A stretch of 64,000 nucleotides of DNA from Nemertoderma westbladi. Its lineage: Eukaryota > Animalia > Xenacoelomorpha. The notes under the pieces are model-generated. The model searched no databases, had not been told where the DNA came from, and was given only the letters and a program-made list of their open reading frames with translations. The stretch spans positions 1 to 64,000 of the forward strand of contig JAUCBJ010003385.1 in NCBI GenBank assembly GCA_032718475.1, written 5' to 3'. The translations under genes and the position numbers were made by a program. Position 1 is the stretch's first letter. Every line of letters begins with the position of its first letter. Positions 1-64,000 of the stretch are shown here, one piece after another.

Positions 1-782
1 GAAGGTAGTGAGTGAGCTGTCGGGTGAAGGTAGTGAGTGAGCTCTCGGGTGAAGGTAGTGAGTGAGCTCTCGGGTGAAGGTAGTGAGTGAGCTGTCGGAT
101 GAAGGTTGTGAGTGAGCTCTCGGATGAAGGTAGTGAGTGAGCTGTCGGGTGAAGGTAGTGAGTGAGCTATCGGGTGAAGGTAGTGAGTGAGCTCTCGGGT
201 GAAGGTAGTGAGTGAGCTATCGGGTGAAGGTAGTGAGTGAGCTCTCGGGTGAAGGTAGTGAGTGAGCTGTCGGGTGAAGGTAGTGAGTGAGCTCTCGGAT
301 GAAGGTAGTGAGTGAGCTGTCGGGTGAAGGTAGTGAGTGAGCTCTCGGGTGAAGGTAGTGAGTGAGCTCTCGGGTGAAGGTAGTGAGTGAGCTCTCGGGT
401 GAAGGTAGTGAGTGAGCTGTCGGGTGAACGTAGTGAGTGAGCTCTCGGGTGAAGGTAGTGAGTGAGCTGTCGGGTGAAGGTAGTGAGTGAGCTCTCGGGT
501 GAAGGTAGTGAGTGAGCTCTCGGGTGAAGGTAGTGAGTGAGCTCTCGGGTGAAGGTAGTGAGTGAGCTCTCGGGTGAAGGTAGTGAGTGAGCTCTCGGGT
601 GAAGGTAGTGAGTGAGCTCTCGGGTGAAGGTAGTGAGTGAGCTCTCGGGTGAAGGTAGTGAGTGAGCTCTCGGGTGAAGGTAGTGAGTGAGCTCTCGGGT
701 GAAGGTAGTGAGTGAGCTCTCGGGTGAAGGTAGTGAGTGAGCTCTCGGATGAAGGTGTGAGTGAGTGAGCTCTCGGATGAAG
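1..782 (+). repeat. 25-bp tandem repeat (GAAGGTAGTGAGTGAGCTCTCGGGT), at least 31 copies, truncated by the window start
   Basis: Seen directly: period 25 with variants CTCT/CTGT/CTAT and GGGT/GGAT; ends at ...CTCTCGGATGAAG near 782. Confidence 0.97.
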
Positions 783-1525
783 CCGATGTTATAGTGAATA
801 GCGTTCCTTAACGGGATATATTGTCAATACAAATCCGTTGATTTTCAGATTAAATAGCCATAATGTTTATCAAGCGATTTATGCAATAGAAGCGAATATT
901 TAAGTATTACGATATTAATTAGATACATAGCCAATCGTACAAAATCCATCGAAGCGACACAGTAACATTACTTATTAATTTAGTATACCGGTATATTACA
1001 TCACGTAACTTCTGTAACAAATTGACACACATAAGGCGATATCGGCTTTGTTTCAATTGATGGAATTCTACGGGAGTTCAATCTGGTTGAAATACTCTGG
1101 TTTATAAATATTTAACGAGATAATCCGGCCATAGTTATCCGTCTGTCTGGGCAGCCCGGATATCAACTAAGGGATGCGACATTATTAGTGTAACGCAGGC
1201 AGAAAAAAAAAGTAAAAAAAATATTGAAGAAAAATATATAAACGATATCTACCAACATAAATAATAACCTCCGACAGTAAGTATCGAGTATTTATTAGTA
1301 AATATATAAAATATTATTGTGTTGGACCTGGGGATTTAGTGCCGAGTGTTTATTGGGATGAAAATCAATAAGTAATAATAATATATAGCAGAGCAGGGAA
1401 AAAAAATAAATTCCACGGGATATAAAATGTGCACCGATATTGGCAATGAGAAAAACGCCTAAATATTAATTGTGTCCGTTGTAGGGAGGGGAGGGGGGGG
1501 GGGAGGGGACGGGGGAGGATGGGGG

Positions 1526-3457
1526 TCAGCGTAACATGTGCTCGAAACTATCGTACGCGGGGTTGTCAAAGTAACTACCCGGCGAGGAGCCGTTAGCCAA
1601 TGGAATGTCGACCTTTGGGACCCCGTCGGTAGGGGGCGAACCTTCCGGGGTGTAGAGCGGGACCGTCGGGAGGTCTCGGCGTAGCGACTGGTTGCTCGAG
1701 TGGATGGGGGACTCTGGGGGGGAAGGAGGGGGGCTGGCTAACCGTCGGGGGGGCACGACGGGGTGCTCGCGGTCCGGGATGGGAGGGGGAGAGGAGAGGA
1801 ACCTTGGGAGGGGGACCGGGGGGTGGGCCGGGGGGTGGGGGGTCCGTCGGGGGACCGGGGGGGAAGCCGAGGGGGACGGCTCCGGGGTCCCCCTGCGAGG
1901 GGGCACCGGGGGCGGGGGGAACCCCGTCGGGGTGAACGCCGAGGGCGAGTAGACCGCGGTCCCTATGGTAACCAAGGCGTGGGTGGAGAAGCCGGAACTC
2001 TCGCTGGTTACCATGGTGCCCGTGGTGTCTGGTATGGGTAGGGGGCGTCGGGGGGCGAAGGGGGACTCCTCGCCCCCGGTGGGGGAGTCGTCCGTTACCG
2101 AGAGACTGTGCAGCTGGGAGGTGGACTCGGTCCAGGGGGTCCCGGCGTCCTCGTCGTCCGAGCGACTCCCGGTCGGCGGCGGTTGCGCCCCCCCGCGGGG
2201 CAGGAACGCATCGACGACGACTGCGTCGGTCCCCTTTATCTCGGCGCGACAGAAGGGGCATGTGTTCCCCCCGGTGGGGTCCCGTTGCCATAGCGTCAGA
2301 CACGGCGTGCACAGCAGGTGTCCGCAGGGCTCCAGCTTTATATCCTTGTTATTCTCCGCGCAGATCTTACACAACTGGAATGTGGAACCCATCTGGCAGT
2401 ACAACTCGTACTGCTCCTGGGAGACGGTTATGTGGTCCTCTGGGATTCCTTCGGCGGCCCCGCTGAGGTCCGGATTGGTGGACCGGCCGTCCGGGTACAG
2501 GTAGAAGTTGTCCGAGAATCCGTCCTGCAGCGCCTGGACCAGCGACTTGTTCTGCGGGATCGTCTGGAGGATGTTGCGGTCCGCGGTTACGTACCCAATG
2601 GCCCATTGGCCGAGTCGCGTGCAACTGAGACGGAACACGTAGCTGCCGGCCTTGCCGAGGTACTTGGAGAGTCGGGCCTTAACCTCGTCGTAGGTGAGGA
2701 AGGCGACGTAGCCGGGATGGGTGACCGCGAGAAGGTTCCAGTTGCTAAGGAGGTTGGAGAAGGGCTGGAACAGTCGGGTGAACACGTCGTACTCGAATAC
2801 CGATATGTGGTCGTTGTTGGTCAGGTCGATGGTGGACTTTAAGGCCATGGCCTCCAGTCCGCTGCCGCAGGGGTGGACCGTCTGCAAGGAGACCTTGAAG
2901 ACCTTCCAGGAGACGATGACTCGCTTACCGAACGCGTGTTTCCAGAACTCCCCGGCGTCCGTCTTGGTGACCCGGAAGTTTTCCCCAATGAAGGTCCCGT
3001 TGGGGAATATCGCTTTCAACTCGGACAACATGTGGGAGAATATCAGGGAGAGTTTAGTGAGGTTCCGACGGTACGAGGAATATTCCTCGAATATTTTCTC
3101 TCGACCTTCTCGGAACAACCGAATTGTGTCGCGACTCTTTCGCATCAGATTGTCCATGTATATCTTGAAGTATTCATTGTCATTGAGCTCGCTGAATCTG
3201 TCCTCATATTTCTCCTGAATCTTCTTGAGATGGTGGTAGGTCTCCGGAAGTACGTCCAGGAGGTACGGAGGAGAGTTCTTTAGATTGAGTCGCTGTTGTT
3301 GGCACAGTTTTACCACCTTTTCCATCAACTTCCACGTCTTCTCAATTAACTTTTTATCGACAGTTATTTTGGTAGGAGCTACGGCGTCTACGAACGCATC
3401 GTGTAGACGAGAGAATACTTTACTCATTTTACTGGTATTTGTTCCTCCAGTGGCCAT
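1526..3457 (-). CDS. CBL: E3 ubiquitin-protein ligase CBL family protein (TKB domain, linker, RING finger, proline-rich tail), single coding exon
   Basis: 643-aa ORF with Cbl hallmarks: [99 protein letters not shown], linker [45 protein letters not shown]...CPFCR, then PxxP-rich region. No UBA domain visible before the stop. Confidence 0.97.
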
Positions 3458-5101
3458 TTTCCTTTGATGTCGTTGAATATCGTTTTCTGGATTTCAGTTC
3501 ATTGATATGGATCAGTGGTTAAACAGTTATAGGTAAATATTGATGATATATAAATATGAGGTATGATATATATAAACATATTTCGAAAGTGGTAGCTTAA
3601 ACTGCTGCGCTGCTGCAACCTATCTGCTCGATACGTACGGTAATACAATCGTTTCAATTGAACCTTTTAAATCACGTACCGACTGACCGATACCGTATCG
3701 GTAAACAACAAAAGACACAAACCGACAGGTAAAATAGCAAACCGACAGTATGCCGACAAGTTTGGCAATGTTAGTAAACTATTTCAGTACATGATTACTG
3801 GATTATACCATTTTAATTTCCAGTCTAAATATTTATAGGCCTAACAAAGTATATTGTCCACTGTCGGCCTGTAAGTCATCATAATTCAGTAGGCCTAATT
3901 ATTATATTGAATTATTAAATTATTATATTGCATAACGCTGTAACGTAATGGTGAAAATCATTAACGTTTTTCATATGTCGGGTCGGTGCGTTGCTATTAT
4001 TATTAGTTTTTGTCGGTGGTAGTCAGACTGTTGTCGTGGTATACTTCTGCGGTTTCCGTTTCTGTAGGCAGTAGGCCTACTACAGAAGCAGAAGTACTAC
4101 ACAGTCAGTACGATACAATCTGACAATGCCGAAATTTATTACTTTACATATCGGTAGGCCCTATAGCTTACATACTTGGTATTTACCGGGACGTTCCTGT
4201 TTGGCGTTTGGGGGCCTCCATTTTGAATTTTTTTAATGTGATTTTACCAGTTCCCGTGGCAAACCACTTATAAAATGTTTGCATTTTTGGTTAAATTACT
4301 GCTTCCTAGAGGAAACCACTTAGAAATTTGGTCAATTTACCGGCTTCGTATAACAAAATACTTAGAACGTTAACTTATAATTTTGATTCAAAATAAGTTG
4401 CTCCCAACTGCCCAAACTCCCTCCTATTTAGTTAGTGCGCTACCGCCCCCAAACCACTTTTAAAACACACCATTCCCATTTAAAAGTGTTGTTCTTAGAA
4501 AAACAATTCCTCTATCAGTCTACTGGCTGACTGGTCAATGCCCTTGATTCTGTGATTAAGAAATCTAATTATTTTAAAGTTTGTGTATTAACATAATAGT
4601 AGTACCGGTAATACAGTACAGCAGTAATAACGATAGAAAAAACAATACAAGATCCCAGATGTGACCTGACATAGATTGCACAGTAATATTCTATATAATT
4701 ACCTAATTAACTAAAACTGCTAATTAACTATTAACAAATGCCAAATAATGAAATAATTGATTTAATTATTGATGTATTGATTAAATTAAAAATATTAATT
4801 AGTCAGTTAAGTACATTAGGCCTACGCATTAAATGCCACAATTCCTAAAAATATGCACTGTGTAATCTGGTTTGCTTAATAATAATTTTCGTAATTGACT
4901 TAAAAAAACGTATTAAAAACGATCGATTATTAAATTTTCTTATCTGCTTATGCCTATATAATAAATTACACAATGAAAAGAAGGGCTAGCTAGCTACATT
5001 TAAATTACCGTCAGACCGTAGCTACCGGTACATTTAAAATAGTGACTACATTATTCGCAATATTATATTCTGGAATGCTTTTTATATTAATTTTACGGCA
5101 T

Positions 5102-5305
5102 TATACTGGCTTCTGGTCCGCGGACCAATGTATAATGTAATCATGTGTAATTATGTACAATAAAATAATAATAACAATGAAGTAATTCAATGTTTATTGT
5201 TTTGGTTCCCCCAACAAGCCACTGTAACCTGCTCCTTTACTAACCTGCTCATTTAAATGGCTTTGCAGGAAAACGTATTTGGTCCGCGGACCAAATACCA
5301 GTATA
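5102..5305. mobile_element. Short MITE-like element with imperfect terminal inverted repeats
   Basis: Left end TATACTGG..TGGTCCGCGGACCA, right end TGGTCCGCGGACCA..CCAGTATA; each arm contains the palindrome TGGTCCGCGGACCA. Confidence 0.5.
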
Positions 5306-5630
5306 TAATTGTATTATAATTACCGGAACTATGACTACATTTCATTACTATATAGCTACATTTAATTACAGTAGCTACATTTGAACAAAAGGGAGCGGTT
5401 GGCCCTACTGCCTACATTATTTGCAATAAGATATTCTGGAATGCTTTGAAGTAAAATTAATTGTTTTGGCAATTTGAAACAGAGATAATTTAACCTCCCT
5501 CCTCCTCCGTGGGTGAGCCAGAATTTATATTTTTGCTTTCAAGTTATTCTTCAACCTTATAGTGATTTGTTGGTACTGATGGAAAGCTGGACATCTAATG
5601 GTTTTGCATCTGCATGAGGCTATTTTATTC

Positions 5631-8446
5631 GGTCCGACGAATCTGTACAAAAAAGTACAAAATAGTACAATATAGTACAAAAGAGTACAATAAAGTGCAA
5701 AAATAGTACAAAAGAGTGCAAAAATAGTACAAAAGAGTACAAACGAGTAAGAAACGCATACAAAACGTGTGTACCAGAGTAGTCTACACTACACTACACT
5801 TGTATATAAATATAATTAATTGTAAGCAAATGCAACGGGACCGAAATATGCGCCGCTACAGTCAGTCGGTGAGAAGTCAAAAATTGGACTTCAAGTCCAA
5901 TTTTAGACTTCAAGTCCAATTTTGGACTCCAAAGTCCAATATTGGACTTTAGTACAACTCCAAGTGTACCCATGCTGCCATACTGTATATCGGTATTTAA
6001 ATCAAAACTGCATCCCGTATCAGTACATATATATTACATAATTACAATGCAACATTATTTTAATGATCAAATTAATTATTATATGTATTATATAAACAGG
6101 GATCGCACACGTACAGTCAGACATTAGTAGTTACTTTTTGCGGTAGTGGTATAGCTTTGTGGTAGCCTTACTGCCTTGGCGGTGTATACCGCGGTAGCGT
6201 AGTTGAGTTATAGCTGTATAGTTCATTCATACCCATACTGCCATACCTGTGGTATTTTCGTATGGCAAAAATAAGACTACTGTAAACTGTAACCTATTAT
6301 GTTATTGAGTTAATGTTTATTGACTAATTGTTTTGATTAGGTTCACTGTGTCAAGTACCAGTACAATGCACACATCTGCACATCTCTGCATCTCCAACCA
6401 GACACTATATAACATTGGAGTTGGAGGTGTCTCATTCAGTCATTGGTTCCCCCAAGCTTGACACTAGAACAAAGCCGCCTCCGCTTTGCAGGACATCGCT
6501 TTAAGCCGTGAGGACCAGCCAGTGCACCTCATGGAGTGAATAAGCATGGTGGACAGCCCATGACTTTCTTGAGACGCATCTTTCTTACTGTCTTAAAGGA
6601 CACTGGCCTTGAAGATGCGGATGATCTAGCAAATGTCATGGCTGATAAGGCTGTAAGAGTGTAAGGGAGTTGTGGAGGCGCACTTTTGTCAACAAGCCGG
6701 CACAGCATTCTTAATACATAATAGGGCCTATACTGCTATATATATAATGCAGCTGCAATGAATCATGCCGATTGTAGTAGTAGTATGTGGTGAGGGTATA
6801 GGGCTCCTTCAATTGGTAAAGTCAAAAGTGGCCGTTTATTGTTTTAGTTAGAAAAGCCTGCCTCTGTAACCTGTTCCTTTCCCTCAATTGGTTTATGATT
6901 ATTATGACGTGTGTCCCCAACGCGTTAATCAGTTACTAATCCCATTTCATTATCCTGTTATCCAGCTGTTTTATAATACCCTTCCTGTTGTATGGAAAAA
7001 TTAGAAGAGATGGTGGTAGCATCAACTTGTAGTATTTCTTTCTGATAGGGCTCCCATAGCCTTGGACGAAATCGTAGCTTGTACTGTAGTTAGCCTTAGC
7101 AGCAGCTGCAGTTGGCTAACCTGGCATTGCTACCAGTATCCACCAAATATAATTTGTAATTAAATATTTGTTGGAGCATAATCTAATCTAGTCCTAAAGA
7201 CACTATAAAGTCCTGGGTACATAAGGCTGTAAGGTTAGACATAACATGAATGTAAATTGTAAACTAAACAATATGCTAAAAGCTAAAAGTAAAGTACAAA
7301 GTACCTGCTATAATGCTAGAATGTACCATTTTATTCTAAGTACAGTACAGTCAGTACACTGAAGATACATACAGAGCTGCAAAGGTAGCTTAACAGCATA
7401 ACTTAACAGCTGTCTGGCTGTCTCTCATCTGTCATGCTTCATGTACCTTTAAGTTCGATTCCCAATGTCACGTCCAAAATTGGACTTAAAGTCCAATATT
7501 GGGCTTTTGTAAAAATTCAAAGCCTTATAAAAAAAGTTCCCCTGGTGAATTTCAGGTCCCCCTGTTCAAAACTCTTATTTTTTGATATATTTTCGATTAA
7601 AGAAAAAAATCCCGCCCGATCCTATTACCCAAGGCCCTGGAACAATTGGCTGATTTGAAGTCCAATATTGGACTCACAGAAGTCCAATTTTAGACTTGAA
7701 CTGGAGTCGAAGTCCAATTTTGGACTCAAGTCCAATTTTTGACTTCTCACCGACTGACAGTGTCAATCACTAGCGGACTTGGTTCTGTGGTCAGTATGAA
7801 ATGATTGACAGTATTTTGATTCATGTAGAGTTTGACTGACTTAGGCCTACAAGTAGAAATAGCCTACAGTTCGTATAGGCCTAATACAATACAGCAATAT
7901 AATGCAATACTATGCAGTGGGTAAATTTAGGTCATAGTCTTAAAGTAGCCCATATGCATATACTGACTACTGATACTACTGATACAGACTGTATGCTACT
8001 GTACATTATGTAGGCTATGTATGTCTCTATGTACGCCTCTATCTGCAACTTTATTGCGTTCTCCCTCTGCAATTTTGCGGGCTTGGGACCGTTTTTTAGG
8101 TTTTTTGAACACAAAAGGCTGCATTAAAACTCATAAGATTGTATTGTAATATGGGCCTACTCTCTGACTGCTAGACACCTAGATCAGCCCCCGCTCAATG
8201 CATGGCTCGCCCCACAATCAGACAATGCTTTGTTTTATTTTGCACATCATGTGCGCCCCTCTAAACGATTTGAACTACACTCGGATACACGTTTTGCAAG
8301 TGTTTCTCACTAGTTTGTACTCTTTTGTACTATTTTTGCACTCTTTTGTACTATCTTTGCACTTTATTGTACACTTTTGTATTCTTTTGTACTATATTGT
8401 ACTATTTTGTATTTTTTTGTACTTTTTGGTACAAATTCGTCGGACC
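5631..8446. mobile_element. Middle TIR pair (~150-170 bp arms made of AAAAGTAC-like subrepeats), termini GGTCCGACGA...TCGTCGGACC
   Basis: 5631-5783 and 8275-8446 are reverse complements, with AGTACAAAA / TTTTGTACT subrepeats. Confidence 0.75.
5861..7758. mobile_element. Inner TIR element, termini GTCAGTCGGTGAGAAGTCAAAAATTGGACTT, with AAGTCCAAT subterminal repeats
   Basis: 5861-5950 is the reverse complement of 7658-7758; arms contain repeated AAGTCCAA..TTGGACT palindromic motifs; no transposase ORF seen inside. Confidence 0.75.
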
Positions 8447-9105
8447 CATTTTATTCTATTAAATAAAAATACCATATTCTAGAACATTTTATTTATTTAT
8501 GGATAGCTACGTAATAATATAATTAACTGATTAAAGAGGTATTGCATTGTTGCCCAGCTACGTATGGAATAAACAAAATGTTCTAGAATATGGTACATTA
8601 ATTAAATTTAATAAATGGCCTGCAGGCAGCAGGGGAAGCAAATACTGAAATACATGCAACATTCGAATGCCCATATCTCAGGCAGTCAGGTGTTTCCCAA
8701 CCAAATTCAAATATTTTTACATATTTGGAATCCTTGCACGGCCAGCTTTCCATTAGTACCTACCAACAAATCACTATACTGCTATAAGGTCGAACAATGA
8801 TTGATCCTTTTCAAACTGTCAAACATCAATAAAAATTCTGGCTCACTCACGGCTGCACGGGGGAGGAGGGAGGTGAAACTATCTCTGTTTCAAATTTCAT
8901 GCAATCTCATTAAGATTTGTAGAAAAATTTGGGGGGGGGGGGGGCATGTACCTGAATAACGACACTATATTCCAGGACAAGGTGTATTACAGTATTATAG
9001 TCTTATTCCATAATGTAACCAGCTGACCAGCTGACTGCACTCGACTCACAGACTGCAATCTTCCTGCTTACAGACTTAAGCCGCTGTATAGGCTACTTGT
9101 CAGCT

Positions 9106-9213
9106 TGTAGGGTACTGTGACGTCAACTACAAGTCAGCCACCCTATACTGCTACATTATTGTAACTTTATAAGGTGGCTGCTGACTTGTAGTTGACGTCA
9201 CAGTACGCCTACA
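9106..9213. repeat. Long hairpin / miniature inverted-repeat element
   Basis: GTACTGTGACGTCAACTACAAGTCAGC(CACC) pairs with (GGTG)GCTGCTGACTTGTAGTTGACGTCACAGTAC across a ~25-30 nt loop. Confidence 0.7.
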
Positions 9214-9575
9214 CTTTACTTTACTTTACTAGGCCTATAAGATTTTACGGCAGAAGAGGATGATGTGCCCTTCGCGTAGCACGTGATAAAACTGTTTTTT
9301 CTAGAAAAATATTTCATCTAAAGCGGATTTTCAGTGGTGGATAAAACACGGTCTCGGTCCTGAAACACCTCCTACAGCTGTACAGTCTGACACTGACTGA
9401 CTGACAGTACGTGTAGCGTTGCTCGATGGGGGGATGCTGGGACCAGGCAGCCAGTGGCCAGGGGACGGCAGACGGGAATGAAATTATACACGAGCCTGAA
9501 GGCTGACGCCCATCAACTCAAGTGGAATTGTGGAATTTTATACGAAGCACTAACTGCTAACAGACTAAGGGAAGG

Positions 9576-9833
9576 GGTCCGTCTAAACACCCAAATCACA
9601 CTAAATCACACCTAATCACAAACAAATCACAAACCAAATCACAAAAAATAATCCTAAAACCAAATATCACCGATTGAAAATTAAAAAAAATTGACAAGTA
9701 AAGGAGCAGGTTACAGTGCAGATGCAGTGGTAGCCAGAAGGAACCAAAACAATAAACGATTAGGTGATTTGGTGTGATTTGTTGTGATTTGGTCAATTTT
9801 ATGTGATTTGGGTGTTTAGCGTTTAGACGGACC
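9576..9833. mobile_element. MITE with GGTCCGTCTAAAC...GTTTAGACGGACC termini and AAATCAC subrepeats
   Basis: Terminal inverted repeats, with AAATCAC(A) units on the left and (T)GTGATTT units on the right. Confidence 0.75.
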
Positions 9834-10960
9834 GGCACTAGGGTTTTTTTTCTAATTATGTTAATAAAATTTATAAATTAAAATAGTGATTTCTAAATTT
9901 TTTAAACTTGTTTAGAAATATTTCTAAAACTAAAAATTGAACAGTTGAATATACTCTGATACTGTACTCGTACTGCAGGTAGGCCTACTGCTGTAGGAAA
10001 AATTTTAAATTTTTCAATACATAGTTTGAAATAGTAACACATACAATACTGCAATACAACAGAACTTAACGTTTAATATAATTTTTGTTTGTTCTCCGTT
10101 CATTCACCAAAATCGAATCCTTGAAACTCGAAATCAGATAAATGGCAGAATGGCGTAAATAATGAAGGCTGCTGACCTAGGCGCTAGGCCTATGACAGTA
10201 CCGGTATGCACTATGAGTTAAAGGCCTACGCTACCCGTACTGTCAGTCAGTCAGACTGTGTGCAGGTGTGTGTGTACGTTAATAAATACTGTAATTAGTT
10301 AAAAAAAAGTCTTTTTTAACAAACCAATTAACCAATTTTTTACTTTTTTAAACTAATTTTTGTTTATTTAATTAACTATTTAATACACAATATAATCAAA
10401 TTGATACATACTTTCATATAATTGAGTAAGTTCCTGGTACATAATGATTATATAATGTAGTCGAGGCTTGTCGGGTAGCATACTGTACAGCTAGCTCACA
10501 CAATCTACTAAATTAAATGAAGTAATTAATTAAATTAATCTTCACAATTGATACCTGCGGGCAGTTGAGGTCGTCCAAACAGAGTTAAAGCTTGTTCAGC
10601 TCGACGTTGAAGCCAGTAAAACAAAATGGATGGGTTACCCGGACAAGGGTTGCTCAGTCAAAGATCTGCCCATATTTCTTCGCCTTAATGATGAACTAAT
10701 TGTCTCTACTGTAGTTATCATTCCGGGGCTTTCCCATTACACAAACATCCAACTCGTACCTCAAAACTTGTATCCAATCGATAGCTAGAATGTCCGATGT
10801 CTTCCACAAAAATGGCTGGACTACAAAGTGGCATAAAACTGATACAGTAGGATACTTATGGCGAACTATTTCAATCCCAACCAAATCGTATTCTGCAAAA
10901 TATCTCGTTGGTTCTCTAACTGGTTCCGAATTGAATGACTTGAATATATTCTATCGCAAC

Positions 10961-11576
10961 CAAGGCGTACTATATACAAGGCCATGCAATCGAGTTAACT
11001 GGGGGCGGTGACTGGCAAGATTTTAAAGATTTTTTTTTAATATGTTCTAGAACTAATATTTTTTGTTCTAGAACATTTTTTAGAAAAAAAATCGGGATTC
11101 TATTTAAAACGCATGGAATCGTTTTAAAACGTGTTTAAAATCAATAAAACTATTTTAAAAATATTATTTTCAAAAAAGTTTTTTCGCTCCACAGTATTTT
11201 TTTTCACAATTTTTTTTTATTTATTTTCAACACGTTTTAGAACGATTCCATGCGTTTTAAATAGAATCCCGATTTTTCTCTAAAAAATGTTCTAGAATAA
11301 AAAATATTTGTTCTAAAACATTTTTTTTAATGAATAGCTAACATGTTCTGGAACATTTTCTATACAAATAGTTATAAAAACTAGCTACTACAAAATATTT
11401 ATAGAGGGAAGTAGGATGTCGGAACCAAGTGTCGAAATTACTAGCTAAACCTACCTAAAACACTTGCTACCATTGACCAATACATATCAAAATATCAAAT
11501 TGTTGTAAAAAAATCTTGCCCCCAGTCACCGCACCCAGTTAACTCGATGGCATGGCCTTGTATATAGTACGCCTTG
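10961..11576. mobile_element. hAT-type MITE with ~60-bp TIRs and an 8-bp target-site duplication
   Basis: TIR CAAGGCGTACTATATACAAGGCCATGC.ATCGAGTTAACTGGG / CCCAGTTAACTCGAT.GCATGGCCTTGTATATAGTACGCCTTG. Flanks ATCGCAAC (10953-10960) and ATCGCAAT (11577-11584) match 7/8. An 8-bp TSD is typical of hAT elements. A second internal palindrome spans ~11041-11322. Confidence 0.85.
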
Positions 11577-12159
11577 ATCGCAATACCCTACGTGGACTTT
11601 TGTTCGTGGGGCCATATGCTAGCAACACAGTGAATTATGAGTTACTCGGGTACATCTCCTTTAGTTCGGAAATGTCTAGACAAGTTGTCGGGTTGACGAT
11701 CCTATTAACAGAATTCCCTAATATTATCCTGCAATCCTTACTAAGAATTTGTTTAAAGTCTGCTACTCCGTATTAACTCACAAGTCCATAGGTTTGGGAT
11801 CAGTTTATGAGAAATGTTTCAACGAGTTGGCGATGCCTAGTCTCGCCTTAGTTCTTAATTCTCAGTAGGCCTACAGTAAAAACGTGCTCTGTAAACGTTT
11901 CGATCTCTGCGACCTCAATCCCATAGAACGCCTCAGTATTGAGGCAGAGTTACTCCCAGCCGTTACCGTCCGCGTTCACAGTGCGCCACAACCGAATCCT
12001 GCAATATTTTAACCTGTGGATATATTTAACTTTTTAACCTTTAACGTCACATCCACGCCGTGTAACAATGGTCGATTTCGAGGATTCTATTCTCATGATA
12101 TCTATTAGACTGTCTTTTGTGTTATTTTTACTGATCTCAACCGTTGTTGAATTGTTTAG

Positions 12160-12735
12160 CCATGAAAAATCTTCTCCCCAGATGCATTCCAGATGGCTGT
12201 CCTATATCTCAGAGTTTTCATGTAAAATTAAACATGTTTCTGGCACAGAACGTAGTTGCAGATGCTTTATCTCGCCTTGTCTCGGCAATCTCTTTTGACA
12301 ATTTAGACAATTTGGCAGACCGTCAGTTAGACGACGTAGCATTTACAAACATTTTTTTAAGTTGACAACACAACAGTACCTTTGGGTCGGGTAACAAATT
12401 TGTTATTTATGATGATTCTAAACCAAACTTATGTCCATGCATAATATACTGTACCTCTCAAAATGAGAAGTGATATTTTCGATAAAATTCCCGATTTAGC
12501 TCATCCCGGACCCAAAGAATCTCTAAAATAGATTACCGACCGTTTTATATGGCTGGAAATGAATAAGCAATTTAAAAACTGGGCTCAAGAATGCCAAAAC
12601 TGCAAAAAATTGTAAAATTACTAGGCATACAAAAACATCTGTGGGAACAATACCGTCACATTCTCGGTTAGATACTGTAGTCCCTACATAGATATTGTAT
12701 AGGACCTCTTCCCTTCTTCATGCGGATATCAATTC
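12160..12735 (+). pseudogene. Decayed Ty3/Gypsy LTR-retrotransposon pol fragment (RNase H C-terminus to integrase N-terminus)
   Basis: Frameshifted motifs RWLSYISEFSCKIKHVSG / NVVADALSRL, zinc-binding region LAHPGPKESLK*ITDRFIWLEMNKQFKNWAQECQNC, and a remnant IDIV*DL resembling the integrase-core start; contains stops and frameshifts. Confidence 0.85.
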
Positions 12736-13481
12736 GGAAAAATTGCGAAAAATTACGACAATGTGAAGAACGGCCACGATACGGAGGGTGCGATTTCGCA
12801 AAAGACACTTTTTTAAAACGCTTATTAAAAAAATTTAAAGGCAACGACGGTGAGTGGAACTAGTTATGTTTCAAATTTCTAGCAATATGATAAAGATTTG
12901 TAGAAAAATCTAGGGGGGGTGGGGGTCCGTGTCATCAGAAAACGATACTATATTACGGGACATGATTTACTGTAGCAATGTTACTATAGTCTATTTTGAT
13001 TGGATTTAGTGCGAGCAAAAATAACTTTTATTTAATCACGAAAAAAAAAAACAATTTAATAACCTTTAATAACGATTTATACATAGATACCCCCCCACCC
13101 CCCCCCCCCCCCCCCTCCCCCACAATTTAATTAGATTTGAGTGACCCGTTATAAACCCGCTAATTACAATTAATAAAATTACGTTCTCCGTGGTGTAATC
13201 TACCACTTTATATGTGTCTGCGATATTCTGTCGAAATATATTATTTTACTATTTATTTAGTTGTACAAAAAATGTATATTGAAATATAATCTAATATTAT
13301 GTAATGAATTCGATTGTATATAAATATTCAATACCAAAATAAATATATTAAATAGCACCGCTTGTTTCGCATTAAAATAAATTAAAATTTGCTACATTAA
13401 TAAAAAAATAGAATTGACACAGTAAACAATTATATATTTATACTTTTTGTTAAAAATAAAGTAGATAATAATTAATAGGCC

Positions 13482-14372
13482 TCAGTTATTAGGAAGAACA
13501 GCATCAACAAGTACTTCGAGGAAACAGTGGATATCGAGTTCTAGAATAGTAGTCATGGTAGATAGATGGCTGATAACATGGTAGACCAGTTCGGGCTCGG
13601 TGAGAAAGGAAGCCGCTGCTACAACGGAAACAGCTAGGAGCATGTAATCCGCCTCAACGTCAGCAAACATCCGGCGGAGTTTAGCGACCGGAACCGCGGG
13701 GGAACTCATAACCTTATCGATAAGTTTGTCGTAGACAAGCCGTTTATTCAGAAGCACGTAATCGAGCACAACGAGCGAGCACTCGTACACAGGGGATGAC
13801 TCGATGGATTGGCAAGTGGCGACAAGAGCTTGAAGGATTGTCTCGACGTAACTGAAGGGGCTGATCACGTTGAGGCGGTACTGCAAGGTCTTTAGGACCC
13901 GCATCTCAGCCTCTATCAACGCCTCCCTCGCGTAGTTACTACCGGATCGAGAAAGAATCCGCTGTACTTTAGTCGTGGTGAATATCTTGTAATGGTAATT
14001 AAGCTTGGTGGCAATCTGCACGCAGATGACGCATCGCAGAGTCGCTTGTTTTTGCATTTTAAGTTTGCAGGTCTGCCAGTTGGCCTTTTCTTTTCCCTTA
14101 TGCGATGATTTCTTGAGGAGTTGGAATGTCTGTTTAACGTGTTCCGTCATGAACTCGTTGTAGAGGTCGGTAGCTATGTATTTTACATTGAGTGGGAGTT
14201 TGTATTCTTCGCACAAGTCAAATATAAATGAAACTGCTTTGTTTGTATTGAAGTAAGGCAGAGTTTTTGTCTTGCTTCTTGCAGCGAGGTTTATTTCTGA
14301 AAGGTACTGCAATACATCGATGACAAGGTCAGGGTCTAGTTCGCTACTGTTAAAGTTTACTAATTTATCCAT
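13482..14372 (-). CDS. CNTD1: Cyclin N-terminal domain-containing protein 1 (CNTD1 / COSA-1, meiotic crossover factor), single coding exon, 296 aa from the first ATG
   Basis: Matches recalled CNTD1 motifs: VSFIFDLCEEYKLP..KYIATDLYNEFM, NWQ..K.KMQKQATLRCVICVQIATKL, EALIEAEMRVLKTLQYRLNVISPFSYVETILQAL, VEADYMLLAVSVVAAASFL. The track starts at a TTG (14456); the first ATG is at 14372. Confidence 0.88.
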   Translation of the reverse strand: MDKLVNFNSSELDPDLVIDVLQYLSEINLAARSKTKTLPYFNTNKAVSFIFDLCEEYKLPLNVKYIATDLYNEFMTEHVKQTFQLLKKSSHKGKEKANWQTCKLKMQKQATLRCVICVQIATKLNYHYKIFTTTKVQRILSRSGSNYAREALIEAEMRVLKTLQYRLNVISPFSYVETILQALVATCQSIESSPVYECSLVVLDYVLLNKRLVYDKLIDKVMSSPAVPVAKLRRMFADVEADYMLLAVSVVAAASFLTEPELVYHVISHLSTMTTILELDIHCFLEVLVDAVLPNN

Positions 14373-15434
14373 GACTTTATCAATTATAATATGAAGTATT
14401 GTTGTGGGGCGAGCCACGAAGTAAGGTAGTCTTATCGTAAGGTTACCATTAAACAACCTGTCGGTCTGTAGTGTGTAGATCCGAATATTTGAAGGTTAAT
14501 AATTAAACAAAATGTACAGTAGTCTGGCAAAAGTTTATAAATTTTGTAGTCTATAATTTACGTGTGGCCATCGAGAAGCTAAGATAAAAGCAGTTGTTAA
14601 TTATTTCATTATTATTGTTAATTGTTATTGTAAAAAGCAGCATTTTTAACCAGCGTCTCCTTTCATGAAAATATATTATTTTTCTACTACAAGATTAAAT
14701 TAATTAACTTAAAAATTATCCAGCTTGAATCCCCATACATAATAGTTTTTAATTTAATAAGTTCAAGTGATTTCGCTTTAGAAATGAGTTTTAATTGATC
14801 TAAACATAATTAACAAGTTCAGAAGGTACCTAAATTGGATTCTGATCAGTTAATGGTCAACATATTAAAAGTCACTGGTAAAATTATTAAATGCCTAGGA
14901 TGTGTGTGGTGCTGCTACTACAGTACTAGCTCACTGACTGCAGTTTGAAACTAGGCCCTACAAGACGTCCGTAACATTTATTACCACGGTTCATCAAAAT
15001 ATCGGGCTGATTATTTTTTGATTGTATTTCTTTGAAATTTCTTCAAAATTATATTATTTTTTGGGTCCTTAGAATTGCCTACATTTTTTCAATAACAGGT
15101 AAGAGGGGTTGAAGGGAAGGAGCTGTCTCCCCCTTTCTTTGATTTATTGGCGGATTTTTTTAATTTCGTATATTCCGGTATTGTGATAGAATCTCTCAAT
15201 TTTAATTTGTGTATCATAACTGAGCCTCGTGCTGCTCGAACTTGTACTACCACACTACTGGCTGTTAAATGAAAATGACCGATAACAAAGTTATGTTCAG
15301 TACCGGCTAACCGGTTATTGAATGGTTGTTTTGTAGACAGTACGACTCTAGACTGCTAGATTAGACAGTTAGACAGACCTTTTTCAATGGCCAAGTGGCC
15401 TATACTAAAGTAGGCTTCTGTTTAAATAATAACT

Positions 15435-15577
15435 ATTTACATACTTGTGTGTAAAGTAGCACTTTACAGTGTGATGATCCGAGTGGCTTTGTTACACGAA
15501 CGAACGTTAGTGAGTGAGTGAAAATAAAGCCACGAGGATCAGAACACTGTAAAGTACTTTGCAACAAGTATGTAAAT
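15435..15577. repeat. Palindromic MITE-like hairpin
   Basis: ATTTACATACTTG..CTTTACAGTGT..GATCC.GTGGCTTT pairs with AAAGCCAC.GGATC..ACACTGTAAAG..CAAGTATGTAAAT. Confidence 0.65.
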
Positions 15578-16037
15578 GTATGTAGTTTTATTCCAAAATG
15601 TTAACATTACGAAATTATTGTATATATATTATTAAATTAGTTGCTGTATAAATATATGTAAAAATGACATAAATTATGTTATAAATAAGTTAGGTTATAT
15701 TTATGGTGGTGTGTGGAGCCATGTTATAATAATATAGCTAGGCCCAACTAGTTATTAATAGCTATACCCAGCCTACCGGTAGGTAATGCAGTACTGCAGT
15801 AGGCCTATCTGGCTGTCAGACAAATTTACACCTATTGTTTACGTGGTAACCAATGACGGCGTTAAGTAATGTCCACTAAGGAGACATTACTTAACCGATA
15901 ACACCAAATACAATGCTGAATGTACAGGCCAATACAATGCTGTAATGTCCTCAAAAGTTGTAAAGTGCTAAATAACAACTCGCTGTTAATACTAACGGCG
16001 TTGAGTAATGTTACAATTTTGGAATAAAATATACGGC

Positions 16038-16722
16038 ATTAGTACGTTTGAACGACACTAGCCAAACAAGCCTAAAATCCGATAAATAATGGTACCGGCT
16101 GACCGGTACCGGTATAGCAGTATTGTGCACAACCTTGCGGATTGCATGGGCATTATTTATTAAGTTCTTTGAAGGGAATGTATTATTTTATTGTAATTTA
16201 TATTACTACTACTATTATCAGACTATTATTACTACAGTACTATAACTATTATTTACTAGGTGACTACTAGGTTATTTACTGGTGGCGTTTGTTATACCAA
16301 CATTCACACCGTGAATAGACTCTTCTCAAACCACGTTCCAGAACGTGCTGTTCGCTTGTCAGCTTGTTCTTATTAGCACCGGAACAACGTCAAACAAGCC
16401 GCATGAATCCCCTGTCCTTCACCAGCAGCGTAATTTTAGATTGCGCAGTACAACCCGGAAATGGCGGAAAAGGACAAAGACGTAGGGTTGGTTGCCCATT
16501 TTGTTGTAGAGTTCGGGGGAGAAGCTCCACGCTTTGTGCAAACTCAATAGCGCGCTCCCCAGTCTCGATAAGTTTCCCAGTACACGAGTACAGTACACTA
16601 ACAGTAGGCCCAGTAAGTAACAGTAGGCCTAACAATACTGATATACCGGTACCGGTAACAATTTTTATCAGTTTCTATCTGATTTCAGGATTGTTTGGCT
16701 AGTGTCGTTCAAACGTACTAAT
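16038..16722. mobile_element. Non-autonomous TIR element (~45-bp TIRs)
   Basis: ATTAGTACGTTTGAACGACACTAGCCAAACAA at 16038 and its exact reverse complement TTGTTTGGCTAGTGTCGTTCAAACGTACTAAT ending at 16722. Confidence 0.75.
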
Positions 16723-17445
16723 ACCAAAATACACATCTAAAATCATGGACCGAAATATATATTAAATTAAGAATCGCAACAACGCAAGGCCTAATTTTCA
16801 AGTAGAGCTTGATTAAAATTTAGAGTCAAGTAGGCTATATAACATAATAATGTATGTAGTAGGATAGGCCTACCGATAAGCCCCCGCAGTGTGTCAGGTA
16901 GCAAATATTACTTCAGTCTGGCAGTATGCCATCAAAAATCTGCACTCTTGTAGGAGGTCTGATAGCCAACCGGTATTGCAAACTAGAAAATGAAACAACT
17001 TCGTTAGGCTGTTACCGGTAACCGGTACATTCAATAAGTCATGACTTACTGACCAGCATGAGGCGTTAAAACATCCTAATTTCAAGCAGTCACCGACAGA
17101 CTGATTGGTCAGACAAATGGCCTACCAACATAGCTATTCCTACCAATCATATAGCGCTTGAATTAGGTGCTTTTAAGGACAATAATTAAATTATGCCATT
17201 AGAGACTGCTAATTTCAAGTTAAGGAGTTGTTAATGATGTTGGCGGGAGGTTTAAAAATAAAATAATTGACAGACATAAAACATGTTATGTGAGCATGCA
17301 AGTGGTTGTGGTGCTTTAATAACCTCCCTCATCAAATAAGAATTAAGAAAGTAGCAGTAACATGCAATTATAATACCTGCAGAGACCCTGTCAATAATAA
17401 TTTTAAAATAAAATAAAATATAACAGTACCGGTTGCACTATAATC

Positions 17446-20400
17446 TATGGAACGCCAATAGCGCCAATAATGTTACTACCAACTAATAGTTCGTAGCTAC
17501 TTTTTTATTTGGTACAAAAAGTATCTACCATGTATTGAGTCAAAAGTACCTACCAACTAGTTGGTAGGTACTTTTTTCCTATTGGCTAAATAGATGGTAG
17601 GTACTTATGGTAGGTACTAGTTATTGTACTACTGTAGTTATTGTATAGTACTTGTTATTGGCCAGTTTATTTTAGCCAATAGGAAAAAAGTACCTACCAT
17701 CTACATGTATTTAGCCAATAGGAAAAAAGTACCTACCAACTAGTTGGTAGCTACATTTTTGTTATTGGCAGTTTATTTTAGCCAATAGGAAAAAAGTACC
17801 TACCATCTATTTAGCCAATAGGAAAAAAGTACCTACCATCTATTTAGCCAATAGGAAAAAAGTACCTACCAACTAGTTGGTAGCTACATTTTTGTTATTG
17901 GCCAGTTTATTTTAGCCAATAGGAAAAAAGTACCTACCATCTACATGTATTTAGCCAATAGGAAAAAAGTACCTACCAACTAGTTGGTAGCTACATTTTT
18001 GTTATTGGCCAGTTTATTTTAGCCAATAGGAAAAAAGTACCTACCATCTATTTAGCCAATAGGATAAAAGTACCTACCATCTATTTAGCCAATAGGAAAA
18101 AAGTACCTACCAACTAGTTGGTAGCTACATTTTTGTTATTGGCCAGTTTATTTTAGCCAATAGGAAAAAAGTACCTACCATCTACATGTATTTAGCCAAT
18201 AGGAAAAAAGTACCTACCAACTAGTTGGTAGCTACATTTTTGTTATTGGCCAGTTTATTTTAGCCAATAGGAAAAAAGTACCTACCATCTATTTAGCCAA
18301 TAGGAAAAAAGTACCTACCAACTAGTTGGTAGCTACATTTTTGTTATTGGCCAGTTTATTTTAGCCAATAGGAAAAAAGTACCTACCATCTACATGTATT
18401 TAGCCAATAGGAAAAAAGTACCTACCAACTAGTTGGTAGCTACATTTTTGTTATTGGCCAGTTTATTTTAGCCAATAGGAAAAAAGTACCTACCATCTAT
18501 TTAGCCAATAGGAAAAAAGTACCTACCAACTAGTTGGTAGCTACATTTTTGTTATTGGCCAGTTTATTTTAGCCAATAGGAAAAAAAGTACCTACCAACT
18601 AGTTGGTAGCTACATTTTTGTTATTGGCCAGTTTATTTTAGCCAATAGGAAAAAAGTACCTACCATCTATTTAGCCAATAGGAAAAAAGTACCTACCAAC
18701 TAGTTGGTAGCTACATTTTTGTTATTGGCCAGTTTATTTTAGCCAATAGGAAAAAAGTACCTACCAACTAGTTGGTAGCTACATTTTTGTTATTGGCCAG
18801 TTTATTTTAGCCGATAGGAAAAAAGTACCTACCAACTAGTTGGTAGCTACATTTTTGTTATTGGCCAGTTTATTTTAGCCAATAGGAAAAAAGTACCTAC
18901 CATCTACATGTATTTAGCCAATAGGAAAAAAGTACCTACCAACTAGTTGGTAGCTACATTTTTGTTATTGACCAGTTTATTTTAGCCAATAGGAAAAAAG
19001 TACCTACCATCTACATGTATTTAGCCAATAGGAAAAAAGTACCTACCAACTAGTTGGTAGCTACATTTTTGTTATTGGCCAGTTTATTTTAGCCGATAGG
19101 AAAAAAGTACCTACCAACTAGTTGGTAGCTACATTTTTGTTATTGGCCAGTTTATTTTAGCCAATAGGAAAAAAGTACCTACCATCTACATGTATTTAGC
19201 CAATAGGAAAAAAGTACCTACCAACTAGTTGGTAGCTACATTTTTGTTATTGGCCAGTTTATTTTAGCCAATAGGAAAAAAGTACCTACCATCTATTTAG
19301 CCAATAGGAAAAAAGTACCTACCAACTATTTGGTAGCTACATTTTTGTTATTGGCCAGTTTATTTTAGCCAATAGGAAAAAAGTACCTACCATCTATTTA
19401 GCCAATAGGAAATAAGTACCTACCAACTAGTTGGTAGCTACATTTTTGTTATTGGCCAGTTTATTTTAGCCAATAGGAAAAAAGTACCTACCATCTATTT
19501 AGCCAATAGGAAAAAAGTACCTACCAACTACAGTAGTTGGTAGCTACATTTTTGTTATTGGCCAGTTTATTTTAGCCAATAGGAAAAAAGTACCTACCAT
19601 CTACATGTATTTAGCCAATAGGAAAAAAGTACCTACCAACTAGTTGGTAGCTACATTTTTGTTATTGGCCAGTTTATTTTAGCCAATAGGAAAAAAGTAC
19701 CTACCATCTATTTAGCCAATAGGAAAAAAGTACCTACCATCTATTTAGCCAATAGGAAAAAAGTACCTACCAACTAGTTGGTAGCTACATTTTTGTTATT
19801 GGCCAGTTTATTTTAGCCAATAGGAAAAAAGTACCTACCATCTACATGTATTTAGCCAATAGGAAAAAAGTACCTACCAACTAGTTGGTAGCTACATTTT
19901 TGTTATTGGCCAGTTTATTTTAGCCGATAGGAAAAAAGTACCTACCAACTAGTTGGTAGCTACATTTTTGTTATTGGCCAGTTTATTTTAGCCGATAGGA
20001 AAAAAGTACCTACCATCTATTTAGCCAATAGGAAAAAAGTACCTACCAACTAGTTGGTAGCTACATTTTTGTTATTGGCCAGTTTATTTTAGCCAATAGG
20101 AAAAAAGTACCTACCATCTACATGTATTTAGCCAATAGGAAAAAAGTACCTACCAACTAGTTGGTAGCTACATTTTTGTTATTGGCCAGTTTATTTTAGC
20201 CGATAGGAAAAAAGTACCTACCAACTAGTTGGTAGCTACATTTTTGTTATTGGCCAGTTTATTTTAGCCAATAGGAAAAAAGTACCTACCATCTACATGT
20301 ATTTAGCCAATAGGAAAAAAGTACCTACCAACTAGTTGGTAGCTACATTTTTGTTATTGGCCAGTTTATTTTAGCCAATAGGAAAAAAGTACCTACCATC

Positions 20401-22861
20401 TATTTAGCCAATAGGAAAAAAGTACCTACCAACTATTTGGTAGCTACATTTTTGTTATTGGCCAGTTTATTTTAGCCAATAGGAAAAAAGTACCTACCAT
20501 CTATTTAGCCAATAGGAAATAAGTACCTACCAACTAGTTGGTAGCTACATTTTTGTTATTGGCCAGTTTATTTTAGCCAATAGGAAAAAAGTACCTACCA
20601 TCTATTTAGCCAATAGGAAAAAAGTACCTACCAACTACAGTAGTTGGTAGCTACATTTTTGTTATTGGCCAGTTTATTTTAGCCAATAGGAAAAAAGTAC
20701 CTACCATCTACATGTATTTAGCCAATAGGAAAAAAGTACCTACCAACTAGTTGGTAGCTACATTTTTGTTATTGGCCAGTTTATTTTAGCCAATAGGAAA
20801 AAAGTACCTACCATCTATTTAGCCAATAGGATAAAAGTACCTACCATCTATTTAGCCAATAGGAAAAAAGTACCTACCAACTAGTTGGTAGCTACATTTT
20901 TGTTATTGGCCAGTTTATTTTAGCCAATAGGAAAAAAGTACCTACCATCTACATGTATTTAGCCAATAGGAAAAAAGTACCTACCAACTAGTTGGTAGCT
21001 ACATTTTTGTTATTGGCCAGTTTATTTTAGCCAATAGGAAAAAAGTACCTACCATCTATTTAGCCAATAGGAAAAAAGTACCTACCAACTAGTTGGTAGC
21101 TACATTTTTGTTATTGGCCAGTTTATTTTAGCCAATAGGAAAAAAGTACCTACCATCTACATGTATTTAGCCAATAGGAAAAAAGTACCTACCAACTAGT
21201 TGGTAGCTACATTTTTGTTATTGGCCAGTTTATTTTAGCCAATAGGAAAAAAGTACCTACCATCTATTTAGCCAATAGGAAAAAAGTACCTACCAACTAG
21301 TTGGTAGCTACATTTTTGTTATTGGCCAGTTTATTTTAGCCAATAGGAAAAAAAGTACCTACCAACTAGTTGGTAGCTACATTTTTGTTATTGGCCAGTT
21401 TATTTTAGCCAATAGGAAAAAAGTACCTACCATCTATTTAGCCAATAGGAAAAAAGTACCTACCAACTAGTTGGTAGCTACATTTTTGTTATTGGCCAGT
21501 TTATTTTAGCCAATAGGAAAAAAGTACCTACCAACTAGTTGGTAGCTACATTTTTGTTATTGGCCAGTTTATTTTAGCCGATAGGAAAAAAGTACCTACC
21601 AACTAGTTGGTAGCTACATTTTTGTTATTGGCCAGTTTATTTTAGCCAATAGGAAAAAAGTACCTACCATCTACATGTATTTAGCCAATAGGAAAAAAGT
21701 ACCTACCAACTAGTTGGTAGCTACATTTTTGTTATTGACCAGTTTATTTTAGCCAATAGGAAAAAAGTACCTACCATCTACATGTATTTAGCCAATAGGA
21801 AAAAAGTACCTACCAACTAGTTGGTAGCTACATTTTTGTTATTGGCCAGTTTATTTTAGCCGATAGGAAAAAAGTACCTACCAACTAGTTGGTAGCTACA
21901 TTTTTGTTATTGGCCAGTTTATTTTAGCCAATAGGAAAAAAGTACCTACCATCTACATGTATTTAGCCAATAGGAAAAAAGTACCTACCAACTAGTTGGT
22001 AGCTACATTTTTGTTATTGGCCAGTTTATTTTAGCCAATAGGAAAAAAGTACCTACCATCTATTTAGCCAATAGGAAAAAAGTACCTACCAACTATTTGG
22101 TAGCTACATTTTTGTTATTGGCCAGTTTATTTTAGCCAATAGGAAAAAAGTACCTACCATCTATTTAGCCAATAGGAAATAAGTACCTACCAACTAGTTG
22201 GTAGCTACATTTTTGTTATTGGCCAGTTTATTTTAGCCAATAGGAAAAAAGTACCTACCATCTATTTAGCCAATAGGAAAAAAGTACCTACCAACTACAG
22301 TAGTTGGTAGCTACATTTTTGTTATTGGCCAGTTTATTTTAGCCAATAGGAAAAAAGTACCTACCATCTACATGTATTTAGCCAATAGGAAAAAAGTACC
22401 TACCAACTAGTTGGTAGCTACATTTTTGTTATTGGCCAGTTTATTTTAGCCAATAGGAAAAAAGTACCTACCATCTATTTAGCCAATAGGAAAAAAGTAC
22501 CTACCATCTATTTAGCCAATAGGAAAAAAGTACCTACCAACTAGTTGGTAGCTACATTTTTGTTATTGGCCAGTTTATTTTAGCCAATAGGAAAAAAGTA
22601 CCTACCATCTACATGTATTTAGCCAATAGGAAAAAAGTACCTACCAACTAGTTGGTAGCTACATTTTTGTTATTGGCCAGTTTATTTTAGCCGATAGGAA
22701 AAAAGTACCTACCATCTATTTAGCCAATAGGAAAAAAGTACCTACCAACTAGTTGGTAGGTACTTTTGACTCAATACATGGTAGATACTTTTTGTACCAA
22801 ATAAAAAGTAGCTACCAACTATTAGTTGGTAGTAACATTATGGCGCTATGGGCGTTCCATA
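17446..22861. mobile_element. Foldback-like non-autonomous DNA element: ~160-bp TIRs enclosing a 5-kb internal satellite
   Basis: Left TATGGAACGCC..AATGTTACTACCAACTAATAGTT..TTGAGTCAAAAGTACCTACCAACTAGTTGG is mirrored by right ..CTATTAGTTGGTAGTAACATT..GGCGTTCCATA. The terminal TA on each side is compatible with a TA TSD. Confidence 0.85.
17652..22760 (+). repeat. Modular satellite: core TTTAGCCAATAGGAAAAAAGTACCTACCA followed by one of three linkers (TCTA, TCTACATGTA, or ACTAGTTGGTAGCTACATTTTTGTTATTGGCCAGTTTAT)
   Basis: Seen directly; rare variants recur at a 2767-bp spacing. Confidence 0.95.
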
Positions 22862-23840
22862 ATAATTAACTGCCTAGCCTATTTAACATTTAAAATAAAC
22901 AAATTATATATGTCTACCATTGTTCAGACTAAGTAAAAGACTGAAAGGTGGCCATGTAGCTCGGAATGATGGTGGCATAATGGCAGCACAGTTATAATTC
23001 CAAACTAGTACGAATACCTCGGGTCCGGGATTACCCTACAACAATCCCTTAGCTTTACTCAACATATCAACTCTAAACTTTATTTAGCCTACAGCGTTAT
23101 CGGATCCCTAAACCACTCCATCGAAACCGGAGTATAAAAGTCGCCCCAATCGCTATATACGCCATTCAACATATTTCTCCATTTCATAAACTAAAACACC
23201 TTTAATAACCTCGATAAAATAAAGAATGCACACATTTGATTAAACCTGTCAGTTAGGTTTTCTTTATACATACATGAGCTTCTCCAATATAATCGATACG
23301 GCATTTATAAACGATATTAACGCGAAATTTCCTAACGCTGGGAAGAGATACTCCCTTGACCCGCGTTCACCAAACAGCAGACCTGAGACATCCAGGCCTG
23401 CGAAATCGGCCAATATTAACCCGGTGCACCACAAGTTCTGCTGGAATATTCCATGAACTCGAGAAATAGTGAGACATGTGAGATGAGCTGTAATCACAGA
23501 CACCACCCCCCACCCCCCCTCCCATAATAATAAATATAAATTAAATAATTCCATATTCATAACCGGTACTAAAAAAAATTGCTACACTAGCAGTACACTG
23601 TTAGTTATTATGTGCGACTATTTGTTACTGATCTGATACTGATCTTATCATAGTGACTGCAGTTAGTTGTTGCAGTACTCACAAGCTGCGTCTTGCTGCT
23701 ACCTACCACCTGTCAGCCTGTATTTATACAATGTCCCGCTACTTGATATTAGCACTCTATAATGCCTTTTTTATTGTCATTAGAACCACCTAATTCAAGC
23801 GCTTTCTTATTGGTAGAATATCCAAAAATTTTAATCGCCC

Positions 23841-24371
23841 AATCAAGAGACTCGACTGCTTGAAATTAGGATGTTCTAACGCCTCCGTCCAATCAGAGAC
23901 TCGACTGCTTGAAATTAGGATGTTCTAACGCCTCCGTCCTATCAGAGACTCGACTGCTTGAAATTATGGTGTTCTAACACCGCCTCCTCCGTCTAGCCGT
24001 GTAACTGTAACTTGGGGTGATCTAACGCCTCCTCTGACTAGCCGTGTAACTGTAACTTAGGGTGATCTAACGCCTCCTCTGACTAGCAGTGTAACTGTAA
24101 CTTAGGGTGATCTAACGCCTCCTCTGACTAGCCTCAGTGTAACTGTAACTTAGGGTGATCTAACGCCTCCTCTGACTAGCAGTGTAACTGTAACTTAGGG
24201 TGATCTAACGCCTCCTCTGACTAGCAGTGTAACTGTAACTTAGGGTGATCTAACGCCTCCTCTGACTAGCAGTGTAACTGTAACTTAGGGTGATCTAACG
24301 CCTCCTCTGACTAGCAGTGTAACTGTAACTTAGGGTGATCTAACGCCTCCTCTGACTAGCAGTGTAACTGT
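23841..24371 (+). repeat. Compound minisatellite: ~49-bp unit x3 grading into a 45-bp unit (GTGTAACTGTAACTTAGGGTGATCTAACGCCTCCTCTGACTAGCA) x ~8
   Basis: Seen directly; both unit types share TCTAACGCCTCC. Confidence 0.92.
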
Positions 24372-25103
24372 GTCTAACTGCAACTCCCCGTAAATTCGAT
24401 CATTACATGTTCCGCAACGTTCATATATTTTTGGAATAATCAATACTGAAATAGTTATTTGTCAATAAAGAAATCGTAGATGCAAACTAAACCCACCTAC
24501 GAATTATTATGCCACCCAGTGTGAACAAATCAATTAGTCTGGAATAATAAATTATATTAATACAGGTATAATATAGATGACATCTATAAATAATAATAAC
24601 ATTATATATATAACAAAACCTAAATGATTAGCAGTTGATTATATGATTCTAAATAACGAACATATAAAAATAAATATAAAAACTTCTTACCAAATAAGAT
24701 AAAAAGTTAAAAAAGCACTCGGTTAGTCATAAGACACAATAATATAGCAAAAGCACAGTGATGACAAAACATTAACTAATGTCGGACCAGGTTGTCTGGA
24801 ATAATAGTTTTGGCATGGATCAGTAACACTAGATGTGGACATGACGACGTATCTAATTGACCAGCCCACACTGCACATAAAACAACATCTGGACATAAAG
24901 TTCCAGCGATATCTCTGGGAACAAAAATACCTCCCACGTCTATGCCAGACATTACACAACACACGTTACGTTTTTATTTATTTTCAATAATAATACAACA
25001 AAAATAAAATGTAATATAATAATAAAACAATATACACCATGACCCTCAATGTGATACCAATTAAAAAATATATCGAATAAACAAAGCGAAATTCGGTAAG
25101 AAG

Positions 25104-25610
25104 TTGGTTCTTTATTGTATTTAATAATTATAATATTGTATTTAATAATTATTTTTTGGTTCTTTATTGTATTTAATAATTATTTTTTGGTTCTTTATTG
25201 TATTTAATAATTATTTTTTGGTTCTTTATTGTATTTAATAATTATAATATTGTATTTAATAATTATTTTTTGGTTCTTTATTGTATTTAATAATTATTTT
25301 TTGGTTCTTTATTGTATTTAATAATTATTTTTTGGTTCTTTATTGTATTTAATAATTATTTTTTGGTTCTTTATTGTATTTAATAATTATTTTTTGGTTC
25401 TTTATTGTATTTAATAATTATTTTTTGGTTATTTATTGTATTTAATAATTATTTTTTGGTTCTTTATTGTATTTAATAATTATTTTTTGGTTCTTTATTG
25501 TATTTAATAATTATTTTTTGGTTCTTTATTATATTTAATAATTATAATATTGTATTTAATAATTATTTTTTGGTTCTTTATTGTATTTAATAATTATTTT
25601 TTGGTTCTTA
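25104..25610 (+). repeat. AT-rich 31-bp tandem repeat (TTGGTTCTTTATTGTATTTAATAATTATTTT), ~16 copies with shorter variants
   Basis: Seen directly. Confidence 0.93.
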
Positions 25611-26190
25611 TTTTTTGTTTTTTATTTCTTATCTTTTTTTTTATTTTTCTTTATTTTTTTCTTATTTATTTTTTGGTTCAATTAATTCAGGAATGACGAA
25701 AATAAATTAATGAGGAATCAAATTTATAATAAAAAAAAAAACAATTACGATATTCTCCTACAGCCATTGTGTAAAGGAAACATGTCAGTCCTGTAATAGG
25801 ATACGGTGTCAATTCCATCGCTACTGATATTTCAGAATAGAAAACTGGAAACTAGAAGCACTTAATAAACTGCGTAATATATATACAAATAAATACAAGG
25901 AAATAAAAAAAACAATGTTCGAAAATCACGAAGGAACAACCAATTAATTAATTAATTAACTCGCTAATCAAATAAAAAAGAACCACAGAAGATATAACCT
26001 TAAATCAGAATTTCCACCTTAAAACATAATAAATCAAAAATTTATAACAAATATTTAATTTATAGTGCAAAACTTATTAATATAAATATTATCACCACAA
26101 TAATTTATTATAATCAATAATTACGTGTCTGTCTATATAATATTATAAAAAGTTAATTTGACACAAAGAATTAATAAATAACATACATAG

Positions 26191-27591
26191 GGTACTGTAA
26201 GCCTATGTTTACGTGGTTCGTCGGGCTGAAACGTACGGTACTGTAAGCCTATGTTTACGTGGTTCGTCGGGCTGAAACGTACGGTACTGTAAGCCTATGT
26301 TTACGTGGTTCGTCGGGCTGAAACGTACGGTACTGTAAGCCTATGTTTACGTGGTTCGTCGGGCTGAAACGTACGGTACTGTAAGCCTATGTTTATACGT
26401 GGTTCGTCGGGCTGAAACGTACGATACTGTAAGCCTATGTTTACGTGGTTGTCGGGCTGAAACGTACGGTACTGTAAGCCTATGTTTACGTGGTTCGTCG
26501 GGCTCAAACGTACGGTACTGTAAGCCTATGTTTATACGTGGTTCGTCGGGGTGAAACTTACGGTACTGTAAGCCTATGTTTACGTGGTTGTCGGGCTGAA
26601 ACGTACGGTACTGTAAGCCTATGTTTACGTGGTTGTCGGGCTGAAACGTACGGTACTGTAAGCCTATGTTTACGTGGTTCGTCGGGCTGAAACGTACGGT
26701 ACTGTAAGCCTATGTTTACGTGGTTCGTCGGGCTGAAACGTACGGTACTGTAAGCCTATGTTTACGTGGTTCGTCGGGCTCAAACGTACGGTACTGTAAG
26801 CCTATGTTTACGTGGTTCGTCGGGCTCAAACGTACGGTACTGTAAGCCTATGTTTATACGTGGTTCGTCGGGCTGAAACGTACGGTCCTGTAAGCCTATG
26901 TTTACGTGGTTCGTCGGGGTGAAACGTACGATACTGTAAGCCTATGTTTACATGGTTCGTCGGGCTGAAACGTACGGTACTGTAAGCCTATGTTTATACG
27001 TGGATCGTCGGGCTGAAACGTACGGTACTGTAAGCCTATGTTTATTCGTGGTTCGTCGGGCTGAAACGTACGGTACTGTAAGCCTATGTTTACGTGGTTC
27101 GTCGGGCTGAAACGTACGGTACTGTAAGCCTATGTTTATACGTGGATCGTCGGGCTGAAACGTACGGTACTGTAAGCCTATGTTTACGTGGTTCGTCGGG
27201 GTGAAACGTACGGTACTGTAAGCCTATGTTTATACGTGGTTCGTCGGGGTGAAACGTACGGTACTGTAAGCCTATGTTTACGTTGTTCGTCGGGCTGAAA
27301 CGTACGGTACTGTAAGCCTATGTTTATACGTGGTTCGTCGGGGTGAAACGTACGGTACTGTAAGCCTATGTTTATACGTGGATCGTCGGGCTGAAACGTA
27401 CGGTACTGTAAGCCTATGTTTATACGTGGTTCGTCGGGCTGAAACGTACGGTACTGTAAGCCTATGTTTATACGTGGTTCGTCGGGGTGAAACTTACGGT
27501 ACTGTAAGCCTATGTTTATACGTAGTTCGTCGGGCTGAAACGTACGGTACTGTAAGCCTATGTTTATACGTGGTTCGTCGGGCTGAAACGT
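26191..27591 (+). repeat. 46/48-bp tandem repeat (GGTACTGTAAGCCTATGTTT[AT]ACGTGGTTCGTCGGGCTGAAACGTAC), ~30 copies
   Basis: Seen directly; two length classes differ by a 2-nt indel. Confidence 0.96.
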
Positions 27592-28281
27592 GACGGAGAA
27601 GGGCTGTTTAACCGGCACCTATTAGTAAACGCACGAAATACTTAACCGGTTCGTGAACTCGCACGTGAATGAACCTAAAACTTTGGTAAATATTGGTTGA
27701 GAATAATTACAGAAACAGTGTGTTCAACATCTCTCACTAGGTAGAGATAATATGAGACCGCCGCATCACTTATCTTAGGCCCCGTCCTCACTGCCGCCGC
27801 ACTAACTGGTAGGATTTTTAAGCCGGCAGCCAGCTTGGGACGCGTTCATACTACGAATTGCGGTAGCGAAGCTTCAAGCTATCTTAAAAAATACAGTGTG
27901 AAATTGGTTGAAGCGTGTGTCTTAGTGTCGAAGTGTGAACGAGGCCTTCAATTGAACAGCGGAATAAAAAGTAAACATGAACCTGGTGTAAATAAATTAT
28001 TCATCAATACCTAATCCCTGTGTAATTAATTATTTATAAATTACATAATAGATTGGATGAGAGCGATAATGCCGAATTGTTTTTGTTTTACATAATCATC
28101 AATAATTTTACAATTCTGTTCAATTCAAAAACATCGATTCGCAATAATATGCGATGTACAGGAATGGAAAACAAAAAGAAGTGTTTCCGTTTATTTGGCA
28201 ACAAAATGGCGTGACAAACAACCGACCATGTCTTCCAAGTGTGCAGCATATTGTGCAGCATATTGCCGAGCCGACGGTGGG

Positions 28282-28993
28282 TTACATTTGTAAAGTAAAT
28301 TCGAGATTCTGTGGGGCGTTCGGGCCCGATGCATCTGTACTGAGTGCAGACCGGTCGGAAGGGCTGAGTGCAGACCGGTCGGAAATGCTGAGTGCAGACC
28401 GGTCGGAAGGGCTGAGTGCAGACCGGTCGGAAGGGCTGAGTGCAGGCCGGTCGGAAGGGCTGAGTGCAGGCCGGTCGGAAGGGCTGAGTGCAGACCGGTC
28501 GGAAGGGCTGAGTGCAGGCCGGTCGGAAGGGCTGAGTGCAGACCGGTCGGAAGGGCTGAGTGCAAGCCGGTCGGAAGGGCTGAGTGCAAGCCGGTCGGAA
28601 GGGCTGAGTGCAGAAGCGGGAGTACTCAGTACCGACGGTACGGTGTTGTTAGTTCCGGGTTGAGAAGGATATATGGGTTGTTGATTGGCTGGAACTGCGT
28701 CGCCAATAACAACGTGAACAGAACTGCTGGCTGGTTGTTTTATTCGTCTGTTAGTCGGTGCAGGAATCCTTTCTGGCGATGTCCGCTCGTCCAGGTGCAA
28801 CTCCCGCATTCTCTGTATGAAATCCTCCAAATTCTCTTCCTCCTCCGACTCGACGGAGAGGTGGCTCGATGTTACCCTGGTAACGGGGTTCTGTAATTCC
28901 AATTGGCGCACCTCGACTGCAGGAAGTCTTCGGACGCAGTTAGAAGGGAAAGTTCCTTTTCGATTTGGAGAAATATAACCTTCCCACCAAGTA
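28282..28993 (-). CDS. Last coding exon of an SH3-domain protein (C-terminal half of SH3 plus low-complexity Ser/Pro tail)
   Basis: Acceptor TAATTTGTTTCAG| at 28994. The exon reads (S)TWWEGYISPNRKGTFPSNCVRRLPAVEVRQLELQ... in frame with the 209-aa track ORF to TAA at 28282. WWEG and G.FPSN.V are canonical SH3 motifs. Confidence 0.85.
28339..28613 (-). repeat. Coding 24-bp tandem repeat, (ALSPSDR[S/P/L]) x 11
   Basis: Plus-strand unit GGTCGGAAGGGCTGAGTGCAGACC; lies in frame within the terminal exon. Confidence 0.93.
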
Positions 28994-29043
28994 CTGAAAC
29001 AAATTACATTAAAAATACATTTTATTAAAATGCAACCTGTAAT

Positions 29044-32000
29044 CCTAACTAACCTCGCTATTAACCCTGTGCCCCCTAACTAACCTTGATATTAACCCTG
29101 TGCCCCCTAACTAACCTCGCTATTGGCCCTGTGCCCCCTAACTAACCTCGCTGTTGGCCCTGTGCCCCCTAACTAACCTCGCTGTTGGCCCTGTGCCCCC
29201 TAACTAACCTCGCTATTGGCCCTGTGCCCCCTAACTAACCTCGCTGTTGGCCCTGTGCCCCCTAACTAACCTCGCTGTTGGCCCTGTGCCCCCTAACTAA
29301 CCTCGCTATTGGCCCTGTGCCCCCTAACTAACCTCGCTATTGGCCCTGTGCCCCCTAACTAACCTCGCTGTTGGCCCTGTGCCCCCTAACTAACCTCGCT
29401 GTTGGCCCTGTGCCCCCTAACTAACCTCGCTGTTGGCCCTGTGCCCCCTAACTAACCTCGCTATTAACCCTGTGCCCCTAACTAACCTTGATATTAACCC
29501 TGTGCCCCCTAACTAACCTCGCTATTGGCCCTGTGCCCCCTAACTAACCTCGCTGTTGGCCCTGTGCCCCCTAACTAACCTCGCTGTTGGCCCTGTGCCC
29601 CCTAACTAACCTCGCTATTGGCCCTGTGCCCCCTAACTAACCTCGCTGTTGGCCCTGTGCCCCCTAACTAACCTCGCTGTTGGCCCTGTGCCCCCTAACT
29701 AACCTCGCTATTGGCCCTGTGCCCCCTAACTAACCTCGCTGTTGGCCCTGTGCCCCCTAACTAACCTCGCTATTGGCCCTGTGCCCCCTAACTAACCTCG
29801 CTGTTGGCCCTGTGCCCCCTAACTAACCTCGCTGTTGGCCCTGTGCCCCCTAACTAACCTCGCTATTAACCCTGTGCCCCCTAACTAACCTTGCTATTAA
29901 CCCTGTGCCCTCTAACTAACCTCGCTATTAACCCTGTGCCCCCTAACTAACATCGCTATTAACCCTGTGTCCCCTAACTAACCTTGCTATGACCCTGTGC
30001 CCCCTAACTAACCTCGCTATTAACCCTGTGCCCCCTAACTAACCTTGCTATTAACCCTGTGCCCTCTAACTAACCTCGCTATTAACCCTGTGCCCCCTAA
30101 CTAACATCGCTATTAACCCTGTGCCCTCTAACTAACCTCGCTATTAACCCTGTGCCCCCTAACTAACCTCGCTATTAACCCTGTGCCCCCTAACTAACCT
30201 CGCTGTTGGCCCTGTACCCCCTAACTAACCTCGCTATTAACCCTGTGCCCCCTAACTAACCTCGCTATTAACCCTGTGCCCCCTAACTAACCTTGCTATT
30301 AACCCTGTGCCCTCTAACTAACCTCGCTATTAACCCTGTGCCCCCTAACTAACATCGCTATTAACCCTGTGTCCCCTAACTAACCTTGCTATTAATCCTG
30401 TGCCCCCTAACTAACCTTGCTATTAACCCTGTGCCCCCTAACTAACCTCGCTGTTGGACCTGTGCCCCCTAACTAACCTCGCTATTAACCCTGTGCCCCC
30501 TAACTAACCTCGCTGTTGGCCCTGTGCCCCCTAACTAACCTCGCTGTTGGCCCTGTGCCCCCTAACTAACCTCGCTGTTGGCCCTGTGCCCCCTAACTAA
30601 CCTCTCTATTAATCCTGTGCCCCCTAACTAACCTCGCTGTTGGCCCTGTGCCCCCTAACTAACCTCTCTATTAATCATGTGCCCCCTAACTAACCTCGCT
30701 GTTGGCCCTGTGTCCCCGAACTAACCTTGCTATTAACCCTGTGCCCCCAAACTAACCTCGCTGTTGGCCCTGTGCCCCCTATAACTAACCTCGCTGTTAG
30801 ACCTGTGCCTCCTAACTAACCTCGCTATTAACCCTGTGCCCCCTAACTAACCTCGCTGTTGGCCCTGTGCCCCCTAACTAACCTCTCTATTAATCCTGTG
30901 CCCCCTAACTAACCTCGCTGTTGGCCCTGTGCCCCCTAACTAACCTCGCTGTTGGCCCTGTGTCCCCGAACTAACCTTGCTATTAACCCTGTGCCCCCTA
31001 ACTAACCTCGCTGTTGGCCCTGTGCCCCCTAACTAACCTCTCTATTAACCCCGTGCCCTCTAACTAACCTTGATATTAACCCTGTGCCTCCTAACTAACC
31101 TTGCTATTAACCCTGTGCCTCCTAACTAACCTCGCTGTTGGCCCTGTGCCCCCTAACTAACCTCTCTATTAACCCTGTGCCCCCTAACTAACCTCGCTGT
31201 TGGCCCTGTGCCCCCTAACTAACCTCTCTATTAACCCCGTGCCCTCTAACTAACCTTGATATTAACCCTGTGCCTCCTAACTAACCTTGCTATTAACCCT
31301 GTGCCCCCTAACTAACCTTGCTATTAACCCTGTGCCCCCTAACTAACCTCGCTATTGGCCCTGTGCCCCCTAACTAACCTCGCTGTTGGCCCTGTGCCCC
31401 CTAACTAACCTCTCTATTAATCCTGTGCCCCCTAACTAACCTCGCTGTTGGCCCTGTGCCCCCTAACTACCCTCGCTGTTGGCCCTGTGCCCCCTAACTA
31501 ACCTCTCTATTAATCCTGTGCCCCCTAACTAACCTCGCTGTTGGCCCTGTGCCCCCTAACTAACCTCGCTGTTGGCCCTGTGTCCCCGAACTAACCTTGC
31601 TATTAACCCTGTGCCCCCTAACTAACCTCGCTGTTTGACCTGTGCCCCCTAACTAACCTCGCTATTAACCCTGTGCCCCCTAACTAACCTCGCTGTTGGC
31701 CCTGTGCCCCCTAACTAACCTCGCTGTTGGCCCTGTGCCCCCTAACTAACCTCTCTATTAATCCTGTGCCCCCTAACTAACCTCGCTGTTGGCCCTGTGC
31801 CCCCTAACTAACCTCGCTGTTGGACCTGTGCCCCCTAACTAACCTCGCTATTAACCCTGTGCCCCCTAACTAACCTCGCTGTTGGCCCTGTGCCCCCTAA
31901 CTAACCTCGCTGTTGGCCCTGTGTCCCCGAACTAACCTTGCTATTAACCCTGTGCCCCCTAACTAACCTCGCTGTTGGACCTGTGCCCCCTAACTAACCT

Positions 32001-32451
32001 CGCTATTAACCCTGTGCCCCCTAACTAACCTCGCTGTTGGCCCTGTGCCCCCTAACTAACCTCGCTGTTGGCCCTGTGCCCCCTAACTAACCTCTATATT
32101 AATCCTGTGCCCCCTAACTAACATTGCTATTGGCCCTGTGCCCCCTAACTAACCTCGCTGTTGGCCCTGTGCCCCCGAACTAACCCTGCTATTAACCCTG
32201 TGCCCCCTAACTAACCTCGCTGTTGGCCCTGTGCCCCCTAACTAACCTCGCTGTTGGCCCTGTGTCCCCGAACTAACCTTGCTATTAACCCTGTGCCCCC
32301 TAACTAACCTCGCTGTTGGCCCTGTGCCCCCTAACTAACCTCTCTATTAACCCCGTGCCCTCTAACTAACCTTGCTATTAACCCTGTGCCCCCTAACTAA
32401 CCTCGCTGTTGGCCCTGTGCCCCCTAACTAACCTCGCTGTTGGCCCTGTGC
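29044..32451 (-). repeat. Intronic 31-bp satellite, ~110 copies; minus-strand unit GCACAGGGCCAACAGCGAG|GTTAGTTAGGGG (exon end plus 5' splice site)
   Basis: Seen directly; the first minus-strand unit overlaps the 3' end of exon 32433-32604. Confidence 0.96.
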
Positions 32452-32604
32452 TAGTAACCCGAAATATTTCTTTCCTTTGGAAACCTAGATCCCTCGCCAT
32501 CTGAGGAATAAATGTTCGCGTTGCCTCGACCCAGAGTTCGTTGTTAGGGGATTCGGGGCCTCCACTACTATTTCGGTAGACTCGGGTAGCAGCGCTAGGG
32601 AAAC
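32433..32604 (-). CDS. Internal 172-nt coding exon of the SH3-domain protein (N-terminal half of SH3)
   Basis: Acceptor ATTTTATTTTCCAG| at 32605 and donor AG|GTTAGT at 32432. Only one frame is open: xFPSAATRVYRNSSGGPESPNNELWVEATRTFIPQMARDLGFQRKEIFRVTSTGPTA. Its phase-2 end joins exon 28993 in frame (AG+T = Ser). Confidence 0.85.
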
Positions 32605-32663
32605 CTGGAAAATAAAATTATAATTATGAAAACGAAATGGACCTACTGTACTATAGTAACTAC

Positions 32664-35600
32664 TGGCAACTGTAATTAGGTCCCAACGTTCTAGAACAAC
32701 TAACTTTCATGGCAACTGTAATTAGGTACCAACGTTCTAGAACAACTAACCTTCATGGCAACTGTAATTAGGTACCAACGTTCTAGAACAACTAACCTTC
32801 ATGGCAACTGTAATTAGGTACCAACGTTCTAGAACAACTAACCTTCATGGCAACTGTAATTAGGTACCAACGTTCTAGAACAACTAACCTTCATGGCAAC
32901 TGTAATTAGGTACCAACGTTCTAGAACAACTAACCTTCATGGCAACTGTAATTAGGTACCAACGTTCTAGAACAACTAACCTTCATGGCAACTGTAATTA
33001 GGTACCAACGTTCTAGAACAACTAACCTTCATGGCAACTGTAATTAGGTACCAACGTTCTAGAACAACTAACCTTCATGGCAACTGTAATTAGGTGCCAA
33101 CGTTCTAGAACTACTAGCCTTCATGGCAACTGTAATTAGGTACCAACGTTCTAGAACAACTAACCTTCATGGCAACTGTAATTAGGTACCAACGTTCTAG
33201 AACAACTAACCTTCATGGCAACTGTAATTAGGTACCAACGTTGTAGAACAACTAACCTTCATGGCAACTGTAATTAGGTACCAACGTTCTAGAACAACTA
33301 ACCTTCATGGCAACTGTAATTAGGTACCAACGTTCTAGAAGAACTAACCTTCATGGCAACTGTAATTAGGTACCAACGTTCTAGAAGAACTAACCTTCAT
33401 GGCAACTGTAATTAGGTACCAACGTTCAAGAACAACTAACCTTCATGTCAAATGTAATTAGGTACCAACGTTCTAGAACAACTAACCTTCATGGCAACTG
33501 TAATTAGGTACCAACGTTGTAGAACAACTAACCTTCATGGCAACTGTAATTAGGTACCAACGTTCTAGAAGAACTAACCTTCATGGCAACTGTAATTAGG
33601 TACCAACGTTGTAGAACAACTAACCTTCATGGCAACTGTAATTAGGTACCAACGTTCTAGAACAACTAACCTTCATGGCAACTGTAATTAGGTACCAACG
33701 TTCTAGAAGAACTAACCTTCATGGCAACTGTAATTAGGTACCAACGTTGTAGAACAACTAACCTTCATGGCAACTGTAATTAGGTACCAACGTTCTAGAA
33801 CAACTAACCTTCATGGCAACTGTAATTAGGTACCAACGTTCTAGAAGAACTAACCTTCATGGCAACTGTAATTAGGTACCAACGTTCTAGAACAACTAAC
33901 CTTCATGGCAACTGTAATTAGGTACCAACGTTCTAGAACAACTAACTTTCATGGCAACTGTAATTAGGTACCAACGTTCTAGAACAACTAACCTTCATGG
34001 CAACTGTAATTAGGTACCAACGTTGTAGAACAACTAACCTTCATGGCAACTGTAATTAGGTACCAACGTTCTAGAACAACTAACCTTCATGGCAACTGTA
34101 ATTAGGTACCAACGTTCTAGAAGAACTAACCTTCATGGCAACTGTAATTAGGTACCAACGTTGTAGAACAACTAACCTTCATGGCAACTGTAATTAGGTA
34201 CCAACGTTCAAGAACAACTAACCTTCATGTCAAATGTAATTAGGTACCAACGTTCTAGAACAACTAACTTTCATGGCAACTGTAATTAGGTACCAACGTT
34301 CTAGAACAACTAACCTTCATGGCAACTGTAATTAGGTACCAACGTTGTAGAACAACTAACCTTCATGGCAACTGTAATTAGGTACCAACGTTCTAGAACA
34401 ACTAACTTTCATGGCAACTGTAATTAGGTACCAACGTTCTAGAACAACTAACCTTCATGGCAACTGTAATTAGGTACCAACGTTGTAGAACAACTAACCT
34501 TCATGGCAACTGTAATTAGGTACCAACGTTCTAGAAGAACTAACCTTCATGGCAACTGTAATTAGGTACCAACGTTCAAGAACAACTAACCTTCATGTCA
34601 AATGTAATTAGGTACCAACGTTCTAGAACAACTAACTTTCATGGCAACTGTAATTAGGTACCAACGTTCTAGAACAACTAACCTTCATGGCAACTGTAAT
34701 TAGGTACCAACGTTCTAGAACAACTAACCTTCATGGCAACTGTAATTAGGTACCAACGTTCTAGAACAACTAACCTTCATGGCAACTGTAATTAGGTACC
34801 AACGTTCTAGAACAACTAACCTTCATGGCAACTGTAATTAGGTGCCAACGTTCTAGAACTACTAGCCTTCATGGCAACTGTAATTAGGTACCAACGTTCT
34901 AGAACAACTAACCTTCATGGCAACTGTAATTAGGTACCAACGTTCTAGAACAACTAACCTTCATGGCAACTGTAATTAGGTACCAACGTTGTAGAACAAC
35001 TAACCTTCATGGCAACTGTAATTAGGTACCAACGTTCTAGAACAACTAATCTTCATGGCAACTGTAATTAGGTACCAACGTTCTAGAAGAACTAACCTTC
35101 ATGGCAACTGTAATTAGGTACCAACGTTCAAGAACAACTAACCTTCATGTCAAATGTAATTAGGTACCAACGTTCTAGAACAACTAACCTTCATGGCAAC
35201 TGTAATTAGGTACCAACGTTGTAGAACAACTAACCTTCATGGCAACTGTAATTAGGTACCAACGTTCTAGAACAACTAGCCTTCATGGCAACTGTAATTA
35301 GGTACCAACGTTCTAGAACAACTAGCCTTCATGGCAACTGTAATTAGGTACCAACGTTCTAGAAGAACTAACCTTCATGGCAACTGTAATTAGGTACCAA
35401 CGTTCTAGAACAACTAACCTTCATGGCAACTGTAATTAGGTACCAACGTTCTAGAACAACTAACCTTCATGGCAACTGTAATTAGGTACCAACGTTCAAG
35501 AACAACTAACCTTCATGGCAACTGTAATTAGGTACCAACGTTCTAGAACAACTAACCTTCATGGCAACTGTAATTAGGTACCAACGTTCTAGAACAACTA

Positions 35601-38600
35601 ACCTTCATGGCAACTGTAATTAGGTACCAACGTTGTAGAACAACTAACCTTCATGGCAACTGTAATTAGGTACCAACGTTCTAGAACAACTAACCTTCAT
35701 GGCAACTGTAATTAGGTACCAACGTTCTAGAACAACTAACCTTCATGGCAACTGTAATTAGGTACCAACGTTCTAGAACAACTAACCTTCATGGCAACTG
35801 TAATTAGGTACCAACGTTGTAGAACAACTAACCTTCATGGCAACTGTAATTAGGTACCAACGTTCTAGAACAACTAACCTTCATGGCAACTGTAATTAGG
35901 TACCAACGTTGTAGAACAACTAACCTTCATGGCAACTGTAATTAGGTACCAACGTTCTAGAACAACTAACCTTCATGTCAAATGTAATTAGGTACCAACG
36001 TTCTATAACAACTAACCTTCATGGCAACTGTAATTAGGTACCAACGTTCTAGAAGAACTAACCTTCATGTCAAATGTAATTAGGTACCAACGTTCAAGAA
36101 CAACTAACCTTCATGGCAACTGTAATTAGGTACCAACGTTCTAGAACAACTAACCTTCATGTCAAATGTAATTAGGTACCAACGTTCAAGAACAACTAAC
36201 CTTCATGGCAACTGTAATTAGGTACCAACGTTCTAGAACAACTAACCTTCATGTCAAATGTAATTAGGTACCAACGTTCTAGAACAACTAACCTTCATGG
36301 CAACTGTAATTAGGTACCAACGTTCTAGAACAACTAACCTTCATGGCAACTGTAATTAGGTACCAACGTTCTAGAACAACTAACCTTCATGTCAAATGTA
36401 ATTAGGTACCAACGTTCTAGAACAACTAACCTTCATGGCAACTGTAATTAGGTACCAACGTTCTATAACAACTAACCTTCATGGCAACTGTAATTAGGTA
36501 CCAACGTTCAAGAACAACTAACCTTCATGGCAACTGTAATTAGGTACCAACGTTCTAGAACAACTAACCTTCATGGCAACTGTAATTAGGTACCAACGTT
36601 CTAGAACAACTAACCTTCATGTCAAATGTAATTAGGTACCAACGTTCTAGAACAACTAACCTTCATGGCAACTGTAATTAGGTACCAACGTTCTAGAACA
36701 ACTAACCTTCATGTCAAATGTAATTAGGTACCAACGTTCTAGAACAACTAACCTTCATGGCAACTGTAATTAGGTACCAACGTTCTAGAACAACTAACCT
36801 TCATGTCAAATGTAATTAGGTACCAACGTTCTAGAACAACTAACCTTCATGGCAACTGTAATTAGGTACCAACGTTCTAGAACAACTAACCTTCATGGCA
36901 ACTGTAATTAGGTACCAACGTTCTAGAACAACTAACCTTCATGTCAAATGTAATTAGGTACCAACGTTCTAGAACAACTAACCTTCATGGCAACTGTAAT
37001 TAGGTACCAACGTTGTAGAACAACTAACCTTCATGGCAACTGTAATTAGGTACCAACGTTCTATAACAACTAACCTTCATGGCAACTGTAATTAGGTACC
37101 AACGTTCTAGAAGAACTAACCTTCATGTCAAATGTAATTAGGTACCAACGTTCAAGAACAACTAACCTTCATGGCAACTGTAATTAGGTACCAACGTTCT
37201 AGAACAACTAACCTTCATGTCAAATGTAATTAGGTACCAACGTTCAAGAACAACTAACCTTCATGGCAACTGTAATTAGGTACCAACGTTCTAGAACAAC
37301 TAACCTTCATGTCAAATGTAATTAGGTACCAACGTTCTATAACAACTAACCTTCATGGCAACTGTAATTAGGTACCAACGTTCAAGAACAACTAACCTTC
37401 ATGTCAAATGTAATTAGGTACCAACGTTCTATAACAACTAACCTTCATGTCAAATGTAATTAGGTACCAACGTTCTATAACAACTAACCTTCATGGCAAC
37501 TGTAATTAGGTACCAACGTTCTAGAACAACTAACCTTCATGGCAACTGTAATTAGGTACCAACGTTCAAGAACAACTAACCTTCATGGCAACTGTAATTA
37601 GGTACCAACGTTGTAGAACAACTAACCTTCATGGCAACTGTAATTAGGTACCAACGTTCTAGAACAACTAACCTTCATGGCAACTGTAATTAGGTACCAA
37701 CGTTCTAGAACAACTAACCTTCATGGCAACTGTAATTAGGTACCAACGTTCAAGAACAACTAACCTTCATGGCAACTGTAATTAGGTACCAACGTTCTAG
37801 AACAACTAACCTTCATGGCAACTGTAATTAGGTACCAACGTTCTAGAAGAACTAACCTTCATGTCAAATGTAATTAGGTACCAACGTTCAAGAACAACTA
37901 ACCTTCATGGCAACTGTAATTAGCTACCAACGTTCTAGAACAACTAACCTTCATGGCAACTGTAATTAGGTACCAACGTTCAAGAACAACTAACCTTCAT
38001 GGCAACTGTAATTAGGTACCAACGTTCTAGAACAACTAACCTTCATGGCAACTGTAATTAGGTACCAACGTTCTAGAACAACTAACCTTCATGTCAAATG
38101 TAATTAGGTACCAACGTTCTATAACAACTAACCTTCATGGCAACTGTAATTAGGTACCAACGTTCAAGAACAACTAACCTTCATGGCAACTGTAATTAGG
38201 TACCAACGTTCAAAAACAACTAACCTTCATGGCAACTGTAATTAGGTACCAACGTTCAAGAACAACTAACCTTCATGTCAAATGTAATTAGGTACCAACG
38301 TTCTATAACAACTAACCTTCATGGCAACTGTAATTAGGTACCAACGTTCTAGAACAACTAACCTTCATGTCAAATGTAATTAGGTACCAACGTTCTATAA
38401 CAACTAACCTTCATGGCAACTGTAATTAGGTACCAACGTTCAAGAACAACTAACCTTCATGTCAAATGTAATTAGGTACCAACGTTCTATAACAACTAAC
38501 CTTCATGGCAACTGTAATTAGGTACCAACGTTCTAGAACAACTAACCTTCATGTCAAATGTAATTAGGTACCAACGTTCTATAACAACTAACCTTCATGG

Positions 38601-41600
38601 CAACTGTAATTAGGTACCAACGTTCTAGAACAACTAACCTTCATGTCAAATGTAATTAGGTACCAACGTTCTATAACAACTAACCTTCATGGCAACTGTA
38701 ATTAGGTACCAACGTTCTAGAACAACTAACCTTCATGTCAAATGTAATTAGGTACCAACGTTCTATAACAACTAACCTTCATGGCAACTGTAATTAGGTA
38801 CCAACGTTCAAGAACAACTAACCTTCATGGCAACTGTAATTAGGTACCAACGTTCAAGAACAACTAACCTTCATGGCAACTGTAATTAGGTACCAACGTT
38901 CAAGAACAACTAACCTTCATGGCAACTGTAATTAGGTACCAACGTTCTAGAACAACTAACCTTCATGGCAACTGTAATTAGGTACCAACGTTCAAGAACA
39001 ACTAACCTTCATGTCAAATGTAATTAGGTACCAACGTTCAAGAACAACTAACCTTCATGGCAACTGTAATTAGGTACCAACGTTCAAGAACAACTAACCT
39101 TCATGGCAACTGTAATTAGGTACCAACGTTCAAGAACAACTAACCTTCATGGCAACTGTAATTAGGTACCAACGTTCAAGAACAACTAACCTTCATGGCA
39201 ACTGTAATTAGGTACCAACGTTCTAGAACAACTAACCTTCATGGCAACTGTAATTAGGTACCAACGTTCTAGAACAACTAACCTTCATGGCAACTGTAAT
39301 TAGGTACCAACGTTCTAGAACAACTAACCTTCATGGCAACTGTAATTAGGTACCAACGTTCAAGAACAACTAACCTTCATGGCAACTGTAATTAGGTACC
39401 AACGTTCTAGAACAACTAACCTTCATGGCAACTGTAATTAGGTACCAACGTTCTAGAACAACTAACCTTCATGTCAAATGTAATTAGGTACCAACGTTCT
39501 ATAACAACTAACCTTCATGGCAACTGTAATTAGGTACCAACGTTCAAGAACAACTAACCTTCATGGCAACTGTAATTAGGTACCAACGTTCAAGAACAAC
39601 TAACCTTCATGGCAACTGTAATTAGGTACCAACGTTCAAGAACAACTAACCTTCATGTCAAATGTAATTAGGTACCAACGTTCTATAACAACTAACCTTC
39701 ATGGCAACTGTAATTAGGTACCAACGTTCAAGAACAACTAACCTTCATGGCAACTGTAATTAGGTACCAACGTTCTAGAACAACTAACCTTCATGGCAAC
39801 TGTAATTAGGTACCAACGTTCTAGAACAACTAACCTTCATGGCAACTGTAATTAGGTACCAACGTTCTAGAACAACTAACCTTCATGGCAACTGTAATTA
39901 GGTACCAACGTTGTAGAACAACTAACCTTCATGGCAACTGTAATTAGGTACCAACGTTCTAGAACAACTAACCTTCATGGCAACTGTAATTAGGTACCAA
40001 CGTTCTAGAACAACTAACCTTCATGGCAACTGTAATTAGGTACCAACGTTCAAGAACAACTAACCTTCATGGCAACTGTAATTAGGTACCAACGTTCAAG
40101 AACAACTAACCTTCATGTCAAATGTAATTAGGTACCAACGTTCTAGAACAACTAACCTTCATGGCAACTGTAATTAGGTACCAACGTTCTAGAACAACTA
40201 ACCTTCATGGCAACTGTAATTAGGTACCAACGTTCTAGAAGAACTAACCTTCATGGCAACTGTAATTAGGTACCAACGTTCTACAACAACTAACCTTCAT
40301 GGCAACTGTAATTAGGTACCAACGTTCTATAACAACTAACCTTCATGGCAACTGTAATTAGGTACCAACGTTCTAGAACAACTAACCTTCATGGCAACTG
40401 TAATTAGGTACCAACGTTCTAGAACAACTAACCTTCATGGCAACTGTAATTAGGTACCAACGTTGTAGAACAACTAACCTTCATGGCAACTGTAATTAGG
40501 TACCAACGTTCTAGAACAACTAACCTTCATGGCAACTGTAATTAGGTACCAACGTTGTAGAACAACTAACCTTCATGGCAACTGTAATTAGGTACCAACG
40601 TTGTAGAACAACTAACCTTCATGGCAACTGTAATTAGGTACCAACGTTCTAGAACAACTAACCTTCATGGCAACTGTAATTAGGTACCAACGTTCAAGAA
40701 CAACTAACCTTCATGGCAACTGTAATTAGGTACCAACGTTCTAGAACAACTAACCTTCATGGCAACTGTAATTAGGTACCAACGTTCTAGAACAACTAAC
40801 CTTCATGGCAACTGTAATTAGGTACCAACGTTGTAGAACAACTAACCTTCATGGCAACTGTAATTAGGTACCAACGTTCTAGAACAACTAACCTTCATGT
40901 CAAATGTAATTAGGTACCAACGTTCTATAACAACTAACCTTCATGGCAACTGTAATTAGGTACCAACGTTCAAGAACAACTAACCTTCATGGCAACTGTA
41001 ATTAGGTACCAACGTTCTAGAACAACTAACCTTCATGTCAAATGTAATTAGGTACCAACGTTCAAGAACAACTAACCTTCATGGCAACTGTAATTAGGTA
41101 CCAACGTTCTAGAACAACTAACCTTCATGGCAACTGTAATTAGGTACCAACGTTGTAGAACAACTAACCTTCATGTCAAATGTAATTAGGTACCAACGTT
41201 CAAGAACAACTAACCTTCATGGCAACTGTAATTAGGTACCAACGTTCTAGAACAACTAACCTTCATGTCAACTGTAATTAGGTACCAACGTTCTAGAACA
41301 ACTAACCTTCATGGCAACTGTAATTAGGTACCAACGTTCTAGAACAACTAACCTTCATGGCAACTGTAATTAGGTACCAACGTTCTAGAACAACTAACCT
41401 TCATGGCAACTGTAATTAGGTACCAACGTTCTAGAACAACTAACCTTCATGGCAACTGTAATTAGGTACCAACGTTCTAGAACAACTAACCTTCATGGCA
41501 ACTGTAATTAGGTACCAACGTTCTAGAACAACTAACCTTCATGGCAACTGTAATTAGGTACCAACGTTCTAGAACAACTAACCTTCATGGCAACTGTAAT

Positions 41601-44600
41601 TAGGTACCAACGTTCAAGAACAACTAACCTTCATGTCAAATGTAATTAGGTACCAACGTTCTATAACAACTAACCTTCATGGCAACTGTAATTAGGTACC
41701 AACGTTCTAGAACAACTAACCTTCATGTCAAATGTAATTAGGTACCAACGTTCTATAACAACTAACCTTCATGGCAACTGTAATTAGGTACCAACGTTCT
41801 AGAACAACTAACCTTCATGTCAAATGTAATTAGGTACCAACGTTCTATAACAACTAACCTTCATGGCAACTGTAATTAGGTACCAACGTTCTAGAACAAC
41901 TAACCTTCATGTCAAATGTAATTAGGTACCAACGTTCTATAACAACTAACCTTCATGGCAACTGTAATTAGGTACCAACGTTCAAGAACAACTAACCTTC
42001 ATGGCAACTGTAATTAGGTACCAACGTTCAAGAACAACTAACCTTCATGGCAACTGTAATTAGGTACCAACGTTCAAGAACAACTAACCTTCATGGCAAC
42101 TGTAATTAGGTACCAACGTTCTAGAACAACTAACCTTCATGGCAACTGTAATTAGGTACCAACGTTCAAGAACAACTAACCTTCATGTCAAATGTAATTA
42201 GGTACCAACGTTCAAGAACAACTAACCTTCATGGCAACTGTAATTAGGTACCAACGTTCAAGAACAACTAACCTTCATGGCAACTGTAATTAGGTACCAA
42301 CGTTCAAGAACAACTAACCTTCATGGCAACTGTAATTAGGTACCAACGTTCAAGAACAACTAACCTTCATGGCAACTGTAATTAGGTACCAACGTTCTAG
42401 AACAACTAACCTTCATGGCAACTGTAATTAGGTACCAACGTTCTAGAACAACTAACCTTCATGGCAACTGTAATTAGGTACCAACGTTCTAGAACAACTA
42501 ACCTTCATGGCAACTGTAATTAGGTACCAACGTTCTAGAACAACTAACCTTCATGGCAACTGTAATTAGGTACCAACGTTCTAGAACAACTAACCTTCAT
42601 GGCAACTGTAATTAGGTACCAACGTTCTAGAACAACTAACCTTCATGTCAAATGTAATTAGGTACCAACGTTCTATAACAACTAACCTTCATGGCAACTG
42701 TAATTAGGTACCAACGTTCAAGAACAACTAACCTTCATGGCAACTGTAATTAGGTACCAACGTTCAAGAACAACTAACCTTCATGGCAACTGTAATTAGG
42801 TACCAACGTTCAAGAACAACTAACCTTCATGTCAAATGTAATTAGGTACCAACGTTCTATAACAACTAACCTTCATGGCAACTGTAATTAGGTACCAACG
42901 TTCAAGAACAACTAACCTTCATGGCAACTGTAATTAGGTACCAACGTTCTAGAACAACTAACCTTCATGGCAACTGTAATTAGGTACCAACGTTCTAGAA
43001 CAACTAACCTTCATGGCAACTGTAATTAGGTACCAACGTTCTAGAACAACTAACCTTCATGGCAACTGTAATTAGGTACCAACGTTGTAGAACAACTAAC
43101 CTTCATGGCAACTGTAATTAGGTACCAACGTTCTAGAACAACTAACCTTCATGGCAACTGTAATTAGGTACCAACGTTCTAGAACAACTAACCTTCATGG
43201 CAACTGTAATTAGGTACCAACGTTCAAGAACAACTAACCTTCATGGCAACTGTAATTAGGTACCAACGTTCTAGAACAACTAACCTTCATGTCAAATGTA
43301 ATTAGGTACCAACGTTCTAGAACAACTAACCTTCATGGCAACTGTAATTAGGTACCAACGTTCTAGAACAACTAACCTTCATGGCAACTGTAATTAGGTA
43401 CCAACGTTCTAGAAGAACTAACCTTCATGGCAACTGTAATTAGGTACCAACGTTCTACAACAACTAACCTTCATGGCAACTGTAATTAGGTACCAACGTT
43501 CTATAACAACTAACCTTCATGGCAACTGTAATTAGGTACCAACGTTCTAGAACAACTAACCTTCATGGCAACTGTAATTAGGTACCAACGTTCTAGAACA
43601 ACTAACCTTCATGGCAACTGTAATTAGGTACCAACGTTGTAGAACAACTAACCTTCATGGCAACTGTAATTAGGTACCAACGTTCTAGAACAACTAACCT
43701 TCATGGCAACTGTAATTAGGTACCAACGTTGTAGAACAACTAACCTTCATGGCAACTGTAATTAGGTACCAACGTTGTAGAACAACTAACCTTCATGGCA
43801 ACTGTAATTAGGTACCAACGTTCTAGAACAACTAACCTTCATGGCAACTGTAATTAGGTACCAACGTTCAAGAACAACTAACCTTCATGGCAACTGTAAT
43901 TAGGTACCAACGTTCTAGAACAACTAACCTTCATGGCAACTGTAATTAGGTACCAACGTTCTAGAACAACTAACCTTCATGGCAACTGTAATTAGGTACC
44001 AACGTTGTAGAACAACTAACCTTCATGGCAACTGTAATTAGGTACCAACGTTCTAGAACAACTAACCTTCATGTCAAATGTAATTAGGTACCAACGTTCT
44101 ATAACAACTAACCTTCATGGCAACTGTAATTAGGTACCAACGTTCAAGAACAACTAACCTTCATGGCAACTGTAATTAGGTACCAACGTTCTAGAACAAC
44201 TAACCTTCATGTCAAATGTAATTAGGTACCAACGTTCAAGAACAACTAACCTTCATGGCAACTGTAATTAGGTACCAACGTTCTAGAACAACTAACCTTC
44301 ATGGCAACTGTAATTAGGTACCAACGTTGTAGAACAACTAACCTTCATGTCAAATGTAATTAGGTACCAACGTTCAAGAACAACTAACCTTCATGGCAAC
44401 TGTAATTAGGTACCAACGTTCTAGAACAACTAACCTTCATGTCAACTGTAATTAGGTACCAACGTTCTAGAACAACTAACCTTCATGGCAACTGTAATTA
44501 GGTACCAACGTTCTAGAACAACTAACCTTCATGTCAACTGTAATTAGGTACCAACGTTCTAGAACAACTAACCTTCATGGCAACTGTAATTAGGTACCAA

Positions 44601-47600
44601 CGTTCTAGAACAACTAACCTTCATGGCAACTGTAATTAGGTGCCAACGTTCTAGAACTACTAGCCTTCATGGCAACTGTAATTAGGTACCAACGTTCTAG
44701 AACAACTAACCTTCATGGCAACTGTAATTAGGTACCAACGTTCTAGAACAACTAACCTTCATGTCAAATGTAATTAGGTACCAACGTTCAAGAACAACTA
44801 ACCTTCATGGCAACTGTAATTAGGTACCAACGTTCTAGAACAACTAACCTTCATGGCAACTGTAATTAGGTACCAACGTTCTAGAACAACTAACCTTCAT
44901 GGCAACTGTAATTAGGTACCAACGTTCTAGAACAACTAACCTTCATGGCAACTGTAATTAGGTACCAACGTTCTAGAACAACTAACCTTCATGGCAACTG
45001 TAATTAGGTACCAACGTTCTAGAACAACTAACCTTCATGGCAACTGTAATTAGGTACCAACGTTCTAGAACAACTAACCTTCATGGCAACTGTAATTAGG
45101 TACCAACGTTCTAGAACAACTAACCTTCATGGCAACTGTAATTAGGTACCAACGTTCTAGAACAACTAACCTTCATGGCAACTGTAATTAGGTACCAACG
45201 TTCTAGAACAACTAACCTTCATGGCAACTGTAATTAGGTACCAACGTTCTAGAACAACTAACCTTCATGGCAACTGTAATTAGGTACCAACGTTCTAGAA
45301 CAACTAACCTTCATGGCAACTGTAATTAGGTACCAACGTTGTAGAACAACTAACCTTCATGGCAACTGTAATTAGGTACCAACGTTCTAGAACAACTAAC
45401 CTTCATGTCAAATGTAATTAGGTACCAACGTTCTAGAACAACTAACCTTCATGTCAAATGTAATTAGGTACCAACGTTCTATAACAACTAACCTTCATGG
45501 CAACTGTAATTAGGTACCAACGTTCTAGAACAACTAACCTTCATGTCAAATGTAATTAGGTACCAACGTTCTAGAACAACTAACCTTCATGTCAAATGTA
45601 ATTAGGTACCAACGTTCTACAACAACTAACCTTCATGGCAACTGTAATTAGGTACCAACGTTCTATAACAACTAACCTTCATGGCAACTGTAATTAGGTA
45701 CCAACGTTCTAGAACAACTAACCTTCATGGCAACTGTAATTAGGTACCAACGTTCTAGAACAACTAACCTTCATGGCAACTGTAATTAGGTACCAACGTT
45801 GTAGAACAACTAACCTTCATGGCAACTGTAATTAGGTACCAACGTACTAGAACAACTAACCTTCATGGCAACTGTAATTAGGTACCAACGTTGTAGAACA
45901 ACTAACCTTCATGGCAACTGTAATTAGGTACCAACGTTGTAGAACAACTAACCTTCATGGCAACTGTAATTAGGTACCAACGTTCTAGAACAACTAACCT
46001 TCATGGCAACTGTAATTAGGTACCAACGTTCAAGAACAACTAACCTTCATGGCAACTGTAATTAGGTACCAACGTTCTAGAACAACTAACCTTCATGGCA
46101 ACTGTAATTAGGTACCAACGTTCTAGAACAACTAACCTTCATGGCAACTGTAATTAGGTACCAACGTTGTAGAACAACTAACCTTCATGGCAACTGTAAT
46201 TAGGTACCAACGTTCTAGAACAACTAACCTTCATGTCAAATGTAATTAGGTACCAACGTTCTATAACAACTAACCTTCATGGCAACTGTAATTAGGTACC
46301 AACGTTCAAGAACAACTAACCTTCATGGCAACTGTAATTAGGTACCAACGTTCTAGAACAACTAACCTTCATGTCAAATGTAATTAGGTACCAACGTTCA
46401 AGAACAACTAACCTTCATGGCAACTGTAATTAGGTACCAACGTTCTAGAACAACTAACCTTCATGGCAACTGTAATTAGGTACCAACGTTGTAGAACAAC
46501 TAACCTTCATGTCAAATGTAATTAGGTACCAACGTTCAAGAACAACTAACCTTCATGGCAACTGTAATTAGGTACCAACGTTCTAGAACAACTAACCTTC
46601 ATGGCAACTGTAATTAGGTACCAACGTTCTAGAACAACTAACCTTCATGTCAAATGTAATTAGGTACCAACGTTCTAGAACAACTAACCTTCATGGCAAC
46701 TGTAATTAGGTACCAACGTTCTAGAACAACTAACCTTCATGGCAACTGTAATTAGGTACCAACGTTCTAGAACAACTAACCTTCATGGCAACTGTAATTA
46801 GGTACCAACGTTCTAGAACAACTAACCTTCATGGCAACTGTAATTAGGTACCAACGTTCTAGAACAACTAACCTTCATGGCAACTGTAATTAGGTACCAA
46901 CGTTCTAGAACAACTAACCTTCATGGCAACTGTAATTAGGTACCAACGTTCTAGAACAACTAACCTTCATGTCAAATGTAATTAGGTACCAACGTTCTAT
47001 AACAACTAACCTTCATGGCAACTGTAATTAGGTACCAACGTTCAAGAACAACTAACCTTCATGGCAACTGTAATTAGGTACCAATGTTCTAGAACAACTA
47101 ACCTTCATGTCAAATGTAATTAGGTACCAACGTTCAAGAACAACTAACCTTCATGGCAACTGTAATTAGGTACCAACGTTCTAGAAGAACTAACCTTCAT
47201 GTCAAATGTAATTAGGTACCAACGTTCAAGAACAACTAACCTTCATGGCAACTGTAATTAGGTACCAACGTTCTAGAACAACTAACCTTCATGGCAACTG
47301 TAATTAGGTACCAACGTTCTAGAACAACTAACCTTCATGGCAACTGTAATTAGGTACCAACGTTCTAGAACAACTAACCTTCATGGCAACTGTAATTAGG
47401 TACCAACGTTGTAGAACAACTAACCTTCATGGCAACTGTAATTAGGTACCAACGTTCTAGAACAACTAACCGTCATGGCAACTGTAAATAGGTACCAACG
47501 TTCTAGAAGAACTAACCTTCATGGCAACTGTAATTAGCTACCAACGTTCTAGAACAACTAACCGTCATGGCAACAGTAATTAGGTACCATCGTTCTAGAA

Positions 47601-50600
47601 CAACTAACCGTCATGGCAACTGTAAATAGGTACCAACGTTCTAGAACAACTAACCGACATGGCAACTGTAATTAGCTACCAACGTTCTAGAACAACTAAC
47701 CGTCATGGCAACAGTAATTAGGTACCAACGTTCTAGAACAACTAACCGTCATGGCAACTGTAAATAGGTACCAACGTTCTAGAACAACTAACCTTCATGG
47801 CAACTGTAATTAGCTACCAACGTTCTAGAACAACTAACCGTCATGGCAACAGTAATTAGGTACCAACGTTCTAGAACAACTAACCGTCATGGCAACTGTA
47901 ATTAGCTACCAACGTTCTAGAACAACTAACCGTCATGGCAACAGTAATTAGGTAACAACGTTCTAGAACAACTAACCGTCATGGCAACTGTAAATAGGTA
48001 CCAACGTTCTAGAACAACTAACCGACATGGCAACTGTAATTAGGTACCAACGTTCTAGAACAACTAACCGTCATGGCAACAGTAATTAGGTACCAACGTT
48101 CTAGAACAACTAACCGTCATGGCAACTGTAAATAGGTACCAACGTTCTAGAACAACTAACCGACATGGCAACTGTAATTAGGTACCAACGTTCTAGAACA
48201 ACTAACCGTCATGGCAACAGTAATTAGGTACCAACGTTCTAGAACAACTAACCTTCATGGCAACTGTAATTAGGTACCAACGTTCTAGAAGAACTAACCT
48301 TCATGGCAACTGTAATTAGCTACCAACGTTCTAGAACAACTAACCGTCATGGCAACAGTAATTAGGTACCAACGTTCTAGAACAACTAACCGTCATGGCA
48401 ACTGTAAATAGGTACCAACGTTCTAGAACAACTAACCGACATGGCAACTGTAATTAGGTACCAACGTTCTAGAACAACTAACCGTCATGGCAACAGTAAT
48501 TAGGTACCAACGTTCTAGAACAACTAACCTTCATGGCAACTGTAATTAGGTACTAACGTTCTAGAACAACTAACCTTCATGGCAACTGTAATTAAGGTCA
48601 CGAACGTTCTAGAACAACTAACCGTCATGGCAACTGTAATTAGGTACCAACGTTCTAGAACAACTAACCTTCATGGCAACTGTAATTAGGTACCAACGTT
48701 CTAGAACAACTAACCTTCATGGCAACTGTAATTAGGTACTAACGTTCTAGAACAACTAACCTTCATGGCAACTGTAATTAAGGTCACGAACGTTCTAGAA
48801 GAACTAACCTTCATGGCAACTGTAATTAGGTACCAACGTTCTAGAACAACTAACCTTCATGGCAACTGTAATTAGGTACCAACGTTCTAGAACAACTAGC
48901 CTTCATGGCAACTGTAATTAGGTACTAACGTTCTAGAACAACTAACCTTCATGGCAACTGTAATTAAGGTCACGAACGTTCTAGAAGAACTAACCTTCAT
49001 GGCAACTGTAATTAGGTACCAACGTTCAAGAACAACTAACCTTCATGGCAACTGTAATTAGGTACCAACGTTCTAGAAGAACTAACCTTCATGGCAACTG
49101 TAATTAGGTACCAACGTTCTAGAACAACTAACCTTCATGGCAACTGTAATTAGGTACCAACGTTCTAGAACAACTAACCTTCATGGCAACTGTAATTAGG
49201 TACCAACGTTCTAGAACTACTAACCTTCATGGCAACTGTAATTAGGTACCAACGTTCTAGAACAACTAACCTTCATGGCAACTGTAATTAGGTACTAACG
49301 TTCTAGAACAACTAACCTTCATGGCAACTGTAATTAGGTACCAACGTTCTAGAACAACTAACCTTCATGGCAACTGTAATTAGGTACCAACGTTCTAGAA
49401 CAACTAACCTTCATGGCAACTGTAATTAGGTACCAACGTTCTAGAACAACTAACCTTCATGGCAACTGTAATTAGGTACCAACGTTCTAGAACAACTAAC
49501 CTTCATGGCAACTGTAATTAGGTACCAACGTTCAAGAACAACTAACCTTCATGGCAACTGTAATTAGGTACCAACGTTCTAGAACAACTAACCTTCATGG
49601 CAACTGTAATTAGGTACCAACGTTCTAGAACAACTAACCTTCATGGCAACTGTAATTAGGTACCAACGTTCAAGAACAACTAACCTTCATGGCAACTGTA
49701 ATTAGGTACCAACGTTCTAGAACAACTAACCTTCATGGCAACTGTAATTAGGTACCAACGTTCTAGAACAACTAACCTTCATGGCAACTGTAATTAGGTA
49801 CCAACGTTCTAGAACAACTAACCTTCATGGCAACTGTAATTAGGTACCAACGTTCTAGAACAACTAACCTTCATGGCAACTGTAATTAGGTACCAACGTT
49901 CAAGAACAACTAACCTTCATGGCAACTGTAATTAGGTACCAACGTTCTAGAACAACTAACCTTCATGGCAACTGTAATTAGGTACCAACGTTCTAGAACA
50001 ACTAACCTTCATGGCAACTGTAATTAGGTACCAACGTTCAAGAACAACTAACCTTCATGGCAACTGTAATTAGGTACCAACGTTCTAGAACAACTAACCT
50101 TCATGGCAACTGTAATTAGGTACCAACGTTCTAGAACAACTAACCTTCATGGCAACTGTAATTAGGTACCAACGTTCTAGAACAACTAACCTTCATGGCA
50201 ACTGTAATTAGGTACCAACGTTCTAGAACAACTAACCTTCATGGCAACTGTAATTAGGTACCAACGTTCTAGAACAACTAACCTTCATGGCAACTGTAAT
50301 TAGGTACCAACGTTCTAGAACAACTAACCTTCATGGCAACTGTAATTAGGTACCAACGTTCTAGAAGAACTAACCTTCATGGCAACTGTAATTAGGTACC
50401 AACGTTCTAGAACAACTAACCTTCATGGCAACTGTAATTAGGTACCAACGTTCTAGAAGAACTAACCTTCATGGCAACTGTAATTAGGTACCAACGTTCT
50501 AGAACAACTAACCTTCATGGCAACTGTAATTAGGTACCAACGTTCTATAACAACTAACCTTCATGGCAACTGTAATTAGGTACCAACGTTCAAGAACAAC

Positions 50601-53600
50601 TAACCTTCATGGCAACTGTAATTAGGTACCAACGTTCTAGAACAACTAACCTTCATGGCAACTGTAATTAGGTACCAACGTTCTAGAACAACTAACCTTC
50701 ATGGCAACTGTAATTAGGTACCAACGTTCTAGAACAACTAACCTTCATGGCAACTGTAATTAGGTACCAACGTTCTAGAACAACTAACCTTCATGGCAAC
50801 TGTAATTAGGTACCAACGTTCTAGAACAACTAACCTTCATGGCAACTGTAATTAGGTACCAACGTTCAAGAACAACTAACCTTCATGGCAACTGTAATTA
50901 GGTACCAACGTTCTAGAACAACTAACCTTCATGGCAACTGTAATTAGGTACCAACGTTCTAGAACAACTAACCTTCATGGCAACTGTAATTAGGTACCAA
51001 CGTTCAAGAACAACTAACCTTCATGGCAACTGTAATTAGGTACCAACGTTCTAGAACAACTAACCTTCATGGCAACTGTAATTAGGTACCAACGTTCTAG
51101 AACAACTAACCTTCATGGCAACTGTAATTAGGTACCAACGTTCTAGAACAACTAACCTTCATGGCAACTGTAATTAGGTACCAACGTTCTAGAACAACTA
51201 ACCTTCATGGCAACTGTAATTAGGTACCAACGTTCTAGAACAACTAACCTTCATGGCAACTGTAATTAGGTACCAACGTTCTAGAACAACTAACCTTCAT
51301 GGCAACTGTAATTAGGTACCAACGTTCTAGAAGAACTAACCTTCATGGCAACTGTAATTAGGTACCAACGTTCTAGAACAACTAACCTTCATGGCAACTG
51401 TAATTAGGTACCAACGTTCTAGAAGAACTAACCTTCATGGCAACTGTAATTAGGTACCAACGTTCTAGAACAACTAACCTTCATGGCAACTGTAATTAGG
51501 TACCAACGTTCTATAACAACTAACCTTCATGGCAACTGTAATTAGGTACCAACGTTCAAGAACAACTAACCTTCATGGCAACTGTAATTAGGTACCAACG
51601 TTCTAGAACAACTAACCTTCATGGCAACTGTAATTAGGTACCAACGTTCTAGAAGAACTAACCTTCATGGCAACTGTAATTAGGTACCAACGTTCTAGAA
51701 CAACTAACCTTCATGGCAACTGTAATTAGGTACCAACGTTCTAGAAGAACTAACCTTCATGGCAACTGTAATTAGGTACCAACGTTCTAGAAGAACTAAC
51801 CTTCATGTCAAATGTAATTAGGTACCAACGTTCTAGAACAACTAACCTTCATGGCAACTGTAATTAGGTACCAACGTTCTAGAACAACTAACCTTCATGG
51901 CAACTGTAATTAGGTACCAACGTTCTAGAACAACTAACCTTCATGGCAACTGTAATTAGGTACCAACGTTCTATAACAACTAACCTTCATGGCAACTGTA
52001 ATTAGGTACCAACGTTCTAGAACAACTAACCTTCATGGCAACTGTAATTAGGTACCAACGTTCTAGAAGAACTAACCTTCATGGCAACTGTAATTAGGTA
52101 CCAACGTTCAAGAACAACTAACCTTCATGGCAACTGTAATTAGGTACCAACGTTCTAGAAGAACTAACCTTCATGGCAACTGTAATTAGGTACCAACGTT
52201 CTAGAAGAACTAACCTTCATGTCAAATGTAATTAGGTACCAACGTTCAAGAACAACTAACCTTCATGGCAACTGTAATTAGGTACCAACGTTCTAGAACA
52301 ACTAACCTTCATGGCAACTGTAATTAGGTACCAACGTTCTAGAAGAACTAACCTTCATGGCAACTGTAATTAGGTACCAACGTTCTAGAAGAACTAACCT
52401 TCATGGCAACTGTAATTAGGTACCAACGTTCTAGAACAACTAACCTTCATGGCAACTGTAATTAGGTACCAACGTTCTAGAACAACTAACCTTCATGGCA
52501 ACTGTAATTAGGTACCAACGTTCAAGAACAACTAACCTTCATGGCAACTGTAATTAGGTACCAACGTTCAAGAACAACTAACCTTCATGGCAACTGTAAT
52601 TAGGTACCAACGTTCTAGAACAACTAACCTTCATGGCAACTGTAATTAGGTACCAACGTTCTAGAACAACTAACCTTCATGGCAACTGTAATTAGGTACC
52701 AACGTTCTAGAACAACTAACCTTCATGGCAAATGTAATTAGGTGCCAACGTTCTAGAACAACTAACCTTCATGGCAACTGTAATTAGGTACCAACGTTCA
52801 AGAACAACTAACCTTCATGGCAACTGTAATTAGGTACCAACGTTCTAGAACAACTAACCTTCATGTCAAATGTAATTAGGTACCAACGTTCAAGAACAAC
52901 TAACCTTCATGGCAACTGTAATTAGGTACCAACGTTCAAGAACAACTAACCTTCATGGCAACTGTAATTAGGTACCAACGTTCTAGAACAACTAACCTTC
53001 ATGGCAACTGTAATTAGGTACCAACGTTCTAGAAGAACTAACCTTCATGGCAACTGTAATTAGGTACCAACGTTCTAGAAGAACTAACCTTCATGGCAAC
53101 TGTAATTAGGTACCAACGTTCAAGAACAACTAACCTTCATGGCAACTGTAATTAGGTACCAACGTTCAAGAACAACTAACCTTCATGGCAACTGTAATTA
53201 GGTACCAACGTTCTAGAACAACTAACCTTCATGGCAACTGTAATTAGGTACCAACGTTCTAGAAGAACTAACCTTCATGGCAACTGTAATTAGGTACCAA
53301 CGTTCTAGAACAACTAACCTTCATGGCAACTGTAATTAGGTACCAACGTTCAAGAACAACTAACCTTCATGGCAACTGTAATTAGGTACCAACGTTCTAG
53401 AACAACTAACCTTCATGGCAACTGTAATTAGGTACCAACGTTCAAGAACAACTAACCTTCATGGCAACTGTAATTAGGTACCAACGTTCAAGAACAACTA
53501 ACCTTCATGGCAACTGTAATTAGGTACCAACGTTCTAGAACAACTAACCTTCATGGCAACTGTAATTAGGTACCAACGTTCTAGAAGAACTAACCTTCAT

Positions 53601-56600
53601 GGCAACTGTAATTAGGTACCAACGTTCTAGAACAACTAACCTTCATGGCAACTGTAATTAGGTACCAACGTTCTAGAACAACTAACCTTCATGGCAACTG
53701 TAATTAGGTACCAACGTTCAAGAACAACTAACCTTCATGGCAACTGTAATTAGGTACCAACGTTCTAGAAGAACTAACCTTCATGGCAACTGTAATTAGG
53801 TACCAACGTTCAAGAACAACTAACCTTCATGGCAACTGTAATTAGGTACCAACGTTCAAGAACAACTAACCTTCATGGCAACTGTAATTAGGTACCAACG
53901 TTCTAGAACAACTAACCTTCATGGCAACTGTAATTAGGTACCAACGTTCAAGAACAACTAACCTTCATGGCAACTGTAATTAGGTACCAACGTTCTAGAA
54001 CAACTAACCTTCATGGCAACTGTAATTAAGGTCACGAACGTTCTAGAACAACTAACCTTCATGTCAAATGTAATTAGGTACCAACGTTCTAGAACAACTA
54101 ACCTTCATGGCAACTGTAATTAGGTACCAACGTTCTAGAACAACTAACCTTCATGGCAACTGTAATTAGGTACCAACGTTGTAGAACAACTAACCTTCAT
54201 GGCAACTGTAATTAGGTACCAACGTTCTAGAACAACTAACCTTCATGGCAACTGTAATTAGGTACCAACGTTGTAGAACAACTAACCTTCATGGCAACTG
54301 TAATTAGGTACCAACGTTCTAGAACAACTAACCTTCATGGCAACTGTAATTAGGTCCCAACGTTCTAGAACAACTAACCTTCATGGCAACTGTAATTAGG
54401 TACCAACGTTCAAGAACAACTAACCTTCATGGCAACTGTAATTAGGTACCAACGTTCAAGAACAACTAACCTTCATGGCAACTGTAATTAGGTACCAACG
54501 TTCAAGAACAACTAACCTTCATGGCAACTGTAATTAGGTCCCAACGTTCTAGAACAACTAACCTTCATGGCAACTGTAATTAGGTACCAACGTTCAAGAA
54601 CAACTAACCTTCATGGCAACTGTAATTAGGTACCAACGTTCAAGAACAACTAACCTTCATGGCAACTGTAATTAGGTACCAACGTTGTAGAACAACTAAC
54701 CTTCATGGCAACTGTAATTAGGTACCAACGTTCTATAACAACTAACCTTCATGGCAACTGTAATTAGGTACCAACGTTCTAGAACAACTAACCTTCATGG
54801 CAACTGTAATTAGGTACCAACGTTCAAGAACAACTAACCTTCATGGCAACTGTAATTAGGTACCAACGTTCAAGAACAACTAACCTTCATGGCAACTGTA
54901 ATTAGGTCCCAACGTTCTAGAACAACTAACCTTCATGGCAACTGTAATTAGGTACCAACGTTCAAGAACAACTAACCTTCATGGCAACTGTAATTAGGTA
55001 CCAACGTTGTAGAACAACTAACCTTCATGGCAACTGTAATTAGGTACCAACGTTCTAGAAGAACTAACCTTCATGGCAACTGTAATTAGGTACCAACGTT
55101 CTAGAACAACTAACCTTCATGGCAACTGTAATTAGGTACCAACGTTCTAGAACAACTAACCTTCATGGCAAATGTAATTAGGTGCCAACGTTCTAGAACA
55201 ACTAACCTTCATGGCAACTGTAATTAGGTACCAACGTTCAAGAACAACTAACCTTCATGGCAACTGTAATTAGGTACCAACGTTCTAGAACAACTAACCT
55301 TCATGTCAAATGTAATTAGGTACCAACGTTCAAGAACAACTAACCTTCATGGCAACTGTAATTAGGTACCAACGTTCAAGAACAACTAACCTTCATGGCA
55401 ACTGTAATTAGGTACCAACGTTCTAGAACAACTAACCTTCATGGCAACTGTAATTAGGTACCAACGTTCTAGAAGAACTAACCTTCATGGCAACTGTAAT
55501 TAGGTACCAACGTTCTAGAACAACTAACCTTCATGGCAACTGTAATTAGGTACCAACGTTCTAGAACAACTAACCTTCATGGCAACTGTAATTAGGTACC
55601 AACGTTCTAGAACAACTAACCTTCATGGCAACTGTAATTAGGTACCAACGTTCAAGAACAACTAACCTTCATGGCAACTGTAATTAGGTACCAACGTTCA
55701 AGAACAACTAACCTTCATGGCAACTGTAATTAGGTACCAACGTTCTAGAAGAACTAACCTTCATGGCAACTGTAATTAGGTACCAACGTTCTAGAAGAAC
55801 TAACCTTCATGGCAACTGTAATTAGGTACCAACGTTCAAGAACAACTAACCTTCATGGCAACTGTAATTAGGTACCAACGTTCAAGAACAACTAACCTTC
55901 ATGGCAACTGTAATTAGGTACCAACGTTCTAGAACAACTAACCTTCATGGCAACTGTAATTAGGTACCAACGTTCTAGAAGAACTAACCTTCATGGCAAC
56001 TGTAATTAGGTACCAACGTTCTATAACAACTAACCTTCATGGCAACTGTAATTAGGTACCAACGTTCTAGAAGAACTAACCTTCATGGCAACTGTAATTA
56101 GGTACCAACGTTCTAGAACAACTAACCTTCATGGCAACTGTAATTAGGTACCAACGTTCAAGAACAACTAACCTTCATGGCAACTGTAATTAGGTACCAA
56201 CGTTCTAGAACAACTAACCTTCATGGCAACTGTAATTAGGTACCAACGTTCTAGAACAACTAACCTTCATGGCAACTGTAATTAGGTACCAACGTTCTAG
56301 AACAACTAACCTTCATGGCAACTGTAATTAGGTACCAACGTTCTAGAAGAACTAACCTTCATGGCAACTGTAATTAGGTACCAACGTTCTAGAACAACTA
56401 ACCTTCATGGCAACTGTAATTAGGTACCAACGTTCTAGAACAACTAACCTTCATGGCAACTGTAATTAGGTACCAACGTTCTAGAACAACTAACCTTCAT
56501 GGCAACTGTAATTAGGTACCAACGTTCTAGAACAACTAACCTTCATGTCAACTGTAATTAGGTACCAACGTTCAAGAACAACTAACCTTCATGGCAACTG

Positions 56601-59600
56601 TAATTAGGTACCAACGTTCTATAACAACTAACCTTCATGGCAACTGTAATTAGGTACCAACGTTCAAGAACAACTAACCTTCATGGCAACTGTAATTAGG
56701 TACCAACGTTCTAGAACAACTAACCTTCATGGCAACTGTAATTAGGTACCAACGTTCTAGAAGAACTAACCTTCATGGCAACTGTAATTAGGTACCAACG
56801 TTCTACAACAACTACCCTTCATGGCAACTGTAATTAGGTACCAACGTTCTAGAACAACTAACCTTCATGGCAACTGTAATTAGGTACCAACGTTCTAGAA
56901 CAACTAACCTTCATGGCAACTGTAATTAGGTACCAACGTTCTAGAACAACTAACCTTCATGGCAACTGTAATTAGGTACCAACGTTCTAGAACAACTAAC
57001 CTTCATGGCAACTGTAATTAGGTACCAACGTTCTATAACAACTAACCTTCATGGCAACTGTAATTAGGTACCAACGTTCTAGAACAACTAACCTTCATGG
57101 CAACTGTAATTAGGTACCAACGTTCTAGAACAACTAACCTTCATGGCAACTGTAATTAGGTACCAACGTTCTATAACAACTAACCTTCATGGCAACTGTA
57201 ATTAGGTACCAACGTTCTAGAACAACTAACCTTCATGGCAACTGTAATTAGGTACCAACGTTCTAGAAGAACTAACCTTCATGGCAACTGTAATTAGGTA
57301 CCAACGTTCAAGAACAACTAACCTTCATGGCAACTGTAATTAGGTACCAACGTTCTAGAAGAACTAACCTTCATGGCAACTGTAATTAGGTACCAACGTT
57401 CTAGAACAACTAACCTTCATGGCAACTGTAATTAGGTACCAACGTTCTAGAACAACTAACCTTCATGGCAACTGTAATTAGGTACCAACGTTCTAGAACA
57501 ACTAACCTTCATGGCAACTGTAATTAGGTACCAACGTTCTAGAACAACTAACCTTCATGGCAACTGTAATTAGGTACCAACGTTCTAGAACAACTAACCT
57601 TCATGTCAACTGTAATTAGGTACCAACGTTCAAGAACAACTAACCTTCATGGCAACTGTAATTAGGTACCAACGTTCTAGAAGAACTAACCTTCATGGCA
57701 ACTGTAATTAGGTACCAACGTTCTAGAACAACTAACCTTCATGGCAACTGTAATTAGGTACCAACGTTCTAGAACAACTAACCTTCATGGCAACTGTAAT
57801 TAGGTACCAACGTTCTAGAACAACTAACCTTCATGGCAACTGTAATTAGGTACCAACGTTCTATAACAACTAACCTTCATGGCAACTGTAATTAGGTACC
57901 AACGTTCTAGAACAACTAACCTTCATGGCAACTGTAATTAGGTACCAACGTTCAAGAACAACTAACCTTCATGGCAACTGTAATTAGGTACCAACGTTCT
58001 AGAACAACTAACCTTCATGGCAACTGTAATTAGGTACCAACGTTCTAGAAGAACTAACCTTCATGGCAACTGTAATTAGGTACCAACGTTCTAGAACAAC
58101 TAACCTTCATGGCAACTGTAATTAGGTACCAACGTTCTAGAACAACTAACCTTCATGGCAACTGTAATTAGGTACCAACGTTCTAGAACAACTAACCTTC
58201 ATGGCAACTGTAATTAGGTACCAACGTTCTAGAACAACTAACCTTCATGGCAACTGTAATTAGGTACCAACGTTCTAGAAGAACTAACCTTCATGGCAAC
58301 TGTAATTAGGTACCAACGTTCAAGAACAACTAACCTTCATGGCAACTGTAATTAGGTACCAACGTTCTAGAACAACTAACCTTCATGGCAACTGTAATTA
58401 GGTACCAACGTTCTAGAACAACTAACCTTCATGGCAACTGTAATTAGGTACCAACGTTCTAGAACAACTAACCTTCATGGCAACTGTAATTAGGTACCAA
58501 CGTTCTAGAACAACTAACCTTCATGGCAACTGTAATTAGGTACCAACGTTCTAGAACAACTAACCTTCATGGCAACTGTAATTAGGTACCAACGTTCTAG
58601 AACAACTAACCTTCATGGCAAATGTAATTAGGTACCAACGTTCAAGAACAACTAACCTTCATGGCAACTGTAATTAGGTACCAACGTTCTAGAAGAACTA
58701 ACCTTCATGGCAACTGTAATTAGGTACCAACGTTCTAGAACAACTAACCTTCATGGCAACTGTAATTAGGTACCAACGTTCTAGAACAACTAACCTTCAT
58801 GGCAACTGTAATTAGGTACCAACGTTCTAGAACAACTAACCTTCATGGCAACTGTAATTAGGTACCAACGTTCTAGAACAACTAACCTTCATGGCAACTG
58901 TAATTAGGTACCAACGTTCTAGAACAACTAACCTTCATGGCAACTGTAATTAGGTACCAACGTTCAAGAACAACTAACCTTCATGGCAACTGTAATTAGG
59001 TACCAACGTTCTAGAACAACTAACCTTCATGGCAACTGTAATTAGGTACCAACGTTCTAGAACAACTAACCTTCATGGCAACTGTAATTAGGTACCAACG
59101 TTCTAGAACAACTAACCTTCATGGCAACTGTAATTAGGTACCAACGTTCTAGAAGAACTAACCTTCATGGCAACTGTAATTAGGTACCAACGTTCTAGAA
59201 CAACTAACCTTCATGGCAACTGTAATTAGGTACCAACGTTCTAGAACAACTAACCTTCATGGCAACTGTAATTAGGTACCAACGTTCAAGAACAACTAAC
59301 CTTCATGGCAACTGTAATTAGGTACCAACGTTCTAGAACAACTAACCTTCATGGCAACTGTAATTAGGTACCAACGTTCTAGAACAACTAACCTTCATGG
59401 CAACTGTAATTAGGTACCAACGTTCTAGAACAACTAACCTTCATGGCAACTGTAATTAGGTACCAACGTTCTAGAACAACTAACCTTCATGGCAACTGTA
59501 ATTAGGTACCAACGTTCAAGAACAACTAACCTTCATGGCAACTGTAATTAGGTACCAACGTTCTAGAACAACTAACCTTCATGGCAACTGTAATTAGGTA

Positions 59601-62600
59601 CCAACGTTCTAGAACAACTAACCTTCATGGCAACTGTAATTAGGTACCAACGTTCTAGAACAACTAACCTTCATGGCAACTGTAATTAGGTACCAACGTT
59701 CAAGAACAACTAACCTTCATGGCAACTGTAATTAGGTACCAACGTTCTAGAACAACTAACCTTCATGGCAACTGTAATTAGGTACCAACGTTCTAGAACA
59801 ACTAACCTTCATGGCAACTGTAATTAGGTACCAACGTTCTAGAACAACTAACCTTCATGGCAACTGTAATTAGGTACCAACGTTCAAGAACAACTAACCT
59901 TCATGGCAACTGTAATTAGGTACCAACGTTCTAGAACAACTAACCTTCATGGCAACTGTAATTAGGTACCAACGTTCTAGAACAACTAACCTTCATGGCA
60001 ACTGTAATTAGGTACCAACGTTCAAGAACAACTAACCTTCATGGCAACTGTAATTAGGTACCAACGTTCTAGAACAACTAACCTTCATGGCAACTGTAAT
60101 TAGGTACCAACGTTCTAGAACAACTAACCTTCATGGCAACTGTAATTAGGTACCAACGTTCTAGAACAACTAACCTTCATGGCAACTGTAATTAGGTACC
60201 AACGTTCTAGAACAACTAACCTTCATGGCAACTGTAATTAGGTACCAACGTTCAAGAACAACTAACCTTCATGGCAACTGTAATTAGGTACCAACGTTCT
60301 AGAACAACTAACCTTCATGGCAACTGTAATTAGGTACCAACGTTCTAGAACAACTAACCTTCATGGCAACTGTAATTAGGTACCAACGTTCAAGAACAAC
60401 TAACCTTCATGGCAACTGTAATTAGGTACCAACGTTCTAGAACAACTAACCTTCATGGCAACTGTAATTAGGTACCAACGTTCTAGAACAACTAACCTTC
60501 ATGGCAACTGTAATTAGGTACCAACGTTCAAGAACAACTAACCTTCATGGCAACTGTAATTAGGTACCAACGTTCTAGAACAACTAACCTTCATGGCAAC
60601 TGTAATTAGGTACCAACGTTCTAGAACAACTAACCTTCATGGCAACTGTAATTAGGTACCAACGTTCAAGAACAACTAACCTTCATGGCAACTGTAATTA
60701 GGTACCAACGTTCTAGAACAACTAACCTTCATGGCAACTGTAATTAGGTACCAACGTTCTAGAACAACTAACCTTCATGGCAACTGTAATTAGGTACCAA
60801 CGTTCTAGAAGAACTAACCTTCATGGCAACTGTAATTAGGTACCAACGTTCTAGAAGAACTAACCTTCATGGCAACTGTAATTAGGTACCAACGTTCTAG
60901 AACAACTAACCTTCATGGCAACTGTAATTAGGTACCAACGTTCTAGAACAACTAACCGTCATGGCAACTGTAATTAGGTACCAACGTTCTACAACAACTA
61001 ACCTTCATGGCAACTGTAATTAGGTACCAACGTTCTAGAAGAACTAACCTTCATGGCAACTGTAATTAGGTACCAACGTTCTACAACAACTAACCTTCAT
61101 GGCAACTGTAATTAGGTACCAACGTTCTATAACAACTAACCTTCATGGCAACTGTAATTAGGTACCAACGTTCTAGAAGAACTAACCTTCATGGCAACTG
61201 TAATTAGGTACCAACGTTCAAGAACAACTAACCTTCATGGCAACTGTAATTAGGTACCAACGTTCTAGAACAACTAACCTTCATGGCAACTGTAATTAGG
61301 TACCAACGTTCAAGAACAACTAACCTTCATGTCAAATGTAATTAGGTACCAACGTTCTAGAACAACTAACCTTCATGTCAAATGTAATTAGGTACCAACG
61401 TTCAAGAACAACTAACCTTCATGTCAAATGTAATTAGGTACCAACGTTCTAGAACAACTAACCTTCATGGCAACTGTAATTAGGTACCAACGTTCTACAA
61501 CAACTAACCTTCATGGCAACTGTAATTAGGTACCAACGTTCTATAACAACTAACCTTCATGGCAACTGTAATTAGGTACCAACGTTCTAGAAGAACTAAC
61601 CTTCATGGCAACTGTAATTAGGTACCAACGTTCAAGAACAACTAACCTTCATGGCAACTGTAATTAGGTACCAACGTTCTAGAACAACTAACCTTCATGG
61701 CAACTGTAATTAGGTACCAACGTTCAAGAACAACTAACCTTCATGTCAAATGTAATTAGGTACCAACGTTCTAGAACAACTAACCTTCATGTCAAATGTA
61801 ATTAGGTACCAACGTTCAAGAACAACTAACCTTCATGTCAAATGTAATTAGGTACCAACGTTCTAGAACAACTAACCTTCATGGCAACTGTAATTAGGTA
61901 CCAACGTTCTAGAACAACTAACCTTCATGGCAACTGTAATTAGGTACTAACGTTCAAGAACAACTAACCTTCATGGCAACTGTAATTAGGTACCAACGTT
62001 CTAGAACAACTAACCTTCATGGCAACTGTAATTAGGTGCCAACGTTCTAGAACAACTAACCTTCATGGCAACTGTAATTAGGTACCAACGTTCTAGAACA
62101 ACTAACCTTCATGGCAACTGTAATTAGGTACCAACGTTCTAGAACAACTAACCTTCATGGCAACTGTAATTAGGTACCAACGTTCTAGAACAACTAACCT
62201 TCATGGCAACTGTAATTAGGTACCAACGTTCTAGAACAACTAACCTTCATGGCAACTGTAATTAGGTACCAACGTTCTAGAACAACTAACCTTCATGGCA
62301 ACTGTAATTAGGTACCAACGTTCTATAACAACTAACCTTCATGTCAAATGTAATTAGGTACCAACGTTCAAGAACAACTAACCTTCATGGCAACTGTAAT
62401 TAGGTACCAACGTTCTAGAACAACTAACCTTCATGGCAACTGTAATTAGGTGCCAACGTTCTAGAACAACTAACCTTCATGGCAACTGTAATTAGGTACC
62501 AACGTTCTAGAACAACTAACCTTCATGGCAACTGTAATTAGGTACCAACGTTCAAGAACAACTAACCTTCATGTCAAATGTAATTAGGTACCAACGTTCA

Positions 62601-64000
62601 AGAACAACTAACCTTCATGTCAAATGTAATTAGGTACCAACGTTCTAGAACAACTAACCTTCATGTCAAATGTAATTAGGTACCAACGTTCAAGAACAAC
62701 TAACCTTCATGTCAAATGTAATTAGGTACCAACGTTCTAGAACAACTAACCTTCATGGCAACTGTAATTAGGTACCAACGTTCAAGAACAACTAACCTTC
62801 ATGGCAACTGTAATTAGGTACCAACGTTCTAGAACAACTAACCTTCATGGCAACTGTAATTAGGTGCCAACGTTCTAGAACAACTAACCTTCATGGCAAC
62901 TGTAATTAGGTACCAACGTTCTAGAACAACTAACCTTCATGGCAACTGTAATTAGGTACCAACGTTCTATAACAACTAACCTTCATGGCAACTGTAATTA
63001 GGTACCAACGTTCTAGAACAACTAACCTTCATGGCAACTGTAATTAGGTACCAACGTTCTAGAACAACTAACCTTCATGGCAACTGTAATTAGGTGCCAA
63101 CGTTCTAGAACAACTAACCTTCATGGCAACTGTAATTAGGTACCAACGTTCTAGAACAACTAACCTTCATGGCAACTGTAATTAGGTACCAACGTTCAAG
63201 AACAACTAACCTTCATGTCAAATGTAATTAGGTACCAACGTTCAAGAACAACTAACCTTCATGGCAACTGTAATTAGGTACCAACGTTCTAGAACAACTA
63301 ACCTTCATGGCAACTGTAATTAGGTGCCAACGTTCTAGAACAACTAACCTTCATGGCAACTGTAATTAGGTACCAACGTTCTAGAACAACTAACCTTCAT
63401 GGCAACTGTAATTAGGTACCAACGTTCTAGAACAACTAACCTTCATGGCAACTGTAATTAGGTACCAACGTTCTATAACAACTAACCTTCATGGCAACTG
63501 TAATTAGGTACCAACGTTCTAGAACAACTAACCTTCATGGCAACTGTAATTAGGTACCAACGTTCTAGAACAACTAACCTTCATGTCAAATGTAATTAGG
63601 TACCAACGTTCTAGAACAACTAACCTTCATGGCAACTGTAATTAGGTACCAACGTTCTAGAAGAACTAACCTTCATGGCAACTGTAATTAGGTACCAACG
63701 TTCTAGAACAACTAACCTTCATGGCAACTGTAATTAGGTACCAACGTTCTAGAACAACTAACCTTCATGGCAACTGTAATTAGGTACCAACGTTCTATAA
63801 CAACTAACCTTCATGGCAACTGTAATTAGGTACCAACGTTCTAGAACAACTAACCTTCATGGCAACTGTAATTAGGTACCAACGTTCTAGAACAACTAAC
63901 CTTCATGTCAAATGTAATTAGGTACCAACGTTCTAGAACAACTAACCTTCATGGCAACTGTAATTAGGTACCAACGTTCTATAACAACTAACCTTCATGG
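32664..64000. repeat. 46-bp satellite (CAACTAACCTTCATGGCAACTGTAATTAGGTACCAACGTTCTAGAA), ~680 copies, >31 kb, continues past the window end; probably intronic in the SH3 gene
   Basis: Seen directly. The minus strand of each unit contains ATGAAG|GTTAGT. The array starts ~60 nt from the acceptor of exon 32433-32604. Confidence 0.98.

Follow-up and report, generated by a model that had tools for sequence, protein, structure and literature searches.

The window analyzed in this work, i.e., the whole stretch of 64,000 nt at the start of contig JAUCBJ010003385.1 from Nemertoderma westbladi, is rich in satellite DNA, with ten tandem arrays accounting for 43,420 of its 64,000 bases (68%). Its minus strand carries a gene with a predicted SH3 domain that is split between two exons, referred to here as exon A and exon B; intron-free Cbl and cyclin-like genes lie nearby. 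The intron between exons A and B is filled by a minisatellite with a 31-nt unit, and the intron that precedes exon A is filled by a satellite with a 46-nt unit. The features of the locus, in the direction of the gene, are as follows.

32664..64000 and past the window end, minus strand: 46-nt satellite, at least 681 copies, over 31 kb
32605..32704, minus strand: stretch of 100 nt from the last GT of the 46-nt array to the exon A acceptor
32433..32604, minus strand: exon A, 172 nt, N-terminal half of the SH3 domain
32427..32435, minus strand: first 5' splice site, GAG/GTTAGT (GT at 32432-32431), candidate authentic donor on the basis of the SH3 joins
29054..32432, minus strand: 31-nt minisatellite, 109 full units
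28994..29053, minus strand: last donor and AT-rich remnant, 60 nt, with a T-rich tract and a CAG acceptor
28282..28993, minus strand: exon B, C-terminal half of the SH3 domain, then a low-complexity tail

Gene model of the SH3 domain

Both exons are open, with 56 codons in exon A and 236 codons in exon B, which ends with a stop codon at 28284-28282. The exon A acceptor is T-rich (65% pyrimidines upstream of the AG), and the reading frame of this exon requires flanking introns of phase 1 on its 5' side and of phase 2 on its 3' side. Exon A matches positions 4-27 of the Pfam domain SH3_2 (E value of 0.067) and exon B matches positions 35-53 (E value of 0.11); each match is under the cut-off when taken alone, and the two halves are contiguous. 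A PDB search with exon A returned the SH3 domain of Grb2 as the sole match (E value of 0.22), which is only a hint at the gene family, and the same search with exon B returned 34 matches at E values up to 10, nearly all of them SH3 proteins (best E value, 0.006). The low-complexity tail of exon B includes an in-frame 24-nt repeat (28340-28614). Since an AATAAA is found at 28195, 3' of the stop codon, and no donor-like site with a score of at least 7 of 9 was found within exon B, this exon is probably the last one.

Joins between the two exons were scored with a home-made SH3 profile, constructed with 10 SH3 domains taken from three unrelated proteins; because these proteins were retrieved with exon B as the query, the profile favors the exon B half. 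The peptide obtained by joining exon A to exon B via the first donor scores 40.9 bits and covers positions 3-58 of the 60 in the profile, as compared with 4.2-4.8 bits for joins from internal donors 1 to 4. True SH3 domains that were excluded from the profile score 34-68 bits, and the top score in 500 shuffles, 348 of which returned a score, was 4.2 bits. When scored singly, exon B reaches 30.2 bits and exon A 5.4 bits. Among 42 GT/AG pairs near both ends of the intron, one other join spans the full profile, with 10.6 bits, and none of the remaining joins exceeds the score of exon B itself (about 30 bits). Among the joins scored, a full, high-scoring SH3 domain comes only from the first donor, which bears out the original prediction in its claim that no other donor restores the SH3 frame; the match of the joined peptide to the home-made SH3 profile also speaks against one of the outcomes that it had named as refuting. 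The SH3 frame in turn fixes the position of the exon A/intron boundary.

Database searches placed the gene and its neighbors only broadly. The Cbl gene produced 2,007 matches among 7,985 candidates scored; the 120 matches listed are at most 71% identical to it, and the named ones all come from animals. For the cyclin-like gene, none of the 900 candidates was a relative at an E value of 1e-10. Exon A was found within longer proteins in none of 10 candidates, the first 111 residues of exon B matched three generic multi-SH3 proteins, and the ESM Atlas had no match at 0.9 or above. Metagenome scans gave no matches to a 26-nt piece of the 46-nt unit and confirmed none of the 454 candidates for exon B. 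The host animal thus appears to be without a close relative among the matches listed.

Structure of the 31-nt donor array

The intron between exons A and B (32432-28994) is 3,439 nt long. TRF identified in it a repeat with a period of 31 nt, 109.9 copies, and a score of 5125 (29044-32451), in agreement with the unit counts and with the previously outlined coordinates and layout: exon A (32604-32433), about 110 units of 31 nt, and exon B. The full units comprise 106 units of 31 nt, 2 of 30 nt, and 1 of 33 nt. Each unit consists of the first 10 bases of the intron, 2 G residues, and the last 19 bases of the exon; the earlier description of the unit as some 19 exonic plus some 12 intronic nucleotides therefore holds for the exonic part but only for 10 of the 12 intronic positions, the 2 G residues having been born at the unit junction. 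The first unit of the array crosses the exon A/intron boundary, and the donor sequence is repeated head to tail throughout the intron.

The donors downstream of the first one are well preserved. GT is retained in 108 of 109 of them (the exception has GG), and 84 of the 109 are identical to the first donor over the entire -3 to +6 context. The exact last 19 nt of exon A are found at the end of 38 of the 109 units, so that a short read would have to cover more than 21 nt of exon A to mark a first-donor junction; read aligners, moreover, produce spurious junctions between repeats (PMC10632439). The 106 units of 31 nt fall into 26 types, with a mean pairwise identity of 90%, and the array as such is far beyond chance. 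Elsewhere in the 64,000-nt window, the 31-nt and 46-nt units are represented by a single stray 16-mer match and nothing more. Past the GT of the last copy, at 29053, the intron ends in the 60-nt segment of the TTTCAG type that had been noted before; it has a GC content of 23%, contains one AATAAA (at 29026), and ends in CAG. Use of the second donor would shift the frame and lead to a stop codon 54 nt into exon B, and, because read-through meets a TAG in the second intronic copy, as had been reported, donors from the third one on all carry a stop.

Probable origin of the array

The AT-rich 60-nt tail is probably the ancestral small intron. The intron is 57 times as long as this remnant (3,439 versus 60 nt), which is close to the roughly 55-fold growth by amplification of its own splice junction that was suggested originally, and a likely seed for this growth is still visible. 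Exon positions -26 to -13 and remnant positions +5 to +18 form a direct repeat with 10 identities in 14 positions, the copies being 30 nt apart and flanking the junction; a score of 10/14 was reached by 705 of 20,000 shuffles in a test that was selected post hoc. The junction between units is a hybrid, with its left part coming from the intron copy, its right part from the exon copy, and one base added. The first duplication may thus have occurred by slippage between these imperfect 14-nt direct repeats, in line with the origin of minisatellites from slippage between short direct repeats described in PMC2820488.

Unequal exchange, in a region where tandem repeats abound, would have driven the further expansion. 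Blocks of unit types recur along the array, the longest run consisting of 8 units, which was matched by none of 1,000 shuffles; these repeated blocks fit unequal exchange. The 31-nt unit is G-rich (mean G4Hunter score of 0.92), with TTAGGG occurring 90 times, and its composition may have added to the instability. In an intron of 60 nt, most duplications of 31 nt would be bound to affect a splice signal, and a duplication across the donor would be tolerated if the first donor wins.

Upstream 46-nt satellite

The intron that precedes exon A, whose repeats the original prediction had overlooked, is filled by units of 46 nt that are 97% alike. The junction between units reads AAG/GTTAGT in 642 of 675 cases, and, on the gene strand, the unit agrees with 8 of the 9 positions of the donor consensus, a score equalled by 1,852 of 100,000 shuffles. 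This score is a crude one, given that 7 was obtained both for the 31-nt unit itself and for one of eight control arrays. The two units also have a 9-nt word in common (78 of 20,000 shuffles); this word resembles the telomeric repeat and could reflect a motif favored by satellites rather than a donor origin. Within the 100-nt stretch at 32605..32704, the first 41 nt match the 46-nt unit with a single mismatch and the rest is unique and AT-rich. On these grounds, the 100-nt stretch is probably the ancestral upstream intron, and we lean toward viewing the 46-nt array as a second donor array, with about 5 exon bases and 41 intron bases per unit. If so, it would have arisen in the same way as the 31-nt array, from the donor of the previous exon.

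The source exon would lie beyond position 64000, outside the window. The 46-nt unit is open in the phase needed by exon A, but a second frame is open too, which makes the open phase uninformative. An ATG in the unit was considered as a start codon and rejected, as translation from it would enter exon A in a frame with a stop codon.

Comparison with known systems

A view of this repeat as new or puzzling finds no support, as there are published cases in the genes for F7, CBS, 6-16, LMNB2, PDGF, and ABCA7 and in amphioxus. Minisatellites whose first monomer lies across an exon-intron boundary are described for the first five of these genes by Borensztajn et al. (2006, PMC1557585), with 15-20 copies in intron 13 of CBS and 25 copies in 6-16. 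The 37-bp VNTR in intron 7 of human F7 resembles the 31-nt array in its boundary-spanning first monomer, identical following donors, and G triplets, and its layout of 4 plus 33 bases is similar to that of the upstream 46-nt unit (about 5 plus 41 bases). It differs from the SH3 gene array in having 5-9 copies rather than 110, and the SH3 gene has 19 exon bases per unit; besides, use of the first site is shown in F7 (PMC1557585), whereas for the SH3 gene it is what we infer.

The 25-bp VNTR in intron 18 of human ABCA7 (De Roeck et al. 2018, PMC5954066) likewise has a donor within its unit. As described there, splicing at the next donor retains one unit and causes a frameshift, which would also be the case for the second donor of the SH3 gene. 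Because ABCA7 alleles can be very long, with up to about 427 units, the 110 copies in the SH3 gene are no record, and the 31-nt array is unexceptional in size; the upstream array, with its at least 681 copies, would exceed ABCA7 if it is derived from a donor. Both length polymorphism and an effect on splicing have been measured in ABCA7, whereas the SH3 gene is represented by one sequence only.

Among invertebrates, boundary-spanning repeats are known as mirages in amphioxus Adh3 and in the globin genes BflGb6 and BflGb9 (PMC3087553). According to this source, mirage units are 10-160 bp long and undergo concerted evolution; unlike the array in the SH3 gene, the globin mirages have only 3-6 copies, and either boundary may be copied. 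Enlargement by satellites, which has a bearing on the intron of over 31 kb that precedes exon A, is also seen in the giant Y-linked introns of Drosophila, which reach megabase size; the accounts of them drawn on here (PMC6508621 and PMC11207136) do not mention a splice-junction origin of the repeat units. No genome-wide survey of donor-spanning minisatellites was found in what was mainly the open-access literature, and larger published arrays may have been missed; PMC10078293, in the portion relevant here, covers motifs of up to 20 bp only.

Donor choice and alternative explanations

Taken together, we consider it likely that the 3.4-kb intron grew neutrally from an intron of about 60 nt, with the first donor in use and the array tolerated. 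By analogy with F7 and the mirages, splicing likely proceeds from the first donor: through exon definition and first-come choice, the donor nearest exon A would be the one committed, and we propose that the array is tolerated for this reason. In mammalian cells, only the most upstream functional donor of F7 was used with up to 12 monomers (PMC1557585), and splicing is reported to be undisturbed by the amphioxus mirages (PMC3087553). Known cases also include some leakage. Two further donor sites are used in CBS and 6-16 (PMC1557585), and the second donor leaks in the ABCA7 VNTR, with a frameshift as the result (PMC5954066). Slight leakage to the second or third donor of the SH3 gene is likely as well and would produce truncated, SH3-less proteins. 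Some observations count against the neutral reading: the F7 range extends to no more than 12 copies, a downstream copy was preferred in early tandem-duplication experiments (PMC1557585), and repeat length can alter splicing in ABCA7 (PMC5954066).

Neutral growth could be accompanied by self-silencing of the array, an addition that we consider unlikely. In such a scheme, the UAGGGG motif and other G-runs would recruit hnRNP A/B and F/H, so that the array is looped out and the first donor favored. There are 91 copies of TAGGG in the intron and none in exon A, so that the first donor is the only one without an upstream TAGGG, and in mammalian extracts such hnRNP sites favor the distal 5' splice site and repress the site between them (PMC1326234). 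However, that source names UAGGGU/A rather than the UAGGGG found in the unit, and mutations of the G triplets in F7 left the choice of donor unchanged (PMC1557585). Because the 46-nt unit is devoid of G-runs (mean G4Hunter score of 0.09), self-silencing would not be a general rule at this locus.

It is quite unlikely that the gene is dead or untranscribed here, a gene tail buried in satellite DNA in which no donor choice is made at all. Indeed, the satellite before exon A extends for over 31 kb with no upstream exon in the window, and the SH3 halves are divergent and fall short of the Pfam cut-off when taken singly. Against this, both exons are open, the first donor is as intact as the two acceptors, and the stop codon is followed by a poly(A) signal; in Drosophila, genes with giant satellite introns are expressed (PMC6508621).

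More improbable still is that the decoy donors are a regulatory device, with their number or a splicing factor setting the share of transcripts that are spliced unproductively and removed by NMD. This possibility draws on the preservation of GT in the downstream donors, on the length effect in ABCA7 (PMC5954066), and on the position of the stop codons for the more distant donors. The invariance of the donors was tested on the 106 units of 31 nt, leaving out the 3 indel units. Only 1 of 20 variant alleles falls at positions +1 to +6, versus 3.9 expected at random; the uncorrected P value of 0.043 leans toward the regulatory reading. The signal fades when base class is held: 3.1-3.4 alleles are then expected versus the 1 seen (P = 0.078-0.086). 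The description of GTTAGT as nearly invariant is thus accurate, with 1 of 106 units differing, but the conservation that it implied is not significant. No protection of these positions is seen in the 46-nt array (3 alleles versus 3.1-3.3 expected; P about 0.6; 676 units, 4 indel units being excluded), and positions -3 to -1 of the 31-nt array do vary (3 variant alleles). With these controls, neither array makes a convincing case for selection on GTTAGT.

The positions of the stop codons, calculated on the assumption that exon B is the last exon, add a second argument. Relative to the last junction, the stop would be found at +54 nt after use of the second donor, at -22 nt after use of the third, at -53 nt after use of the fourth, and further upstream with later donors. 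Junction-dependent NMD is expected where the last junction lies more than 50-55 nt downstream of the stop codon. With stops at least 53 nt upstream of that junction, the donors that come after the third would be suitable for such regulation, the fourth as a borderline case, but mis-splices to the two nearest decoys would likely escape this type of NMD because of the +54 and -22 positions, and in known cases it is the nearest decoys that leak. NMD that depends on the length of the 3' UTR is possible for these products. The NMD-coupled regulation put forward originally, as one of two options, is not supported by either the donor conservation or the stop positions.

Two further explanations are highly improbable. 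In recursive splicing, the AG/GT junctions would serve as ratchet points for stepwise removal of the long introns, with the donor regenerated each time. AG/GT is present at most unit junctions, a recursive step would leave no trace in the mRNA, and a branch-like CTAAT is located some 17 nt upstream of the AAG in the 46-nt unit. A ratchet point consists of a polypyrimidine tract and a YAG directly followed by GT. However, the array triplets are GAG or AAG, and T makes up 0% of the 20 nt before the AG in the 31-nt unit and 30% in the 46-nt unit versus 60-65% in the two real acceptors; ratchet points were rejected, there being no polypyrimidine tract and no YAG at the unit junctions of either array. 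Birth of the intron by a Rogers-type AG/GT duplication or an assembly artefact, suggested by the AG/GT in the units and by the proneness of tandem copy numbers to mis-assembly, is about equally improbable, as the acceptor and its T-rich tract are not supplied by the duplicated unit but sit in the unique 60-nt tail, and the 26 unit types in ordered blocks are unlike a collapsed or duplicated read.

Implications

The locus is a clean and fairly large example of a repeat type already described in human and lancelet, and its growth was most likely neutral. Its value lies in the chance to probe, in a natural setting, the limits of the first-donor rule, which in F7 has been tested to 12 copies (PMC1557585): exon A, with its 172 nt, is followed by 109 decoys and probably preceded by more than 680 others spread over 31 kb. 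In addition, the surviving 60-nt remnant makes the birth of the repeat traceable. The probable second array, with more than 680 donors in the adjacent intron, is the sole feature able to raise the interest of the locus further. A bolder proposal, which we regard as quite improbable, is that AG/GTTAGTT donors are hot spots of satellite birth, with consecutive introns holding 110 and more than 680 copies of their own donors and copy number tuning the amount of intact SH3 protein. If true, these donor arrays would be larger than any published array that we found in the mainly open-access literature. An enrichment of such arrays at GTTAGTT donors across the genome would suggest that intron growth is subject to a mutational or selective bias.

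A second satellite next to exon A

The intron between exons A and B, which encode the N- and C-terminal halves of an SH3 domain, is not the only place where donor-like units are repeated:

32664-64000, minus strand: satellite with a 46-nt unit, present in 681 copies or more, that precedes exon A

The unit junctions of this satellite read AAG|GTTAGTT, and 100 nt separate its end from the acceptor of exon A. It is probably a second donor array, i.e., a tandem repeat whose units each carry the 5' splice site of a preceding exon.

The 46-nt unit also contains a branch-like CTAAT, and a CAG precedes its donor by 11 nt; a cryptic micro-exon is thus possible.

Other repeats and genes

1-782, 23839-24371, 25113-25609, and 26191-27596: further unrelated minisatellites (25, 49, 45, 31, and 46 nt)
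17502-22807: complex 5-kb tandem array with 33- to 107-nt subunits
28340-28614, minus strand: end of exon B, with 11.5 copies of a 24-nt coding repeat that keeps the reading frame
1526-3493, minus strand: Cbl E3 ligase gene, a single uninterrupted frame of 655 codons
13482-14495, minus strand: uninterrupted cyclin-like frame (Cyclin_N match, E 2.6e-06)

On either strand, the unrelated minisatellites reach a donor consensus score of at most 6 matches out of 9. A perfect inverted repeat of 105 nt bounds the 5-kb array, with its arms at 17502-17606 and 22703-22807, an arrangement like that of a foldback or MITE-like element that would have expanded internally. The exon B repeat encodes an 8-residue unit rich in Ser, Pro, Asp, and Arg.

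The Cbl frame includes the RING and all N-terminal domains, with 71% the best identity among the matches listed; animal Cbl genes usually contain several introns. The cyclin-like frame resembles CNTD1, and none of 900 candidates qualified as its relative at E 1e-10.

Units of the 31-nt array and the end of exon A

The second commonest unit class of the 31-nt intronic array (49 of 109 units) matches the preceding 14 bases of exon A (32433-32460 region) at 11 positions, a level reached by 61 of 20,000 shuffles in a test chosen after inspection of the data. Judged from sequence, this match hints at a template switch. In the frame of exon A, 107 of the 109 unit ends are free of stop codons; if swapped with the end of exon A, these would alter SH3 loop residues.

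Follow-up and report, generated by a model that had tools for sequence, protein, structure and literature searches.

A donor-spanning minisatellite of at least 680 copies very probably forms a single intron of an SH3 gene in Nemertoderma westbladi

Can an intron be made up almost wholly of copies of its own 5′ splice site and still be removed correctly? This question is raised by the window, i.e. the whole stretch of 64,000 nt from Nemertoderma westbladi that was analysed, in which the initial annotation had read a satellite of more than 31 kb as a giant intron of about 680 copies of a donor site. TRF reported a period of 46 with 681.1 copies and 97% matches over 32664–64000, and parsing this array into units gave 680 donor positions and 679 full units. 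The full units comprise 675 of 46 nt and four of 48 nt, with 40 distinct sequences, and the 46-nt units share a mean identity of 98.3% with their consensus. Both unit lengths lie within the minisatellite size range of 10–160 bp. GT is kept at 672 of the 680 donor positions and the motif AG/GTTAGT (the slash marks the splice site) at 646, and outside the array a search of about 28 kb on both strands met this motif a single time. The array holds at least 680 copies over at least 31.3 kb and the intron measures at least 31.4 kb (31,396 nt fall inside the window). No single molecule spanning the array was seen, and insertions or a break beyond 64000 are possible. The features of the gene are as follows.

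32664–64000, minus strand: tandem array of 46-nt units, each an exon end plus a 5′ splice donor; intronic, runs past the window end (TRF and unit parse).
32605–32663, minus strand: unique intron tail of 59 nt, ending in the AG acceptor at 32605 (sequence).
32433–32604, minus strand: exon A, 172 nt, encoding a linker and the first part of an SH3 domain (profile search, X2 contig).
29044–32451, minus strand: second donor array, 31-nt unit, 110 copies, the first of which includes the final 19 nt of exon A (TRF).
28282–28993, minus strand: coding part of exon B with the SH3 end, a low-complexity tail and the stop codon (reading frame, profile).

Exons A and B together scored 41.6 bits on a profile made from 10 fetched SH3 domains, compared with a best score of 7.2 bits among the 260 of 500 shuffles that were reported. 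The search for relatives of the protein found no close one, only three generic SH3 matches of 37–44% among the 50% representatives, and exon A was seen in none of 10 candidates among longer proteins. Within exon B, an in-frame 24-nt repeat at 28340–28614 (11.5 copies) encodes an 8-residue Ser/Pro-rich repeat.

Exon A opens with a split codon, as had been annotated. An in-frame start had been described as missing near the 5′ end of the exon; a single in-frame ATG exists (32500), and this ATG lies past the start of the SH3 match, and therefore an upstream exon is still needed. At the acceptor side, the unique tail of 59 nt agrees with the annotated distance of about 60 nt between the end of the array and the acceptor at 32605. 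The GT at 32704, proposed as the last donor-like site, is present but preceded by AAA, and the last full AG/GT donor is found at 32750.

The other end of the array was sought in public contigs. Four of eight listed runs contain exon B (X1–X4), representing three samples and three studies; X3 and X4 derive from one sample, X2 from a third, and X1 may be the source of the window itself. When the runs were compared with the stretch around one 48-nt unit (53975–54066), a unique loose end appeared behind 54044, at the same base in all four, and the same unique sequence adjoins a 48-nt unit variant in each of them. In the genomic-type runs X1 and X4, the boundary lies in contigs of 351 nt each (record 7 of X1, depth 43.4; record 20 of X4, depth 24). 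Both match 53999–54044 with no mismatch and lead from unique sequence through 36 exon-like nt into 10 nt of the donor. Beyond the first donor, these boundary contigs reach just 10 nt into the intron, which is less than the 31 letters of the bridging rule. As the two contigs come from different samples and have the same length of 351 nt, they likely run into another repeat or a branch about 305 nt upstream, and the previous intron possibly carries a further array. The 48-nt units of the window are listed below.

54009–54056, minus strand: 48-nt unit, of which 36 nt (54044–54009) equal the upstream exon end with 0 mismatches (contig match); likely the ancestral unit type.
48947–48994, minus strand: 48-nt exon-like unit (unit parse).
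48761–48808, minus strand: 48-nt exon-like unit (unit parse).
48575–48622, minus strand: 48-nt exon-like unit (unit parse).

The join across the array is seen in a contig of X2 (1603 nt, depth 105.5), which covers exon A and departs from the window at the acceptor (stretch compared, 32452–32755), where its loose end agrees with the 48-nt variant of the unit, the rare one. The contig consists of unique sequence, the 36 exonic nt of the unit exactly once and exon A, and it extends upstream for another 1001 nt. No X2 contig covers 32617–32660 in the intron tail, and the unit reaches a depth of 9 in this run versus 105.5 for the exon contig. An automatic guess labelled X2 as 'DNA?'; nevertheless, we infer that it is RNA, because a GT-AG intron is missing from the contig to the exact base, its tail is without cover, and the unit-to-exon depth of 9 against 105.5 differs from the unit-to-boundary ratios of about 250–350 in X1 and about 116 in X4. 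Joining the unit part with exons A and B gives one open frame out of three; the exonic part of the unit ends in GAAG and the join is in phase 1, as had been predicted, and the 30 loose letters upstream, read by hand, continue this frame without a stop. In X1, exon A has no contig, a gap that is uninformative. The first donor is therefore likely the one used in mature RNA, as observed in one contig of one study, with the reservation that contigs lose rare forms. Later-donor transcripts, pre-mRNA or DNA could each account for two X2 unit contigs of low depth (5 and 9).

As the same unique sequence runs into the donor in genomic-type contigs and is spliced to exon A in X2, the unit is an amplified exon end together with its donor. 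It comprises 34–36 exonic and 12–14 intronic nt, with AG shared at both breakpoints; the 5 exonic nt (TGAAG) assigned to it initially were too few. The unique exon sequence fused to the first unit is the arrangement that had been proposed as a check of the giant-intron reading, which it supports. The outcomes that had been named against that reading, namely a far boundary that is no exon end or a join of exon A to a spliced leader or an unrelated exon, were not seen in the contigs.

It could be argued that the assembly has over-expanded the array artificially or that we are dealing with an independent satellite, and that the X2 join comes from an intronless gene copy. The window does contain intronless genes (Cbl and a cyclin), and X2 bears the label 'DNA?'. 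However, words of the consensus unit reach depths of 11,000–15,056 in X1 and 2,796 in X4, versus 43.4 and 24 for the unique boundary contigs. Furthermore, the 40 unit variants form a nested block structure, the exon continues into the donor in genomic-type runs, and X2 is without the intron tail and nearly without the array. We consider this explanation very improbable. The X1 depth ratio is lower than the count of consensus words in the window itself (300–550), which weakly suggests a real array whose full length does not exceed its visible part many times over; contig depth is not a copy number. We hold it to be highly probable that the array is one intron of the SH3 gene of at least 31.4 kb, with at least 680 copies of the exon end and donor, which likely grew neutrally and is likely tolerated through use of the first donor.

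The next intron of the gene (32432–28994, between exons A and B) is likewise filled by an array, with a residual intron of 60 nt. Its 31-nt unit carries the AG/GTTAGT donor in 104 of the 110 copies, and both arrayed introns begin with GTTAGTT. Apart from the donor, the 46-nt and 31-nt units show no kinship, as the initial annotation had stated; depending on the orientation, 1220 or 358 of 2000 shuffles did as well as the real pair. A common origin of the two intron tails was rejected, with 3 of 5000 shuffles reaching the score when the splice signals were included and 840 of 5000 when they were held out. The X2 contig extends 413 nt past 32452, and no contig could cross the 31-nt array in this way. 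By arithmetic it ends at 28600, within the 24-nt repeat of exon B, which suggests that splicing of the second intron, too, likely starts from its first donor.

How could such an intron arise? The 59-nt tail is likely a relic of an ordinary intron of about 60 nt, judging from its letters: its first 13 nt resemble the 14 intronic nt of the unit (11 of 5000 shuffles were as good), and the residual intron of the neighbour is 60 nt long. An ordinary intron of this size would have acquired a 48-nt duplication across its exon–intron junction, the breakpoints sharing the two letters AG. A 46-nt derivative would then have swept the interior by block duplications, leaving the old type at four units of the window, at the first unit and at the last unit in X3. 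This distribution is seen at the edges, where the 48-nt type is the first unit in X1 and X4 and the last one in X3, and in the interior, where it accounts for merely 4 of 679 units; the last unit of the window is a 46-nt variant. Neutral slippage or unequal exchange would account for the growth of the array. Either process fits the exact block duplications, the largest of which comprise 27 units, compared with at most 10 in 50 shuffles. Of the 32,663 bases of the window outside the array, 11,859 also lie in arrays of at least 100 bp. This suggests that the genome makes such repeats readily and that donor-spanning ones survive as long as splicing takes the first donor.

Internal donors do not differ from the real one: the consensus is matched at 7 of 9 positions, and the identical exonic bases preceding the site number 20 in the 46-nt consensus and 36 in the 48-nt unit; therefore, donor choice is likely positional. 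The first donor would win as the one that is transcribed earliest and that is paired with the real exon, as in intron 7 of F7. Its use by the splicing machinery likely makes the array tolerable. Later-donor use in the 46-nt array gives Glu-Gly and a stop directly after Gly, so the immediate read-through stop foreseen in the initial annotation is borne out in the reading frame; in the 31-nt array, the stop follows after 13 codons. Rare transcripts of this kind would be degraded as nonsense products.

That two consecutive introns are amplified, both starting with GTTAGTT, raises a different explanation, in which amplification starts from the AG/GTTAGTT motif itself, or in which selection maintains the arrays as a regulatory device, such as a decoy sink for U1, a timing element or a means of tuning nonsense decay. 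The single occurrence of AGGTTAGT in the other sequence, about 28 kb, points in the same direction. On the other hand, n = 2, and many arrays of the window lack the motif. No selection, purifying selection included, was seen on the donor positions, which mutate like the rest of the unit (6 substitution types in the 9 donor positions versus 19 in the other 37, p = 0.61). In addition, the depth ratios of X4 and X1 are about 2–3-fold apart, which, if real, suggests loose length control. This explanation therefore appears improbable to us, even though the shared GTTAGTT start of both introns is not predicted by neutral survival alone (n = 2).

Stepwise removal, with internal copies serving as donors and acceptors in recursive or pseudo-exon chains, would yield a final mRNA identical to that in X2. 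Each unit has an acceptor-like TAG 32–34 nt before the next donor as well as a branch-like CTAAT; the acceptor-like site TTCTAG is present in 453 and CTAAT in 669 of the 679 units. A ratchet site consists of a pyrimidine tract and a YAG directly followed by GT. Here, in contrast, the YAG sits 32–34 nt before the AAG/GT donor, and the donor has no pyrimidine tract in front of it. Moreover, splice-signal positions show no extra conservation, and no forward joint that skips units was seen in the short stretches compared, although contigs show such joints poorly. We rate stepwise removal as quite improbable. A broader version, in which a 60-nt intron reached satellite size purely via its own splice junction and the array is either removed stepwise or one of many seeded by the GTTAGTT motif in this genome, amounting to splice-signal-driven gigantism, also seems unlikely to us.

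The array belongs to the donor-spanning minisatellites (F7-type VNTRs, or mirages), an already known kind of repeat, as its first monomer spans a real exon–intron boundary; in X1 and X4, unique exon sequence is followed by 36 nt of the unit and then by the donor. In intron 7 of F7, which contains a 37-bp VNTR, the most upstream site was taken in a study of 50 constructs (PMC1557585). The same report gives 5–9 donor-spanning copies for F7, 15–20 for CBS intron 13 and 25 pseudo-sites for IFI 6-16, and lists lamin B2 and PDGF beside them (PMC1557585). The likeness lies in the first monomer placed over the exon–intron border, the identical donors that follow and the use of the most upstream one. 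In contrast to the roughly 5–26 copies described for these VNTRs, at least 680 are found here, and two consecutive introns are hit.

Amphioxus 'mirage' minisatellites in Adh3, globins, TnC and PGBD5 are likewise duplications of invertebrate exon–intron borders, with units of 10–160 bp and normal splicing kept, and they are described as undergoing concerted evolution that leaves out the edge copies (PMC3087553; PMC3902484). The globin examples have 3–6 units and no satellite-scale case appears among those described there, compared with at least 680 copies in the present array. In size, the closest case is the VNTR in intron 18 of ABCA7, with a 25-bp unit and up to about 427 copies or 10,678 bp (PMC5954066; PMC13747324). 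It resembles our array in having a tandem unit at an exon end, a donor GT in every copy, hundreds of copies and a premature stop upon use of a later donor. However, the ABCA7 unit, as described, starts at the GT and is all intronic, whereas 34–36 of 48 nt are exonic here, and the present array (at least 680 copies, 31.3 kb) is about three times as long as the longest ABCA7 allele reported (10.7 kb). A literature search for satellite-scale donor arrays found nothing larger than ABCA7, which is not proof of absence.

The gigantic introns of the Drosophila Y-loop genes kl-3 and kl-5, which contain megabases of simple satellite (PMC6508621; PMC11207136), had been offered as the parallel. What they share with this locus is that tandem repeats make up more than 99% of the intron. 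However, according to these descriptions, their satellites do not come from the gene's own junction, while the 46–48-nt unit here derives from the gene's exon end. They also reach megabase scale and have a dedicated spermatocyte programme, whereas 31,396 nt of the present intron lie in the window. F7, CBS, ABCA7 and the amphioxus mirages are therefore the closer relatives.

The array is thus likely a very large yet harmless case of a known repeat type, and what is new is its scale rather than its mechanism. It indicates that a donor-spanning minisatellite can reach satellite size while the correctly spliced product is still made, and it links mirage repeats to intron gigantism. With at least 680 donors of equal strength over at least 31 kb, likely derived from an intron of about 60 nt, the gene puts the first-come rule of 5′ splice-site choice to a stress test in nature. 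Gene finders will split genes of such build in two.

Several further properties of the unit and its surroundings were recorded. A special RNA structure of the unit was rejected, since 172 of 500 shuffles were as low as the −22.2 kcal/mol of the dimer. Rfam gave 0 matches over 28000–36000, and a bacterial promoter scan, which is irrelevant to the array question, gave none. At the junction of the 46-/48-nt unit, the duplication creates a 10-bp palindrome. In the 48-nt units we take it to resemble a heat-shock element, with three alternating GAA/TTC pentamers, which are imperfect in the 46-nt units. The palindrome core TTCTAGAA occurs 7 times in 801–29000 versus 0.9 expected from base counts.

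Elsewhere in the window, a complete single-exon gene for a Cbl E3 ligase (Cbl_N, N2, N3 and RING) lies on the minus strand at 1526–3493. Lack of introns is unusual for Cbl genes. A search with this protein returned Cbl sequences from many animal phyla at 66–72% identity, and no named relative that is close. A second single-exon gene on the minus strand (13482–14495) encodes a cyclin N-terminal domain (Pfam E 1.7e-06) and is a candidate CNTD1. By eye, broken reading frames at 11990–12720 look like a decayed retrotransposon relic of RNase H/integrase. A complex satellite of about 5 kb at 17810–22767, with palindrome-rich units of 33–107 nt, is flanked by inverted similar copies at about 17440–17610 and 22690–22860 and has the appearance of an array of fold-back or MITE origin.

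The 46-nt unit was compared with other arrays of the window as well; kinship was rejected, as the best of 12 comparisons (20 of 2000 shuffles) was not significant after 12 tests. Minisatellites of 31–49 nt at 23839–24371, 25113–25609 and 26191–27596 showed no significant likeness to it where tested. At the opposite end of the window, a 25-nt array on the plus strand (1–782) has a donor-like GTGAGT in each unit and stops 66 nt before an acceptor-like TTTTCAG (848–850); it may be a third amplified donor, belonging to a plus-strand gene outside the window.
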